This document shows, piece by piece, positions 1 through 64,000 of a DNA stretch of 64,000 nucleotides. The position numbers and the translations under genes were made by a program. Below the pieces are notes generated by a model. It did no database searches, was not told where the DNA came from, and saw nothing but the letters and a program-made list of their open reading frames with translations. The stretch comes from Bilabrum cf. latius. Lineage: Eukaryota. The stretch spans positions 2,666,001-2,730,000 of the forward strand of contig OZ237735.1 in assembly GCA_965178125.1 (NCBI GenBank). Direction: 5' to 3'. Position 1 is the stretch's first letter, and every line of letters starts with the position of its first letter.

Positions 1-3000
1 GTCGTCTGTCGGTCGCTCGAACCCGGTGTCCTGGCCGCGGATTGCTGCCTTGCTGCGGAGGTGCGCCAGGAGCTGCATGGCAGCTGCAGCCTTGTCTGAG
101 CCCAGTGTCGCGGGGTCTGTCGCAGCACCACCAGCGACTCCCGATGCTCTAGGTGCCGGGGGCTCTCCCAATGCGGCGGGGCGGAATGACGCAGACTGCA
201 GCGCTTCCCGCTGCTGCCTCCTCAGCTCGTGGTTCTCTGAGGTCAGCGCGGCAAGCCGGTCTGCCACGAGGAGGGACTCCTTGGCCGCAGCCAGAACTTC
301 CTCGTTCAGCTTGTTCTTTGTGCTGGCGGAGCTGCCGTCGGCTCCTTCTTCCAGCTGGCGCGCCTGCTCCTCGTGCTGCCTTACCATCTCTCGGATCCGC
401 TCCACCCTCGCAAGCTCGTCCGCGAGCTACGCACTGCCCGGCGATGCCGCTGCAGCGCTGGGACCAGCTAACCCAGAGGCATCCAGCGCGCCGAGTGCCT
501 TGGTTACGGAGCTCTTACCCGACTTCGAGGGCGAGCTGACAAGTCGGCCGTGCTGCCTGCGAGAGCGAAGCAGCTTCTCATTAGCTTGGTGCATGGTCTC
601 CACGGCCTGCCGCAGCTAGCTATTCTCGATTTCAGCCTCCAGCAGGGCTCTCAGGCTCTTACTGTGCTCGCCAGCGAGCTTGGCCAGTTCAGACGCTTGC
701 TCAACGGACATATTCCTGGTTATGAGGTCGGCTTGGTGCTGCGCTGCATCCAGCAACGGAGTTAGCATGGCTGGCTGGTCCTCTTCCTTGTTGGAAGCAG
801 CCGCCCCTTCGGCCATGTTTTCACCATCGGGACGCTCGCTTGCAGTGCCGCGAGCCGTGTAGCCTTCATCTGCCCTGCGCGGCTTGCTTACCGATGCTCC
901 TGCATCATTGGCCGCGATCTGAGCGTGGCGCGAGCCGTTGGCAACGTTTGCTTGTTGCGGCACCTCGTCAGCATCGAGCGGCCCGTGCGCTAGGAGCTGC
1001 ATGTCCATCCACTCTCGCACAGACTGGAGGGCTCTCTGCGCCGCCCGATCCAAATCATCTTCACAATCAGCGTCCGAGGTGGTAGAGCCCCTCGACGTGC
1101 CTTGAGCTAGGCCCGCGAGGGCGCTCGGCATGTCGGCACGTGCCGCCGCCGCTCTCTCAGCAGCAGCAGCCCGCCCGAGTGGATACGTCTGTACCGCGTC
1201 CATGGATGGCAGCCCTGCAGCACGCGGTGTTCTGTTCTCCTACTCTGGGGAGGCGGGCGGTGACAGGTGCGCTCCCGGGGCCACCCTGGACGAACGCGAG
1301 GAGACCGCCCTTGCCGCCGCTGCAGCCGCCCTGGCAGTGGCCATGCCGGCAGATTCCGCCTGCAGCAACAGCGTGGCTTCCAGCTCCCGCACCTGACTCA
1401 CTGCAGCCGCGACTGCCATCTGGCCGGCTCGCCTGGCTCGGCGCACGACCTCTTGCGGGGACTGGTCGCCGTCCTCGTCGTCAACTGGCAGCCCCGCCGA
1501 TCGCAACGGACTCGCAGGCACCTCTGTGCTCAGCTGTTGCTGTGCAGTGGCCACTGCTCGAAAGGCTGCAGCTGCTGCTTCTGCCACCGGACTCGCGTTT
1601 CTTGCGCTTCGGGACAGGCCCTGAATGGCGGCCAGGTCCTCGTTCCGCTCAGGCGGGGTGCGCGGGCCGCTGATGCGGAGACCTTCCGTGCTGGCCACGG
1701 CTGAATCGCCCTGGGTGCTGGGGGTAGAATCGCGCGCTCCGGTCTAGCTTGCATCGCTGCCCGCCTCCACGTTGTTCCCCATCGACTGCACAATCCTGCT
1801 CAGTGAGGACCGTGTGGATGAGGGCTGGCGCACCTGCTCGGGCAAAGCCGGCGCGCGGAGTCCCTTAAACCCAGTAGATCCCCGGCGAGGTACTTGTCCC
1901 AGAACATCCAGGTGTGCCGGGGCGCTACTGCCCTCAAGCACACCAGGAGAAGACACGCGCCTGCCATGCTCGCCCGTCGACTCGTGTCCGTGTTGGTGGC
2001 CGTTGTCTCCGCTGGTGCGCTACCGTCCGCTTGGCAGTGGCAGCTGCGTGAATGCTCTCGGAGACTCCCTGCCACTTGGCAACGTGTCTCGCAACCTGTC
2101 CGTTGGGCTGGGAGGACCGCGCTGGGCGTCGATCTGCAAAGATATTGACTCGCCTTCGGGGCGCCAGCCCGCGCCATGTGCCGTCAGTGGGAGCGATTCG
2201 CATGTGTCCCTGGGGCCGTTGCTGCCCTCTGCGACGACGCGCAACTGGCTCCGGCTCCGGCTGGGAGAACTCCCGCTCCCTGCCGGCGCACCGCCCTATC
2301 GCACCCCATTTCCTCCTCCCATGCTGCTGTTGTCCTATGGCTCGATATGAGCGCTCTAATCTTGCCGCCTGTCGCTCCCACTGGCTGCGGCTGATGCTGC
2401 CGCCGAAGAGCCGAAACCAGCCTCTGCATCCTCCGGGGCACCGCTGCTTGCTCCTGCCGCCGAAGAGCCGAAACCAGCCTCTGCATCCTCCGGGGCACCG
2501 CTGCTTGCTCCTGCCGCCGAAGAGGCACTTTCCTACGCCGCTGCATATACAGGTGCACCAGAGTCTCCGAATTGAATTGTTCCCTGTCCCGTTGTTCCCT
2601 ACAGGGCCTCGTCCAGTCTGACAGACGCACGGCGCGCGTGCTCGCTGTCTCTCCTCTGCTGGATCGCCCTCGCCTCCGGATCTCTCTGCATTTCCATGGC
2701 ATCCACCAGAGTGGACCCGGCACTCGAACGAGACAACATATGGGATGAAGCGGATGGGGAAGGGTGCTAATTTTCTGGCGGAAATTCGTGTGACGCTGTA
2801 GACGAGGCAGCCGCAGATGGGATCTGGGCGTCGGCTAGTTCCGCCAATCGACTTTCCAGGCTAGCTATAGCAGCTGAAGACTTTGGAGACCCACCGGATT
2901 GCGAAACAGGGCTATACATAGATGTTTCCGAGGCTGGGTCTGCCACTGTCCCTCCTGGACGCCTTTCTGATGGTATGTGCCTAGCAGGCCGCTTGCGCGC

Positions 3001-3410
3001 AGGCCGTCGTCCACTTGTCCATGGTTTCCCCCCCGACCTCCGCGCCCCGACCAGAATGAGGGGATGAAACTTAGAGGCTGGCATGAATAGAGCTCTGCCC
3101 GGATCGCTACGGAATTTCCTCCGTTTGTCTGGCGCTATTCCATCGTTCGTGGAGTTATTGTCCTTTGCAGTAAGTTCTACTCCGACCCACGTCCCGGAGG
3201 GGACACCCCGTCCACGTAGGATACCAAACCATTTAACAACCTGGGGACAATGCACGGGGCAAGCGAGGCGCGGCACTGGACATAGGTTGCACCGGTACTT
3301 GGCAAAGACACTAATTGGCGGACCATTTGCGCTATAATCCGACTCACTCCCTCTTTGCCTCCTATCGTTGTACTGACAGTCTGACCAACATACGGTCGAA
3401 CTAATGGCAT
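1..3410 (-). CDS. CAP-Gly domain + coiled-coil protein (CLIP-170/p150Glued-like architecture), 3' partial; exons 3410-3348 and 3240-<1
   Basis: Spliced N-terminus MPLVRPYVGQTVSTTIGGKEG|VVKWFGILRGRGVPSGTWVGVELTAKDNNSTNDGIAPDKRRKF is a CAP-Gly domain. Intron 3347-3241 is GTGAGT..CCCCAG. ORF fragments 2767-3240, 2020-2244, 1744-1956, 1240-1698 and 616-1203 share one frame and are separated only by TAG (about 11). The frame stays open to the window edge and has coiled-coil-like stretches. Confidence 0.75.
2397..2524. repeat. 57-bp tandem repeat, ~2.25 copies, coding (SSAAGASSGAPEDAEAGFG)
   Basis: Unit ctgccgccgaagagccgaaaccagcctctgcatcctccggggcaccgctgcttgctc starts at 2397 and 2454, with a partial copy at 2511. 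Confidence 0.95.
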
Positions 3411-3927
3411 GGTCAATTACGGGCTTGTATCTTGCAGATGCTCGCGAAGTAGCTGACTCCTTCACGGACAAGGCGCCGCGCAATGCTCCGGATCCGGACT
3501 GATTCCAGGTTCCGCTGCAGATTGGGCTGTGAAGATTGATATAGAGTAAATGAACGAGAATCTCGCACAGATTCACAACGAACTTCTGACTGCTCACTTG
3601 GAGCACCGTTCGGGGGAACGAAGGCACACGAGGCAGCGCCACCATCCTGTTGCGCGAGGTGGATGGGCGTCGCCACTGGGCGAGCAACGGGGTCGCGATT
3701 TGCGACTGGCTCTGCTGTCCGGTCACCGGGGAGGCACCATTGCTGCACACTTTACGCCCTGAACGAGCGCGGGCAGCACCATGCACGACAAAGCATGCTG
3801 ATTGCACACAACAATCATTCGCTGCGGCAGGATCCCATGTACCCGGAGCCAGAATCACACCAAACAGATTCGTGGGTCCTGGCAGATTGCTCCGGAGAAA
3901 AACAATGGTCAGATAAAGCCGATTGTC

Positions 3928-6900
3928 ATGAATCAAAGTTCTTCATCAGCTCCAGGAAGCCAGCCGAGTAGCGATGATCCGAATCTAGCAAACAGTCAGA
4001 GTGCATTTGAACCTGATGCTTTGTTCGGCGAATCCATGCCTCTGTAGAGCCAAGAATTTGACGAAGACACATTTTCTGACGACTAGAACCCAATGTCTCC
4101 GGTTGAGGCCAGAGACGGTCCTGAGCCACGGGGAGAGTTAGCAGCACTGCGAGAGCAGCAAGCTTGCGTCGCTACTAGTGCATCGTCCAACGCACTGAGT
4201 CCACCTGACTCCAAAAAAGCTGGCATCACGGCGGCGCTATCGGACTCATAGGCATCATTACACTCGTCCGCCAAGCTCGATGGGCCTGGACGTGGTGATA
4301 GCGAGAGGCGTAGCTTCTCCAGCGGTGGAGCTCAGCCACGAGATTCTAGTGCAGATCTGCTAGACTCATCATCGCATTCTGGAGTGAAAGGGACGTCTAA
4401 AACGTAGCATAGACCCGGTGATCACGCACCTACCGATGCAGCTGCGCGGCAGAGCGACTCTACGTCGCTTTCAGGAGGTAGCCGCGGACCGGCAGCCGCA
4501 GTGTCACCCGCGGCCAGCAGGGACACGAGCAGCGCCACAGTTCCTAGTCGACCCTCGGGGCCTGCTTCCATGCCGAGTGGTGCGGCAGCACTCATCGGCT
4601 CTGCCCCTTCTCCTGCAGCTGTCAGCCCCGGCTCCGCTCCCTCGGTTCAGGCTCGCATGGCCCCCGCGCTGGTGCCCGCCGGCAGGGACGAGACATCCTC
4701 TCTCCTCCCCGGGCAAGTCACGTTCGTGGACCGCTCCTCCGAAGACTCAAGGAATTCTACTGGACGTAAGGCTAGCAAGAGCTCTGGGCCCCGCGCGAGC
4801 GAGGTCACAATAGCCCCAGACGGTGAAGGGGCCGGCAGCAGCAGCAGTAGCAGCAGCAGCGACTCTCGGCAGCACGAGGCCCAGGTGCAGGGGCAGGCCC
4901 AGGTGCAGGGTCAGGTGCATTCGCGTGAGCACAAGCAAGAACACGACACGAGCGGCAGCTTGAGCCAGCCCCAGGCGGAGGCTGCAGTAGATGCAGTGAG
5001 GGCAAGCGATCGTGATGGAAGGCCAACCCGAGACCCCGCGGAGGGCGGGGGGATAGTGTTGGCTGGCGTGCCGCGCCCGTCTGATAGCAGGTCAGACAGC
5101 AGTGCCAGCGCCATGGGCACGGACACGCAGAGCAGCAGCCAGCAGGAGCAAGCGTCGGCTGACCAGTCCTACCAGAGCATGGAAAAGCTGGACGGTCCAG
5201 GAAAACGGGATGGCGGCACGTCCACAGATCAACAGGACGAAGAGAATTGCGTTAGGTCTCCACCCGATGCTATTGGCCAGAAGCGAAGCCGGCCATAGCC
5301 GAATACGGCCCCCAGCCACTCGTTGGCACCGGTGATGATGGCGCGGCAGCGAACAGTCGAGCCAGAAGGCATTCCTGCTGGCCAGGCGGTGCTGACGCCC
5401 GACGCGTCTGGACACCCGGCCAAGAAGCCACGGGTAGAGCCAATCGGCAGCCACAGCCGAAGTACTTCACCAACAACTGCAAGGGGCGTTGCCATGCTGA
5501 ATGAGAGCTCCTTGCTGCAAGAACAGCAGCACGCTGCGACCAGCAGCAGCAGCAGCAGCAGCGGGGGAGGTCGGCAAGCCCCATTAGCAGTGCCGGGCGA
5601 TCGATTTCCCGTCCCTTCCCAGAGCCAGGTACAGCTGAAGCTAGCACAGTCTTAGCCAGACGAAGCCCGACTGCCCGCGGCGATGGCGGATGCAGACGAC
5701 CCGGACGGGGCGGCGCGTGGCCTGCTGACGACTCCTGCGGATGCTTCCACGACCGGTGCCACCTCGGCGTCCTCGGGCGGTCTTCGCAGCGGGGGCTCTG
5801 GCGGCTCTGGTGACGCTCGAAAGCAGCAGCGAGACAGCCAACCAAACGCGGTAGATGACAGCATGCGATCACCAGCACCACAAGGCAGCTCCCAAGGCAA
5901 AGAGCGGCCATCAGGAAGGTCTCCGACAGCCAAGCAACGGAGTGAGGTTGCCCTGCAGAAGCCGCCACCCACCAGCAAGCGCAAGCCCACCGCACCTAGG
6001 ACCAAACGCGACGGCGTCGAGCAGGCTAACGGTAAAGTCGATGCTGCAGCGGATAACATGCAAGCTGAAGAAGACATGCTGGTTGACGAGGAAGACATGA
6101 AGGCCCTGGCTGCTGCGTTTGCAGACCAGCAGAAGAAGGAGGAGCAGCGAACGAAGAGACAAGGCAAAGAATCAAGCCGTGGGGCTGGTCGGGGCGACAC
6201 GGACCAACACGCAGCTGCTGCTTCAGCGAGCGCGTCCAGGGCGAATGGCGCCTGCAAGGAGCTACCGGCCATCGCCGAGATTCAGCCGGGTCGTACGGTG
6301 GACACGGTCGGCGTTGTCACCGAGGCGAGCCACCCGAGCGGGACAGGGGGCAAGGACCACAAGGTGGGCCTCTCGCTCATCGACGACTCGATGGCAGAGC
6401 ACGCCACAGCTGCGGTATCCGTGGATCTGAACATTTTCATCAAGCCGGCACACGTGGACGTTGGGCTGCCCTTTGGACGCGTCTCTCCCAACCTTTGGGT
6501 GGCACAGGCTGGAGACATTCTTGTCCTGCGCCGAGTGGGCATGCAGTCCAAGTATTCCGGGGGAGGGGCCTTTCGGAACTTGGTGGCGCATAGCGACAGG
6601 ACCCATGCGGCCTTCTTTATTGTGAGCGGTGCCACGGGGCGCGTGCTGTGCCGATGGCCCGCCACTGCCAGCTTCAGACCCAGGGAGGCCAACAGGGTTA
6701 GATGCCTGAGGGAGTGGGCGCAGCCGCGGCTGCGCAGGGCACCCTTCCACCAGATGGAGTACTAGATGACAATCGAGGATTTGCTGCTAGAGCGCGGGGG
6801 CATCGACCACCGGTCCAGCAATTTCGATCTCGTCGGCATGCTGGTTGGCGCCATTGTGGTGGATGAGAACGGCAGCCAGCTCGTGGCTGGATTCCCGCCC

Positions 6901-8502
6901 TGCTCCACAAGGATCAAGCCTGGGCGCTTGCTGGATCCCAGGAACCCGCAGCTGCGGAACCAGGTGATTCTACTCGTGTGGGACGGCACGGGTGACGCAG
7001 AGAACGGCTGCTTGGGGTTTGGGCACCCGCCCGTGGCTCGCGCCACGCCAGAGGCCGGAAAAGAGCTAGGAGTCGTCACTGGGTGTCGAGGCGCCATCAT
7101 GTCTGTGGTGGCCGTGTCGCGTGGCGTGCAGTACCATTCATGGATGCTAGCACACCGTCTCAGCAACGGTGCCAAGCAGGCTGCCAAAGAGAAGCTCGCT
7201 AGCACCAAGGGTCCAAAGCCACGAGAATCCAAAGCGGTTGCCTTTCGGAAAGCATCCACAGCGCCTTCTGCGGATGATTCCAGGGCCACGGCTGTTGGCC
7301 AGGACGAAGGTACAAGCACGGACGTGCCCAGCCTGCGACCCGGTGATTTCATTCGATTCTCCAAGCTCTGCGTGAAGCATAGGGGCAGGCCCCCACCCCT
7401 GCCACCTGCCGATCCAGTCGACCAGCACGGGAGGCCATTGCGCGGCGCTGCGAGGCGGCAGTGGCTGGTACAGCGCCGGACCATACAGAACCAGCACCAC
7501 AACCAGTCCCTCCTGTACGCAGAGATGAGTGCCCAGAGCTCCTGCACCGCAGTCCCAAGGGATGCGTACCCGTGCCAGGAGATCTTGAGGCGAGCGGAGG
7601 CATGGCTTCCTGCTGCTGGCGTAACGGATGGCTCCAGTGGCGCTACCAGCTCGAGTTCGAGCGCATCGGCCAGCAGTGGCGCAGATGCTGCGGCACCTGC
7701 AGACGAGGCGAGGATAGCACAGGGCGGCACTTCCGGGCCAAGCGGCACGTCGTCAGGCGCTAGCGGAGGCACTGGCAGTGGTTCCGGTGCTATCGACCCC
7801 GCCGCAGGGGCGGAGGTTCCCAAGGACGCTGTACCGAAGCAGCACCACTCATCTCCAAAAGAGGCAATGGCAGACCTCCCAGAAGTGTACAGCCCGCCGG
7901 TCGCGCCGAATGCCGCGACTGCGATCGTCACGCGCATCTCTCGACAGGGTGCTGCAGCCCACGCAAGCAAAGTATTGATAGACACGCACCCTGCTGGCCG
8001 TGATGGGTCGATCGCACCATCCTGCTTCAGGAGCATGAGTGCGGGTGCCACTGCGCGGCTGCAGGGCCAGGTCACGAGCCACTGGCCGCTGGACCATCGC
8101 GGCGTGGTGGGGGTGGGCAAGGATGGGAGGAGGAGGGTGCTCGCAGTGCTGACCATCGCGGACGAGTCAGGTGCTGCCGATGTGGTGCTGGCGGGGCGGA
8201 CGGCTAGCCGGTTCTTTGGGCTGCCGGAGCCGGGCCCAGGGCCTGAGAGAGCGGGTGGGGCCGGTTCCACCAGCACGGAGCGCGCGACTGGTTCATAGGA
8301 GTGGGAGGCTGCTTGCCACGCCAGGATTGATGAAGTCATGAGACAGCTTTATGACGACGGCATGCGGCGCAATTTCGTGGACGTGCTGGTGCGGCGGGCC
8401 ATTGACGCAGGGCCGGGAGGAGGTGCGGCTGGAGGCAGCGGCTCGGTGTACAGCCCCGTGCAGGGCTTGCTAGTCGATGGCAGGTTTATTGGACGCACAT
8501 GA
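3928..8502 (+). CDS. POT1: Protection of telomeres 1 (OB-fold telomere end-binding protein), ~1524 aa with long disordered N-terminus
   Basis: OB1: IAEIQPGRTVDTVGVVTEASHPSGTGGKDHKVGLSLIDDS..AGDILVLRRV..VRCLREWA. OB2: FDLVGML..ILLVWDGTG..LRPGDFIRFSKL. C-terminal OB: LTIADESGAADVVL..ASRFFGLP. One frame runs from ATG 3928 to TGA 8500-8502, interrupted only by 8 TAG codons, including 6763 between OB1 and OB2. The start codon is uncertain. Confidence 0.8.
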
Positions 8503-8618
8503 CGCGAGGTGATCATGGAGGCGAGCTGATATATTAACTTTTTAGCTCTGTTCATGCTATTGCCCATTTTAAATGCCTCCCATCGAGAGAGGCTGCTACA
8601 CGGAGCCCACCCATCGTG

Positions 8619-9841
8619 TCATCGCCGGCCGCTGCTCCCCCCGCCCACCATCAGCTTGAGCCTGGACTGCACCTCCTCAAACACGGCCCAGGTCAGCGCC
8701 TGGGACGTCGCTCTCTTCGCTGCCCTGGCGGGGAGCCCCTTCCACAGGGCTGCCACGCCTTCCTCCTTGACCATGTCGCGAGCAGTGCCCAGCAAGGCGC
8801 GCATGCCGAGCCGAGGCGTACTAGCCGGCGGATTCGCCCCGGCAGAGTCTCTGCTAGATCGGGCCGCGTCAGCCGTGGCCGCCAACACTTGCTGCCTGGT
8901 CTTGATTGCATCGGCGGGATGCGTCACAGTCGTGGCAACCACGCCTGCCAGCAGTCCGCAGCCGAGGTTCTGCAGCGCCAAAGGGACGCCCCATCCGCTA
9001 CCCTGCTCTGATGGCCCAGGTTGCTTCACTAGCACTCGCTTGAGGTGGTCGTACACGAGATAGTACGTGCCAGAGAAGGGCGCGTCTCGAATGACGGTGG
9101 GCAGGACGCCGACGAACAGCCCGCGCGCCCCTTCCGCACGGATCACCGACCGTAGCTCCTAAACCAAGCCCTTGTGGCTCAATGCTGCGTCTGCGGCGCT
9201 CACGCCAGGTCGAACCTTGCGCCACTGTGCAAACTCAAGCCGGGTCTTGACGACGCTGATCGGAGATAGCATGACGATGGCTAGCGTGCGAGCCAGAGCG
9301 CTGGCAGCGAACGTTCTGGTCGCAATGTCGCCAGCGGAAAGGATTGACATACTTTGTGATTTGCTGCGACCAGACCCAGCTGCAGACGGCTTGGGCCCAG
9401 AGGTAGCAGCCGCGTGATTCTTGCGAGGGACACCTGCCCGATCCAACAGCTCGTGGAGCAGCGTAAAGTAAAACCCCGCCCCAACAAAGACGCGAACCAC
9501 GCTTGGTAACATACCTTTCCAGAGCGACTTCCACCCCTCTTCTTCTACCAGAAGCCTGGCAGTTCGTAGAATGCTCCTGCGCACCACATGCAGATGAGGG
9601 CTGGTACCAGATGGTGTTAAGGCGCAATAAGAGCACGAGTGGTCAGCATACTGATGGCGATAATGGTGCTGTCTCACAAACTCCGAATCGGACGCGAATT
9701 AGTTGTCATGGTGCTGTTCTGTGCCAAGATTCTCTGTCGATAGCTCTGCTACGTTGTCCGAATCACATCCAATGGCTATAGAATGGCTGCTGTCATGCTC
9801 CCGCTCAGAGCACCTCCTGCAAAATTCAAAAGTTGATCCAT
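8619..9841 (-). CDS. SLC25A38: Mitochondrial carrier, SLC25A38/Hem25-like (glycine carrier family), ~373 aa; exons 9841-9678 and 9576-8619
   Basis: Three carrier repeats: MDQLLNFAGGALSGSMTAAIL[TAG]PLDVIRTT[TAG]Q, SPISVVKTRLE and HPADAIKTRQQ. Family-typical RVFVGAGFYF and RDAPFSGTY are present. Intron 9677-9577 is GTGAGA..CGCAG. In-frame TAGs lie at 9776-9778, 9749-9751 and 9159-9161; the gene ends on TGA. Confidence 0.85.
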
Positions 9842-9932
9842 TTCGTCCAATCACAAAATCACTTCAATGGTTCGTAGTGCGACACTTTGCTCCCAGTCAC
9901 GCATCAGTCGTCACACGATCCGATCCATTCGC

Positions 9933-10851
9933 TCAGTCCTTCTTGAGCTCGAAAGTGCTCCTCGTGATCCCGGCCTTCTCGATCACGAATATCTCGATCG
10001 CGTCACCCGTGTAAATGTCCCGCTCGCACGCAGTCACGAATGCCTCCTTCGCGAGCTCCACGGCGTCCTCCACTCCCATGGCCGGCTTGGGCGCGGGGCG
10101 GTGCTTCCAGCCGACCAGGTTGTCCAGCAGCGGGATGATGAGCTTCTGGCCCGCCCCCTGGCACGCGTACCCGACTCGCTCGAAGCTCCCCACGGCATCG
10201 TACGTGTACACGGCGCCCTTGCCCTCGGCGTCCAGCCCAGCCAGCACGTTGAACGCGTAGTACGGGAAGAAGCGGCGGTAGTAGAGGGTCGTGCTCAGGA
10301 GCTGTGCCATGGCAGGGGCAGAAATCTCCGAGTCGTGCTCGTGCTGGTACTCGTCTGCGCGCATCCCAAGAACCTTGTGTAGCGTGGCAACGTCGGTGAA
10401 GCAGCCGCCTGTGCCGAGCACGCACGTGGAGCTCAGCTTCACCGCCTTGCTTTGGTCCCTGCTCAGGATCCTGTATCCTTCGGCCAAGCGAGTGTCGCAA
10501 GCCAACACAGCAAAGTTATCACCCGAAATACCGAGGGCAGTGCCACCATTGAATTCGTAAGGGCTGAACCTGTGTCCAATCGGCCGCTCCTTACCATCCA
10601 CGCTGCGAGACATTTGCGACAGAGGCGACAAAATGCGCAGCTTGGAGTCGATCGTATTGCGCACGATTACATGCATCTATCCATACTCACGTCATTCCAC
10701 TAGCCGATGCTACCGCTTTCTCGAAAGCGCTTGCTCGGTCAATGGCAGCCGATGGCGCCTCGACCGTCGTGGCAGAGGAAGGCAGCGACGGTGCGCTATC
10801 CGTTGCCTTGGATTTATCATCGAGACCAACTGGACCGCTGTTCGTCCACAT
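9933..10851 (-). CDS. PSMB1: 20S proteasome subunit beta-6 (PSMB1/PRE7), ~276 aa; exons 10851-10691 and 10602-9933
   Basis: HRFSPYEFNGGT, LYYRRFFPYY, GKGAVYTYDAVGS, ERDIYTGD and terminal LKKD-TGA. The predicted intron 10690-10603 (GTGAGT..CTCGCAG) keeps the frame. Alternative unspliced starts are ATG 10613 or 10676. No TAG codons. Confidence 0.93.
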
Positions 10852-11162
10852 TACGACCGATCTGTGAAACGAAGCAAGCAGCACTGTCATCACTCAAAAG
10901 TTCTCGCAAGGATTCTGACGTATGAATCATGAGAATCAGATAAGAGTTCAGCAGCAAGGAAAATATACACAACTTACTCAGAAGCAGCGGAGGCTGCCAT
11001 TTCAACTAGTTCTTGTAGACCCCAATGTAAGCTTGCCAAGATCCGCAAGCAAGGACGGCAGCTCGCCCCATCTTCATTATTACGTTATGTTATGGGTAAA
11101 TCCGAATATTGTATTGAATTCTACATATTTCCACTTTCCCTGGCCCCAACCGGGGTCTTGTC

Positions 11163-11922
11163 ATGTTCTTTTCGGTAAGACTTAATCATGAGTATTTATG
11201 AACTGGTACCAGCAAGATAATTTTCAATTTTGTGGTTTGTGTATTTGCCTACTCGATCGAGTGCAGCTGCAACTTCGACGAAGCATCCAGTTGCACCCCA
11301 AGTACCTAGGCAAGAATCTGAAGACGACTGTAGCAGACCAGCTGAAGTAGGAGACTGTTGGTAGGCTGGTTGATGGCGTCGGCTACGTTGTCATAGTTTT
11401 GGATGTGGAAGAAGGCGACGTTGGCAGCATCGACCCCCTCACAGGGTTCGTCAAGTTCGACGTTGAGTATCGAGCGATCATGTTTCGGCCATTTACCAAG
11501 GAAGTCCTGGATGTGGTGGTCAGCACGGTGGCCTCTGATGGCTTCTTTGCGATGGCGGGGCCTCAGGAAGTGTTCGTGTACAGAGCGGTAAGGTTGCGTG
11601 CACACACGCCTTCCGCACTGCCAAGTCACAGCAAGCTAGCAGCATCATGCTTGTTATTGCCCCTGCTCGTTCCTCGCAGCACATTCCGGAGGAGTACGTC
11701 TTCAATGCAGATGAGCAGTCGTGGGTGTCGTCCAAGTCGGGCGCTGCTGTGAAGAGCGGGAGCACGGTGCGGGTTAGGCTAGGGTCCTCGGAGGTGAAGA
11801 ACTCCAGGAAAGAATCAGGGTGCATGGCTAGCATCCACGGGGCATTTCTAGGCCCCGTGGAAGAGAGCTCGGACGATCTCGGAGCTGCGATGGGCGGAGC
11901 TGGTGACGGGTTTGCTTCCTGA
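11163..11922 (+). CDS. RPB7: RNA polymerase II subunit RPB7, ~191 aa; exons 11163-11174, 11267-11587, 11680-11922
   Basis: MFFS|LQLRRSIQLHPKYLGKNLKTTVADQLK[TAG]ETVG..YRAIMFRPF..EVLD..GFFAMAGP..|HIPEEYVF..FLGPV. Two 92-nt GT-AG introns (11175-11266, 11588-11679). In-frame TAG at 11348-11350; the gene ends on TGA. Confidence 0.92.
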
Positions 11923-12023
11923 CGGTAGTCTAGGCTGCTGTGGGGCCGGGAGAAACCCTTCAAGTTGGTAACTGTATTGTGTGCTCGACCATGTAATCTG
12001 GTGTTTGTACGTTAATATTAACC

Positions 12024-15000
12024 TCAACCCCAGCGCCTGTCCCCCGCACCAACCCCGAACCCGCCCCTATCCCCCCCGACGGGCCTATCGTCCCTGCGCC
12101 CCGATGCCTCCACGGCCCCCGACCCTCCCCGCTCAACAGGGGCATCCCGGCTGGCCAGACCACCGAATCCTGGGTGCTCGCTGGACGCCATGCCCCTCCC
12201 AATGGCCCCGCTCGAGCCCCCGAAGCGATCCATGGACCCCGCAGAAGCAGACCCGTCCCGCACACGACCTGCAGAGCCGCCTGCCACATCACCGGTGTCC
12301 AACACAGGAGGCCTGATAGGCCGTATTGGCTGCAGACGCACCGGCTGCGTCACGCTGCGGCCCCCTTCCTCCCCCAACCAGCCCCTTCGATCCTCCGTAT
12401 CCCGCCGACCTAGGCCTACACCTTCTGGTTCACCTCCTCGGCTGCCCCCCGCACCCGGGACCTAACCCCGGTGTTGGTCGTCACCAGCTCCAGCCCCAGT
12501 GTTCGCGCCGACCCCTGCTGCAGGGGGCAGTAGCCTCTCGTGCTCCCCTCGCAGCACGTCCGGATGCACCACCAGCGGCACGCAGGCTGCCCCGTCGGCG
12601 GCCTCGAGCAGGGCACGAAGCACCAGCATCACACGAGCCACGCCGTCCAGCAGCTGTCTGGACAGCGACGCGCTCGAATCCTCGCCCAGCTCCCGAGCAC
12701 CATCTCTTGCGCCAACTGCTCCCCCGCGCCGACCGGCCCCCGCGCGACTGGCTGCCCCCTTGTCCATGCCCAGCACCCGGCGGACCAGGTCCTCGACCGT
12801 GCGGCTGGCACTGCCACCAACACCGTCAAGCACTGCCTTAAGCAAGTCCACCGGCCGCCGCCGAAGCCGGTCAAGTGCCGATGGGAAGCGCCGCAGCCGA
12901 ACCAGGGGCAGCTGGCCGCCGCCCGTATCTGCACCGCCTGGCGTTGTGGGCGACGATGACCCACCTTCGGCGTGATCCGCCCTGCGACTACTGACGTCCC
13001 TTTCACCAGAGATGGTGCCGAATCGGCCTGGGGTGGCAGCCCCCGAAGTCGACGCAGGGCCAGTAGCACTGCTGTCACCGCCCCCGCCGGTCCAAGCCAG
13101 GATAGAGACGTATGCTTGCTGCAGGGCAGGGACGTTCCTCGGAGTGAGCTGCTGGAAGACAGGCTCGAAGCTGAACTGCACCTCCACCTGGTCCACGCTC
13201 CACTGGGGCACGCCCGGCTGGCCCGAAGAAGGGTAGTAGTCGGGGCTCATGGGACCCAACGGTGTGGATGCAACCCGCATCGGTGAGACAGGGGATTGTG
13301 CGTCGGCGGCAGCCAGTCCTGCGATTGCCTCGTCTCTGGCTCCGGCGTCCTGCCACAGCCTGGTGAGGACGGCAGCAGGCGCGTGTGAGTCCACGGCCAC
13401 GGAGGACCACCGTGAGGTGAACACGTTGTCCAGCGATCGAGTCGACATGGAGTTGCCATCCATGCCGCCGTAGGAGCCGCCCGCTCCTCTCCCGGCAGAG
13501 CTGATCGAGCCGTCGTCGAGAGAAAAGAACACGTTCACCAGGCCAACGCTGGCTTGTGCCTGCCGACGCACCACTGCACACGAGTCTGGTGTTATGCTGG
13601 GTGCGCCACCGCTGCGTCCCCCTGCCGCCGCATCGTCAAAGAGCTGCGACCCGAGCACCACTGCATGGTCGGCCTATACCAGCAAAGAGAACCCCCTTGG
13701 CTCAGAGGCCCGGAGCACCAGGCTGTGCACCCTCAGTCTGACCGTGCCCTGCTGCGTGGCATGCGCGGGGACGAGCAAGGGCTGCTGTAGCAGCGCCTGG
13801 TAGGAAGATATGGAGCCTGCGGGCACGGCAGGAGGTGAGCCCGAGGGGTCATCGAGACCCTAGCCCTGGCCGTGGTCACGCTGCTGCCCGCCTGCCATGA
13901 CCCGGAGGCCAAAGGGCTCGCGGCCAACAGACGGCGGGGCAAACTAATGATGTGCCCCCGGAATGTGATTGGCACCTGTACTTCCTGGAGACTGTGCTGG
14001 CCCGCGCGAGTCCCATGCCCCCCTGGGGCTGGACGCACCGAATGGCCCGGCAAACTGAGGCCCAGCGCGACCACCCTGGCTGGCGTACTGCTGTCCGCTG
14101 TAGGAGGCGTACGGGTCTGGCCTGCTGTACGGAGGATATCCACCACCGCTATCATACGACGATTGGTAGTAGTGATCACTCTCTGTGGGACCGCCGTACC
14201 CGACAGACCCTTGCCCTGCGTACCCGCGGGGCTCGAAAGGCCCGCTCCCTCCGGGCGGGTATGAGTCGAAGCCACCGCCTGCGCCGTAACCGCGGCCATG
14301 TACGTCCATTGCGCGCTGCTGCGGCGGCATTCCAACGGCTCTGTCGTACCCGAAGCGCGCCTCGTGCCCTGGGCCCATCCCCCGAGGCACCATCGCGCCC
14401 GGGGCGTCCACCGGGAAACCAGCTCCCAGGCCCCCTCCGCGGTACTCCACGCTGCGGCCCCTCCCCTGCGGGTCCGCGGCCGGGTACCTGTCCCAGCCCG
14501 CGCCATAACGTGCTCCATCGCGACGGCCTCCCGAGTGCGGGCTGTCATAGCTAGGGTCTGTCCCGAACCGCCCCGGGTCACCCGTTGCGTTCCCGCCCGA
14601 GTCGCCTCGGTCTCGAGGATCTGCAGCTCCGTGCCTGCCTCGCCGGCCATCGCGAGACCTGGAGCTCGTCTCGGCCCCCCCCTTGCCCCCGCTACCTCTC
14701 CCTCTCCCGCCGGGCTCCTTGCTTCTCCTCGACAAGCAGGCCTCGTGCTTGCGCAGGAACTACGCCAGGCGCGCCTGGCCCGACCGACGGACTGCCTCCA
14801 CGTCCGCTGATACGTGCTCGTTTGCCTCCTGCTGGGCGCGGTTCCACAGCGTGAAGGTATCGCCAAGCACGTCTTGCGGCGACAAGATCTGCTCCACGCG
14901 GCCCTTCACGCGAGACACGTCCCCTTCCACTCGCAGTGCCACAGGCAGCACCGGCTGCCTCAGCATGTCGTCGAGCCCTGTCTAGCCCGAGCTGCCCTGC

Positions 15001-18000
15001 CCCAGCGCAAGGGGACCCGAGAGAGGCCGCGCCCATGGGAATGCGTCGCACACCCGGCCCGCGTCAGAGGGACGCCACCCCCAAAGTGCGTCATCGCCCT
15101 CCTTCTCACCCTCGTGCTCGGTGTCATCACCACCCTCTACTGCGGCCTTTGCTCGGGCAGAGGACCGCAGCAGCCGCACGCCTTCCTGCGCGCTGCACTC
15201 CAGCCCCTCTATGTCCAGTGAGACGGGCGGGTGCTCGGCGCCTTGCAGACGGGTCCCGAACCGTTGCGACTCGCTGCGCTGCCGCCTCACCGTGCCCTGA
15301 ATGTGAGGCACCGCCAGCACAAAGCGATGCAGGGCGGCAGCGCAGCTCCCCTGCCTCAGCATCTGGGGCACCGAAGGATCCGCCTCCCAGGAGAGCGCAA
15401 GTGCAACACTCTCAGGTACGACTGCGTCCCCCGTAAAGCCAGCCGAGGGGCCTTGGGCAGAGGAAGGCAGCAGCTGCAAGGCGCCCGAAAAAGCAGCCCC
15501 GCTCACGGTTGCGCTGGCAGCCGCGAGCGTCGCGTCTAGCCGAGCGGGGCCTATGAGTCTGACGATCCCCTGCGAGGAGGAGTTTAGGCTGCTTAGCGTG
15601 GCGCGGGCACCGCTCGTGCGGACGCCGGAGCTCTATTCCGCTGCGGCCCGTGCCCTCACGTCAGCCATGTCAGGGTTCTCGAGGGCCATGAGCTCTTCGT
15701 GCACGGGACCCGCGGTCTGCAGCGCCACGCACTGGCCCAGCTCGACTGACCAGGATCGGTGCTCCACCACCTGCAGGGCGGGTAGCAGCTCGGCCCACTC
15801 GTCACTTTCCTCGAGGGTCGAGCTCGCCACGGAGTCCAAATCGTCCACCTCCTGCGCCCCGAACGCGGCAGGATCGTCGAAGCTGAACACGTTGTTGTCT
15901 CCGGTGCCTGACCTGGTGCTGGCCAGCGGCTGCCCCGGCCCAGCCTCGCCCCTGCTCCCGGCTCCAGAGCTCTGCGCCCTCGAGAGCCGGGAGCTCATCG
16001 GACCTCCGTGGCGGTCGGATTGCGGGGACACCCGACGGGGGGAACCCGGGGGCGCGTGGCCTGCAGTGACATCGGCAGCGCTGGTGCCACCCAGCAGAGC
16101 GTGGGAAGCCGCCCTGAGCAGGTGCACCCCCGGGGAGAAGGAGTGTCCAGCACCAGCAGCGCCGTGCCCGAGGGCGCGCCTGCCGCTGTGATGCTGGAAT
16201 GGAGAACCAACGGGCACGATCTGCTGCCCAGCAACTGTGCCGGAGCCGCTTCCGGTTCCTCCGCCAGAGTTATCAGCACCGGCAGCAGTGTGTGCGCTGG
16301 TCGCGCCCGCCGCCTGCCAGTGCTCGCTCGAATGATCATCGCCTTGACCAGACTGCGGACCATTTTGCTGCTCCCAACCGCTCGCCTGGCTTGCTGCCCC
16401 TGCGGCCACGCCAATCGATCGGCTCCATCCAAGCACAAGCCTGAGGACGGGGGCAATATTGTCGCGACTCACCCCGACCAGCACGCCATCAGCACCCATC
16501 CGCCCAGCCACGCGCACGCCCACATCCCCGCTGAGCAGCCGCAGCCGGCCGAGAGCCTCCTCGTCCTCAAGCACAAGCGCGTCCTCGAGCCCGCTGGGTC
16601 CGCGTGTGACGCCCAGACGCATGCCGGAGAGCCGGGCCTGCGCGATGGGCTGAGAGCGGACCATGACGTCTGCCACGCCTGGAGTCATCCGCTGCACTGA
16701 AAGCACGACCTTCGATACGACTGCGTCTGCGGTGACCATAAGCCTGCCAGCGATGCTTCGCGCGGCAGATTGCTTTAGAGCGACACGGCCTAGGACATCA
16801 GAGCCACTGGTCACGAGATGCCTGGGCGAGAGCCCCTGCGTTGCTGCTTGCTCATCGTCCTCGTCATCCGGGAAGAGCTGTTGCGGACGACCGAGGCGGA
16901 TTTCAATGTGCGCATCCGCAGGTTTCGGCAGCAGCAGGCTTGCGGACACCATGCTGCCCTGTTGAGCCGACATCGATGGACCCAGGCGTGAACTCCCGCC
17001 CGCTCGCTCCCCTCCCGTCCCGCCCTCAATGTCGCCCCAGGAGACATACAGGAGTGAGTCGTCAAGCTGCCCGCCCCCGCGCATGACCTGCTGCACAGAG
17101 AGGCGATCGGGGTGCGGATAGGCACTTCCGCGCCCTCTACCGCTCGAAAAAGTAGAGTCTACAGAGATGTGGCCGTTACCCGGGGTAGATCGACTGAGTG
17201 GTGCCAGAGAGCCCGTCCCACCGCCACCACTGGAACTGGCACTGTCGGATTTGGCGCGGCTAATTCGCAGAGCAATCTGCACTGGTTTCTGCAAGAATAC
17301 CTCTGACACGCTCGGGAATGTGCCCTGCAAACGGGTTCCGTAAATTGCATTCGCCACGGCTTCCTCCAATCCTAGGTCAAACCTCCCGTCGTTTCTTGTC
17401 TACTCCTCTGCATTCGAATTCCCACCCTGGGGTTGCGACCCGCGCTGCGGAGCCCCTTCATCGGCAGGCCCACCGCCATCACCGCGACCTGTCCCAGCTT
17501 CGGATCCAACGTGGGAAGGCTGCCCTGCGACGCCGTCCGGCACAGAGCTGCCAGAGTGCCTAGACCGCTATCCAGCGTGGGCTCCTTGCTTCAGAGCCTG
17601 CGAGGCAGCACCTGCTTCACGAGCTGCAAGCAGCACAAAGGCAAGCAGCTGTGGCGTCACCTGCGTGCCTGCCAGCTCCATGTGCACAGACAGGCGCTGC
17701 GCCTGGGACGCATGGCCGCCGCTGCGCATCAGACTCGCGAGTGCATCCATCATGGGATCCGTTCTAGAGAGATCCAGGCCGCGCTTGGACCGGCTGCTTC
17801 GCTGCCTTCGCGCCCTGCTTCTTTTCTTCTCAATGTTGGCAGACTGCAGCGCTCGCATCACTGCGTTCACCCTCCGACTCACCGCTCGGTCGTCCTCTGA
17901 GCGACTGCTGCCTCTCTATCGCTTGCTGTCGCTATCGGACGAGTCACCCTCATCATCGCTAGTGCTTGTGCCGCTTCTGCTGCCCCCGTCGCTGTCGCTG

Positions 18001-21000
18001 TCCCACGACACCAAGGCCACCGGCCCAGCGGTGAACCCTCCCCACATGCTCCCGATGCCCACCTCGGGCAGCTGCACTGCGAATGACACCGCATCGGCTA
18101 TGCTCTAGGCCGAGGCTCCGGTAGAAAGGGGGCGGAGCCGCAGCGATCGTGCGATTGAGGCACCGCCCCACTTGTCTGCGTCTCCCGGTGTGGGCCTGGC
18201 TCGATCGGCACCCCCTCTGCCTTGGCGCGGTACTGCGGCCGGCCCCGAAGACGAGGCATCTGGGCTACCGTCGAGACCGCCGTCCCCTGCCGTTGTTCCA
18301 GCTTGATCCCGGGCCTCGAAGAAATCTAGAACCGACACGCGGCGCTCCAGCAGCAGCAGCCTGCCAGCCTGCACCCGCACGCTGCTTCTCGTGACCAGCA
18401 GCCAGCCCGCCGAGTCAGCCGCCGGCCCGGTCCCCACTTCCTCCTCGTCGTCTGAGCTCAACACGCCGTCTTCGTCGATTCCAGCGACAAGCTCATCCAC
18501 CCCTGGGAACATGCCGTCCTCGCCGACTCCCAGCGGCTCATCATCGGGATCCGTGCGCTTGCTCACAGCACCTACTGCCTGCCTGCGCGTCGAAATTCCG
18601 GGCGAAGACTTGCCGCCACGGACTGCTTGGTCCGGCTGCTCACGTGCTCGACCACCTGACTCGCTGGGCTTGAACTGCCCCACTACCTCGTCCACCAGGA
18701 ATCGCACCGGTTCTAGCATAGAGGGTGCTAGGCTGCCCATGCGTGTGCGGCCGTGCCCGTGCCCCTTGCGAGGAGGTGGCTAGGGCCCAGGAGCCTCGCC
18801 ACCTTGGTTGCCTGCGCTGGGGCTCGGTACCCTGTGACCTGGACCCACAGCAGATGCGCGACTACCGGCAGCTGAGCGTCGGTCGCTCCTTGAGTCCGCA
18901 TCGGAACCTCCAGCATGACCAGACCGAGCATAAAGCGGCCTGTCTACAAACTCTCGCACGCTTTCCCCAAAATTCCAGGTATGGAGCAGGCCGGTGATGT
19001 GTCGCGCCGAACGAGGGGTACATATTAATCTAGTGGCCAGCACATCCATGGCCAGATCCACGCCGAGCTGCCCGCTGTGAGTCCGGGCGTGAGTCGGCTA
19101 GCGATGAGGGGCCACAGAACTGGCTCGATCGTTACCTAGAGAGTTTGATTCTGGCAGCTCTCCGGACGCAGTGGCCGAGCCCACGCCAGGGCTGGCATGA
19201 CTGACAGCCCGTGAGAGCGAGCCAGTCAAGCTGTGATCGGCCGATGAGCTGCCGCCGTCCCCCTCATGCCCGACGAGCGCCGCCACGGCTGCACTCGGCA
19301 CCCACAGGGAGGCATCGGCCTGAGGGCACCACTCCTCTAGCGCCAGTAGAGGCGCCATGTCTTCAGTCTGCCAGTCCAACCGCCTGCTGCCTATCTCAGT
19401 ACCGTCTCTCTCGGCAAGAGCCGCACGCAGCGTGTTGGCCACCAGGCCAATCCCTCTGAACGCCATGTTCTCCTGCTCATCGTCGTCCGCAGCTCCGTCC
19501 GCACCGTTGAAATCGAGCTGCAGCAGCTTGCGTACTCTATGCTAAATCTGCGCAAGGCCGTCTTTGACGTTGTTGGACCCAGTCGAAGAGCCCGGTCCGG
19601 CTGCAGCGTGGTCTGGGACGGCAGGGCCAGACTTGAGGGGGGAGACCCTGCGGCTTCGTTCCGACGGACCGTCGCGCCGCTGGCGACGCTGGAGCCTAGA
19701 CCTCAGGGACAGGCCTCTACCTCGCCCCCTGCTGCTACCTACGCGGTCCACTAGTACATCCTCAAGCAGTCCGCGCCCGAGTAGGGAGAGCGGCGTCACC
19801 TGCGCTGTAACTTGCGCCGAAATCTGGCTCAGTCGTGCTGAGGCGCCGCCGACCACCACGCGCCGGGACGCAGAGTCTCCAGGAGCCGCGACGGAGCTAC
19901 CTGACATGCCGTTGATTTCGCTCTCATTTCCTGCTTCACCGCCACCCATGGCCGATAGCACCACGCCCACAGTTGCAATGCCAACGCGAACTTCAGCGAC
20001 TGACATGCGGGGGGTGATGGAACCGAAAAGGGCGCGAGAGGCATCTGACAGCACCGCCGCTTGCCCAGAACGTCGGGTCTTCACACCCAGGCTCTCCATG
20101 GCTGCCTCTACCAGCTCTTGCTCTCGCGCAAGAGCATCTGCGGGCTCCTCCAACATCATGAGGCTGCCCAGGTGCCGCGCACTAGACCGCATCGAGGGTG
20201 CGTGGATGGCTCTCGAGGTCTCGCGCGCCAGAGTGGAGATACGGCGTGGTACGCTGCCGCGAACAGACGCCCGTGCCTTGCGCGAACCCGGCCTTGGCTT
20301 GGCCGGCGATCGTGTCGTGCGCCGAGTGAGGCTGGAGCGCAGCGGCTGGCTGATTCCGGCCTCGGAGCCCCTAGCGCCCCGAGTGCCGTCTGCAGACGCT
20401 TCGTGGGAATAGTACGGCAGGGCCAGGGAGGCCTCCCGCACGGCAACGAGGCACGCGGTCTTGGTCGTCACGGAAGACGCGCGCGAGAAGGCAGAGCGCA
20501 GCTGCACCTGCAGCTCGTTGGCAGCCTGCTCCCCGATGGCAGCGATGTCCCGGTCAAGGCTCGCAGTGCTAGTAGATCGCCGCCGCATCGGGAGCTCGCG
20601 GGAGTCCATGCTGGCGTCGCTCATCGTGCGAGACCTGCCTCGGCTGCGCCCGTCCATCGGCAGACGCGCCAGCGGCATACCCGACGGCGTCAGCCCATCC
20701 GGCCGCATTGTCTCGCTGGTGGCAGCAGGACTGCCACGCAGCAGTCCGCCCCCCCTCGAGCCCAGCTTGCTAAACACGCGATTGAACGATCTCTGGAAGG
20801 CGTTAACCACACGAAATAGAGCCTAGCCAGCACCAGGAAGCACCAACGCGTGCACGCGAGCCAGATCCACCAGCACGGCGTTGTCGGCATCGCTGCTGTC
20901 GCTGACGAGCAATCGAGCCAGTCGGCGCATAGCTGGGATGTGCGACCCGCTGCTGCTAGACACAGGGGCAGCTGCTGCTGCAGATTTCTGCTGCTGCTGG

Positions 21001-24000
21001 GCGAGTGCTACCACGGATTTCAAAGAGGCTGACCCGCCGGCGCCGCTGGCTGCCGACTTCCCTGGACTCGAACCAGCGGGTGCGCGGGTGCTGCTACGAC
21101 TGAATACATCCACGTGAAGATCCGCATGGCACAGAGCAAGCAATGGCCGCTCAGTCCTCCGCACGTAGGTTAGCTCGAACGATCCGCCGGGTGCGGCCTT
21201 GGCATCCTTGCCCTCGGCCTGCTTGCCCTGCTGCTCAAACTACGGGATGTACTTGGCGGGGCGTGTCTCGGGGACAGCGAGGCGCAAGCCAGCAGATGAC
21301 TGCGCTCTGAGATTCCGCGCCTCCGAGGAATTGCCTGAGCCAGATGACACTGTGCTGACCTCGGAGCCCACACCAGCCTGCCTGCGACGCGCCATCGCAG
21401 CTGCTGCGGCGCCAGCTGCGGCGGCACCCTCTGCATGCCCACACAGGTGATTGAATGATAGCGCGCCGCGGGGCATGGGCAGCAACAGATCTACCGTTCC
21501 GCTTTCTGATAGCCGGTCTCGCACCAGGGTGCTGAGCTCCGACAAGCCATCCGCATCCGAGCTCTCACCGGACCAGCTCCTGCCAACTGGCCCAGAGTCC
21601 TCCGACTCGGCCGCTATGGGGGACTGGCCGACGCTGCGAGGCGGCACGGCTACCACGCCCACAGAGGCCTCCAGCCTCCCCACCGCAAACCGAACGGACA
21701 CGTCTCCTCGCACCTCGTCGTGTTCCAGCCGCAGCGTGCTACATCTCGTGCCCAGCTGCACTACGGTGGCCTGCGACTCCCCCCGCGGCAGAATAGGCCG
21801 GCTGGTCTGGCTCCGTGCGGTCCCTCGGTCTGGATGCTCAGAGCGGCGACTGCCTAGCAAGGCACTGTTCCGCGATTTGGTCCTAGAATCGTCTCGCAGA
21901 ACTGCCGCGAGCTGCACGCCCTGCTGATCCACGAGCAGAACAGAGTGGCCCGATACCAGAGCTTGCCGAGGCTGTGCACTGGAGCGGCGGGGTGCATCGA
22001 CTTTCACGTGCCGTCGGTCCTTGCTGGATTTGCGTGGTGCAGTGGAGGGTTTGTCAGAAGACACCGCCTTGCCAGCTCCGGAGGATGCTGTAGGCATCGC
22101 GCTTTGAGTCCTCGCTTTGGCCCTGGCTGCCTGCGCCTACTGCAGCTGTTCTGCCGCGCTCTGCAGTTCCCGCTGACGCATCTGCTGTTTGCGCGCGTAC
22201 GCACTTGAATAGCTGATGAGTGCTCTCACCTCGCGCTAGAGGCTGTGCGACAGCCACAGCAAAGCTTTCCAGATGCTTGGCTCGAAGGCCCGAGACACGC
22301 GATCCGCAGTAACTGAAATCACGGTCCACTCCTGAAACCTAGACTGGATCGATCGAGAGACAGGCTGAGTGGCTATGCTCGCCTGGTGCAGGGGCGACTT
22401 GGAGGCAGAGGACTGACCCAGCCTGGAGGGCTTGCCGCCGTGCCCGCGTGCAGCTGCACCGCGCCCGCGGGACTTCTTGCCACCACCGTGGTGCTGCCGC
22501 ATCGTCGCTGGAGCCTCAATCAGCCAGCTCTCGGGCGGAGTCCACAGCTGCAGCTAGCCAAGTCCGAGGCCGCTCTGCCGCATGCGGACCCCATGCATGG
22601 CCCCTGTGCACGCGAAATTCCGCATCCACGCGGGAATATGCACCAGGGCGCTCGTTGAATCTGCGGGTCCTGCTGGGCTCCTCGGACCAGCGGCAGCTGC
22701 TGGAGAGCCATTCTCGGCGCTCACGCTATCCTGCAGTCCCTAGTTGGCGCGTAAGGCCTCCCAAACCGCGGTGCTCCACAGCCTGCGGCTAAACTCGGCT
22801 CTCACCTTCGGTAAACCCATCCACGTTTCCTGCCCCGGCTTCAAACCAGTCTCCACGGAGGACACGGGAGGCCGTGACAGGGTTCGTCTCGCACCGCGGG
22901 TCGCACGGGACCCATCCGGAAGCCCAGACACCTTCCCAGCGCTAGAAACCGTTGCCGCCAAGTCTATTGCGCTGGATTGGGAGCCCGATCGAGCTCGACC
23001 AGAGCGCCGGCGGCGAGCCCCAAGCAGCCCAGACGCGGTACGAGGCTGCAGGTCTTTGGTTAGTCCGATGCCGTGCCGACCGATGCCAACTCGGCCCCTA
23101 ATACCCCAGGACATGCTGTCTCCATCCAGCGTCACTCCGCTCGCGCGATACTTCGCCATCATGCCGCGCTCCACCGCACGAAGACCCACCGACGCGTCTT
23201 CCAGCACCACGTGCACTGAGGTGGCGTGCGAGGCCGAAGCGGCCATGGCCATCGCCTGTGCCCGCTCTGCATCCCCCTTGATCGCTTGGATGTTGCGGAG
23301 CACCCACGCAGGAATAGCCTCGGCAATGCGCTGCGAGCGGATGGCCACTGCCTGCGGGTCATCCGCCCTGTTGGCGGAGCGAGCGCCCCTGTGCCTGTCT
23401 CTCCTCTTCAGCAGGTCACCAAGTACAGAGGCGGATTGCATGCTGCCAGTCCAGCCACCTACAAACCGCCAGAAGGAGTCAAGCCTCGTCGAGTGTGCGT
23501 TGAGCTCCACAGCCACCTCGCGAATGCGTGCTCGAATAGATCCGTCCCGAACACGCGGGGCGATGTCGCGCGCGTCGTGGACGTTCTTAGCGATCGCTGC
23601 AGGATAAGCACCCCAGGCGAACCGCGAGTCCGATTCAGTATACCCTGCGAGAGCAGTCAGGTGTGAATCGACCGAATCGTTCCGCTCGCGCTTGCTAGGT
23701 GGGAGTTCGGCCGGAATAGATGCAACTGAACTGCCCTTGGTAAATATGTCGCTCGAGATGGCTTCAGGCAGTTCATGCGACATATATATGCCCAAGCCGT
23801 CCCCACCAACTGCAGCAGACGCGCTCGTCATACTATCGACCGCAACCCTGACTTGTGCGTCCGTCGACTGCGCCGCGCTCAGCGCCGAGGAAGGCTGCAG
23901 TATGGCGGCCGTGCACCCTGCCTCGAGGAGGCCCTCGAGGGCACTGCCCCAGCCGTCGAAGATGCCTGTCGTGTCCTGCCCGACTACCATTGGCGACTGT

Positions 24001-27000
24001 CCCGCGTCGGAGGACTGCAGCAAGGAACCATCAGAATCAAGGGACGCAGGCGTTGATGCGCGCCGGGACTGCACATCGCCACCCTCTCGGATCGTCCACG
24101 TCCGGGCCCGCGCAGTTAGCTGCAGTCCAGCACCAGCCAGTTTGGTGCATTCCACTGCAACGGGGAGCGGCACCACGCCGTCCACACCGCGGGACTGAGC
24201 AAACAGGGTGACCGAAGCAGGGCCAGAGCTGCGCGCGAGCTGCACCGCCACCCAGCTATCGTCCTGCGTCGGCAGCAACATTCCAGTGTCAGAGTGACTC
24301 GCGCGGTCGAGGTGTTGCCGTAGACGATACAGAACCGGAGGCAGGCTTGATTCGGCGGTTTCTGCAGCCGCTGATGCGGCCTGACTAGGATTGGCGCTGA
24401 ATGCGATTGGTACTTGCGGGCTAGAGACAGCCACACTGCCGGTCAGCTGCAGGTGTTCGATCCTTGCTGCCTCTTGAGCAGGCCCTTGCAGCAGATGCAA
24501 ATCAACAGCAACGCATCCAGATGCAGGGTCCGAGCACACCACATGCAGACCTTTAAAATTGAGCGTGAACCGTGATGTTCGGCTCGCCTGTACTCGGGTG
24601 GAGGCCCGTGGACCCGCGAGTCGCGCGCCGACCTGCGTGTGGAGCCAAGCAGGCAGGGTGCTCCGCAAACCGTCCGAACCCATCAATGCTAGCAGGTGCT
24701 GGGTCTTGGATATAACGCCAAGCACATTCCGGCCACCGCGCGATGCACCTGCAGCTCCTGGCCGCTTGGAAGCCTGCGCGGCTCCCAGCCGATGCATGCC
24801 CATCGGTGACATGAACGTCTTGGAAGGCGCAACCTGACGGGCACTGCGATTGGCCACGCTGCTCCGTAAAATATTCTGTTCGTCCGCTTGCATGGAGCTT
24901 GCGGCCGCATGTAGGCTCGCTGAGGCTCCGAGACCTGCAGATGACTGTCGTCCGCTGTGATGGTCCCTGTCTGGACTGACGATAACTGCCTAGCCTGTCG
25001 CGGTGTTGGCCCCCGTCTCAGCGGACTGGGACCCGGGTGTTGCGTTCAGCAGAACGGCTAGCACTAGGTTGAGGCTCTCGACAGTTCGACCAGCAAGCGG
25101 GGAGAGCTCGGCATCCACTGAGCCAAACGAGATGGACTGGGCCTACTCCGAATCCGTAAGGGTGACCGGCGATCCACCAGACAAAGCCGCACCAAGCTCC
25201 GTCTAGCTCCGAATTCGGGCCGGGTCTGACCGGTAAAAAAGTTTGCCTGTTGACAACCTCACTGCTTCCATGGATAGCTGACCCAATTGCATCCAGGACT
25301 AGCTAACTCGCGAGCCTTCGTCCACGACGCAATCCTCCACCGTCTTCCAGGACACTATGGTGTCTGGAGTAGCCACGCTGGCCACTTGAATCCCGCTGCA
25401 GCTGACGCTCACATCCTGCCGGCTCTCACGTTGCGAGGGGTGCCCTTGCACGCTCTTGCCGACGCCTGATGCAACCATGGCACTGACGATGCCCTGTGAC
25501 CAGCTAGGGCGGGGTGTAGACAGACCAGCGGAGGCGGTGTCGCGCTGACCGTGCCCAAGAGACAAAATTCGAGATCTTCGCTGCTCCCACTCGCCGAGAT
25601 GAAGCCTGCACAGCTTTCGCCTCATCACTGACATGGAGGCCTAAACTGGAAGATCGGCAATCGAGCTCCAGGCCGCAACCGCAGCAGGAATGGGGGCCGC
25701 ATTCGAGGCCTAGGAAGAGGTGACTACCTCCAGCACCCGAGATGGCAAGCCGCCCTCGTCCGTCCCGTCGTGCCCAAACCCGAGCTCTGCACTGCCCCAA
25801 GGGCTCTCGTCGTGACTCTGCTGGTCACCTGCATGACGGGATTCCTTCAAAACCGCGCGCAAGTGCGCATGCATGCTCTACTTCTCCAGGCCAGCGCCAT
25901 CTCTTGCGTCACATGCGAAGGGGACATCATCCGCAGCCCGGGCATTTGGTGCATCCAGAGACACTGACTCAGCATCAGAGCCGTAGCCTTCCGAAGGCTC
26001 ACCGGTGAGACCGCTGCGCTCATGGCCGGAACCGAGACCCTAGCCGACCGGCGGGCCGCTGCCGTGATCATGGCTGGAGCCACTGCCACGCGCAGAAGAA
26101 GCAGTTTCTACCTGCGACGAGACGTCGTTACGGGAAGCGAATCCGTCAGATGCAGCATCTGCCACGCGACCCAAAGTCCCGCCGGCTGCCACGCTCGCTC
26201 CTAGCCCAGCACCATGCCCGAGCACCGAAGCAGTTAAGCCAGATGACACGGTACCACCGTCAAAGTCACGGACCGATGTTGCATGCCGGGCGTCCGGAAT
26301 GTACTGTGATTCGAGGGCAATGGCCCTGCGGCGAATGCCGCCACTTTGGGCCAGTAGCCTAGCTTCTGGCCTGGCGGTCGCAATGCTCGCTGCCTGCAGC
26401 TGCACCGACGACAGCGTCGAGGGCGGACGCAGCTGGGCCTCGGCAGGGGCCAGCAAGTCCAACAGTCCCTCGAGTCGCTTACTGCGCTGCGATGAAATAC
26501 GACTGATCTAGGTTGATGCGTATCCAACGCCCCATGCAAATGCATTGAGGTGTCCAAGCATCGCTGCGCCTAGTCCCTGGTCGGCTAATGCTAGCCTGAT
26601 CTTGCCGCTGCTGAGTCGCACCTGAGACGGAGAGTTTGGCTGCTGCTGCATCGAAGCAGACACGCAGTGAACACCACCAGCCAGAACGGACCGGCTCAGC
26701 TCAGCTGGTATCAGCTACTTCAAGTCATGAGATGGCAAATTGTAGTCGGCAAAGTAACTCAACCAGCACGACGGCAAGCCGCCGGGCACGACGACTAGCT
26801 TCCCATGCCTAGAGCGATCCATGTGCCGGAGCTAGTGGAAAGCAGGGTAAAGCTTCCTATCTGCCTCAGAGGCTTCCTCCGATGCTGCGCGCCCCCCCGC
26901 TGCAGATGGTGACTTCCGCTGTCCTCGACTAGCAGCGGAGGAGGCGTCTATTATACCGCGCAGCAGCTTTGGCTAGACACCAGTGGGCGAGCAAGCCTGC

Positions 27001-30000
27001 ACATCAAGGTTTAAGCTGTGAACGGATGCCGCTACCCGCTAGGACAGCTCGCCCGCGGAGCCAGCGATCGGTGTGGTTCTGTGCACAAGCTGCACGCCCT
27101 CCGCTGCTAGCGTCGAGACAGTTGGGACCTCCAGCGGGATGATGCAATGCATGTTTGGTTGAGGCATTGCATCTCCACCTCTCAACGGTACAGCGGCGTT
27201 CGATCCAAGCGATTCGATCGAAGTAGATGCTTGGTTTGGAGCAGGGCATACGTGCTCTTTTCGAACCGTGTGCCGCAGCACCTCGCCTTCGGCGATAGCA
27301 CGAGTCTGCAGCTCAAACCGTTCTACCAACAATGCTTGTGCAGACACACCTGCAGTGACAGCCCGAGACGAATGCAGCGACGTTTGATCTGGTTTCTCAG
27401 CTGACCCAGCTCTGCCCTGGATCGGCACCTCTGGTATTGATGCGAAGGCCTCTTGCACAGCAAAGGAGACGTGTTTTGTGGAGGAATGGAGCGCGCTGGC
27501 CGCCCCGGCAACTGCAAGCACACCCTCAGGCGACACTCCGACCGACACCAAGCCGGCATGCGCGATGCGAGAATGAGAGAGTTTCTGCTAGGAAGTCAGC
27601 CGAGGTGCCACAACTCGTGCCATGGGTGTTGCGGCAGAAGCTTGGACCTACCGCACCGCAGCGCGCAGCAGCTGCTCCGCAGCGTAGTGCGCAGGGGCCT
27701 GGAACCCAAACCCATCCTCGCTCAATTCTGAGCTTCGTGCCATGGTCTCGCTGCCTAAGCGCCAAATGCTTCTTTCAGCTGTGCCGTACTCGGCAGCGGC
27801 TGCAGTCCCTGCGTTCTCTGCTGACGGCAGCACCAGGTGCCTGCGGTCCTGCGGCATAGCCGGCAGCGCCAGCGGTGACCAAGGAGACACTGCCAACAGG
27901 GAGCGCGACCAGAGCGACGGCTTGGTGGCCAGAGCCAGCCGGCTCATGCTGACTGTGGCGCTGGGTCGAGGCGGGGGTGGCTTCTGGTGCGCGCGTACAG
28001 ACTGGACCACGAACAGCGAGTTGCTTGTTGGTGCAGTTCTCAAGACCCGGGAAACAAATCGGTTCGGATCAGTGGCTCTAGCCGTGGGTACGATCACAGG
28101 GGGAAGGCGAGATTTCGTCCGGGACTACAGTGTGACTCTGCCTGCCTCTGAGTCAACAAGCGACGGCGGGATGCTGACAGTATCCCCTGCAGTTTGGACC
28201 TCCGTGCCAGGCACACGCACCTGCTGACCTGCGAGCACTCTGTTGTAGTCCGGAGTCTACCGAATGTAACCTGAGGCTGCGCTGCCAGTTTGGCTACCTC
28301 CTGCCTCCGATCCGTCCGGTGAGCTGCCTGCCACGATACCGTCCGACTGACTGTCCTCAGGATCATCGAAATCCTCAAAATCCTCGAAATCCTCGAAATC
28401 CTCCCACTCCTGCTCATCGGTGCCGGCACCGTACGCACCGTCATCTCCAAGCCGCTCAACAATTCCCGCCGCGCGAGCCTCGTCTGGCCCAACGCTGCCC
28501 AACTCCCGGATCGCAGGCATGTTGCCAATGGCTTGCGCAAACCTGTCGTGGGGCGTTTGCCCCGCCGGTGAGGTAGTCTGCCCCGGAGGTGTCGTTCGTT
28601 TAATCTGCTGAGCCCGCTTGCCTGGCCACTGAGCGACGACTCGCTCCGCTGGTGAGATCGTACCCACTCTGGCTGTTGCATGCGGCAGCTCACCGGCCGC
28701 ATCAGTAGAATTTCCACGGCTTGGCGCCAAGTCCACTGCGCTGGGTCCACTCATTGACAAAAGCAGGTCCTTCGATTGAGATGCAGCCCAGTTCGCCGCA
28801 GCTGCTGCATTCAGGCGTTTCACCGCCTTTGCTGCGCGAGCCCTACGCGCTGACAGGGATTTCAGCTTGGAGAGCACTGAGCCGATGGGCCTCTGCGTGC
28901 GAGGGAGGCCATCGGCCGGCACGGAGTGAATCTGTCCGATTCGGGGTACTCGCCGCAGCGGCAGCCGCTCGGTCGGCGCGCCATCTGCAGTGCACCACTC
29001 CTCCCGTAGCTACAGAAGTGGGACGTGGACGGACGCAAGGCTCGCGCAAGCCAAGGCAAGTGACCCGTGAAAGGCCTCTTCGGAACCGTATGAATCGAAT
29101 GAGGCCTAGGCAACCAGCCTGTCCATGGCCTGCTGCACGGCAGCATCCAACGGTGGTTCCCTGTGCGGCTGGGATTCATGCTTCATGGAGGAATCGGGGC
29201 CTCCACGATCGACATACGAAGACGGCCCGGGCAAGAAGCCCTGGCCTGACGAGTAAATCGACGTCGAGGCCGCGTTGGTGCTATGCCTGGAATCGTGACC
29301 CCCGCTGCCCTGACGACTGCTGTAGTCCGTCCCACTGCCCGCACCATGCCTGTGATGCTCCCTGGCAGGATGACTAGTGAGCTGAAGCATGTTGAGAACT
29401 GCCCCGACTGCTTGTATCCGCAGCGCGGTGTCGCAGCCCTTGGGCAGCCTGTGGTGGTTCGACACCAGCTGTCCCCCGAGGGCACCCGAGGCCACTGCTA
29501 GGAACTGCTTTCCTCCGTCGAGCCGCAGAAGGCCTCCAAGAGATGCCACCCTTGCCTAGATTCTGAAAGCAGCCCGCCGGGCCGATTCATTTGCAAGCGC
29601 AACTGGAAGAGACTGCTCGCTAGGGGCGCTGGGCGACCGCAAGGCGCTGTGCAACCGAGCCGGCTTGCTGTCTTGCTTGTAGCACGCTTCGTCCACACGC
29701 GCCCGCACCTGGAGCTGAACCTGCGGGGCCAGCTGCCACGGACTTACGCGCTAGCAGCTGAACGCAACGCTGGGCTCGAAGGCTAGTCCGCGCACAGGTC
29801 GGGCAAAGCGGCTCCCAGCGACGGGCGCGGCACACGGCCGCATTCTCTGCATCAGCGACGCGGATGCCTCTGGCATGCCGTCTATCCTGGACCCGATGGT
29901 TTCAACCAATTCGATCTCCTCCGAGGCACCCCACCGCACGGAGCCTCCAAGTCGGCGAAACACGGCGTCCTGCGTGTCGGGCTGCACCGCGATGCTTCCA

Positions 30001-33000
30001 CCAGTCACTGACCAGCGCACAGCTCGCAAGTCGTCGTGGTGCATCCAGTGGTCTCGATCGGCGCTGGATCCGGTGCGCTGTGCGGCAGCAGCCTTGCTTG
30101 CAAGCGATCTGGCTGCCGCAACTGTTGGGATGCTGTGGGTCCGACCGTCGCTCGGTTGGGGTAGCTGCTAGACGCTCATGCTTGGAGGTAGGGATACTGT
30201 GAAGCTGCTCTTGGCCACAGCGTGCGGCACCAGTTCCTCCTCAAGGCAATCGCACCTATTCATGGACACGGGGACACCGGTCGTGCGAATGCCAGATCGA
30301 GCCCCGGCTAGGTCACCGGTACCCAGCGGCAGTCTGCAGGCAGCTCGCCACACGCGACGGATTTCGTACACGGTCACGTGCACAGGCTCTATTGCCGAGA
30401 CGGAGAACAGGGGCAGCTACACCTACATTGATCCAGCTGCTTGGAAGCCGTCTCTTGCGAATACGGTTGTAGCCGGCTGTCGCACGCGCTGCCCGCCGCT
30501 CGTCCCATCCAAGCTATCATCGCAAGCCACGGCAGGCACCACGCCCGTGCAGCAATCCACCCGTGCAATAGCACGGCTGGCATCGCTCCCCGCAGCCTTG
30601 CCCGGGCTACCAGCCGCGGAATTACTGCCACCGCCGAGTGGAATGCCCGAGACAGCCGGCTGGGTGAGTCCCCCAGATCTGGTGGAAGGGTCCAGCACAG
30701 GGGAGCGGTATGTTCTCCCGCAATGCGAGACCACCACAACCACACCGGCTGTTTGCTGGTCCACTGCGACCAGTTCTCCCGGAGAAAAATCCGCCAGGAC
30801 GAGCCTCACGGTGTCAAAGTGGTCTTCGGAGGAGAGCGCGGACCTGCCGGCATGATCCAGCTAGGCCACTGCGCTCAAGCCTGCCACGCTGCAGCCGCAA
30901 GCGGACCGGTACGCACTCTCAGACCCAGCCGCAGACGACGAGCTTACCTTCCCAGGGTCCAGAATGTGCGGCTCCCACCCGCCGGATGCGCCGGGCTGTG
31001 CCCCGAGCGTCGGCCCCGAGGTTCCGGTCGATGAGGCACTGTCCGACCTGCCGTGCGTCCCTGGCCCTGGTGGACCAGGGCTGCTGGCATCGAGATCATC
31101 GGTGGGGCTGCTATCACCGCCCCCGAACCACCAAAATCCTCGGTTTTCTGCCTTGGGCTTATCCTTTCCTTTGGCGATCGCAGCCAAGGTTCCAAGAAGC
31201 CCCGCCTGCTTGAGCCAGTCGGTCCACATGTCTGCTGCCTGGATCGAGCCACCCGCCGGGCTGCTGCCAGTGGCCACCGACATCCCAGTATCTGACAATT
31301 CGACGGAGGGAGACAGCTGCTGCACAATTGAACTCAGACTACTGGAGGGGCCCTTTCGGCGCACGCTCGCCAGGGCCCCGCCAAGCATCCAGTGCAAGGG
31401 GTGCCGCGGCGACTCTGGCCCTCCAATAGCCCTGGAGCTGTTGCCGGCCAGTGGTCGAGGTACCGACTCTGGGGACATGATCAGGTCTTCGAGGTTGACC
31501 TGCAGGGCGCCAATCGGAGCCTTTCGTGAGGCAGCCGAGACCCTGGCGTCGGCCTGCCTCCAAGTCATGAGCGCCTGCAGCACAGTTGCGACCTGCGGGG
31601 AGGTGACCATAGCCCTCACTTGGCCCACGTCCAACGTGTACGAGGTAGAGCTGCAGACCATGACGTCGGCTCCAGTCCAGGCCTATTGACCACTTCTACG
31701 CTATGGACCAGCAGACATCACAGATGCAGGAGAGTACTAAAACATAGCGTCCAAGCCAATGGAAGAGATGAACAACCCCTGGCTATGCAGTGCGCCGGTT
31801 TCGCGAAGGGCTGCACCATCGGCGCCTGCGAGTGACGCGTGAGTCGCGGACAGCAGATCAAGCGTGGCATCTTCTGACCCCAGCTGATTGCTGTTCGCCA
31901 GTGCTGCGCCAGGTAATCTGGATCCCCGTCTCTGCGGCTTGGATGCCACTCCCGCGCGGCCGTCTGCTGGTGCTGCCTCATGAACGTAGCGAGACCCGCG
32001 GTTGCTGCGCTTCAACCCGTCCCGAGAGCTGTACTGCGCTTGTACGGAAGTATCTCCAACCGTCTCAGACTCGCTGGAGCCTGGAGGAGCCGGAATGGAC
32101 ACTCTGACAGGGTCAGCGCCAAGGCTCAGCTGCACCTGGTCCTGCTGAATTGCGGTGCGGAGGCGGACGGCCCGAGTCCTGAGAACGATCTCAAATCCCC
32201 GGTGCACGGCAGGACCAGGCAATCCGCTCTCGACGAATAGGCGGTTCGACCGCTTTGCCTTGCGCGCCAGGTACCGCCGCTCCGCTCGCGCTGCTGCATC
32301 AGTCCCTCCCGTGTTCGCGCTGCCAGTCCCACTGAGTATCGTCTTGCCCTCCAAAACAGACGTCCCCTCGTCGAGTGCCACGCCCGGGGGCAAATTCGGC
32401 GACAAACCTCCAGCGCTTCGCGCGTTGCTTCGGCCGTCTCGCAGAATGGAGTCGCGCCACAACTGCGGGTTTATGCCACGAGATCGGCGTGACCGCACCG
32501 CCCGCCTGGTGTCGTGCAGCATACCAGAAATGCCGCGGTCGTGGCCTCCAATGCCCCGTCGAAGCAGGCCCTCGCCAGACTTTCTCGAAAGATGCTTCGG
32601 ACCCTGCTCGTCTCCGACATTTTGCATGCTTTCCTGCTTGACGGGGTCCTCGAATGGGACGTCACCCACCTGGTCCCGCACTGGCACCCTCACTTCGAGC
32701 CGATCGAGCTGCACGTTGAACTCATACCTTGTGGGAGACTCGCCGAAAACAGCGCGATGCAGGGTGGACACCCCAGGCAAACTGTGTCCCGAGCCCTCCC
32801 TTCCGAACTGCACTGCTCCGTGCGTGCCTGGTGGCGCTGGGCGAGCCTGAAATACTTCCGAGCTGCATGCTGCCTTCACGTTCCGTCCCTCCCACACAGG
32901 GCCCGCTGTTTCCAGCTCCTACGAGGTGCACTGCAAGGAGGATGACCCGAACAGATTGAAATAGAAATGCTGCAGCCCGGCTATAGTCTCAGCTGTGGCT

Positions 33001-36000
33001 GTAATCGATGGCTTCTGAAGCCGCAGCCCGAGCTTCATGATGTCCTCAGTGTGCAGCTGAGTGCGAGACCCGTACTGGTATCGACCGTGCAGCAGCAATG
33101 AGTCAAAGCATCCAAGTCGCAGCACCAAGCTTCCGAGCCCAGAGGGATCTACAGCAAGCTCAGCCCGGCGAGCGTCGGCCAAGATTGAGGTGGGGTGGTG
33201 GGATGGCAGCGACAGCAGCCAATCGCAAGGCCTGGCACCGCTGCTGTCGGTGCCATTGTGAGACACACCAAGCCGTCCCCTGCTACCTTGCCGGGCAGCA
33301 ATCCCACGGAACCCGTCGGCTTGCACACGCTGCCCAAAACCAGTCCACAGCGGTCTTACCGTTCCGCCCGTCATTCCAATAGATTCGTTCTGCTACACGA
33401 GGGCTTGCAGCCAGTCCGCGTTCCCGCCTGTTTCACCAAGGGCAAAGTCGAAGAGAACGGAACCTTCTGGTGACCCCTGCAGCTGGTCGTCGAATCCCAC
33501 CCTGATGCCGGCAGTCGGAGCCTGGAGCACCGACAGTGCCTCGTGGCTCAGGTCCCCCGGCATGTCGACGACATGGTCCGGCTCTGCGCTGGTGGCTAGC
33601 AGCAGGTTAGGCAACTCAACGCTAGTCAGTGAGCTGTACGGCTTGCTGAATCGGGGTGCCCATGGCCCGCGCTGCATTAGACCTTGTTGCGCGGCTGACA
33701 TCCACGACCGGGTGGCAGGTCGGTTGAAGTCGCGCGAAAGCGACTGAAACAGCGCGATGTCATCCTGACCGAGGTGAAGTGTGGCGTTTGGCAAGCGCAC
33801 TGCCGTCTACATCTTCATTGCAGCGCCACAAATTGGGTATGCCGCAGGAGTTTGCATCGATGTCACCACATCAAGCCCGTCTGCTCGAATCACCGCGGGT
33901 CTGGTCTCGTTGCTCGTAGCGATCCTCACCTGACCTGCTACCACGTGAGTGCGCATCAGACCCGGAGAAGTCTCCAACAGATACAAGTTGCCGGGCTGCA
34001 CCTAGCCAGCCGAAGTGACGGTGCGATCTTTGGCCCCCTAGCCCCCCGCATGCACCTCGACCGGAGATGCCGCCAGTGGTGGGGGCGAGCTCGTGGTCAC
34101 GACTCGGAGCGAAATGCCGTCGACACCGTTGAGCGGCCAAACATCGAGCTGGAGCCACGCTGGTTCGCCACCGGACGCCACGGCCTCTTCCATCGGCCCA
34201 TGCTGCCGCATGCCCTCCAATGCAGCCCTCAGCTATGCAGACAGGGCAGCTGCCTTCCTCCGTAGCTTTTCCTGCAAACTGGCGCCGCCCCGCAGCCCGT
34301 CTGTAGAGCGGGTGTCGTGCTAGCGATTCGCACGGGAGCTGGGAGCAGTACTGGCAGCGGTCCCGCCGCTCCCAGCAGACGGAGCGAAGTCTCGCTCGGG
34401 AGCTGCCTGCGCAAGTGGTCTCCCAACCGACTGCCGCGCTCTGCTCTTGCCAGCTACTGCTGCATCGGAAGCAACTAGGGCATCGTTCCGCTCGCCATAC
34501 CCTGGACCCGCCGCTGTGGCTGCTGCTGCGGAGAGGGAGGATCTGCCGGACACATCGCAAGTGAAAGGTACCCTCAGCTGGATTTTGCCTATGGCCTGTA
34601 CCACGATGCAGCTCGCTGCCGAGCGCAGCAACCGAGCTCGGTTCAGAGGGCCAGACCTGTCGCCATCTGCCGGCTGCCAAGCGCTGATACGGGGTGCATC
34701 TCCGCGACTCGCTGCAAGCCCGTCCACCAGCAGCTGGTGCTCCGACTGGAGGGCGGCTGCACCAGACACGGTGGCGCCCACCCCAGCGGTTTGCTCTCTT
34801 TCCACTGACTCCGCCAGCTTGCGGGCGGCATCCGCGAACGCAAGCGCAGCACCGAAGTCGGTCGCATAGTCCTTCAAGGGGTCAAAGTACGTCTGTAGCC
34901 GCGTTCTCTGGCGATCGTGCCAGGGGCCGTAGTTCACAGTGACGCCGTCGCCTGGGCTAGCTGCTTCCCGCGCGGCACTCTCAGTCCCAGTGCCAAGGTC
35001 TGCCCTGCTGCCTGACCCAAGGTCGGAGAGCTCGATTACCACAGCTGTTCGGAGCAAGGCCTGAGACGCCATCACGCTGTAACTGCGGGGTACTGCCCTA
35101 TTGCTCGTAGAGTCGGATGCGAACGAGCTCTTGCCGCGGAACAGTTTCTCAAACTGACCATACTCCAGCGGCTAGTCCTCGGCAAAGTACTGCTGGCAGT
35201 ACGTGACCTTCACTGCGGGCGCAGATATCATCGGGGCCTCGGGCCTCAGCGCCGCTGGATTCCCCTCCGAGTACGGTGGCACGGAAGTCAGGTCCCTGCC
35301 TGCCTCTGCGAGCAAGACAGCCCGTCGATCTGAGGACAGGTTGCGGGGGTCATACCCGGTGAGCTCTTGGTCTTGCGCCGCGCCGGTTCCGGTTCCGCCC
35401 CCCTGTCTTTGTCTACCAGCAGCGCCGCGACGGCTAGATCCGCTTGCAGAGCTACCAATGGGCTGCCTACCGCTTCGGTCTGCGTCCAACTCGCGATCGC
35501 TAGTCATGCCAGACTTCCCGTTGGAAGCATCCTCAACATCCCCGTTCTCTCCCAATACCGACTCTTCCTGGCTGCCGTGGAAACTCTGCTCGTCATCGCT
35601 GTCACTCGCGTCAGGATCATTGTCGTCTTGACTTCCGTCACGCTACCCTGCTTTGGTGTCAAGCCCGCGCCTTACTTGCTGGTAGGTCTTGGTCGGAGCG
35701 TTTGTGTAGAGCGAGGCAAACCAGGCCGACTCGGGACAGAAGCAGGGTTGCAGCAGGTAAAACAGCCCGCAGAAGCCTTTGCAGCAGCAGTAGCAGTAGC
35801 AGCCGCAGCAACATCGGCAGCAGCAGCTGCAGCAGCATATGAAAGAAATGATGCTTTCCAGTGCCCGCCGCATGGCTTCATCCCCCCGCAGATCAGACCT
35901 CTTGGATGATCCGCCCGAATGCGCACCACTGCCGGGGGCGTCCCCCGTGATGGCAGCCCGAGGCAGAAATCCAGACCCGGCGCTGCGCGTCGGCAGCATC

Positions 36001-38255
36001 TATGCCACCACGCGCGTGAGCCGCGCTGTGACCTGCATGGTACGAACTGCGGGCGGTTGCTCGGGCAAAGACACCTCCTTGAGGGGCCCCTCCTCGTCCC
36101 TTTCCCTGCCCATGCACGGCAGCAGCACCTCCACCCATGTGCGCGTTCTATCGCTAGGCCCTAGACCAGAACCTGGCGCAGCCTGGGGTACAGTTCCAGC
36201 CCTTAATCTTCCAGAGCTGGCCCTGCCCCTTGCCGAAGCATCCTCAGGCTCAAAACCGCTGGGTGCCATGGCGGGGGCCGCTGCCCCTCCACCCACCTTG
36301 CCACTGGTACCACCCACCCCCTGGCCCTCTACAGAGGCGCGCCGATCCTGTGGGTGCGATGCGAACTGCGCGCCTCTAGCTCGATCCCGGGCGAGGAGCC
36401 ACGCGGACCCCGGCGCGACCGTTGGTCGAGCAGCCGCGAAGCTCGAAGCCACCACAGAGTCCCGCCCAGTTTTATCGGGTGCCGTCCTCCCGGAATATGA
36501 ATTCACTGTGCTTGATCGACGATCCCTTGCCCCCCCGATCCTGCTATCCTGTCTCTCCGTGTCACCGGCCTTGGTCGGGCCACTTGCAGCGGCTGCAGCA
36601 CCCCCAAAATCGCCTTTGGTCTGGTCCAGCCCGCCAGCCGGACCTGCTCTCCTGCCCATGCTCTTTCGAGGGTTCCCGCCCCCCAACCGTCCGTCGCTCC
36701 CGCTCGAGGACCCGGTGAGATCAAATGAGTATCCGTGGCGAAACGTCTCCTTGTCCTCCTCGACGTCTCCCCACTCGACCACACCACGGTCGAAGCTTAC
36801 GCGCAGGGCCGCCGGGAGCACGTGCGCCCCCACAGTCACAAATCCTCTGTTGATGTTGATCCTCACAGCCCCCAGGAGGACTGTCCCGTCCGCAGGGACA
36901 CCAGCCTGCCCAAACATGGGTCCTCCCTGCCCGCTATCGTACGGCGCTCCGCCCGCGGCCTAGTCTCTGGCCCTGGGGTGCACCGCCGATTGCACCAGCT
37001 ATGCCACTGTGCGCTCGGCTGCCCGCAGCGCAAACTCGACGTCCTTGCGAGCCACAGCGTCCTGCATCGAATGGGCCCGCGCGTCCACGGCTGACAGCGC
37101 CTCGAGGGAGCCCGCGCGCTGCTTGTGCCTGGGGTGGTGGTCGCTGGAGGACGAGCCACGGCCCGACTGCAGCCGCCGGAGGGGCTGGGTTGTTCGCGCA
37201 GATGAAGCCAGCAGTGCTGCGCGTCCTGATTCTCGAGCCAGGATGTTTCTAGAGCTGCCCAGCGTCGCGGCCGAAGGCATCCTCCCCATGGGGGGGGGCA
37301 CCTTGGCGGGGAGGTCGACAGCGGAGGCGGTGCTGGAGGGCAGGCCAGAGGCGGAGGGGGATGGACCAGGGCTGTGGACCCCTGAGCGTCGTCCTCGGAT
37401 GGACGTATTGATCCCGATAGATCCCGAGGGAGACACTTCGTCGCCTGCTGTTTGCAAGCGCGCCGAGGCCGCAGCAGTCGCAGGGTTTGTGCGAGCCACA
37501 TGGTCTACGCCGCGCTGTGCCGCCTCCACCACGCAAGGGGTGCGAGCCGATGCCTGCGGCTGAGCCTGCCAGTTGGATGTCTCCGCAGTGTTGGCATCCA
37601 AGGATGCACCGACGGCTCGCATCGCTTCCTTTCGAGCGGCGCTCCGCTGCAAGTCCGCGAGCTGCCTCAGCTGCTGATACGCCTTTGTGTTGTTCAAGTG
37701 GTACACCCCTAGGCCATGCACATCTACGTCTAGTCTGGGCAATTCCCTTTCCTATAATATTTTCCCCAATTTCCACCAGCGGAGCCAGAGGACAACTTGC
37801 GCAGCCGATACTATGCTGTCTGCCGACGCCAGCGACACCCCTCGCAATGATAGCATACCCATGAATGGTGCAAATGAGGCGTCACTTATGGACAATACTG
37901 CGAATATGATGAAAAGATACATATGTGTCACCTTACTGCGATTTCAGGCAGTATTCTCGGAGAGACGAAGATATAACTTACTATATCCTGGCATGAATAG
38001 GCTGGCTGCTTTCGCCAAGACCCACCCAAAAGCCCTGGGTAGGACTGTAGCTATCACCGTAAGGATAAATCCTAGTATGATTGTCCAAAGGAATACCATC
38101 CACGGAAACGCGATCGAATCGATACCAAACACCCTCTCCAGAAAAGGAGATTCAACCTCGGATGTGACATTCAGCAAGGCAGAGGCGTTCGATGACAGAT
38201 TACCCCTTTCCTATAAGATTGATATAACTGTCTAGACATTGTCTACAAGCGACAT
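12024..38255 (-). CDS. BLTP1: Bridge-like lipid transfer protein BLTP1 (KIAA1109/Tweek/Csf1/LPD-3 family), ~8715 aa; exons 38255-37982 and 37897-12024
   Basis: N-terminal TM helix (WMVFLWTIILGFILTVIATVL), then LSISDASFAPFMGMLSLRGV..LRWWK..PRLDVDVHGLGVYHLNN..AY resembling the KIAA1109/Csf1 N-terminus. Hallmark VNYGPWHDRQRTRLQTYF lies near 34880-34945, and FSFEPVFQQL near 13160. Intron 37981-37898 (GTAAGT..CGCAG) removes an in-frame TGA. More than 30 consecutive minus-strand ORF fragments share one frame; walking the gaps shows only TAG (~63) until TGA at 12024-12026. Small in-frame introns could be missed. Confidence 0.85.
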
Positions 38256-38517
38256 CCTGCCTGATTGGGCGATTGGAATCATCGCTTCAATATTTGATCT
38301 GCAGTGCAACCCGGAAGTGCCATAGTGTCGTCGGATCTGGGGCCTCCCCGGGGGCCCGGGGGCAGTTATTGAGACCACCAGCTATGCAACGAGTGCATGG
38401 CAGAGCATATACTTGTAAGCTTGAAAACGTATTCATACCTGAGTCTAGCCAAAGCACGCACCCCATGCGCTCAAAGTCGCCTCCCAGTCCGGACCCCCGT
38501 GCTCCGTTCTCTCTGCA

Positions 38518-41500
38518 TCAGTCAGCCGCGCACATGCCCACCTCGGTGAGGCTGTACACGACCGAGTCCCCGTCGAACTCGAACCGAACTGGCAGCCCAG
38601 CGGACATGAGCGCCTTCCCAGACAGCGTGATGCCCTTCGAGCCGAGCGAGCCGAACTGCCACACCGGCTCCGAGGGGTTGTGCACGATCTGGCCAGTGGC
38701 CGGGGCCCGGCTCAGCGTACCGGGGCAGATCTCCTGCAGCTGGTACCTCTTGTTAGGATTCAGGCCCTTCAGCTTCAGGCGTGGAAACGTCTGGCCCGCG
38801 TCTTTGTTGATGCAGAAGGCCATCACCACGGCTCGATCCGGCCACCTTGCCCTCCTCCGAGGCCTCCTCGCTCGGCTGCTGCCACCGGCAGAGGACCTGT
38901 CCGGGGAAACCACCGATGCCGCCCCCGACCCCGCCCCCGTCTCAGCCGCAGTATCGCCATCGCCGCCACCCACTCTGCCCTCTGGAGAGCCCCCCTCCTC
39001 CTCCTCGCCATCACCGCTCCCGCTCGCAGACCCAGTCCCTGCTCCCTCGCCCGAAGCATCCTCGGGTACCGCAGGCAGCGCATCGCTGAGCAGCTGACCC
39101 TGAGAACCGCCGACTGGCAGGGAAATGCTGCGATCGCTGTCGGCGCGGGCCAGCAGCCCATGCCCATGCCCCGGGCCAGCACCCGCCGGCACAGCCCCGC
39201 CCACCGACGGATGACCGCCTGAGCGCACCTGTCCCGCCGAGTGCCACGCCAAGTCGCTTGGCTCCTGCTCAAACGGCTCTAGCCCGGCCGCCTGCATCGC
39301 GCTGCTCTCTGCCTCTCGCACCATGTGCAGCGCCTCCAATTCCTCGGGTGCAGGGGCCAAGGGGGCCCCCGCATACGTGCTCTCGTCATGTCCTGGTTGC
39401 ACCGAGGAGACGTCGGCGGTGGGGGCAGTGCCCCAGCCCGCGCTGCCCCCGCTCTTCCTCCCCCGCTGCTGCTGCTCCGCCGAGTCGCCGAACGCCCCGA
39501 TGTCGAGCCCGAGGTCTCCACCGGATGAAGCGCCGTCGCTCTCTGCGCCGTCCGCGCCCTTGCTCTCTCCAGCTCGGGTGACGTGCGGGCTCGGCATGGC
39601 CCTCTGCTGTGACGGAGGCTCGGTGCCCGGGCTCAGCATGCCGCCCATGCCGACAGGTGGTGACGCGGAGTCGCTGCCTGCCACAGTAGAGGGGTGTGGC
39701 GAGCGCTTCTGTCCACCCGCTGGTGTTTTGCCGCCGTGGCCGTTGGACTGCTGGCCTGCCATCGCACCGGACTTGCCCGTGCCCCGAAACAGCTTGAGTC
39801 GTCCCGAGTTGGGCGGCCGGTCACCGACCGCGGTGGAAGCGGCCTTGACGGCTTTGGCGACCGTGCCTTGGCCGGCTGCGTCTGCAGCAACTGCCGGGGG
39901 CGAGGCAGACAGCCGCCCAGGGAGCTCCACGTCAACCACGGACCCGTCCGCGTCAGGCCTGGCCGCCCACACGCCCTCCGCGACAGTGTCCCTCCACTCG
40001 TCGTAAAAGTGCTGCAGCCGGGTTGCGCGCTCCAGCTCCCTGCCCTCCGCGACGAACATCCAGGCGGCGGTCTTGTTCCCCTTGAAGGGGGACCACAGGC
40101 GGTGCTGCCTGCCCCAGTACACGATGGGGCTCAGCTCGTCCCGCAGCCTGATGAACTGCCGCAGCTCCTCGCGCTCCTCCTGCGAGAGCTTGCGGATGTC
40201 CAACTCAAGGCCAAAGGTCCCCGCCAGGGCCACTAGGAAACGGGTCTTGAGGGAGGTCACGCGCAGGGTCTGGTGGTTCGGGACGGTGCTGATGTGCGCG
40301 CCCACAGTAGAGACGGGGTACACCAGGCTGGTGCCGTGCTGGATGGTGAGCCTCGAAATGGCGTCCGTGTTGTCGCTGGCCCAAATTTGCGACGAGTAGT
40401 ACAGCATGCCGGGGTCAAATCGACCGCCTCCGCCGCTGCAAGATTCGATCAGAATGTAGGGGAACCGCTCGTTGAGCTCTCGGAACACGCGATACACGCC
40501 GCGCAGGTGCCTGTAGAAGGTCTCGCCCTAGCGTGCGGGGGGAAGCGCAGCGCTGTACACCTCGCTCAGCGAGCGGTTGCAGTCCCACTTGACGTACCGG
40601 ATGCGCACCGTAGCCAAGATGCTCGTGAGCCGCATCAACACGTAATCTACCACCTCATCGCGGCTGAAGTCCAGCACCAGCTGGTTGCGGCCCTCGGACC
40701 TTCGCCGCCCAGGCACCTGCAGGCACCAGTCGGGGTGCTGCCTGTACAGCTCGCTGCGGACGTTGATCATCTCCGGCTCCACCCAGAGCCCAAAGTGCAC
40801 GTCCATCGCCTCCAGGTCCTCGCCCAGCGCGCGAAGTCCCCGCGGGAACTTCTTCCTGTCCACGTACCAGTCACCGAGAGAGGAGTTGTCGCTGTTGCGC
40901 TCTCCGAACCACCCGTCGTCCACCACAAGCAGGACGGCCTGATCCTCGGGCACCACGCCCCGCGCGTGCTTGGCCAGCTCGAGAATGGACGCGGCGTCGA
41001 TGTCAAAGTAGCACGCCTCCCAGGAATTGACGATCACGCTGGGAATGTGGTACCTCCACTGCGGACGAACCAGCCGCTTGCGAATCACGTCATGGAACTG
41101 CTTGGACATGCCACCGAGCCCGTCGGGACTGTACACGCACATGACTTCTGGGGTTTCGAACGTCTGGCCCGGCAGCAGCTGCCACCTGAAGTTGGCGGGA
41201 TGCAGCCCGGCGTTGATGCGGAGCCTCTGCGACTCTGCCACGTCGCACTCCATCCTGAAGTTGCCCGAATACACGAGCGAGAAACCGTACACCTCGCCGC
41301 TCTCCTCCCTCGGCTTCCCCTCGGACACCGCCACGAAGGGGTTGTGCTGGTGGCTCGACTGCCCCCTCCTGCTCTCGATGTACGAGATGCCCTGCACGAG
41401 CTTGCGAGAGACCATCTACCTTTCCCCCGCCCACGCGCCCGACAGGTGGGTGAGGTGGTGGTCAGACGCGTACATGTCGACCGTCATCGACATGAGGCGG

Positions 41501-44084
41501 TTGAGCACCACGCGGCGCCTGCCGATGTTCCGCACCACCGCTTTCCGCACGATCACGTCGCTGTCGGCGGAGACAGTGTACACCAGGTCCACGAAGAGCT
41601 TCATGAAGCGGTCCACCAGGGTCACCACCAAGGTGGTCGTGCGCGCGTCACCCTGCCCAAGCGACCTCAGCCTGGGCATGTCGATGGCACTGCCGGCCGA
41701 GGTCTCGTCGTCGTCTAGGTCCGTGCTGAAACCAGCTGCCATGGCCCCTTCCTCCGGCTTGTGCCTCCCCTAGAAGATCCTGTGCGAGCAGTACTTCATC
41801 GGGCTGATCGAGCTACCGTCCGCGTACCGGACCTCGAACGAGGGCACGCGGTAGTCGCCCGTCCCGCCCTCACTCCATTCCAGCAGCTTCATGTTGTGGC
41901 CCGCAATCACCTCAAACTCCGTCTCTGCGTCCTCACGGGCCGCCTCGGGGGCCAGCTGCAGGCTGGTGGCCACGCTGGGAGACCTGCTCTCCCTCATGCC
42001 CATGTGCGGGGACGCGTCATCCTGCGTGTCCAGCTGCGTGTCGATCTTGCTGGGTTGAGCGCCACCCGAGGGGCCAGGTTGGGGCGTGTCCCCGTGGGCC
42101 ACACGAGCCTTCTGATCCTCGGCGTCTTCTCTCCTCTTGATCTCTTTCTTGTGCTTCTGTAGCTTCTACTCCTGCTCATGGGACGTGGGCGCCTCCTCCT
42201 TGGCAGCCGTTGTTTCGTCCGTCTGGTGAGTCGCGCCCATGGTCACCCTGTGGCCTTCCGAGGGCGGCAGGGGGGCGGCGCTGCCGCCTTTCTCCACATT
42301 ACCAGGCCTGTGTGCCTTCCGTGCCTAGCCATCGGCTGGCAGGTCAACATCGCGCATGGATGGGCGCAGGGGCAGGTGCGGCGGGGGCGCGGTGGCGGCG
42401 TCATCGTCATGCCCTCCAGCAGGACGAGAGCTCGATGCCTCGTTCGGAGAAGCTGCAACGGATGGAAGCTCCCCGTCCGAGATCAAGCGCCGCTCCCTGT
42501 CAGATACGCCTGGCATGCCAGCGGGGTACGTGGCGGGGAGTTCCTCGCTCTCTGAGGGGTTCTGCCGGATCATGTGGGAGGGCAGCTGCGGGAGGGCCTC
42601 GCCGATGGGCGCCGGGAGAGAGGCCGTGACGACTGCGCTGTCCGGCTGCCCGATGCGGTCGATGATTTCCTGCGCCAGCTCCATGGTCGGCGCGTAGGAG
42701 GACGAGTGCGACTCGGAGCCTAATCCCGGCGTGCCATCCCCCTCGCCCTCATCCCCCGCTGGCAAGCCCTGCCTGGCCTGCCCGCCCGGCTGGCTGCTGG
42801 TGTCGCCAGAGGCCTGGCTGTGGGCTGCTCCGAAGTCTGCCCCGGTGTGCACGCTGTTTGCAGCGGCAACTGCCGCTGCAGAAGCTGCGTCCTGCATGAG
42901 CTCGTGCTGGCTGGCGTGCGATCTCGATCTCGAGCGGGCCATGCCGGCCGGTGGGCTCATGCCCGGGGAACCGGGGGGCTGCGGGGGATGGGGAGGGGGC
43001 CGGCTCTAGCACTGGCTGGGGCCTGCGGCTGCTGAGGCTGAGCCCCCTAGCTCTTGCCCTTTCTCTTCGTGTCCCGCCAGAAAGGGCACCCGGGATCCAA
43101 CTCCGGTGGCGGCCCCGGTACCCTTGCCGTGCATCTTGGGCATGAGAGTGCCGGCAGAGGCGGCGTGGTGCATGTCTGAAGCTGCGGGGTGGGGCGGGCT
43201 TGCAGTGCCCTCCTTCTCCCCCTCACCATCACCACCAACCCCCCTTGATGCCCCCACGCTCCCCTACTACTGGCCCCCCTTCACCTCTAGCCCCCTGCTG
43301 CTGACGCGCGCCTGGGACGGTCCTTGCACCTGCGCGTGCCCGTGCCCGTGGCTGTGCCCGCCCCGGAACAGCTCCGACACACTTTTGGACTCATGCACGT
43401 GGGTCCCGCCCGCTTTGAAGCTGGTGCGGTACACGGGCCCGCCGTCTCCTCCCGGCTCACCGGCCTCCAGGAAGCCGTCATCGCCTTCGGGGGGCACCAT
43501 CCGTCCAGAACTGCGTCGCACCCCTGCAGGAACTGGTGGGCCGCGCTCAATGGGGGGAAGCTCTCGAGTGTCCGGCGGTTGATCCAGATGCCCGGCTTTC
43601 AGGCCCCCTTGGGCTGCCTTTCCCAGTCGAAAGCGGTCGGTCGGCAAGAAGGCGGGATCAACAGGCGCTACAGCGCCCCCGCCATGACTACGCGGAGTAA
43701 CGTACTCATCATGCTCTTCTCCGGAATTGGAAGGCTGCGAGGGAGGCCTGGTGCATGCAACTCAGCCAAACTTCGAGATCAATATCAAGATCAGTGGAGT
43801 GACGGCAGGCGCAGTCTGCCTTCTCTCACCTTGGGATCGAACGGCAGAGAAATGTTTGCAAAGCTAAGATAGCCCAAGTTATCTAGATCACCAGAATCTA
43901 CGGTGTTTCCCCAGTACAAGTGTTCAAGCCAACCATGGCCGTCTATGCGGAAGGCATACGAGCTGTCGCTGCTCGATAGGACAAATATCCTCGAACGCTC
44001 CCGAAACACAACCGTCCCCGGCTCCAACGGGGCCATTATATGCTGGAGATCAATCGCTGAGGGCATCTGATTCATATTTGCCAT
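38518..44084 (-). CDS. Alpha-galactosidase, glycoside hydrolase family 36, ~1823 aa with large low-complexity insertions; exons 44084-43830 and 43734-38518
   Basis: SSYAFRID..LEHLYWG, GTGDYRVPS, LSGAWAGER, SSHQHNPF, NSWEACYF, VVDDGWFGERNSD..SLGDW, FGLWVEPEMI, catalytic YVKWD, ESCSGGGGRFD and WASDNTDA. Intron 43829-43735 is GTGAGA..CGCAG. There are 8 in-frame TAGs; the gene ends on TGA. Confidence 0.92.
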
Positions 44085-44547
44085 TTTTCGTTGCAATATG
44101 GACGAGGTGCAATCGCGCCGTCGCCGCGTGGCTTTGCGACCAGTAGTGCCAAGGGAGATTTCCACCAAGTTCTCGCCAATTCAACCCCGTCCTTCGTTTC
44201 AGAGCAAGATTCAGCTTTATGTAGAGTACAAGATTTATAGCACTTCGGTGCAGTCGTATTCAAGGCTGTGCGCTCGCCGTATGTGCCCAGTTGCACTTGA
44301 CCAACTCGGAGCCCGAAGATCTGTCTTGGATCCGCAAGACTGCAGGAACAGTTGCCGCGTCTGTCCCAATTAGCCTCCCCATTCTCGTTCCGACCATCCA
44401 ATAGCCGCAAATTGACGTGTACCAGTCTATAAGCCTCTGTCGTGCGCCGATTTTGAATCTGGGCTTGGAACAAGCGGCGTCTGCATGGTGTGACATTCGG
44501 TTTGGTCTAGTTTCTGCCTTGGTTTGTAGCTTTCAGCCACGGGGGAA

Positions 44548-47277
44548 ATGCACGCTCGCTGTGAAGGACCCTAGTCGATTCAATTCTCTTTCGTGGACTG
44601 GAGCACGGTCATAGTATACTTTGCAGCCATCTTCGTGGTGGCATGGGTGGCAGGCCGTCCCGCTGCTGGCGCGGAGAAAGAGAGCGCCGCCTCCTTTTTC
44701 ATGGCAGAGAGAGGCGTTCTGTGGTTTGGAGTCGGGGGGTCTCTTTTCATGAGCAACATTGGCGCAGAGTCGTTCGTCGGTCTCGCCGGCACTGCCGCAT
44801 CCTCCGGCGTGGCAGTCTCCGTGTTCGAGATGTTCAGCCTGGTCCCGCTCATGATTCTCGCCTTCGTGCTGCTGCCCGTGTTCATGCGGGACCGAGTGTC
44901 CACCACGATGGAGTGGCTCGAGCGGCGGTTCGGTCCGTGCGCCCGGCAGTCGGTGGTCTGCCTCAGCCTGGCCATGTACGTCCTTACCAAGATATCTGCC
45001 ACCCTGTACGCGGGCGGTCTCATCGTGGGGGTGCTCACGGGCGCGGATTCGACCCTCGCCGTGGTGGCTCTGATCGCCGCCACGGTGCTGTACACGGCGC
45101 TCGGGGGTCTCCGCGCGGTGGTGTGGACGGAGATGCTGCAGACCGTGGTGCTGCTCGTGGGAGGGTCGCTCGTCTCCGCGCTGGCAGTGGTCAAAGCTGG
45201 GGGCATGCGGTCGCTCGTTTCGGCCCTGAACTCGGGGAACAGCGACAGTCCCTGGGTGCTGCCCCACTGGGACGAGTGGGGCGACAGAGACGATGCACCC
45301 GGGTCCGAGCCGCTGCCTCCCCCTTCTGACGGGGGTGACATGATGGGCGCCTTCTGCTCGGCTTCGTTCGGGCTGCTGGGCAGGTGTGACCAGGAGTAGC
45401 TAAACCACCCAACGGTTGCAACCACCGGCAACATTTCCGATTCCGAATCCTCCTGTGACTCGCTGCCATGGTCCACACCGACGCCCGAGGAGCTGTACCC
45501 TCCCCAGCCGCTGGCCGCCCCCTACGAGGGCTACGACAGGATGAGCCTTTGGAGACCCGTGCACGACAAGACCTACCCGTGGACGGGTCTCCTGACGGGC
45601 TTCATGGTGATCAGCACGTGGTACTGGGCCTGCGACCAGGTGCTCTCCCAGAGGGCCCTCGCGGCCAGAGACGTGTCCCACGGGGAGCTGGGCGCCATGG
45701 TGGCTGCTGGCTTGAAGCTGCTGCCTGCCTTCCTGCTGGTGCTGCCCGGCATGGCGGCACGGGTGCTGATGGTGCAGGATGGGCTGCTGCCGTGGGCTGT
45801 GCCGAGCGACAGCGTGCCGCCCGCCGTGTTCGATGGGGCATACCCGTGGCTCATCGGGCGGGTGCTGCCGCTTCACCTGCGCGGCATTGTCGTGGCAGCG
45901 GTGCTCGCCAGCCTCATGAGCTCGCTGGCCTCTGTGTTCAACAGCGCGGGGACAGTGGTGGCTGTGGACGTGTACCAGAGGAACGAGTGCTGCCAGAGGG
46001 CTCTGCGGGGGCCCTGCCTGCGCTGCAAGCACCTGAATGAATCGATCCTGGCGAGCGTGCAAGGTGCCTGCGGATGCTAGGGGGGCATTGGAGGTGCTGG
46101 CGGCGGTGCTAGCAAAGGCAGAGGCAGAGGGAATGGGAGTGTTCGGGATCGAAACGCGGCCGTGGATGACACCCTTATGCCTGAGCACCGCGGCACGGAG
46201 CTGGAGGGACTCAAGCAGGGGGTAACCCTCATGCCTGAGCACCGCGGCACGGAGCTGGAGGGACTCAAGCAGGGGGTAAGCAGGGGCGGCGAGGCCACGA
46301 CAGCAGCTGCAACGGCGGCGGTGGCTGCCTCGGGAGGAGCAGCCGCAGCCGCTGCCCCCATGTCGACGGCGGTGCTGCCGCTGGCTGCAACTGTCACGGG
46401 CAGGATGGAGGGGGCTCAGCAGGGGGCCTTGGAGGCAGAGATGGAAGGGGCTGCGCTGCTTCGGCACGAGAGGGGGGGTAGTGCAGCAAGAACCGGGAGC
46501 TTGGCTGGTGATGCAAACGCTGGGCTACCTACATCTACATCTGCATCTGCTGCAAGCCGCCCAGCCGCGGGCACAGCTGCCCCAGGGCCGAGAGCACACG
46601 GGCAGGATGGTGGGACAGCTGGGGACCCGGGCGAGCTGGCTGTAGGGGAGGACGAGGAAGACGTGATCGTCTACGTGGGGCGCATGGCCGTCGTGCTGCT
46701 TGGGGCCATCTCCGTCGCTTGGCTGCCCGTCATCCCTCTCCTGGGCCAGCAGCTGTTCGTATACGTGCAGCTGCCGCCAGCTTTCTTTGCCGGTCCCGTG
46801 GTGGTGCTGTACCTCGGAGGTGCTGTGATGGGGGAGCAGCTGGCGAATGACTGGGGCGCGGTCGCGTGCATTGCCGTGGGGTGGGCCCTGGGCGCGATTC
46901 GGTTCTTGGGCGAGCTCGGCGGATGGACAGAATCGCTCGGTTGGTTCGGGCGCATGCACTACCTTCACTTCGCGGCGGTGAGCGCGGTGATATCACTGGC
47001 AGTGCTTCTCGTTGGCACCGCGGTGTCTGTTGCTGTTGGATGCGATAGGAAAGCCACTGGCCACGAGCGATACGTCCCGTTCGACTGCGGCCTTCGCCAT
47101 AAGGTGCTCCAGCAGCAGCTGAGAGAGGCCGGGGCCGGACATGGCGGTGGTGGTGAAGCAAAGTGTCCCTGCACTATCGGAGCTGAGGATGGAAGCATAG
47201 GAGGAAGCAAAATGGCTTGGGTAGTTGCTGCTGTTGTCGGTGCAGGCTTACTTGCCATGATCATAATCCTTTCATAA
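44548..47277 (+). CDS. Sodium:solute symporter (SLC5/SGLT-type sugar or inositol transporter), ~909 aa
   Basis: FFMAER..WFGVGGSLFMSNIGAESFVGLAG, TTMEWLERRFG, YTALGGLRAVVWTE, WYWACDQVLSQRALAA and MSSLASVFNS, plus a C-terminal TM helix ending IIILS-TAA. In-frame TAGs at 44572, 45397 and 46078. The start is uncertain because an upstream exon is possible. Confidence 0.9.
46171..46279. repeat. 54-bp tandem duplication in the symporter loop (TLMPEHRGTELEGLKQGV x2)
   Basis: Near-identical units start at 46171 and 46225. Confidence 0.95.
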
Positions 47278-47903
47278 TTTGTTTATTATAATGCAGCATG
47301 GTAGTTGTCTTCGTTCATATGTGATTGGACCCGCCTGAGCCCTGCCGACCTCAGAAGCTAAGCAATCACCAGTCGGGCCAGTACTAGCGTGGGTGACCAG
47401 CTGGGAAGCCCCGATGATGAAGGCCTCAACTTTTTGTGCCGTTTCGATCAATTCAACTGCTGCCTTCGCACCGGTGACTGCGATTATTGTGTTAACAATT
47501 GCCTTCATAATGCCTGCGTTCATCGAAGGCAATTTAGGATGCGCTGCAAGATCCAGCCGGCGACCGCAGCTGCATTGCCACGCCTGTTACGACTGGTAAA
47601 CTGTCCCAACGGTAACATGATTCGAATATGGACTAATTGCTTAAAATAGAAAGATAAAAAGTTCGTACAATTTTGCGGGCCGATAACTTGTGGGTGCGAT
47701 CGATGCACCCATCCAGTCCGGCCCGACTTTAACACATGCTTGGCAATAGGCTGCCGAACAGGCCTACGTTAGATCCGATGGGCTGCCTCAGCTTGATTCA
47801 CACTGTGCAATTGTGGTCAAGAAGGAGCCCCAGTCGTCGGGTGTAGAGCCGGTTTGGTACGCGTTATTGCCTACGCTATCTGTATAGCACCGTAGCTTGA
47901 CGG

Positions 47904-48749
47904 TTGCATCACAATCCCACCGTGTGCTTTGCAAAGGCACCGCTAGTGACTGTCACGGAGCTAATACCGTCCTCCAGTCGCTCTGCGCGGCAGAAGGCGT
48001 CCATGGTCTCCGCCGTCTGTGAACGCGCCCGATCGATCGGGGCGAGCAGCGCGGCCGTGGGGGAGACAGGGGTCGCCCTGGGGCGCCGGCCCAAAGAAAA
48101 GTCGCCCCATTTAGTCCTGCGCGGCGTGGGATCGCGACTTCCGGTGCCAGCCGACCGTACCAGCGCCTTGCCGTCTATCGTCGGCTCTGTCGTGTCACCA
48201 CCGGCAGTGCTGATCCTCGCCCTCTGGCTCTCGGAACACCCTGCGTCCTTAAGCGCCAATGCCGATAAATCCAGCCTCAGAGCGGGCTTTAGTCTCCCAC
48301 TACCTCCAGACTACTGCGCAGCCGAAAACATCGTCCCTGGAACCTCACCGCTGACCTTGGCGCTGCTCCCAGCGTCCAGTTCTGCGCTCGAGCCACTGCC
48401 AGTGGCACATTTGGCTCCCATGAGAGGGGTGCTACACGTGCTTTGGGGCGATCTATTCGTCGGTTCGCACATGCCGCTTTCAATGCCTGGGCTGTCTGGT
48501 GCTGCTGTTGTGCTGGACGCATACGTCAGCCTCAAGCTGTCCCCCGCTGGCGCCGCAGCGGAACCTTGGGCCGTGGTGGACAGCGGCCGACGTGCCAGAG
48601 CCAAATGTTCGGCTCGGGCGCGATCGCTGAAATCGCAGCAAATTCAGTTTAAATATTATAATAATCGGCTTGGGCGAAGGCGTCCCGTGCCCGAGACAAA
48701 CTTTCGGCCCGGGCACGGCCGCTGTCCAGCGGGGGACGAGGCTGAGTGA
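47904..48749 (+). CDS. Probable exon of an unidentified plus-strand gene; structure unresolved
   Basis: A 281-codon open frame with globular-looking segments (GVLHVLWGDLFVGSH, AAVVLDAYVSLKL). The opposite-strand ORFs have the S/T/A-rich composition typical of antisense shadows in this window. No convincing start or splice model was found. Confidence 0.3.
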   Translation: MHHNPTVCFAKAPLVTVTELIPSSSRSARQKASMVSAVCERARSIGASSAAVGETGVALGRRPKEKSPHLVLRGVGSRLPVPADRTSALPSIVGSVVSPPAVLILALWLSEHPASLSANADKSSLRAGFSLPLPPDYCAAENIVPGTSPLTLALLPASSSALEPLPVAHLAPMRGVLHVLWGDLFVGSHMPLSMPGLSGAAVVLDAYVSLKLSPAGAAAEPWAVVDSGRRARAKCSARARSLKSQQIQFKYYNNRLGRRRPVPETNFRPGHGRCPAGDEAE

Positions 48750-49520
48750 ATGTCATCATCGATATCATGACGCACCCCGTGGTGGTGTTTGTGGTTTGCG
48801 AGGCGTTGAATGTGCAATGTACTGCTGAACAGGAACCCCTTGAATGCAATCGCGTGCGCCGCCAGGATATGCAGTTGCCAAGCAGACAAGCCCACAGAGG
48901 GCTACCCGCTGACACTGGCAGTGCCTCAGTGCCACCCTGAGTACCGGCCCAGGCGACGGGACAGTGACCGTGGCGCCACCCTTACTGGCCCCGCCTGAGC
49001 GGCAGCACGAATTAAAGTAGTCCCTCCTGGCTGCGGGCCCGGCTCGTTTCCTCCCGTCTGCGTGCTGCTGGCGGACTGGTGGCTAGCCCGAAAAGAACCC
49101 ATTTATGTTAATTTCCGTGCGCCCTTTGCCACCGCTTGATATTCCAGGCAGGTCAGTGCAAACACTGCAGGGGAGTCGCGCCTCGCACCTGCCGCTAGTA
49201 GTGCCTGGATTGCGGTAGGCAGCAGGCAGGGGGCATGAGCGCCTCCACTGACACGCAGGCAGGGGCTTCGCCCGGTGCGAGCACGACGTATGCACCAACT
49301 CACATCTCCTGCAGCTGTGCCAGAAACCCCATGGGCCGTCTCGCAGGCCCACCAGATCCGCGTAAGCGACGGTGCTGAGGAACCGAGTGGCCCGCCGCCG
49401 CCGGGGTGCCACCCTAGCGGCTAGACACAACTTGTGAAGCCCGCTGAGGCACTTTGCGCGCTATGCTTACCAAGTCAGTCATGCCCCGTCTCACAACCTG
49501 ACTGTGGGATAATTTTGGGT

Positions 49521-51338
49521 ATGCAAGCCACGCCAAAACATGCAGAAACATTAGCATAGTTCTTCAAGCTGCTTCGAAGAGCCTGCAGTTCGGAAGTTGT
49601 TGATTGGACGCGTGCGGAGCTAGAGACACTTTTGGGATGGACTGAAAGCATGTCAAAGCTGTCATTTGCAAATGCAAGCTCATTGTCAGTCTTGAACAGG
49701 GCAGCAACCTCAGCTGGCAGCTATGGAGGGCCGGCTCCGCCATGCGAACCGCTGCAGCTCCAAGAAATGCGAACTAGAGCATTAGCTTGCTTGCTGCAGA
49801 ATCCCTTGCGACTGCCAAAAGATTTGCTACTGGCTATTGCAGATCCATCTACGACGCTGCAGGTTTGTGCTGCAGCTGTCCCGGAGCTTGTGCGATGCAA
49901 CCTCAAGCTGCTGAGATCCGTCCAGTCTTTGCAGAGGACTACCCGATCGGCTGGTGGTACATTGCACCTGTCGCAGCAATCCCTTGCTATTGGTGCATTT
50001 ATTAGAATGGTGGCGGAGACTAGTCGGAGCTACCGCGGGTCTAGAGTGTGCCGGCAGAAAGTACCGGCGTGCGCCGCCGCGATAGGCAAGTGCTTGAATG
50101 CCGCGTTTGCGTTAGAGAGGGGTACGCAACGAGATCGCAGGCCATATGCTACCGTACAGGTGGCAATTATGATCCTTCGCGCATCAGCCGAGCCGTGGAA
50201 CCCTGCAGTCGCCGGCACTAGCCTCGCGCAAGCATCGCTGCCCGCCGCCTAGCTGCTGTCATTGGATACTGCCGCCACCGGGGACCAGGAAGACGTGCCT
50301 GCCGATGCGGGGAGGGCAGTGGTAGCGACTGTGGCTGCGTCCACTGACTCGTTGAGTGCAGGCACCGTGGTAGCTGCGTGGTCGGCGCTCTCGAGTGGGT
50401 CCACTGTCTGCCCAGCAAGTGCGCCATCGCTCGCCCAGAGCTGGCTGGCAGTGGACCGGTCAAGGCGGTTCGTGCTCCGGGCCGCTGAGTAGGCAGCCCG
50501 CAGAGAACCAGGCCATGAAGCACAACCCGAGGCTGGTCAGGCCAAGTCGATGGATTCGGTTGCATGGGCAAAGCCATCGACGGGCGCATCGGATGGTCCC
50601 TTGGATCCACATGCAAGTGGCCGCGGTCCACCGGTGGACAAGGTTGAGGCAAGCTTGGATACATTGATGCACTGGCTCATAGAGCGAGGCAACGACGCTC
50701 CTTGGCCAGTGGGCAGGGGCAGAGACCGGGTGGCGAGTCGGTTGCTGGAGCTGGCAGCGGCACTGGGGGCAGGGGCAGGAGCAGGTGACGGGGCAAGGGT
50801 GCAAGGAGGTGGGGCAGGCGCCGGCTGCGAAAAGACGCCAGCGGGCACAGAACCGTTTGGAGCAAGCAAGGGCGGTGAGACGGGGAGAGAAGAAGAGGAA
50901 GAGGAAGAGGAAGAGGAAGAGAGCAGCGCGGCTGTTGACCCGGATGGGCCGGTTTCAGTGCAGCAGTCGTCAGGGGCGAGTGCCGGGGCTCCTCTTCCCC
51001 GCAGCGCCAGGCCGGTTTCAGTGCAGCAGTCGTCAGGGGCGAGTGCTGGGGCTCCTCTTCCCCGCAGCGCCAGGCCGGTTTCAGTGCAGCAGTCGTCAGG
51101 GGCGAGTGCCGGGGCTCCTCTTCCCCGCAGCGCCAGGCCGGTTTCAGTGCAGCAGTCGTCAGGGGCGAGTGCCGGGGCTCCTCGTCCCCGCAGCGCCTGG
51201 CCTGCCAAGGGTCGAATGAGAGCGGCTGGAACCGGCGGTAGCTTGGCCGCAGACGCTGCTCACATTCTTAGCAGCAGCAGTAGCAGCAGCGACAGCAGTG
51301 GTAGCAACAGCGGCAGTGACGATGGCGTGGAATCATGA
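49521..51338 (+). CDS. Hypothetical protein, ~605 aa, with FANCF-like N-terminus
   Basis: ETLA[TAG]FFKLLRRACSSEVVDWTRAELETLLGW..LQEMRTRALACLLQNP recalls the FANCF N-terminal pattern (F..LL......V..W....V...L.W..LL.N). One frame from ATG 49521 to TGA 51336-51338 with TAGs at 49557, 50250 and 50490. The CDS is well supported; the FANCF label is tentative. Confidence 0.5.
50947..51197. repeat. 63-bp tandem repeat x4, coding (PVSVQQSSGASAGAPLPRSAR)
   Basis: Units start at 50947, 51010, 51073 and 51136 and differ by only 1-2 substitutions. Confidence 0.95.
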
Positions 51339-51519
51339 CAATTGTATGCCTGGGTGGGTGTGTTGATCAAGCTGCCGAGCCAATTGCACAAATGCAATCC
51401 GTCCGTGTCTTACCCGTTCAATCCAAGTCAAGTCAAACCCAGCCAAAGCCTTCTGCCGCCCTGCGAAGAGCCAGTGGACCGGACAATCTCTTTGCATAGC
51501 CCCTCCGTCCCCGTCTCTA

Positions 51520-53270
51520 TCAGACCCCGGACCTGTACGCCCCTGCGTCGTCCTCCATGCGCACGGACCCCACCGAGGCAGGGTCCCCCTTGCGACCCGC
51601 CTCGGAGGCGCGCCCGCTGGCGGTGCCACCCCCCCTGCCCACGTCCCTTAGGCCCCCGCCCCGGTGCTGCCCGCGGCCGCCCCCCGCCACTCCCGCCCCC
51701 AAGTCTCCCCCCATCCCGTGCGGCATCTCCACCGCCGATCGGGCCCTCCGCAGAGCCGGAGCCCGTCCCAGAGGAGGACCCCCCCCGTCCGATGCACCCC
51801 CCCCACCAAGGGACCCGAGGGAACCAAGCCTGCCCTTGCCCTGCCTGTGCCCCGCACCCCCCACGGAGGCAGGGTCGGCGCCTCCCGCCTCCACACTCCT
51901 GTCCCTGTCCCTGTCCCTCCCCATCGCCGCCTCTCTCCTCCTCAGATCCGCCTCCTTCTCAGCCAGTCTTCTCTCGCGCCGGGCCACCGCCTCCTCCCTC
52001 TTGCCCACGGCCTCCTCCCGCGTGCGGACCTCCCGGCTGCGCCTAGAGTACCTGACGGCCCACCTGTGTTCCCTGACCAGGGCCCGGCACAGGGGGGCCT
52101 CCCTGCGGATGCCGGGCAGCTTCTCCAGGTCCTCCACGGCCGGTCTCTTGGTGGCATCCATCTGCAGCATCCACCGGATGGCGCGGTGCAGGTCGTCGCT
52201 GTAGCACGAGGGGATGCGGTCGAACTTGCCCGCGTTGATCTTGACGGCCAGGGCCAGGTGGTTCCCGGCGACGAAGGGGGGCTTGTGCGCGCACGCCTCG
52301 TAGATGACGCACCCCAGCGCCCATATGTCGGATTTCTCGTTGTACCGCTGCTCGTTGACCTGCTCGGGGGACATGTACAGAGGGGTGCCCACGTGGGTCC
52401 GGGCCCAGGCAGAGGCAGAGCCCAGCTCCGTGGCCAGCCCGAAGTCTCCGAGCTTCACGTTGCCCTCGGCGTCCAGGAGCACGTTGCCGGGCTTGAGGTC
52501 CCGGTGCAGGATGGGCTTGTGCTTCTGCTTACCGCCTGCACCTGCGCCCGCTCCCCCGGCTGCTGCTGCGGGTGCCGCCGACCCGCCGGCGCCTGGGCCG
52601 CTGCCGTCCGCGGACGCTGGGTCGTCCTGCCCCCTGCGGTGGCACTCCCTGAGGGCAGAGACCATCTGTGCGAACAGTCTCCAGATGCGGGCCTCGTCCA
52701 GGCGCGTGTTCTCCCGCTTGCACCTGCGGATCCAGCCGCCCAGGTCTCCGCCCTGGCAGCACTCCATCACGATGTAGAGCTTTGTGCTGGCCCGGTCGAT
52801 GATGCGATCGTAGTATCGAACAATGAAAGGATGCCTCATTTCGCGCAATAGATTAACCTCGCTGACGACAAGCTGCTTTTCCTTCTCGCTCATCGCCCCG
52901 TAGTCAAGCTCCTTCCACACCAGCACCTGCGCGTTTCAGCAAGTATGCAAGCAAGGGACTTGAGGATAATAAGATAGGTACATTCCTTAGAACCGCAACT
53001 TTACTTGTGGCACCACGCATGATCCCAGACTGACGGCAACCCAGCATGCTGGCGCGAGCTCACCCTGCCGTCCGCCTTGCGGCGAATCCTGGAAACTGTC
53101 CCAAAACTGCCCCGGCCGATAGTTTCTAAAACTTCATATCCTTCTAGCCCCAGAGAACCACCAGCACCCGGCGTAACACCCTCGGTTGCTGCTGACGAAC
53201 GACTCGATGATCTGGCTCGCTTGGCCTGGGAGGGTCGCCCCGACTTTTCTCCTGATGCAATAGACGCCAT
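51520..53270 (-). CDS. NIMA-related Ser/Thr kinase (NEK2/NIMA-like), ~537 aa; exons 53270-53064 and 52926-51520
   Basis: YEVLETIGRGSFGTV..DGR|VLVWKELDYGAMSEKEKQLVVSEVNLLREMRHP, HRDLKPGN, DFGLA, VGTPLYMSPE and SDIWALG, followed by a coiled coil. Intron 53063-52927 is GTGAGC..CGCAG. No TAG codons; the gene ends on TGA. Confidence 0.92.
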
Positions 53271-53470
53271 TTCAAGAGGAAATACGCAGATACAATATAA
53301 TTAGCAAGTGGGGAGCCTTAATCAGAAGAAACAAAGCACCTATGCTGCGGTACCTCTGCATTCCGCCAACGGCCCTTAGCCCATAAATACACTGCACAAA
53401 CAAGAAACCAGACTGCGGAAGGCGACCGCGGCCCGCGGGGACGCCCACTTTCTGAATCAACAAGCAAGTA

Positions 53471-54586
53471 ATGAGGACCGTGGCCGCTACCGTTATCCTT
53501 GGGTGCGTTGCACATGCTGTGGCGGGCTACCGCCACCGCCCCAGCGAGGTGAGAAGGTGGTCAGAAAGCTTGCCAGCGTTCGCAAGATGCGTCGTGGCTG
53601 AACGCATTTCATGCATATATGCAGTCCCCTTCGTTCGGATCGCAAATGCCTATCAACTCTTTACGTCTTTTTAACCGCAGATCAAGCACATGCCTGGCCA
53701 TACCAAGCTTGAGGACTACCATTCCCCGCTGCCGAAGGATTTTATCCCGGATGCGGCGCTGCCCGTCTCTCTGGATTACAGGAACATCAGCGGCGTGCAG
53801 TACACGACGGAGCTGCTGAATCAGCACATCCCAACCTACTGCGGCTCTTGCTGGGCGCACGGCGCCATGTCAAGCCTCGCGGACCGCTGGAAGATCATGA
53901 AGGGCTCCACGACCACCGTTCCTGTCCCCGCCATCCAGGTGATCCTCAACTGCGGCCAGGAGATGGCTGGCAGCTGCGAGGGCGGCTCTGCCACTGGTGC
54001 GTACCAGTGGGTTAAGGAGAACGGCGTGCCCGACATCACGTGCCAGCAGTACAAGGCCACCGACGGCCAGTGCACCCCCGAGAACGTCTGCCGCAACTGC
54101 AACCCCAACACCGGCTGCTTCCCCGTGCCCAAGTCCAACTACACCTCCTGGGGCGTGTCCGAGTACGGGCGCGTGTCCGGCGTGAACGACATGAAGAAGG
54201 AGCTGCTCGCCCGCGGGCCCATCTCGTGCGGCGTGGACGCCATCCCGATCGAGGACTACCACGGGGGCATCATCACAGCGGAGGCAGACTCCATCGACCA
54301 CATCGTCGCAGTGGTGGGCTGGGGCGTTACCGAGGACGGCACCGAATACTGGCACATGCGGAACTCCTGGTGAGGCCCTCCTTTTTTACTTTTTTTTTTT
54401 GCTTGGCCGGACGCTTCTGCATCTTGATTGTTCAGCATGATACCCCTTCCCCATCTGTATCCTTTTCTTTTTTTTGGTCGCAGGGGCACGTACTGGGGCG
54501 AGGAGGGCTGGGCCCGCGTCAAGACGGGGTCCAACGTGATCGGCATCGAGTCCGACTGCTCGTGGGCGGTCCCCACCCGCAGCTGA
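53471..54586 (+). CDS. CTSZ: Cathepsin Z/X-like papain-family cysteine carboxypeptidase, ~289 aa; exons 53471-53548, 53681-54369, 54484-54586
   Basis: Signal peptide; NQHIPTYCGSCWAH with the cathepsin X HIP insertion; DHIVAVVGWG; RNSW|GTYWGEEGW. Introns 53549-53680 and 54370-54483 are GT-AG. The gene ends on TGA. Confidence 0.93.
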
Positions 54587-54994
54587 ACTGAATGCGGATC
54601 GGATCTGATCTGATCTGATCTGGCGACCACAGTTGCTGCTTTTGAATGGGTGCGTGCCGCTGCTTTGTGAGACCGGCTATTCGAGGGCGCCTTTTCGTGC
54701 GCCGCTCTGTCGCTGGCCCCACTCGCGCCGCTCTCCCTCGTGGTGAGCAGGCTGGAGCCGAGGCTCCGGCCGCTCCCGGAGGAAGCGCGCCGCGAGCAGT
54801 GTGCTCCAATCTGCGCTGATTCATACAATTGCTTGTATTTCTAGAATTCTGGTTCAGATCGCGTCGACCCCACCCGCCGGCAAAACTAGATCTATTCGGT
54901 AACCGAATTTCGGTTCCGTTTTTATTGGCGCGGCGCCACACCACGTGACGCGCACAGACGCAACAGTACACACCTCTAAAACAACCGCCAGAGC

Positions 54995-57004
54995 ATGTCA
55001 TTTTTCCTTGGACCGCACCCCCATGTGAAGCCGAAGGAAGGCGCAGATGTAATCAAGGAGGTACGCGCGTACATTATCTCCTCGAAAGAGGCGGAGGAGA
55101 AAGGCGGAGGCGGCGCCGATTGCCACTCCTAGTCGCACGGCCACTGGATCGTGGATACGCCGATCTCAAACCCCAGGTAAGCCTTGTATACGTGCATGCG
55201 TTTCTCACTGGGCATGCTCATCGGCAGCCCTACCTTTCGCTGGATCCTTGCCACTGCACAGCGATCTTTGTGACTCGAAGATTCGCTGCCTAGTATCTAA
55301 TTAATCGCTTGGTGTCAGAGCACGTATCTGTCCCATTTTTCGCTTTCAATACATCGCAGTTCTTACTATGAGGAGCGGAAGGTGAGCAGAAAGTCGTGGG
55401 GCATCGACGCCCTGGGCACAGTGGTTGTGGAGGTCGAGACTGTCTCTGGAAAGACAGGCGTGGGCATTTCGATCGGTGGCGAGCCAGCCTGCTTTATCGT
55501 TGAGAATCATCTGGCTCGGTTTGTTGAGGGCCAGGACCCGCACAACGTGGAGCTGATGTGGGAGCAGATGTGGCGCGGCAGCGTCAACTACGGCCGCAAG
55601 GGCCTCGTGATCCAGGCTCTCTCGGCCGTGGACCTCGCCATCTGGGACGTGCTAGGCAAGATCGCAGGCAAGCCGGTGTACCAGCTGCTGGGCGGCAAGA
55701 CCAAGGACCGCCTCCCCGTGTACGCCACGACGGCCCGCCCGGACCTTGCCAAGAAGCTGGGGTTCGTGGGGGGCAAGTTCCCGCTGCCCTACGGCCCCGC
55801 GGAGGGGGACAAGGGCATGCGCGCGAACATTGAGAGGGTTAAGGCCGTCCGCGAGTCCGTGGGCCCCGACTTTCCCATCATGATCGACTGCTACATGTCC
55901 CTCACGGCCACGTACACGATCGAGCTAGCCCGCCGCATCGACCGCGAGGTGCCCAACGGGGTCAAGTGGATCGAGGAGTTTCTCATGCCCGACGACTACG
56001 AGGGTGAGAAGAAGAATATATCACAATGTTCTCGCTACGATTGAATCGCACTCCATGCCGAGCCGTGCGTTCCTGCTCCAGCTCCTCTTGGAATACCCTT
56101 CACCGTTCCGTGCTCGCAGGCTACGCCGAGGTGAAGCGCCGCGTGTCCACCACCCTGCTGACCACTGGAGAGCACGAGTACACGAGGTACGGCTTCCGCC
56201 AGCTCCTCGAGAAGAAGTGCTGCGACCTGCTGCAGCCGGACATCACATGGTGCGGAGGACTCACGGAGGCAAGAAGGATCGTGGCCCTGGCTGCGGCCTA
56301 TGACATCCCGGTGATCCCGCACGGGTCAAGCGTGTTCAGCTACCACTTGCAGTACGCCTTCAGCAACTGCCCCATGGCCGAGTACCTGATCCTGTCCCCC
56401 AAGGGAGACACCATCGTGCCTCTCTTCGGGGAGCTCTTCACGGACGAGCCTCTGCCGAAGGACGGGTTCATTGATCTGCCCGACCGTCCCGGTGAGATGG
56501 ATGGATGGGACGAATATGAAACGGCCATGCTTGCAACACTTCTGCGATTAGATTCGTGGTCCGATCCCTCCCAGGATTCGGTGGTCGCTGTTCCCTGCTG
56601 CCATGCGCCTGGGATCGACCCACCTGTGCATTCGACTCAACGATCGTTTGAACACTTGCCCGCTGCTTCCCCACCGCTCCCACGGATCCATTTCTCACCC
56701 TCACTTCCCTCCCTGCCTCCCTGCCTCAGGTTTCGGAGTCACGCTCAACCCCGCGATCGGGCTCAAGCGGCCCTACCCTCGCACCTCGCCCACCCCTGCA
56801 GAGGTGGCTGCATCCAAGGCTGCCGCATCGTGCCCGCAGGACGACTGGCTGGGCCGCGCCGCCCGCATCGGCACCGAGGACGTCCCGCTGTCCCCCGAGG
56901 GGTCCGCCGGAGCTTCCGGGGACAGGGCCGAAATCGTGGCGCCCAAGCCAGCCCCTGCCACGGGAGCTGCAACAGGGGGTGCCGCGGCCGGCGCCGGGAA
57001 GTGA
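54995..57004 (+). CDS. L-rhamnonate/L-galactonate dehydratase family (mandelate racemase/enolase superfamily), ~490 aa; exons 54995-55176, 55360-56003, 56120-56491, 56730-57004
   Basis: GGGADCHS[TAG]SHGHWI (RhmD has GADYHDQG..HWI), SRKSWGIDALG, YGRKGL, KFPLPYGP, MIDCYMSL, KWIEE, TGEHEYTRYGF, QPDITWCGG, IPHGSS and PGFGVTLN..LKRPY. Three GT-AG introns; the gene ends on TGA. Confidence 0.9.
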
Positions 57005-57120
57005 TATTGCATCTATGGGTCTACTTTTGGATTCGTGATGATTTGGAGTGGGCTGCCAATCGGTCGGGGGGGATCATCGGAACCTGCCAGTGGACATTTT
57101 GAGTTGGATGTAACTCGGAT

Positions 57121-57810
57121 TCATGTCACCCTACGTGCAGGCACAGGGTCTACTTTCAAGCCACCGGTCAAACCAGCCTTTTCCAGCCGCTCTTGCCTAA
57201 CCTTTCGATCCGCAGCAAGCAATTCCATGGCCTCTTTAGCGCTGTCAACGTATGTGATGGATGCCATGATGGCCTCCGAGATGCCCAGTGAATCTGCCAC
57301 ACCCTACAACGTCTTTTCCCAAGGATCACGGAAGCAGAATATCTTAGGGGCAGTATACTTCCCCATCGAAGCAAGCCCTGCTACGTTCCAAGCCACGCAA
57401 AGCTCGGTGAGGGTACCCATAGTCCCAGGAAGAATCAAGAAAGCATCTGCCTGCTCCACCATGTGGTTGATCCTGTCCAGGATGGACTGCTTCACGACAA
57501 AGCTGGTCAAATATTCATTGCCTCCGAATGGCCGGTGCCGAAACACGCTCGGCACGACCACCCCGATGCACTACCCACCCGCTTCCTTGGCTCCACGAGC
57601 GCTGGCCTCCATAGTGCCCTGATAACCGCCATTGATAACAGTCAGTCCCGCCTTTGCAATTTCAGATCCTGCATCATGCGCTAATTTGTACAAATCGTCG
57701 CCCGGCTTTGCCCAAGATGCTCCAAACAGAGCGACACAGGCGCGAGGGCTTGCCCGCTCGTCGAACGCTAGGTCGGAAGTCGAATCCAATGGCCCGGACG
57801 CAGCTGCCAT
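57121..57810 (-). CDS. LOG / lysine-decarboxylase-like nucleotide phosphoribohydrolase, 229 aa, intronless
   Basis: VALFGAS..LYKLA..G..IA..G..VINGGY.GTMEA.ARGAKEAGG[TAG]CIGV..R..MVEQADAFLILPGTMGTLTEL. TAGs at 57571-57573 and 57304-57306; the gene ends on TGA at 57121-57123. Confidence 0.85.
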
Positions 57811-57873
57811 GGCAATACACTATGATTGGTCGTTGCTAGTCGCGCACCGCCGGCAGACGAAGTCAGGCTGTAA

Positions 57874-57959
57874 AGATTTGAACTGGGGTGACCGATATGC
57901 TTCATCTTCGCGCCGTGAGGCGTGCAGATGAAGCATATCGGTCACCCCAGTTCAAATCT
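57874..57959. repeat. Perfect 34-bp inverted repeat forming a long hairpin
   Basis: agatttgaactggggtgaccgatatgcttcatct (57874-57907) is the exact reverse complement of 57926-57959. The 18-nt spacer pairs further around a GTGA loop. Confidence 0.95.
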
Positions 57960-58014
57960 CAGCGTTGATTCGCAGGCACGTGGAACAATGATACAGTAGT
58001 TGCTTCAAGTCAGC

Positions 58015-61000
58015 TCATTCCTCGTCGGAGTCTTCTTCCACTTCGATGCCCGTCTAGTGAGACGCACGACTTGCCCTGCCAGTTGCAGCGCCCTTGCTCG
58101 TGCTCTTGCCACTGCTGCTGGCCTGATGCTGATCCACACTGCCAGAGGTGTCCCGGATGTCTGCTGCTAGCTGGTCAAGGGCTCCAGCCACGCTAGAGGA
58201 TGACACCGCAGGCCCCGTTGGCCGCACTGGCGCTCGTGCGTGCGCAGGTGCACGCCGATGGTGCCCGAGTTCGTCGTTCCACTCGCCGGCTGGATGAACC
58301 CTCGCGCGCTGGTTGTGATTGTAGTGCTACGACTCGTAGCGACTCGGAGCGGTACCAGCGAAAACTCTTGTGCCAGAATTTGCCGCAGCAGCACCCGCAC
58401 CTCGTTGAAAACCGCCGCCCCCAAGCGGGTGCAGCGCACTGCGGGCGGTGGCAGACAGTCCCCTGGCGGCCCGGGCCCGCACCCGCTGCAGGATCCGTCG
58501 CTTGGAGGCCACCCGCTCGGCCTCCACCTGCGGGTCGCACACGGGTGCCCCCCCGTGCCAGCGAGGCAGCGCCGCGGGCCGGGTCCCTGGTCGGGAGGGG
58601 TCGGCCCCTGCTCCTGCTGCTCCTGCTGCCCCTGCCCCTGCCCCTGCCCCGCCCACCGTGTGGGAGTGCCTGCACACCCGCAGGCCCGGGATCAGCCCCG
58701 CGAGAATTCCGCGCACACTGCCGATGGTCAGCGGGTTTCGAATCTGCACGAAGGACTTTCGGCCCTCGTCTCTCGCCAGCGATTCACGCCGTCGAGCCCC
58801 CCGCTTGCGTCCCTTCCCCGCGCCCTCGCTCTACTTCTATCTCTTGCTATCTCTCCTTTCTTTGGCCTCCCCCAGGCCCTGCTCGAAGAGAAAGTTGCCG
58901 GTGATCGACTCCACCACCCCGGGTCCGCGGTGCGGGGACACGTGCGCAGTCGCCGCCCACACGTCCCCGTGGAAGGCTCGAAGCGCGGCCAGCAGCATCT
59001 CTGCCTCCAGCGGCGCCACTCCCCACTGGCCCGCCTTGCCCTTCAGCGCGCATGCACCCAGGACGAGGCTCCCCGCGTCTCGGCCGGGTATGTCTCGCTG
59101 CGGGAGCAGAATGGTCCACGGTGGGAGGCGCGAGGCCACCTGCAGAGCCGCTCTCGACCTGGATAGCGGCTCCGTGGGGCCGCTGAATGGCCCGCCCTGC
59201 GCGTCTGTTTGCTGTGAATGCGCCCGCTGCACCATCCTCGAGACCGCCTCGCTGGCCCTCTGCTCTGCCTGCGCCATGGTGGTGTTGGCATGAGAGCCAG
59301 AGCCTGATGCCGACGATGCATGCGCTGGCGTGGGGAATCCCGACAGAGTGTGCCTGTGTCTGGATACGCGCCTCTGGGAAGCTTGGAGCCTGCGAGTGGA
59401 GGAGTCGGAGCGGGATGATACGATTGGGCGAGGAGATACACAAGCCGGTGCCATGCGACCGAGTGTGTCCAAGCGGTGTACCGTTCGAGATTGCGTTGCA
59501 GAGTCAACGGCATGCATCGCCAGTAGCCACGGTCTGGCAGAGTCAACGGCATGCATCGCCAGTAGCCACGGTCTGGCAGAGTCAACGGCATGCATCGCCA
59601 GTAGCCACGGTCTGGCAGAGTCAACGGCATGCATCGCCAGTAGCCACGGTCTGGCGACTCACCTCTGGTAGATCTCCCCGGGAGTAAAGGAAGGGAGCAA
59701 AAAGGCGTGTGACTGCTGCTGCGCCCGGCCAGAGGCACCGAATCGATTCACCGCCAAGGCTGCAAGCACCAGCTCGGAGCCCCACATGAGTAACGCCTAG
59801 GACTGGTCCCTCTTCGCCCTTGCCCTCGCACCTTCCCGCACCTTTCTGTCCGTCTCGGGCACGATCAGAACGCACGGGTTGGACTTGGGTCTGTAATCGG
59901 CCTCGGGGACGCCCCGGCTGGTCGCATCCACGTGGTCTTGGATGGCAGCGGCAGCGACAGGAGGCAGCTGCGAGGTGGAGGTGCAGGAGAGCAGAGTTGC
60001 AACACAAGAATGACCAGTCATCGAGCAGAGACGGGCGCTTGAGTTCAATGAGAAGAAGATGCAGGTATGCGTGGCCTCTGGTGGCCCAACTCACCAGGCC
60101 GAACTCCTTCACGATCGGAGCGAGAGTGAGGCACGAACTCAGGTTCTTTCGCGTGGCGTGGACGTGCACCGGTCGGTATGAAGTCCCGTCCAGCGTGTGT
60201 TTGATTCCCAGCGGGGTCCTCGATAGGTAGCTCACGCTCGCCTGCTGCAGATCGTGGTCGACACCCGGCAGTGACACCCTAGCACCGGGCTGGTTGTTCC
60301 CGCTGGCCTCGCCAGCCGTCCCACTTTCCCCAGGGGAGCGCCCTGCAGATGTGGTCGATGATTCCGCGGCCGGCTGGTCGAGTAGGCCGGCGGCAAGGCA
60401 CGTCCTGTAGGATCGCCTGCGAAGCCGCACTGCAACGTGGTCTCGCACATCTTGCAGGCCCCACAGGCCCGTGGTGGCAAATAAAGACGGCCGCTGTGCC
60501 GCTGGCAGTCTCTGCGCGTTCTCGGATGGGTGGGTCAGAGCCCATGGCCCGTGCGTGTGCAGCGAATCGGCCAGTCGCTCGAGTGCCTATCTCGTCAGCC
60601 TGCCTGCGCGGGAAAAGAAGCTGCGAGGAGCAGCCGCGGCTCCCTTGTCGTCCAGTGCCTGGCCTGCCGCCAGATCGTCCTGCACGGCGGCCGCGATGCC
60701 GTCAAGCCGCCTGGGCACGTCGTCTTCCTGGTCCGAGTCATCGATGGCGCCTCTCTTCCGCTTGCGACTGCCGAGAATGGGGCGAGGCGGGCGCGGTTTG
60801 TCGCCTTTATTGGATGGCTTCTTCGACACTGATGCCCGTTGCACTGCACTCGTCTCAGGGCCAGGACGGTCTTGTACGTCGTCATCGGTACTATCACTGT
60901 CACTGTCACTGTCGCTGTCACCGTCGCTCTCACTCGTCGAGCTCGTGGAGGCCCCGCTGCCTTGCTGGCCGGCTCGATCGCTGCTGGCCTGCATGGCCAC

Positions 61001-64000
61001 CTATCCTCTGCTCTAGTCCTCGTCCTCGTCCTCGTCGGACTACTCGTCAGGGTCGTAGTCGCTGCTGTCTCCCTCCCCGCCTTCATCCAGCATGGCTCGC
61101 ACCTTGTCAGACACCGGTAATGCCCCCGGCCTCATTGATGGAGACATGCTCCCAGCTAGTCCCAGCAAAGCTCTCGCGGCATCTGGCTCATCGAGACTCG
61201 CACCCCTTGCCTTGGATCCCCCCTTCGCGACCCCAGCAGCCCCAGCCCCAGCCCCAGCCCTGCCTGCAGCAGTCCCGCCCGATCCACCGCTCGCCGCTGC
61301 GCTCCGCTGCCTGGCCATCTTGGCTGCCAGCAAGGCCGCCTCCCTGGCCCTGCGCTGGGACTGCTCCTCCCGCTCTCGCTGCTCCCGGTCCTCGTCTTTC
61401 TCCCTTGTGCCGTGATTCGGCCCACCGCGACCCCTTTCAGTCCGTCGGCGCTTGCGCTCGTTCGCCTCCTGTCGGGAGGAGGAGACACCTGGCAGCAGCG
61501 TGTAGATGTCCCGCAGATGATCAGGCAGCCGCACCGGGCGGGGCATCGGCACTGCTTGGCCCCGGGGTGCTCCAACGCTCGCCAGCGCCTTGGCCAACGA
61601 ATGAAGGTGCGCGGGGAGCCGGGTGTCTTCTGCAGAGAGGGAGGCCTCGCGGGGCAGCTTGCCTGCCACGTCATGTAGCCCTTCGCTTGCATCGGACTCC
61701 TCCTCGGTTCCGTCACCGTCCACGTCGAATCCAGATCCGCCTGCCACTGCGTCTGCCGCCGTGGCCAGCTTCTCCAGCTCGCCCACCATCTTGGACGCTT
61801 CAACCGCCACGCTCACACCGACAGGAGAGCGGCTGCATGCACCCATCACCATCAGAGTGCCCAGCAGCTGAGAGGCCGCCTAGGACTGGTACCTGAGCCT
61901 CTCCTCCTGATCCCTGCACATGAAGCGAAAGCTGCGGCCTCGCACTAGGCCCATCCCAGCCACGGGGGGCCCACCGCCCATCGCAGCCGCGGCAGCGGTT
62001 GCCACTCGCAGCTCGTGCTGCCTCGAAGCCGCCAGCTCTCGGGAGGGCCCGCCCAGCATTGGGACGGCCCCTGCCCGCATGCGATTGGCGGCCCCTGCGC
62101 CATGCATGGACCCAGGCAGGGAGGGGGGGACGTGGGGTACATGCATGGCCCCAGGTCCTGGTGGCACGCTCGGTGCGTACTGCCTCTGCATAGAGCGCTG
62201 GTGCTGCTGGCCCGTGCCCCCGCCGGTATGTGCGCGCAGCTCGGGGGGAAGCGGCGGAAACCCACCCACCCCTGGCTGGTTGTCCATCGGAGCTGCGTGC
62301 ACGGCCGGGCCGCCACTGCCTGGATAGCCAGCCTATAGCCGGGCTGCGTCTGCCAGAGCCCCTGCTGCCGCCGCCGCCCCTGGGCCACCGCTCGACACTG
62401 CAGCTCGCAGTGCCGCCTCATCCGCCTCCCTGCTGGCGCGCTGCGCCTCCATGCCGGACTGCCGTCCCACCCGCTCGATGACCGCCGCGAGATCGATCAG
62501 CTGCGACCCGGTGCTGCCCGGCATGCGCCCTGTCCCCTGTACACGAGGCACCAACCCTGCCCCGTCCTCGTCCTCTCTAGACTGGAACCTCACAGTGCGC
62601 ACCGCTTGCCCCGCTTCTGCTGTCTCCCGGCTGACCCCGAGCTGGCCCTCCGGCACCGGCACCCCGTATTTGGCCCGCAGCAGCTCTGAGAGGTCCTGCT
62701 GGATCCGCTGCAGCAGGACACCCGTGCTAGCGGCGCGCTGTGCCTCCTCTCGCGCGGATTGAAGGTGGGCCTGGGCCTGCAGCCTGGCCATGCCCGTTCC
62801 CGTGCCGCGTGCAGAGCCGGGTGCAGACAGCGGGGCGTACCCGGCAGGAAGCGCGGCACCGCCAGCGTCACGTGGCTGCGGGGCTCTCCGCTTGGATGCA
62901 GCTTGTGCTGCTGCGGCGGCGGCTGCAGCTGCGGCTGCCGCAGCCGCCGCTGCCGCAGCTGCCGGATCGGAACTGCTTGATCCAGCGCGAGTGCCAGCAC
63001 CACTGAGCTGAGTGCTTCCTGTTTTGCCACTCCTGCCAGCAGTGGCCCCGACAGCAGCACCCCTGCCTCGCCCTTTGCCCCTGCCCCTGCCCCTGCCACG
63101 ACCTCGGCCACGCCCCCTGCCCCTGCTCCTGGTCGCACCGCCGGCTTGCTGACTGCGAGTCCTCGCCGCTCCCCGGCCTCTTCCTCTGCTTCGCACGGCA
63201 GGCGCCCTCCTCCTGGCCCCCAGCAGGTCCTTGATTGCCTCCTCGTCAGAGTCATCCTCCACGGAGGACTCCTTCTGCTCCTCGTCCTCGTCCTCATCGT
63301 CCTCGTCCACATCCTCCTGCCCGCTGGCCTCGTACTCGTCCTCGTCGTCCGCCTGGCTGCCCCCGTCCCCCCATAGATCACCAAGCACGCTACCAGCCAC
63401 AGAGGCGCCCCCGCCCCCGTATGTCCCATGCATCCCACCAGCACCAGCACGCAGTGCACCCGCAGCCAGGAGAGTTTGCTCCGGAGGCACAACCTGCTGC
63501 TGGGCCTCCTGCAGCAGGCCCTCCACCTCTGACCTGGGCACGCGGATGCGAGACGGGTCCCTCATCCAGCCCTCCGAGTCCCCGCCCCTGCTGCCGATGG
63601 TCCCGCTTGCGGCCCCCGTGGTACTTGCGCCGTCGGACCCTGCTCGCCGCCTGTGCTGCTGCTACTGCAGCCCGCCCCCGCCCCTGCCCCTGCCCCTGCC
63701 CCTGCCGCTCGCCCCCTCATCGCCATCACCGTCCTCCTCCGCATCGCTAAGCCGGAAATCAGAGTCCACGTCGGGCCTGTCCTCATCCGTGAGCCACGAG
63801 AGGAGGCTGTTCAGGTCATCGTCGTCCCCTCGCCGCCGAGGGATCCGCAGCGAGGGCGCAAGGGACGGGGCCAGGGAGCCAGCCACGGAGGCGCGGCCGG
63901 TGGGAGAGCCCGTCCCGGCATCTCGTAGACTACCATGCATGCCTTGCCGTGGCTGCATTGCGTTTCTATCTGCCTCATCTTCCCTCATGCGCCGCAGGAA
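58015..64000 (-). CDS. GON4L/YY1AP1/DUO3-like nuclear protein, 5' partial (>1860 aa); exons >64000-60095, 59967-59663, 59389-58015
   Basis: Acidic N-terminal part; WMRDPSRIRVPRSEVEGLLQE; EERLRYQS[TAG]AASQLLGTL; ELVLAALAVNRFG..FLLPSFTPGEIYQR; EMLLAALRAFHGDVWAATAHVSPHR. These recall the conserved blocks and Myb/homeodomain-like repeats of GON4L and DUO3. Introns 60094-59968 and 59662-59390 are GTGAGT..CGCAG. About 12 in-frame TAGs; the gene ends on TGA. Confidence 0.55.
59498..59655. repeat. Intronic 39-bp minisatellite x4
   Basis: Identical units gcagagtcaacggcatgcatcgccagtagccacggtctg at 59498, 59537, 59576 and 59615, inside predicted intron 59662-59390. Confidence 0.95.

What the first reader, a model, noticed from the sequence alone, without database searches (positions are those of the whole stretch)
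1..64000. Non-standard nuclear genetic code: UAG is a sense codon read as glutamine
Seen: about 110-120 in-frame TAGs (manual count) in 11 genes, including essential RPB7 (11348), with no frameshifts and no in-frame TGA or TAA. Identity: TAG occupies recalled conserved Gln sites in the SLC25A38 L-Q-PLD motif (9776-9778), GH36 LPxxR-Q-GE (40528-40530) and RhmD GADxHx-Q-xxxHWI (55130-55132). It also sits inside Gln runs: CAG TAG CAG CAG at 63662 and CAG TAG TAG at 43264-43272. Established: UAG=Gln with UAA/UGA as stops is NCBI table 15 and is very rare in nuclear genomes (the fornicate Iotanema spirale, a few ciliates). Inference: in a GC-rich, possibly stramenopile-like protist this could be an undescribed independent reassignment.
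Basis: partly seen in the sequence, partly recalled or inferred. Interest (0 to 1): 0.97.

Follow-up and report, generated by a model that had tools for sequence, protein, structure and literature searches.

The report
UAG read as glutamine, stramenopile-like protist
This GC-rich nuclear DNA from a stramenopile-like protist uses the stop codon TAG as an ordinary glutamine codon while keeping TAA and TGA as stops, a rare genetic-code change that I could not find reported for this group.

Summary
Twelve gene models hold 114 in-frame TAGs and no in-frame TAA or TGA. One intronless frame has 8,632 codons and 61 TAGs. Chance is excluded (about 1e-50).

- **DNA and RNA:** spliced contigs from two studies carry the same letters, so four TAGs are kept in transcripts.
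- **Relatives:** a syntenic metagenome contig (L001) needs the same reading, with 50 TAGs in two frames.
- **Meaning:** 17 of the window's TAGs align with a non-TAG residue in relatives. The residue is Gln at 13, Ala at 2 and Arg at 2. L001's own TAGs align with Gln at 10 of 20 sites. On the 27 sites shared with L001, Gln beats the next residue by 35 log-likelihood units.
- **TAA is a stop:** none occurs in frame, and orthologous C-termini end in TGA here and TAA in L001.

This is a table-15-type code. By PSMB1 the organism is a non-ochrophyte stramenopile. Eight literature searches found no stramenopile case. The tRNA-Gln(CUA) and eRF1 could not be examined.

The parts
1..3645 (-). CAP-Gly-domain protein gene, 3' part runs off the window. 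It has 11 in-frame TAGs. One intron lies at 3239-3345.
   Evidence: Open frame under table 15. Weak CAP_Gly Pfam hit, E 8.9e-5, below the gathering score. TAG positions. Spliced joint in X5 and X6.
3928..8502 (+). Gene2, a 1,524-aa protein with no Pfam family. It has 8 in-frame TAGs and ends in TGA. Its orthologue lies in L001.
   Evidence: The L001 orthologue at 10165-15312(-) has 16 TAGs and ends in TAA at the homologous C-terminus.
8619..9843 (-). Mitochondrial carrier gene with two exons (9843-9677 and 9575-8619). TAGs at 9778, 9751 and 9161. Stop is TGA.
   Evidence: Mito_carr hit, E 1.1e-46. Intron 9576-9676 seen in spliced contigs of X5, X6 and X7 with 0 other letters. CDS. At ILxPLD the window TAG aligns with L001 CAG; at RTTxQ both have TAG.
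9933..11002 (-). Proteasome beta-6 (PSMB1-like) gene with three exons and no TAG. Stop is TGA.
   Evidence: Proteasome Pfam hit, E 2.1e-36. Introns 10603-10690 and 10862-10977. CDS. 94% identical to P0001/L001.
11163..11922 (+). RPB7 gene with three exons. TAG at 11348-11350. Stop is TGA.
   Evidence: SHS2_Rpb7-N hit. PDB RPB7 hits at E 1e-19. Introns 11174-11265 and 11587-11678, and TAG kept in spliced contigs of X6 and X7. L001 has CAA at this site.
12024..37922 (-). Giant intronless ORF of 8,632 aa with 61 in-frame TAGs, 0 TAA, and a TGA stop.
   Evidence: Weak BLTP1_N hit only. The C-terminal 2,000 aa are orthologous to L001 1-6147, which has 34 TAGs. At 8 TAG sites, fragments about 88-93% identical from public assemblies have Q at 7 and R at 1.
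38518..43500 (-). GH36 alpha-galactosidase with long low-complexity arms. It has 8 in-frame TAGs and ends in TGA.
   Evidence: Melibiase (E 1.4e-137), GH36N and GH36C hits. TAG at 40530 aligns with Q of AgaA. The near-identical public protein P0155 has Q at the two TAG sites 41772 and 41418 and ends just before TAG 40530.
44548..47277 (+). Sodium:solute symporter gene with 3 in-frame TAGs. It is the only window ORF that ends in TAA.
   Evidence: SSF hit, E 1.5e-52. Stop codon.
54980..57102 (+). L-rhamnonate-dehydratase-like (enolase superfamily) gene made of several exons. It has one TAG, at 55130-55132.
   Evidence: MR_MLE_N and MR_MLE_C hits. The exon with the TAG aligns to PDB RhmD chains, with Q at the TAG in 4 of the 5 shown. 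Exon borders were not verified by RNA.
57121..57951 (-). LOG / SLOG-cluster4 (lysine-decarboxylase-like) gene with 3 in-frame TAGs. Stop is TGA.
   Evidence: The TAG sites fall in variable columns of PDB homologues.
49290..51338 (+). ORF of 682 aa with no family, containing tandem peptide repeats. It has 4 in-frame TAGs and ends in TGA.
58015..63988 (-). Two adjacent or overlapping ORFs with no family, 58015-59634 (4 TAGs) and 59621-63988 (7 TAGs). The second includes CAG TAG CAG CAG at 63662.
   Evidence: The gene models were not verified by RNA or homology.

Best explanation
In this organism's nuclear code UAG is a glutamine codon, and UAA and UGA remain the only stop codons (the pattern of NCBI table 15).

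Shown here:
- TAG lies inside real, transcribed, spliced coding sequences.
- Its orthologous and near-identical counterparts in relatives are mostly CAG/CAA.
- TAA and TGA end the genes.
- At least three related sequence lineages in public data show the same pattern.

Inferred, not shown:
- A tRNA-Gln with anticodon CUA reads UAG but not UAA. It most simply arose from tRNA-Gln(CUG) by one anticodon change.
- eRF1 has lost efficient recognition of UAG.

TAG makes up about 12% of Gln codons here and about 21% in relative L001. It is absent from the three well-conserved ORFs checked (PSMB1, the kinase exon and the peptidase C1 exon).
For: **1. Sense use**
- 114 in-frame TAGs, 0 in-frame TAA and 0 in-frame TGA in 12 gene models, including an 8,632-codon frame.
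- log10 P by chance is about -50.

**2. DNA and RNA**
- Contigs of 4 runs from 3 studies show no other letters over window 1-20000.
- Runs X5, X6 and X7 hold spliced forms (GT..AG introns).
- Those spliced contigs cover TAGs 9161, 9751, 9778 and 11348.

**3. Relatives**
- L001, a syntenic 15.8-kb metagenome contig with 66-76% DNA identity, has frames of 2,048 aa (34 TAGs) and 1,715 aa (16 TAGs).
- These frames open only if TAG is sense.

**4. Identity, the window's own TAGs**
- Against L001: Q at 4 of 7 sites, A at 2, R at 1, plus 2 sites where both have TAG.
- Against fragments about 88-93% identical that read through these sites with an ordinary residue: Q at 7 of 8 sites, R at 1.
- Against the near-identical P0155: Q at 2 of 2 sites.
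- Total: Q at 13 of 17.

**5. Identity, L001's TAGs and pooled test**
- L001's TAGs align with Q at 10 of 20 sites. The baseline for Q aligning with Q is 56%.
- Pooled log-likelihood over the 27 L001-comparison sites: Q -47.3, next best E -82.2.

**6. Distant homologues**
- Q in AgaA at GH36 TAG 40530.
- Q in 4 of the 5 RhmD chains shown.

**7. TAA is a stop**
- If TAA followed the CAA/CAG ratio, about 28 in-frame TAA would be expected here and about 34 in L001. None is seen (counts).
- The carrier and gene2 end at homologous residues with TGA here and TAA in L001.
- The SSF gene ends in TAA.
Against: - No protein-level evidence exists (no mass spectrometry).
- No tRNA-Gln(CUA) or eRF1 could be examined. 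No genome is held, and neither the window nor L001 contains such a tRNA.
- The RNA status of runs X5-X7 is the tool's guess, and X5 is flagged 'probably DNA'. It rests on the spliced joints.
- 4 of the 17 window TAG sites align with A or R.
- Some TAGs fall at columns where distant homologues have W, K, L, H or S/T.
- TAG is not enriched beside Gln codons.
- Whether UAG also terminates some genes cannot be excluded from 64 kb.
Confidence: 0.93

Rival explanations
1. Both UAG and UAA encode Gln (table 6 type, as in ulvophytes, hexamitids, oxymonads and Amoeboaphelidium). On this view TAA is simply rare because the genome is GC-rich.
For: 12 of the 13 window ORFs that reach a stop end in TGA. 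UAR=Gln is the commonest nuclear variant (PMC5304391 and PMC11687900, passages read).
Against: There are 0 in-frame TAA, where about 28 (window) and about 34 (L001, GC 57%) would be expected from the CAA/CAG ratio. In L001 the carrier and gene2 end in TAA exactly where the window orthologues end in TGA. The window's SSF gene ends in TAA followed by AT-rich sequence.
Confidence: 0.03
2. The code is ambiguous. UAG is Gln inside genes but also ends some genes, depending on context (as in Condylostoma, karyorelicts and Blastocrithidia).
For: This cannot be excluded from one window. ORFs were extended through TAG by construction. A TAG follows directly after the TGA stop of the kinase exon.
Against: Every C-terminus that homology validates ends at TGA or TAA. 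These are PSMB1, the carrier and gene2, plus GH36, whose C-terminal domain reaches residue 1651 of 1660. Conserved sequence continues after TAGs close to C-termini, for example L001 RATSxALTWAVFEEVQ.
Confidence: 0.04
3. TAG is not translated as written. Alternatives are a sequencing or assembly artefact, RNA editing of UAG to CAG, pseudogenes, or TAG standing for another amino acid.
For: None specific. Four of the 17 window sites align with A or R.
Against: - The letters are identical in 4 runs of 3 studies, and spliced contigs still carry TAG.
- The same usage is seen in L001 and in fragments from other assemblies.
- A 25.9-kb frame free of TAA and TGA is not a pseudogene.
- Gln beats every other residue by at least 8 log units for the window sites shared with L001 alone, and by 35 when pooled with L001's own sites.
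Confidence: 0.01

Closest known systems
Iotanema spirale (Fornicata): nuclear UAG=Gln with UAA and UGA as stops (Panek et al. 2017, PMC5304391; passages read)
   Same: The same assignment: only UAG is reassigned, to Gln, and UAA is kept as a stop. The same predicted mechanism: tRNA-Gln(CUA) plus an altered eRF1.
   Different: It belongs to an unrelated supergroup (Metamonada). It was inferred from a transcriptome, and an eRF1 T32G change was reported. Here the organism is a GC-rich stramenopile-like lineage, the evidence is genomic DNA plus spliced contigs and relatives, and eRF1 was not seen.
Ciliates with UAG-only=Gln: Protocruzia tuzeti and two phyllopharyngean lineages (McGowan et al. 2024, PMC11687900; passages read)
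   Same: UAG=Gln while UAA is not Gln. These are independent origins of the same variant.
   Different: They are ciliates (Alveolata). Here the best named PSMB1 hits are stramenopiles, and the window shows ordinary GT..AG introns, 63% GC and long multi-gene DNA.
UAR=Gln codes (table 6): Ulvophyceae, Hexamita, Streblomastix, Amoeboaphelidium and many ciliates (PMC11687900, PMC5304391)
   Same: A stop codon is reassigned to Gln. TAG and CAG are one transition apart.
   Different: In those codes TAA is also Gln. Here TAA was tested and is not used in frame, and it ends genes.
Code-15 bacteriophages (crAss-like and others; PMC9523058, abstract seen in the listing)
   Same: TAG=Gln, NCBI table 15.
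   Different: Those are phage genomes in bacteria. This window is eukaryotic nuclear DNA with spliceosomal introns, RPB7, a proteasome subunit and 5S rRNA.
Other UAG-only reassignments: rhizarian exLh (Leu) and Scotinosphaera (Ser) (PMC11687900)
   Same: UAG and UAA are uncoupled.
   Different: The amino acid differs. Here Leu and Ser fit the aligned residues far worse than Gln; in the pooled test S scores -87.8 against Q -47.3.

Membership tests
Table-15-type nuclear code (UAG=Gln; UAA and UGA stop) | UAG occurs in frame inside real protein-coding genes | tested here: met
   114 TAGs in 12 gene models, 8 of them with Pfam hits (one weak) or an orthologue in L001. log10 P by chance is about -50.
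Table-15-type nuclear code (UAG=Gln; UAA and UGA stop) | The mRNA keeps UAG (no editing) | tested here: met
   Spliced contigs of X5, X6 and X7 cover TAGs 9161, 9751, 9778 and 11348 with 0 other letters. Only 4 of the 114 sites lie in contigs that are visibly spliced. The runs' RNA status is inferred from the joints.
Table-15-type nuclear code (UAG=Gln; UAA and UGA stop) | UAG is decoded as glutamine | tested here: met
   This is comparative evidence only. Window TAGs align with Q at 13 of 17 sites. L001 TAGs align with Q at 10 of 20. Pooled log-likelihood over the 27 L001-comparison sites is Q -47.3 against E -82.2. Q is also found in AgaA and RhmD. No peptide evidence.
Table-15-type nuclear code (UAG=Gln; UAA and UGA stop) | UAA remains a stop | tested here: met
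   0 in-frame TAA. Three L001 ORFs and one window ORF end in TAA. Orthologous C-termini end in TGA here and TAA in L001.
Table-15-type nuclear code (UAG=Gln; UAA and UGA stop) | UGA remains a stop | tested here: met
   0 in-frame TGA. 12 of the 13 window ORFs that reach a stop end in TGA.
Table-15-type nuclear code (UAG=Gln; UAA and UGA stop) | A tRNA-Gln with anticodon CUA is encoded | not testable with these tools
   No genome is held. ARAGORN finds only a doubtful tRNA-Ala(GGC) in the window and nothing in L001. Rfam finds no tRNA.
Table-15-type nuclear code (UAG=Gln; UAA and UGA stop) | eRF1 is altered in its stop-codon recognition motifs | not testable with these tools
   eRF1 is not in the window or in L001.
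UAR=Gln code (table 6) | UAA is also used in frame as Gln | tested here: not met
   0 in-frame TAA against about 28 (window) and about 34 (L001) expected. TAA ends orthologous genes.
Ambiguous stop/sense codes | The reassigned codon also ends genes | tested here: inconclusive
   No homology-validated C-terminus ends at TAG. The sample is small, and ORFs were read through TAG by construction.
Stramenopiles (taxon of the host) | Conserved proteins group with stramenopile sequences | tested here: met
   - One marker only. All 8 organism-named hits among the best 120 PSMB1 hits are stramenopiles, the best being Bicosoecida sp. CB-2014 at 65%.
- In a 46-row tree the window and P0001 pair at support 99. 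They lie outside the ochrophyte clade (99) and sit weakly (73) with the set that holds the bicosoecid.
- No 18S sequence or multi-gene data. The carrier search gave no usable names.

The most novel reading that the evidence does not exclude
This is the first nuclear genetic-code change in the stramenopiles. A clade of GC-rich, probably heterotrophic, non-ochrophyte stramenopiles reads UAG as Gln while keeping UAA and UGA as stops. At least three or four sequence lineages of this clade are already in public data. It would be an independent origin of the rare code in which UAG and UAA are uncoupled. The more distant PSMB1 relatives sampled here (for example L002, 69% identical) show no sign of it, so the change may be recent and datable.
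Probability: 0.55. Interest if true: 0.8.

Novelty: new member of a known kind. Interest (0 to 1): 0.72.

Why it matters
- **Rarity.** Nuclear code changes are rare. Changes that separate UAG from UAA are rarer still. The papers read here list Iotanema, Protocruzia and two phyllopharyngean ciliate lineages for Gln, a rhizarian for Leu and Scotinosphaera for Ser.
- **A new system to study.** A stramenopile case would add an independent origin in a new major group. Genomic DNA, transcripts and several relatives at graded distances (about 99%, about 92% and 50-94% protein identity) are already public. This makes it possible to study how tRNA-Gln(CUA) and eRF1 changed, and how TAG spreads: it makes up about 12% of Gln codons here and about 21% in L001.
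- **Practical consequence.** Standard-code gene calling shreds these genomes. Public protein sets already hold fragments that stop at TAG (P0141, P0155, P0305-P0308). Annotation, orthology and phylogenomics of this lineage need table 15.

Tried and rejected
- **Whole-genome tools.** No genome is held for this window. No genome-wide codon inference, tRNA scan or eRF1 search was possible.
- **RNA evidence.** The look-up of sequencing runs listed no holder on record as RNA. The RNA evidence therefore rests on spliced contigs in runs whose kind is guessed.
- **tRNAs.** ARAGORN found only a tRNA-Ala(GGC) call at 16201-16274 inside the giant ORF, which Rfam does not confirm, and nothing in L001.
- **PDB alignments with TAG=X.** These were uninformative at RPB7 (S/T/A), LOG (L/H/W and R/N/S) and two GH36 sites (K, W).
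- **Gln-run argument.** No enrichment of TAG next to Gln codons was found.
- **Carrier exon 2 search.** It gave only 14 hits and no taxonomic signal.
- **Screen of other loci.** I screened the 35 loci of at least 4 kb, out of the 80 fetched. Only L001 shows large frames that open when TAG is sense. L015 and L019 have one 740-codon frame with 11 TAGs, which I did not follow.
- **Rejected readings.** I considered a phage with code 15, an aphelid, an ulvophyte and a ciliate. All are rejected because of the spliceosomal introns, the nuclear housekeeping genes and the stramenopile PSMB1 hits.
- **Supplements.** Supplementary files of papers were not opened. The eRF1 alignment of PMC5304391 was not seen.
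Full report
**What the window is**

The window has 63% GC. It carries eukaryotic nuclear genes:
- RPB7, a proteasome beta-6 subunit, a mitochondrial carrier and a GH36 alpha-galactosidase;
- a sodium:solute symporter, an enolase-superfamily dehydratase and a papain-type peptidase;
- a protein kinase and a LOG-like protein;
- a 5S rRNA gene.

No whole genome is held for it.

**Observation**

Under the standard or bacterial code the longest frame is 717 aa. If TAG is read as sense, very long frames open:
- 12024-37922(-), 8,632 aa with 61 TAGs;
- 38518-43500(-), 1,660 aa with 8 TAGs;
- 3928-8502(+), 1,524 aa with 8 TAGs;
- 59621-63988(-), 1,455 aa with 7 TAGs;
- 1-3645(-), 1,215 aa with 11 TAGs.

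In 12 gene models I count 114 in-frame TAGs, 0 in-frame TAA and 0 in-frame TGA. Stop triplets occur in the window at 0.0067 (TAG), 0.0024 (TAA) and 0.0111 (TGA) per position. At these rates 116.5 TAA+TGA are expected in 8,632 codons, so log10 P(none) = -50.6. For all 114 internal stops being TAG, log10 P = -54.8.
- RPB7 11348;
- carrier 9776-9778;
- GH36 40528-40530;
- RhmD 55130-55132;
- CAG TAG CAG CAG at 63662;
- CAG TAG TAG at 43264-43272.

These were checked.

**DNA and RNA**

One search found 7 runs that hold at least half of the words of window 8601-12000. I laid four of them (X1, X5, X6, X7; three studies) on window 1-20000.
- No other letters and no indels were reported in any run.
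- X5, X6 and X7 hold contigs that skip short GT..AG (or CT..AC) intervals. X1 does not.
- The skipped intervals are 3239-3345, 9576-9676, 10603-10690, 10862-10977, 11174-11265 and 11587-11678.
- These contigs therefore derive from spliced RNA. The tool only guesses the run type, and it flags X5 as probably DNA.
- The spliced contigs cover TAGs 9161, 9751, 9778 and 11348 unchanged.

Joining the exons at these introns gives uninterrupted CDSs:
- RPB7: 191 aa, 1 TAG;
- carrier: 373 aa, 3 TAGs;
- PSMB1: 287 aa, no TAG.

For the sites covered, this argues against base-calling artefacts and against editing of UAG.

**Relatives**

A search with the main PSMB1 exon found P0001, 94% identical. A metagenome scan returned its contig, L001 (15,760 bp, GC 57%).
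- L001 is syntenic with window 3,900-17,000: giant gene 3' end, RPB7, PSMB1, carrier, gene2. DNA identity is 66-76%.
- Under the standard code its longest frame is 509 aa.
- With TAG as sense it has frames of 2,048 aa (34 TAGs) and 1,715 aa (16 TAGs).
- I screened the 35 loci of at least 4 kb among the 80 fetched. No other locus shows such an effect. L002, whose PSMB1 is 69% identical, has a 943-aa frame without TAG.

**Which amino acid**

I aligned the orthologous proteins of the window and L001 with TAG masked as X. I kept only sites whose 8 flanking columns were ungapped and at least 50% identical. Carrier exon 1 and RPB7 exon 2 were added by separate alignments.
- L001's TAGs align with window Q at 10 sites, E at 3, S at 2 and H, G, A, K, R at 1 each (20 sites).
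- The window's TAGs align with L001 Q at 4 sites, A at 2 and R at 1 (7 sites). At 2 further sites both have TAG.
- I used the observed partner frequencies of each amino acid in the same alignments as the model. Under it, Q aligns with Q 56% of the time.
- Pooled log-likelihood: Q -47.3, E -82.2, H -86.8. For the window's sites alone: Q -10.7, A -19.1.

Two further sources bear on the window's own TAGs.
- The representative search with the GH36 domain returned P0155, a near-identical protein of 525 aa. It starts after the window's TAG at residue 445 and ends exactly before the TAG at residue 991. It has Q at residues 577 and 695, where the window has TAG. This is what a standard-code gene caller would yield in a strain that has CAG or CAA at those two sites.
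- A search with residues 1261-4260 of the giant protein, restricted to shorter proteins, returned 4 fragments about 88-93% identical. They span 8 window TAGs, with Q at 7 and R at 1, in otherwise identical contexts. Two fragments end exactly at a window TAG.

In total the window's TAGs align with Q at 13 of 17 sites. Distant homologues add a little:
- Q in Geobacillus-type AgaA at LPPERQ;
- Q in 4 of the 5 RhmD chains shown, V in 1.

Other TAGs fall in variable columns.

TAG is not enriched next to Gln codons: 7.5% of 106 TAGs have a Gln neighbour, against 18% of CAG/CAA codons.

**TAA and TGA**

- Of the 13 window ORFs that reach a stop, 12 end in TGA and 1 (the symporter) ends in TAA. In L001, 2 ORFs end in TGA and 3 in TAA.
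- The carrier ends ...RR then TGA here, and ...RR then TAA in L001. Gene2 ends ...GRFIGRT then TGA here, and ...GRFVGRN then TAA in L001.
- No TAA is in frame. If TAA were Gln in proportion to CAA/CAG (157/619 here, 77/122 in L001), about 28 and about 34 would be expected (counts).
- The code is therefore of the table-15 type and not table 6.
- Whether UAG also ends some genes cannot be settled from 64 kb. No homology-validated C-terminus ends at TAG.

**Mechanism**

The mechanism is inferred. A tRNA-Gln(CUA) reads UAG but not UAA, and it is one substitution away from tRNA-Gln(CUG). eRF1 would have to be weakened for UAG. Panek et al. propose this for Iotanema and report a T32G change in the eRF1 GTS motif (PMC5304391, passages read). 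Neither gene is in the window or in L001.

**Taxon**

All 8 organism-named hits among the best 120 PSMB1 hits are stramenopiles. Bicosoecida sp. CB-2014 is 65% identical, and seven ochrophytes are 54-61% identical. I built a tree of 46 rows:
- the window;
- the hits of at least 200 aa among the top 40;
- the 7 named hits that rank lower.

The remaining listed hits were left out. In it:
- the window pairs with P0001 (support 99);
- the pair lies outside the ochrophyte clade (99);
- it sits weakly (73) with the set that contains the bicosoecid.

This is a single marker, and finer placement is open. Cafeteria, a bicosoecid with 70% GC, is described as having a non-standard code only in its mitochondrion (bioRxiv 10.1101/751586, passages read).

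**Known or new**

The papers read give the following.
- UAG-only=Gln: Iotanema spirale, Protocruzia tuzeti and two phyllopharyngean ciliate lineages.
- UAR=Gln: ulvophytes, Hexamita, Streblomastix and Amoeboaphelidium.
- UAG=Leu: a rhizarian. UAG=Ser: Scotinosphaera.

These come from PMC11687900 and PMC5304391 (passages read). Eight full-text searches, plus passages of PMC11412368 and PMC13768787, turned up no stramenopile nuclear code variant. The library lacks most subscription journals, supplements were closed, and the runs date from 2025. An existing or pending description therefore cannot be excluded.

**Verdict**

The finding is real. The reading TAG=Gln with TAA and TGA as stops is well supported (0.93). 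It is a new member of a known kind of code variant, in a lineage where none was found in print.

Noticed in passing
window 47307-47425 (+): A 5S rRNA gene (Rfam 81.4 bits, full length) lies 30 bases downstream of the TAA stop of the symporter gene.
   Followed up: no
window 16201-16274 (-): ARAGORN calls a tRNA-Ala(GGC) inside the giant ORF. Rfam reports no tRNA at its gathering score, so this is probably a false call in GC-rich coding sequence.
   Followed up: partly
window 12024-37922 (-): An 8,632-aa ORF without introns has only a weak BLTP1_N hit (E 0.0037, far below the cut-off). Its C-terminal 2,000 aa are about 50% identical to L001. It may be a bridge-like lipid-transfer protein, or it may be a lineage-specific giant protein.
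   Followed up: partly
window 38518-43500 (-): The GH36 core is very close to bacterial AgaA/AgaB (E 1.2e-182 against PDB 4fnr). About 530-aa low-complexity arms flank it, and about 400 aa are inserted before the C-terminal domain. Horizontal origin is possible but was not tested.
   Followed up: no
window 8565-10861 (-): The PSMB1 stop (9935) and the carrier start (9841) are 91 bases apart on the same strand. Single RNA-derived contigs in X5 and X6 run across both genes. This could reflect overlapping UTRs, a shared transcript or an assembly merge.
   Followed up: no
P0141, P0155, P0305-P0308 (public protein sets): Gene calls for this lineage in public collections look like fragments that stop at TAG, and some seem to start at internal ATG or GTG codons. 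Proteomes of these organisms are therefore shredded in the databases.
   Followed up: partly
L001 3811-3885 (+): The unit CAG TAG GGG CCG CAA CAA GGG ACA is repeated three times in tandem (QQGPQQGT). TAG sits where the other half-unit has CAA.
   Followed up: partly
L015 and L019 (GC 0.68-0.69): Each has one 740-codon frame that opens only if TAG is sense (11 TAGs). It may be an antisense frame of a GC-rich gene, or another TAG-reading organism.
   Followed up: no
window 1452 to 17782: One contig each in X1 and X5 joins these two places, skipping 16,329 bases, with only 22 letters on the shorter side. This is probably a short repeat and not a deletion.
   Followed up: no
window 3928-8502 (+), residues about 880-1250: Gene2 has no Pfam family, but its C-terminal half is well conserved with L001 (for example NFDLVGMLVGAIV, LLVWDGT). 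Function is unknown.
   Followed up: partly

Follow-up and report, generated by a model that had tools for sequence, protein, structure and literature searches.

The window analysed here, a stretch of 64,000 nucleotides from Bilabrum cf. latius, raises the question of whether the minus strand between positions 38255 and 12024 encodes one protein of some 8,700 residues, and, if so, with which genetic code it is read, to which family it belongs and what accounts for its length. An earlier note had proposed a BLTP1-family protein of ~8,715 aa in which TAG is a sense codon.

A single reading frame in two exons

Extending over positions 12024–37943 of the minus strand is a single frame of 8,639 codons that contains 61 TAG, no TAA and no TGA before its TGA terminator. 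All 61 TAG fall within 37897–12024, the earliest at residue 64, and the earlier count for that interval (about 61 TAG, no TAA or TGA) is correct. The remaining five frames across 12024–37943 carry 11–21 TAA and 82–148 TGA apiece, and the position-specific base composition of the giant frame predicts 39 TAA and 49 TGA where none of either is observed.

At the 5′ end is a short exon 1 (37982..38255, minus strand) with a putative ATG at 38255; it codes for a short stretch at the N terminus together with the membrane anchor. Separating it from exon 2 (12024..37897, minus strand; 25,874 nt, predicted from the DNA to be a single exon, with its TGA stop at 12026–12024) is a predicted 84-nt intron (37898..37981, minus strand; GTAAGT...TTCGCAG, 39% GC) with an in-frame TGA inside. 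Splicing 38255–37982 to 37897–12024 gives a stop-free product of exactly 8,715 aa, matching the length first claimed; starting from an upstream in-frame ATG at 38282, the product would have 8,724 aa. None of four sequencing runs compared with it, out of 12 listed and none recorded as RNA, showed the spliced join. Removal of the intron restores the alignment to a homologue from Cafeteria roenbergensis (FNF28_00696, KAA0171484.1, 945 aa), residues 18–254 of which run without break across the junction opposite residues 21–247 of the giant protein (E = 1e-6). The exon 1 part of the spliced model is thus aligned from residue 21, exon 1 is covered by two DNA relatives (X8 and X10), and a ~90%-identical relative (P0015) shares the same TGA as gene end.

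Upstream is a GH36 α-galactosidase frame (38518..43761, minus strand; 1,747 codons, 8 TAG), the stop of which lies 236 nt ahead of the first candidate ATG and so bounds the giant gene on that side. Downstream is a convergent gene (11190..11922, plus strand, start approximate) that we take, judging its translation by eye, to be RPB7-like; its stop is 101 nt from that of the giant gene.

The frame is conserved at the protein level. In a 43%-identical relative (L009), colinear with exon 2 over frame residues 305–4802, the whole 13-kb frame holds 53 TAG and no TAA or TGA, and differences per codon position of 0.27/0.16/0.63 (1,676 well-aligned columns) indicate purifying selection, bearing out the claim of a long coding frame. 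In two ~91% relatives, 10 of the 10 indels inside the frame preserve it among the indels listed (12 of 62), two of the ten only as an adjacent 2 + 1 pair. For residues 4,800–8,715 every relative is ~90% identical, which makes for a weaker test of selection, and a homologue search with the C-terminal part gave nothing beyond three fragments of one ~90% relative. Standard gene calls are shattered in this clade as a consequence of the TAG recoding; the close database matches are fragments only, of 47–1,258 aa. The giant gene is real and probably unbroken.

TAG as a glutamine codon

The count of stops had been put forward as the strongest support for recoding; the count itself stands, and alignment and tRNA evidence prove more diagnostic. 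TAG occupies 25 of 309 positions opposite Gln and 56 of 7,980 opposite other residues (p = 6e-17), Gln being its sole enriched partner (13% versus ≤3% for others, well-aligned columns). In relatives of >80% identity, 7 of 12 of the protein's own TAG face Gln and the other 5 face non-Gln residues. TAG also occurs within the eRF1, PRP8, GH36 and VPS13 frames, and at other 3-kb loci 6 of 19 are fully open with TAG as sense, against 1 of 19 for each alternative.

Encoded on contig C23 (segment L007, 1488–1562) is a 75-nt tRNA with a CUA anticodon, which has no long variable arm and is followed by a T-run; from the likeness of its arms to those of tRNA-Gln, it presumably has Gln identity. A DNA search with it found no match except itself, and a pattern search for ordinary tRNA-Gln stayed at chance level (64 matches versus 46 in the control). 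The eRF1 and SSF frames end in TAA and the others inspected in TGA, all frames being defined with TAG read through. In eRF1, GTS is kept, TASNIKS is changed to TAVNIKS and YLCDNKF to YMCDSHF. Position 69 of eRF1 is itself a TAG codon; this residue is Leu in the yeast and human proteins and Gln in the eRF1 structure 8ip8, so that a Leu69-to-Gln change is non-diagnostic as a cause of the recoding.

The proposed recoding of TAG to Gln is therefore well supported at the level of sequence by the TAG/Gln exchange, the L009 frame and the tRNA(CUA), and we regard the code as very likely real. The host is probably a bicosoecid-like, Cafeteria-related protist. A literature search found no report of nuclear UAG = Gln in stramenopiles, and that the code is both present in a stramenopile and unpublished is somewhat better than an even bet.

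The N-terminal part is BLTP1-like

By its sequence, the N-terminal part is BLTP1/Tweek-like. Near the N terminus is a predicted transmembrane helix (residues 47–77; 38025..38117, minus strand), the sole Kyte–Doolittle peak above 1.9 in 8,715 aa, which aligns with that of the Cafeteria homologue. Just behind it, the most amphipathic 18-mer (72–89) has a moment of 0.38, at the 90th percentile. Pfam BLTP1_N is the only family matched, at two colinear places: a first groove-like segment (37641..37889, minus strand; weak match to BLTP1_N positions 71–157, E = 0.058, 11.4 bits) and a block with the motif NYGPW..DRQR (34866..34952, minus strand; positions 336–363, E = 7.4e-5, 21 bits). Both are far below the cut-off of 100; inserts fragment the profile match. 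No Pfam match to VPS13_N, VAB or Hobbit was found in nine pieces of the protein; matches to PAS_4, PhyR_sigma2, CYNS_N, JAKMIP_CC3 and KOWx were below cut-off and taken as chance.

The firm family assignment depends on the Cafeteria homologue. In a search of 1.84 billion representatives, no named homologue came up except FNF28_00696 (E = 7.7e-9), which matches in three colinear blocks across residues 21–2504 of the giant protein, the membrane helix included; its residues 390–560 align to 1409–1579 at 31% identity (E = 8e-10). In the ESM Atlas it is placed with BLTP1_N (feature score 0.94, 175/256; TM 0.58), with Hobbit at third rank (0.90, 138 shared features). Because its matches are confined to residues 21–2504 and the NYGPW block is missing from it, the gene model may be incomplete; no longer form was present among 8,000 scored candidates, which the tool rates as weak evidence. 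PDB sequence searches with FNF28_00696 and with segments of the giant protein gave nothing useful.

Structure prediction was applied to two segments spanning 1,400 of the 8,715 residues, both AF2 models having pLDDT <30, a level at which the tool warns that matches may be meaningless. For residues 1357–1856 (32604..34103, minus strand; mean pLDDT 28.5), which contain the block 31% identical to FNF28_00696, Foldseek ranks 1–6 of 350,542 chains were LPD-3 (top, E = 6.9e-4), Atg2 and Vps13, and VIA gave a middling match to Atg2 (Z 7.4, r.m.s.d. 3.0, 91 aligned) and Z 3.7 with LPD-3. The model thus weakly suggests a repeating β-groove fold in the N-terminal half. Further along is a strongly conserved β-rich block (residues ~2447–2665; 30177..30833, minus strand), 63% identical to L009 and weakly matching FNF28_00696 residues 858–905, which may be an accessory domain. 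Pfam and PDB searches gave it no assignment, nor any support for a C2-like reading made by eye.

The C-terminal half

Similarity to BLTP1 at both termini had been set beforehand as a test of the proposed identity; it was found in the N-terminal part, by Pfam, FNF28_00696 and Foldseek, and is not established in the C-terminal one. Pfam searches with 9 long and 11 short pieces gave no match to BLTP1_C, BLTP1_M or Csf1_C in this half, and a fold search with a C-terminal AF2 model (pLDDT 29.9) matched no groove protein. Profile searches of the genome (BLTP1_C, BLTP1_N, TMEM170 and NICE-3, including PF10190 and PF07406) returned no candidates, their controls were silent too, and BLTP1_N was missed even at the giant locus. 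The one lead to C-terminal BLTP1 similarity comes from residues 6695–7949 (14325..18089, minus strand), where the three clusters nearest to a 91%-identical homologue (P0014) in the Atlas are of the BLTP1_C, BLTP1_M and Csf1_C types, with a feature score of 0.87, below the tool's bar of 0.9. Near the C terminus is a candidate amphipathic helix (residues 8432–8449; 12825..12878, minus strand), followed by a Gly/Arg-rich tail; its hydrophobic moment ranks at the 99.6th percentile among all 18-mers of the protein and is the best within the chosen interval 8430–8560.

Origin of the length

Disordered loop inserts seem to account for most of the great length, in keeping with what had been supposed. 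The folded share is ~42%, or ~3,630–3,690 residues by a crude estimate; Pfam BLTP1_N positions 157–336 (179) are stretched across ~900 residues; and segments variable in comparison with L009 are poorer in hydrophobic residues (share 0.21 versus 0.31). Other genes of this genome are also enlarged: PRP8 has ~150 residues where the human protein has ~20, and GH36 is bloated as well. Contig C10 carries a VPS13-like frame of 11,628 codons, next to which the giant gene is not exceptional within its own genome; VPS13_N matches lie on contigs C17, C10 and C7 and not at the giant locus. Given this genome-wide loop inflation and the Plasmodium precedent considered below, the size is less surprising than first supposed.

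Alternative explanations

Two alternatives concern how the gene is expressed. The mature mRNA could be shorter, with some of the loops being stop-free in-frame introns, or the locus could yield two or more transcripts, and there are 29 GTRAG motifs within the frame and a more distant organism (run X5) without some of these segments. Yet the segments skipped in that organism have no splice ends and have other letters between, two being net multiples of three; the one clear intron is AT-rich and holds a stop, whereas exon 2 has few low-GC windows; and L009 retains 4,330 consecutive codons without TAA or TGA, which is not expected of unconstrained introns. We consider this highly improbable. That TAG specifies a residue other than Gln, or is ambiguous (sense within genes and stop at their ends), would fit its under-use (14% of Gln codons in the giant gene, 3% in PRP8) and its position opposite Lys and Trp in GH36, Pro in PRP8 and non-Gln residues in eRF1. 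The exclusive enrichment of Gln opposite TAG, the lack of a long variable arm in the tRNA(CUA), the TGA or TAA at the gene ends inspected and a relative that reads through a TAG 146 codons ahead of the stop, with Glu there, make it extremely improbable.

The other alternatives concern what the protein is. The C-terminal half might be of another or a lineage-specific kind, joined to a BLTP1-type N-terminal part, so that the protein would not be a full-length BLTP1: beyond residue ~2,500 the Pfam and fold searches gave no BLTP1 evidence, and the Cafeteria model ends at the equivalent of that residue, a weak indication. Against such a fusion stand the three Atlas clusters, the absence of a second membrane helix and of other Pfam domains, and the late amphipathic helix candidate, as expected where a groove ends; we judge it very unlikely. 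With the same gene and code, extra β-groove units or large accessory domains could instead make a bridge longer than the ~345 Å of LPD-3. At ~3,650 residues, the folded estimate is 700–1,000 above the smallest complete members of the family, yeast Csf1 (2,958 aa) and Trichomonas Tweek (2,695 aa), and the β-rich block 2447–2665 is conserved without a Pfam or PDB match. However, the same crude method puts the folded part of this genome's VPS13 (6,394 codons) at ~3,500 residues where canonical VPS13 has ~3,100 aa, and its error therefore covers such an excess; blastp of the protein against itself found no internal repeat; and the N-terminal landmarks are spread 2–5-fold with no new units. A longer bridge is thus rather unlikely. 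It is also the unlikely part of a broader proposition, in which a Cafeteria-related stramenopile clade combines an unreported UAG = Gln code with bridges of more groove units than known BLTP1, the 11,628-residue VPS13-like protein being a second case; this we consider distinctly unlikely.

Proposed mechanism and significance

From the open frame, its protein-level conservation, the TAG/Gln exchange, the tRNA gene, the predicted N-terminal membrane helix and the BLTP1-like N-terminal part, all read from DNA, we favour (probability roughly 0.7) a two-exon BLTP1/Tweek/Csf1 orthologue of ~8,715 aa with a roughly standard groove and inflated loops. UAG would be decoded as Gln by the tRNA(CUA), with UAA and UGA remaining stops. 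By analogy with the family, the membrane helix would serve as an ER anchor, and roughly the standard 16–17 β-groove units would form a hydrophobic tunnel of ~35 nm, through which phospholipids would pass in bulk out of the ER, into either the plasma membrane or some other organelle. The surplus of ~4,000–5,000 residues would consist of Gly/Ser/Ala/Arg-rich loops off this rod, part of the genome-wide inflation, leaving the bridge no longer.

If true, this extends BLTP1 to stramenopiles and its known length from ~5,100 to 8,700 aa, and such a protein would be a natural test of loop tolerance in a lipid bridge; were the longer-bridge reading true, wider membrane gaps would be spanned. Nuclear genomes seldom decouple UAG from UAA, and a stramenopile case with its tRNA(CUA), eRF1 and relatives at ~91% and ~43% identity would offer a test of how eRF1 drops UAG and keeps UAA.

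Comparison with known systems

Nuclear codes in which UAG alone is reassigned to Gln (NCBI table 15) are known from Iotanema spirale, Protocruzia tuzeti and two phyllopharyngean ciliate lineages (PMC5304391, PMC11687900), and tRNA-Gln(CUA) was predicted to be the decoder in such codes (Panek et al. 2017). The code proposed here likewise keeps UAA and UGA as stops; unlike those cases, the host is apparently a stramenopile, and the tRNA gene and eRF1 sequence are in hand.

With human BLTP1/KIAA1109, fly Tweek, LPD-3 and yeast Csf1 the giant protein shares one (predicted) membrane helix at the N terminus, an unchanged order of the BLTP1_N motifs, a β-groove-like low-confidence model with LPD-3 as best Foldseek match, and a candidate amphipathic helix near the C terminus. 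It differs in its 8,715 aa, compared with 2,695–5,093 aa across the family (Levine 2022) and 4,022 aa for LPD-3 of C. elegans (PDB 9CAP), in falling far under the Pfam cut-offs, in a C-terminal half that Pfam and fold searches leave unassigned and in needing TAG = Gln. Of the family's partners TMEM170/Intake and Spigot no candidate was found in the genome, by searches whose controls were silent as well. FNF28_00696 shares the colinear blocks over residues 21–2504 and the membrane helix; it is ~30% identical, it covers the same span in 945 aa, 2.6-fold shorter (a ratio that would be too high were exons missing from the model, which lacks the NYGPW block), and no counterpart to the C-terminal part of the giant protein was found. 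Closest in its manner of growth is Plasmodium falciparum PfVPS13L1, also a protist bridge protein enlarged by inserts, which is ~2× its yeast and human counterpart through flexible inserts with the number of groove units unchanged (PMC13036008), but which belongs to the VPS13 family, has 12 units and adaptor domains, and is read with the standard genetic code.

The giant frame and its coding status

On the minus strand of the window, positions 12024–37943 form a frame of 8,639 open codons when TAG is read as sense, containing 61 TAG, no TAA and no TGA before a terminal TGA. Base composition predicts 39 TAA and 49 TGA for this frame, and the remaining five frames across the giant-gene interval carry 11–21 TAA and 82–148 TGA, bearing out the earlier note's description of a long frame interrupted by TAG alone. 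Starting at ATG 38255 (−) and joined to the long exon across an 84-nt GT–AG intron predicted from DNA (37981–37898, −), the gene would encode 8,715 aa; an alternative ATG at 38282 (−) would add nine residues. We infer both the intron and the one-transcript structure from the DNA sequence. The gene is bounded by the stops of a GH36 gene (38518) and of a convergent gene (11922).

Comparison with relatives marks the giant frame as coding, and the gene is real. A metagenome contig (L009, 12,992 nt) from a relative is open end to end in one frame, with 53 TAG and no TAA or TGA, and matches the giant frame in a single colinear block (residues 305–4802, 42.8% identity). Differences at codon positions 1, 2 and 3 are 0.27, 0.16 and 0.63 in well-conserved columns (1,676 of 4,190 aligned columns, local identity ≥0.5). 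Two runs of ~91%-identical DNA, with 4 of 12 runs compared, cover all 30 bins of 18401–38400. Among the 12 rows listed out of 62 for these two runs, all ten indels within the giant frame leave the reading frame intact, two of them by adding up as neighbouring 2-nt and 1-nt changes, and a 1-nt indel lies upstream at 38300. The terminal TGA is shared by a 90% relative; beyond residue 4,800, homologue searches gave only ~90% relatives.

In contigs of a second, more distant relative (run X5), 100–275-nt segments of the gene are missing or replaced (19664–23087 and 27599–27732), with no splice-type ends at these segments. Within the giant frame is an ARAGORN tRNA-Ala call (16201–16274, −) in GC-rich coding DNA, probably a false positive. 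A Cys-rich run (~15 Cys per 25 residues; ~35770–35840, −), kept in L009, could serve in palmitoylation or metal binding, and near the C terminus is a low-complexity stretch of ~220 residues rich in Gly, Tyr, Pro and Gln (~13900–14550, −).

UAG as a probable glutamine codon

As read from its DNA, the genome very probably uses a UAG = Gln code. The proposed recoding of TAG as sense agrees with the L009 alignment, in which TAG stands opposite 25 of 309 Gln and 56 of 7,980 other residues (p = 6e-17), with a tRNA gene and with TAG in other genes (two in eRF1, four in PRP8, eight in GH36, 25 in VPS13). Relatives of >80% identity have Gln opposite 7 of 12 giant-gene TAG, the remaining five being Arg, Gly, Ser, Glu and a gap. 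The tRNA (anticodon CUA, 75 nt, no long variable arm; L007 1488–1562, −, contig C23 at ~907.6 kb), which we take to resemble tRNA-Gln, is single-copy by DNA search; that search returned the gene alone and no parent tRNA. At 19 other 3-kb loci, a non-random sample chosen via tRNA-like patterns, the longest frame per locus has a median of 276 codons when read by the standard code, and of 661, 307 and 409 codons with TAG, TAA or TGA read, respectively. Counting against a plain Gln reading are GH36, in which two of three aligned TAG are opposite Lys and Trp, and PRP8, with one opposite Pro.

The release factor eRF1 (L001, contig C35) carries the altered motifs TAVNIKS (cf. TASNIKS) and YMCDSHF (cf. 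YxCxxxF) and ends in TAA; its in-frame TAG might allow feedback on its own synthesis. One of these TAG is position 69, tied to UAG readthrough by Panek et al. (PMC5304391); because Gln occurs there in another eRF1 structure too, we draw no inference from it.

A probable loop-inflated BLTP1

We regard the giant gene as a loop-inflated BLTP1 with a probability of about 0.7. Pfam returns BLTP1_N alone, through two weak matches in colinear order (one with E = 7.4e-5 and 21 bits against a cut-off of 100, the other with E = 0.058). Among 1.84 billion representatives the sole named homologue is Cafeteria roenbergensis KAA0171484.1, aligning in order with residues 21–247 (spanning the intron), 1409–1579 and 2458–2504. 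One membrane helix is predicted (residues 47–77). For residues 1357–1856 a poor AF2 model (pLDDT 28.5) has a Foldseek top six made up of LPD-3 (E = 6.9e-4), Atg2 and Vps13, with middling VIA-align scores (Z of 7.4 for Atg2 and 3.7 for LPD-3).

The ESM Atlas groups KAA0171484.1 with KIAA1109/BLTP1_N (features 0.94, structure likewise). For a 91% homologue of residues 6695–7949 it gives 0.87, under a bar of 0.9, the nearest three clusters being of BLTP1_C, BLTP1_M and Csf1_C types; family-consistent lists of this kind arise for a third of shuffled proteins too. The C-terminal half has no match in the Pfam search, and a second, poor AF2 model of it has no fold match. Of the similarity that the earlier note looked for at both termini, the N-terminal part thus stands and the C-terminal part is tentative. 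At residues 8432–8449 is a strong amphipathic helix candidate.

The excess length was ascribed mostly to disordered loops, and this is supported: the two BLTP1_N matches, 179 Pfam positions apart, are separated by ~900 residues; the hydrophobic share is 0.21 in segments variable relative to L009, against 0.31; and a mixture estimate, for which the folded and the inserted portions of GH36 and PRP8 served as calibration, puts the folded share at ~42% (3,630–3,690 residues). The same estimate gives ~3,500 folded residues for the genome's VPS13 (6,394 codons, 25 TAG; contig C17, 194922–214106, +). Additional groove units, also suggested, are less likely. The folded estimate exceeds the whole of yeast Csf1 by ~700 residues and therefore leaves room for a few extra β-groove units or accessory domains, an unlikely reading; blastp finds no internal repeats. 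Loop inflation of a BLTP1 remains our preferred account.

Inflation is general in the genome, as seen in GH36, PRP8 and a frame on contig C10. The GH36 α-galactosidase (38518–43761, −), possibly of bacterial origin by its sequence, has a catalytic part close to Geobacillus AgaA (E = 1.6e-179) and spans 1,747 codons against ~730 aa for solved bacterial relatives, with a 600-residue N-terminal low-complexity extension and a ~400-residue insert. PRP8 (2,791 codons) has ~150 residues at a place where human has ~20. Exceeding the giant gene in size is the C10 frame (758252–793138, −; L039–L042), with 11,628 codons, 99 TAG, no TAA or TGA and ~6,200 residues estimated as folded; its beginning weakly matches VPS13_N (E = 1.1e-6), and blastp finds nothing in it that resembles the BLTP1-like protein. 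A frame on contig C7 (340001–354942, −) has at least 4,980 codons and 31 TAG and extends past the stretch examined. In the window, a 1,566-codon frame (3802–8502, +; eight TAG) has no Pfam match; its second half, by eye, presumably resembles the OB-fold telomere protein POT1. The giant size is a symptom of genome-wide bloating, and the UAG = Gln code is the more interesting part.

Lineage of the host

The host is quite probably a bicosoecid or near relative, since Cafeteria supplies the sole named homologue and the mitochondrial contig (C111, L047–L050; 38.4 kb, 24% GC) has UGA = Trp with tRNA-Trp(UCA), as described for Cafeteria and Cafileria (PMC6972860, PMC6723347); this is suggestive and is not a phylogeny. 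Long ORFs of C111 lie on one strand only, all TAA-terminated, and only 10 tRNAs were found. Two 18S types, of 1,802 nt (L025, contig C95) and in a 1,700-nt tandem array (L026/L027, contig C12), differ at 280 positions with 1,411 identities and therefore point to a second eukaryote, probably present in the assembly as C95 at least.

Comparison with known systems

By analogy with the family, the membrane helix would anchor the protein in the ER, β-groove units would form a hydrophobic tunnel and the inserts would loop outward off the rod, with each of the 61 UAG codons presumably decoded by tRNA(CUA). LPD-3 is given as 4,022 aa and 16 units over ~345 Å (bioRxiv 10.1101/2024.06.21.600134), its tunnel carrying phospholipid rows toward the plasma membrane, aided by Intake/TMEM170 and Spigot (10.1101/2024.06.21.600134; 10.1101/2025.04.30.651444). 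Among the open-access papers listed in literature searches, none reports nuclear UAG = Gln in a stramenopile; supplementary eRF1 and code tables may bear on the point. A UAG-only change to Gln, as in this genome, is recorded for Iotanema, Protocruzia tuzeti and two phyllopharyngean lineages (PMC11687900). Family lengths of 2,695–5,093 aa, with all variation ascribed to disordered loops, are given by Levine 2022 (PMC7613979), and PfVPS13L1, also a bridge protein, is likewise doubled in length through inserts (PMC13036008).

Follow-up and report, generated by a model that had tools for sequence, protein, structure and literature searches.

Evidence for UAG as a glutamine codon and UAA as a retained stop in the nuclear DNA of a G+C-rich eukaryote

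Genes of the window and their ends

The stretch analysed here (hereafter the window, 64,000 nucleotides in length) comes from the nuclear genome of a GC-rich eukaryote (63% G+C), with GT..AG introns of 100–180 nt, polyadenylated mRNAs and open reading frames (ORFs) of up to 26 kb. With TAG read as a sense codon, its features are as follows:

1–3942, minus strand: ORF of at least 1314 codons, 11 in-frame TAG; 3' end outside the window, no stop visible
3802–8502, plus strand: ORF of 1566 codons, 8 in-frame TAG; TGA stop
8619–9698, minus strand: mitochondrial carrier gene, last exon (Pfam Mito_carr 1.3e-46); TGA stop at 8619–8621
9933–10691, minus strand: proteasome beta-6 (PSMB1-type) gene (Pfam Proteasome 3.2e-36); TGA stop at 9933–9935
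11250–11922, plus strand: Rpb7-like gene, two exons seen (Pfam SHS2_Rpb7-N 2.4e-09); TGA stop at 11920–11922
12024–37943, minus strand: giant ORF of 8639 codons, 61 in-frame TAG, no TAA or TGA; TGA stop at 12024–12026
38518–43761, minus strand: alpha-galactosidase gene of family GH36 with 1747 codons, among them 8 in-frame TAG; TGA stop at 38518–38520
40528–40530, minus strand: in-frame TAG at GH36 residue 1078, in an invariant Gln column
44494–47274, plus strand: ORF of 927 codons (stop to stop) for an SGLT-like sodium:solute symporter, with 4 in-frame TAG
47275–47277, plus strand: TAA terminator of the symporter, the sole TAA gene end in the window
47278–47306, plus strand: A+T-rich spacer of 29 nt (72% A+T) between stop codon and 5S gene
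47307–47425, plus strand: 5S rRNA gene, then a T-run (Rfam RF00001, 81.4 bits, E 1e-15)
49239–51338, plus strand: ORF of 699 codons, 4 in-frame TAG; TGA stop
51520–53300, minus strand: NEK-type kinase gene, two exons (Pfam Pkinase 2.8e-48); TGA stop at 51520–51522
53675–54843, plus strand: cathepsin X-like gene (Pfam Peptidase_C1 1.4e-32); TGA stop at 54584–54586
55357–57004, plus strand: L-rhamnonate dehydratase-like gene, several exons (Pfam MR_MLE_N/C); TGA stop at 57002–57004
57121–57951, minus strand: LOG-family gene, 3 in-frame TAG (LOG proteins in PDB, E 4e-18); TGA stop at 57121–57123
58015–59658, minus strand: ORF of 547 codons, 4 in-frame TAG, one of them 13 codons before the end; TGA stop
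59621–64000, minus strand: ORF of at least 1459 codons, 7 in-frame TAG, 5' end outside the window; TGA stop at 59621–59623

No Pfam family was found in the giant ORF, and the GH36 protein matches Melibiase at 1.5e-137, with GH36 N and C domains that extend to residue 1738. The symporter ORF, which probably starts with the ATG at 44548, matches Pfam SSF at 1.7e-52 and aligns with the human SGLT1 structure (PDB 7sla, E 2.8e-71) through the penultimate helix. The Rpb7-like gene, with a presumed exon join, carries one in-frame TAG at 11348–11350. In PDB the proteasome subunit matches 7qve best, ahead of the human, Plasmodium, kinetoplastid and yeast chains, and the homologues of the NEK gene that bear names are mostly from stramenopiles and animals (45–56% identity). 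Matches in the Atlas were spread over mixed phyla.

Contigs of the run X5 add evidence of splicing for two of these genes. In the cathepsin X-like gene, the intron at 54369–54482 is spliced out (GT..AG joint 54368/54483) and the mRNA carries a loose poly(A) end behind 54843, while in the L-rhamnonate dehydratase-like gene (PDB 3fxg, E 2e-42) joints are seen at 55173/55357 and 56002/56119, the join of the last exon being a predicted one. This removal of GT..AG introns, together with the poly(A) end, leads us to treat X5 as RNA, the label of the run being “probably DNA”.

Among the 14 gene ends in the window, 13 are TGA, one is TAA and none is TAG. The initial annotation had counted 12 ends on TGA besides the TAA and none on TAG; the absence of TAG ends stands, and the TGA ends number 13. 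From the off-frame composition, the chance of finding no TAG among 14 ends is 0.010, and 1.6 TAA ends would be expected, so that TAA is not under-used as a stop. Several C-termini are anchored by homology and run to TGA, namely those of the GH36 protein, proteasome beta-6 (whose PDB alignments extend to the final residue of query and chain alike) and the mitochondrial carrier. The high G+C content of the genome explains why UGA ends nearly all genes, and the same bias in composition keeps UAA terminators scarce, although UAA still works.

Codon usage and TAG at glutamine positions

In the window, 15 stop-to-stop coding segments with a total of 18,899 codons contain 111 in-frame TAG but neither TAA nor TGA in frame. 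The same segments hold 161 CAA and 632 CAG codons (CAA being 20% of CAR), which bears out the earlier count of no in-frame TAA in roughly 18,000 codons in spite of free use of CAA. In the two off-frames, TAA occurs 38 and 38 times, TAG 124 and 135 times, and TGA 265 and 325 times. In-frame TAG is thus about as dense as a sense codon would be (111 vs. 124 and 135), and off-frame TAA is scarce (76 of 37,798 positions). With TAA as a Gln codon used in the proportion of CAA to CAG, the segments should contain 28 in-frame TAA (Poisson probability of zero, 5e-13), and the off-frame density alone would predict ~38.

The effect of each codon on ORF length is consistent with these counts. The longest ORF grows from 749 to 8639 codons once TAG is read as sense, but stays at 749 codons with TAA as sense and reaches 1028 with TGA as sense. 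The five largest ORFs (8639, 1747, 1566, 1459 and 1314 codons) keep their lengths when TAA is also read as sense; they are therefore bounded by TGA, and the zero count of TAA within them is not circular. In-frame TAG shows a mild skew (KS p = 0.005) towards the 5' halves of ORFs, which may come in part from non-coding 5' extensions of the ORFs, and is slightly scarce in the last 100 codons (3 observed vs. 5.5 expected).

Conserved positions identify the amino acid. At GH36 residue 1078, a TAG codon, Gln is found in 118 of 118 aligned homologues, and at residue 736 of an M3 peptidase from a related metagenome locus (L008, see below), again TAG, Gln is found in 116 of 139, against a background Gln frequency of 4.2%. 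Two further TAG positions of that peptidase have Gln as the most frequent (residue 467, 24 of 91) and second most frequent residue (residue 977, 43 of 137). Most informative TAG sites sit in variable positions, GH36 residues 664 and 782 among them (Gln in 3 of 118 homologues each), and the TAG sites of the LOG, SSF and AAA ATPase proteins, in variable columns, are uninformative. At the transcript level, an X5 contig over 39234–42996 of the GH36 gene matches the DNA with 0 differing letters, five in-frame TAG included.

Two database proteins related to the GH36 gene were left out of the evidence as ambiguous with regard to the code used by the gene caller and to contig ends. P0001 (88% identical) ends right before an invariant Gln (118 of 118 homologues) that is encoded by CAA in the window (40387–40389); its end may correspond to TAG, to a contig end or to TAA, and a TAA there would count against UAA as a stop. 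P0002, which covers 525 of the 1747 residues, has Gln at two of the TAG positions of the window, yet ends before a third.

The symporter terminator, the 5S gene and related loci

The TAA at 47275–47277 lies directly behind the last hydrophobic helix of the symporter ORF, in agreement with the initial annotation, which had also pointed to A+T-rich sequence after this codon. Such sequence is present but short, being the 29-nt spacer, and is followed by the 5S rRNA gene, which had gone unseen. Read-through past 47277 would add 173 codons across the 5S gene up to a TGA at 47794, with a second in-frame TAA on the way (47359).

Related sequences were recovered as 13 metagenome loci (69 kb) with a DNA pattern built on the 5S gene; a metagenome search with the symporter C-terminus yielded no related loci. 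An identical 119-nt 5S sequence is present in 11 of the 13 loci. Two kinds of relative can be distinguished. Contigs from several runs represent a close one with 85–88% protein identity, and five metagenome records contain a more distant one. L011 includes the 18S and 28S rRNA genes of a relative (5040–6739 and 602–3784, minus strand), and one 5S gene copy lies within the rDNA spacer of a relative.

The distant relative offers a direct comparison at the symporter stop. Locus L010 holds a symporter orthologue (51% identity over 231 residues) in which TGA takes the place of the window TAA in the codon alignment, the residue count after the conserved EDGSIGG motif being equal in both. The distance from stop to 5S gene is 29 nt in the window and 28 nt in L010, and the 5S gene is the same except for the last few bases, while the spacer diverges. 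The orthologue of the ORF at 49239–51338 adjoins the symporter orthologue in L010. This comparison shows the UAA stop of the window symporter to be positionally homologous to the UGA stop of its orthologue. At the protein level, P0241, from a relative 85% identical, ends at the last residue of the symporter. Matches of X7 and X9 contigs to the window break between 47262 and 47306, and X5 contigs leave 47339–48005 uncovered, a lack of cover which is no evidence in either direction. Over the aligned pairs between window and L010, Gln stands opposite TAG at 2 of 7 aligned TAG positions, all of them in poorly conserved stretches.

To count codons in the relatives, we left out the ORFs of L009 and L011 (rDNA and spacer) and, as duplicates, L004, L007 and the part of L013 repeating L001. 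The remaining 16 coding segments comprise 11,043 codons, with 74 TAG but no TAA or TGA in frame, along with 136 CAA and 228 CAG codons (CAA being 37% of CAR). Were TAA a Gln codon, 44 would be expected in frame (probability of zero, 7e-20), and window and relatives combined have 0 in-frame TAA in 29,942 codons. The related organisms show the same genetic code as the window.

Gene ends in the relatives follow the same pattern, with 11 TGA, one TAA and no TAG in a tally of 12 (chance of no TAG, 0.013), and the C-termini anchored by homology (MYG1, DCN1, symporter orthologue) reach TGA. In the small combined sample of 26 tallied ends (14 from the window, 12 from relatives), TAG is absent as a terminator. 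The TAA end in the relatives, that of a Josephin gene (L001, 4646–6130), is a candidate, which leaves the window symporter as the one case of a UAA terminator with comparative support, again in a small sample. A further apparent TAA end, of a purple acid phosphatase ORF in L008, was rejected, as this TAA lies within a GT..AG intron and the gene continues to a TGA, the twelfth TGA end in relatives, outside the 12 tallied.

Taken with the window counts, the TGA at the aligned codon of L010, the end of P0241 and the 11,043 codons of the relatives uphold the proposed uncoupling of UAG from UAA. They support a reading in which UAG is reassigned, whereas UAA is not and still terminates translation. 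The earlier observation is confirmed, and on stronger evidence than could be given from the window at first. The code is very probably NCBI table 15, with UAG as a third Gln codon and both UGA and UAA as stops.

Alternative readings and known codes

Three other readings were weighed against table 15. Under table 6, both UAA and UAG would encode Gln, in-frame TAA would be missing from G+C-richness alone, and the symporter would end elsewhere; this variant is by far the commoner in the literature (PMC5304391), and TAA is indeed rare everywhere in the window segments. However, the zeros observed in the window and in the relatives contrast with the 28 and 44 in-frame TAA that table 6 predicts, as well as with the off-frame expectation. 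Translation would also have to proceed through the 5S rRNA gene, and the L010 orthologue stops with TGA at the very codon aligned with the TAA, which makes table 6 extremely improbable. Somewhat different is the idea that UAA is unassigned or nearly abandoned, neither decoded nor an efficient stop, with UGA the sole practical stop and the symporter TAA a tolerated oddity. The single TAA among the 14 ends of the window, and again among the 12 tallied in relatives, with TGA at the rest, fits this idea, but composition predicts few TAA ends in any case, hence no under-use, and the symporter TAA falls exactly at the TGA of the orthologue and at the end of P0241. No eRF1 is known to have lost UAA recognition without UAA being decoded, and we consider such an abandoned UAA unlikely.

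The code might also be context-dependent rather than a clean table 15, with UAG read as sense inside genes and as a stop near mRNA ends, as in Condylostoma and Blastocrithidia. The ORF at 58015–59658 has a TAG 13 codons before its TGA that is possibly its true end, the NEK gene has a TAG directly after its TGA, and the 5' lean of TAG and its deficit in the last 100 codons point the same way. Against these observations, TAG is found at none of the 26 tallied ends (chance under composition 0.010 x 0.013), and the proteins anchored by homology in window and loci alike run to TGA. A context-dependent UAG is, on balance, very unlikely.

Under table 15, a tRNA-Gln with anticodon CUA would read UAG and, by established decoding knowledge (argued in PMC5304391), would be unable to pair with UAA; the organism would have no tRNA with a UUA anticodon, and its eRF1 would no longer recognise a G as third base of the stop codon, or do so less well. 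Changes to this eRF1 would be expected in the N-domain motifs that read the third base, GTS, NIKS and YxCxxxF (named in PMC5304391). No credible tRNA gene was found in the window (ARAGORN, Rfam at gathering threshold) and none in the 13 loci (ARAGORN). One ARAGORN candidate, a tRNA-Ala(GGC) at 16201–16274 inside the giant ORF, was set aside as it had no Rfam support at gathering threshold. An eRF1 gene was found neither within the 64-kb window nor in the 69 kb of loci. The mechanism put forward in the initial annotation, a CUA-only tRNA-Gln with an eRF1 that rejects UAG, is the one argued in PMC5304391 and PMC11687900.

This kind of code is not new, Iotanema spirale and a few ciliates having been described with table 15. 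UAG is described as Gln with UAA kept as a stop in Iotanema (Panek et al. 2017, PMC5304391; also PMC9161772) and in Hartmannula sinica, Trochilia petrani and Protocruzia tuzeti (McGowan et al. 2024, PMC11687900). A literature search yielded no UAG-only Gln nuclear code beyond the cases of these three articles. Iotanema, a fornicate, shares the codon table of the window and the mechanism predicted for it, a tRNA-Gln(CUA) together with a modified eRF1 (in Iotanema changed in the GTS motif), but its data are a transcriptome and UAA is its dominant stop (PMC5304391), whereas TGA takes 13 of 14 ends in the window. In the phyllopharyngean ciliates Hartmannula and Trochilia, and in Protocruzia, UAG alone encodes Gln, at conserved Gln positions and never as a terminator, as in the window; in contrast, 93.5–100% of their aligned C-termini end on UAA (PMC11687900), against 1 of 14 ends here. 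The base composition, long ORFs, 100–180 nt introns and, in a relative, the 5S copy in the rDNA spacer suggest a genome unlike a ciliate macronucleus.

Other codes share parts of this pattern. Table 6 is reported outside ciliates in ulvophycean green algae, hexamitid diplomonads, Streblomastix and Amoeboaphelidium (PMC11687900, PMC5304391), where UAG is a nuclear Gln codon as in the window, but UAA in the window is undecoded (0 of 18,899 codons, and 0 of 11,043 in relatives) and ends a gene. UAG is likewise reassigned with UAA kept as a stop in the rhizarian exLh (UAG = Leu) and in Scotinosphaera (UAG = Ser) (both cited in PMC11687900), these being other amino acids than here, where TAG stands in conserved Gln columns (118 of 118 and 116 of 139). 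Codes that part UAG from UAA are few, as described in PMC5304391 and PMC11687900, with a single fornicate, rhizarian and green alga each besides a small number of ciliates. The view in the initial annotation that the two codons are almost always reassigned together is right as to rarity, but precedents exist (PMC5304391, PMC11687900).

It is tempting to speculate, though we do so only tentatively, that the window organism and its close and distant relatives form an undescribed G+C-rich clade in which UAG = Gln may have arisen separately from that of Iotanema and of the ciliates, and which could be the first with UGA rather than UAA as the working stop, UAA lying at its compositional floor. Codes in which UAG and UAA have parted offer a natural test of how eRF1 discriminates a third-position G from an A in stop codons, and of the fixation of a CUA suppressor tRNA. 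To the known cases the present one adds RNA data as well as genomic sequence, and two or more relatives at differing distances, with the opposite base composition and UGA, not UAA, as the main stop, so that the code change becomes separable from an effect of stop-codon usage. In practical terms, gene callers that use the standard code break genes at each in-frame TAG, and annotation of such genomes therefore needs table 15; two matching proteins in the database, P0241 with 302 aa and P0121 with 465 aa, span only parts of their genes.

Reading frames and codon counts

The window has a G+C content of 63%, and its long and smaller ORFs encode ordinary eukaryotic proteins (Pfam/PDB matches), as follows:

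38521-43761, minus strand: GH36 alpha-galactosidase
TAA stop at 47275-47277: SGLT-like symporter
TGA then directly TAG at 51517-51522, minus strand: NEK kinase
mitochondrial carrier
proteasome beta-6
Rpb7
cathepsin X
L-rhamnonate dehydratase-like enzyme
LOG-family protein

Contigs of sequencing run X5 differ from the window in zero letters, lack four GT..AG introns (53546/53679, 54368/54483, 55173/55357 and 56002/56119) and bear a poly(A) tail behind 54843. This indicates that X5 is RNA (transcriptome) of the window organism, and hence that the window holds nuclear DNA that is expressed. The label of the run reads 'RNA? (probably DNA)'; the contig features (53546-56119) are those of RNA.

Under the standard code the longest window ORF has 749 codons. 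Reading TAG as sense yields ORFs of 8639, 1747, 1566, 1459 and 1314 codons, while the longest stays at 749 with TAA as sense and reaches 1028 with TGA, no gain comparable to that with TAG. Among 13 metagenome loci of relatives, retrieved with a 31-base stretch of the 5S rRNA gene, TAG as sense likewise lengthens ORFs (from 396 to 1442 codons in L003, from 211 to 1397 in L005), again with a strong effect only for TAG. The giant ORF (12024-37943, minus strand) is a single, intron-free frame of 8639 codons with long low-complexity stretches, and a Pfam search of both halves gave no match in either. A tRNA-Ala(GGC) called in it by ARAGORN (16201-16274, minus strand) is probably false, since Rfam at its gathering threshold finds no tRNA.

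The window tally covers 15 stop-to-stop coding segments (18,899 codons), a few of which contain intron or 5' non-coding codons.

Stop-type triplets by frame in the 15 window segments
Codon, in frame, +1 frame, +2 frame
TAA, 0, 38, 38
TAG, 111, 124, 135
TGA, 0, 265, 325

The same segments hold 161 CAA and 632 CAG in frame, which bears out the initial annotation's claim that in-frame TAA is absent while CAA is in use. Were TAA read as glutamine at the CAA:CAG proportion, 28 would be expected in frame (Poisson P of none = 5e-13). This zero count is not circular where the five largest ORFs are concerned: taking TGA as sole stop leaves each of them (14,725 codons together) at the same length. The relatives share the code: we excluded L009 and L011 as non-coding and dropped L004, L007 and part of L013 as duplicates, leaving 16 coding segments and 11,043 codons with 0 TAA, 74 TAG and 0 TGA in frame; their 136 CAA and 228 CAG imply 44 TAA, were TAA glutamine.

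Of the 14 gene ends in the window, 13 are TGA, one is TAA and none is TAG. An earlier tally had 12 TGA ends besides the symporter's TAA and no TAG; the absence of TAG stands, and the TGA number is corrected to 13. From off-frame trinucleotide frequencies, TAA is expected at 11% of TAA+TGA, or 1.6 of 14 ends, so that a single TAA terminator is not too few. TAG, were it a stop, would be expected at 28% of gene ends, and the chance of seeing none in 14 is 0.010. The gene ends among the relatives' segments are 11 TGA, one TAA and no TAG (chance of 0/12, 0.013), the TAA being the putative end of a Josephin-domain gene. A purple acid phosphatase ORF ending on TAA was discarded as the stop sits inside an intron and the gene goes on to a TGA. 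The symporter TAA is the only TAA stop with independent support.

In-frame TAG as glutamine

At residue 1078 of GH36 (40528-40530, minus strand), TAG falls in a column that is glutamine in 118/118 homologues; two other TAG sites in the conserved part lie in variable columns (glutamine in 3/118 each). In a relative (L008), the gene for an M3 peptidase carries 10 TAG sites: residue 736 is glutamine in 116/139 homologues, vs. a 4.2% background, glutamine is the commonest residue at 467 (24/91) and the second commonest at 977 (43/137), and the other sites are variable or poorly occupied. RNA editing of TAG can be ruled out, as five in-frame TAG are unaltered in the X5 RNA contig spanning 39234-42996.

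Two database GH36 proteins were left out as evidence. P0002, 100% identical to the window protein, has glutamine at two of the TAG positions in the window but stops short of a third. P0001 (88% identical) ends immediately ahead of an invariant glutamine, CAA in the window, where its end might be TAG, a contig end or TAA; the code used in gene calling, the limits of the contigs or differences between strains could account for both.

In-frame TAG is shifted towards the 5' half of ORFs (KS p = 0.005), and over the final 100 codons it shows no clear depletion (3 observed vs. 5.5 expected). It is missing from the NEK, cathepsin X and rhamnonate dehydratase genes (window 51520-57004) and from aquaporin (L012 394-1131) and MYG1 and DCN1 (L013 2692-3870, 5369-6079), all of them rich in G+C at the third codon position and some with high RNA contig depth. 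Long low-complexity genes carry many. With this distribution, UAG behaves as a disfavoured glutamine codon.

The symporter terminator and its 5S neighbour

As initially described, the symporter ORF ends on TAA (47275-47277) directly behind its C-terminal hydrophobic helix; PDB alignments (SGLT1, SGLT2) extend through the helices preceding this last one. Human SGLT1, too, terminates just behind its final helix. A 5S rRNA gene (47307-47425; Rfam 81.4 bits) starts 29 nt downstream. Read-through would take the frame across the 5S gene, past a second TAA at 47359, to the first TGA only at 47794.

The distant relative L010 carries an orthologue of the symporter's C-terminal half (51% identity over 231 residues), with an equal number of residues after a conserved motif; 5S comes 28 nt later, and behind it an orthologue of the gene that is next in the window. 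When the two DNAs are aligned, the window TAA and the L010 TGA share one codon column; the spacer has diverged, and the two 5S genes differ in their last few bases only. P0241, a database protein from a closer relative (85% identical), terminates at the same residue as the window symporter. Contigs of runs X7/X9 match the window to 47262 and again from 47306, which indicates that the closer relative also has 5S just behind the symporter. With this neighbourhood retained in three organisms, the symporter 3' UTR must be <30 nt or overlap 5S.

The claim that UAA is still a stop is strengthened by the shared codon column and the P0241 end. More broadly, the observation behind the initial reading (UAG reassigned, UAA not) is confirmed, and its interpretation gains support from the window counts, the L010 and P0241 ends and the relatives' codons. 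The code is very probably table 15 with UAA as a functional stop.

The 119-nt 5S gene is identical in 11/13 metagenome loci and dispersed. Its copies occupy short gaps, with various protein genes as neighbours; in the window, L010, L005 and L008 they lie 28-133 nt behind a stop codon. L011 is a complete rDNA unit (602-6739, minus strand) with 5S in its spacer, on the strand shared with 18S and 28S; its 18S is just 1700 nt long, with an unusual first helix.

Relation to known codes

The code itself is already known, UAG = Gln with UAA as stop having been described in Iotanema and in ciliates. Iotanema spirale is reported to retain UAA as dominant stop and a rhizarian to use UAG = Leu (PMC5304391), and the UAG change is reported as restricted to the Iotanema lineage and tied to an altered eRF1 GTS motif (PMC9161772). 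Table 15 is reported for Hartmannula sinica and Trochilia petrani; the same paper cites Protocruzia tuzeti (UAG = Gln) and Scotinosphaera (UAG = Ser) (PMC11687900). Among the papers searched, no other account of a UAG-only glutamine nuclear code was found. After the mechanism proposed in PMC5304391, a CUA anticodon alone would read UAG without UAA, and eRF1 would have to change; neither a credible tRNA gene nor eRF1 was found in the window or the 13 loci.

What sets the present case apart is a G+C-rich genome with UGA as working stop and UAA as a rare one. UAA is reported as the dominant stop in I. spirale and at 93.5-100% of C-termini in H. sinica and T. petrani, whereas in the window it closes one of 14 genes.
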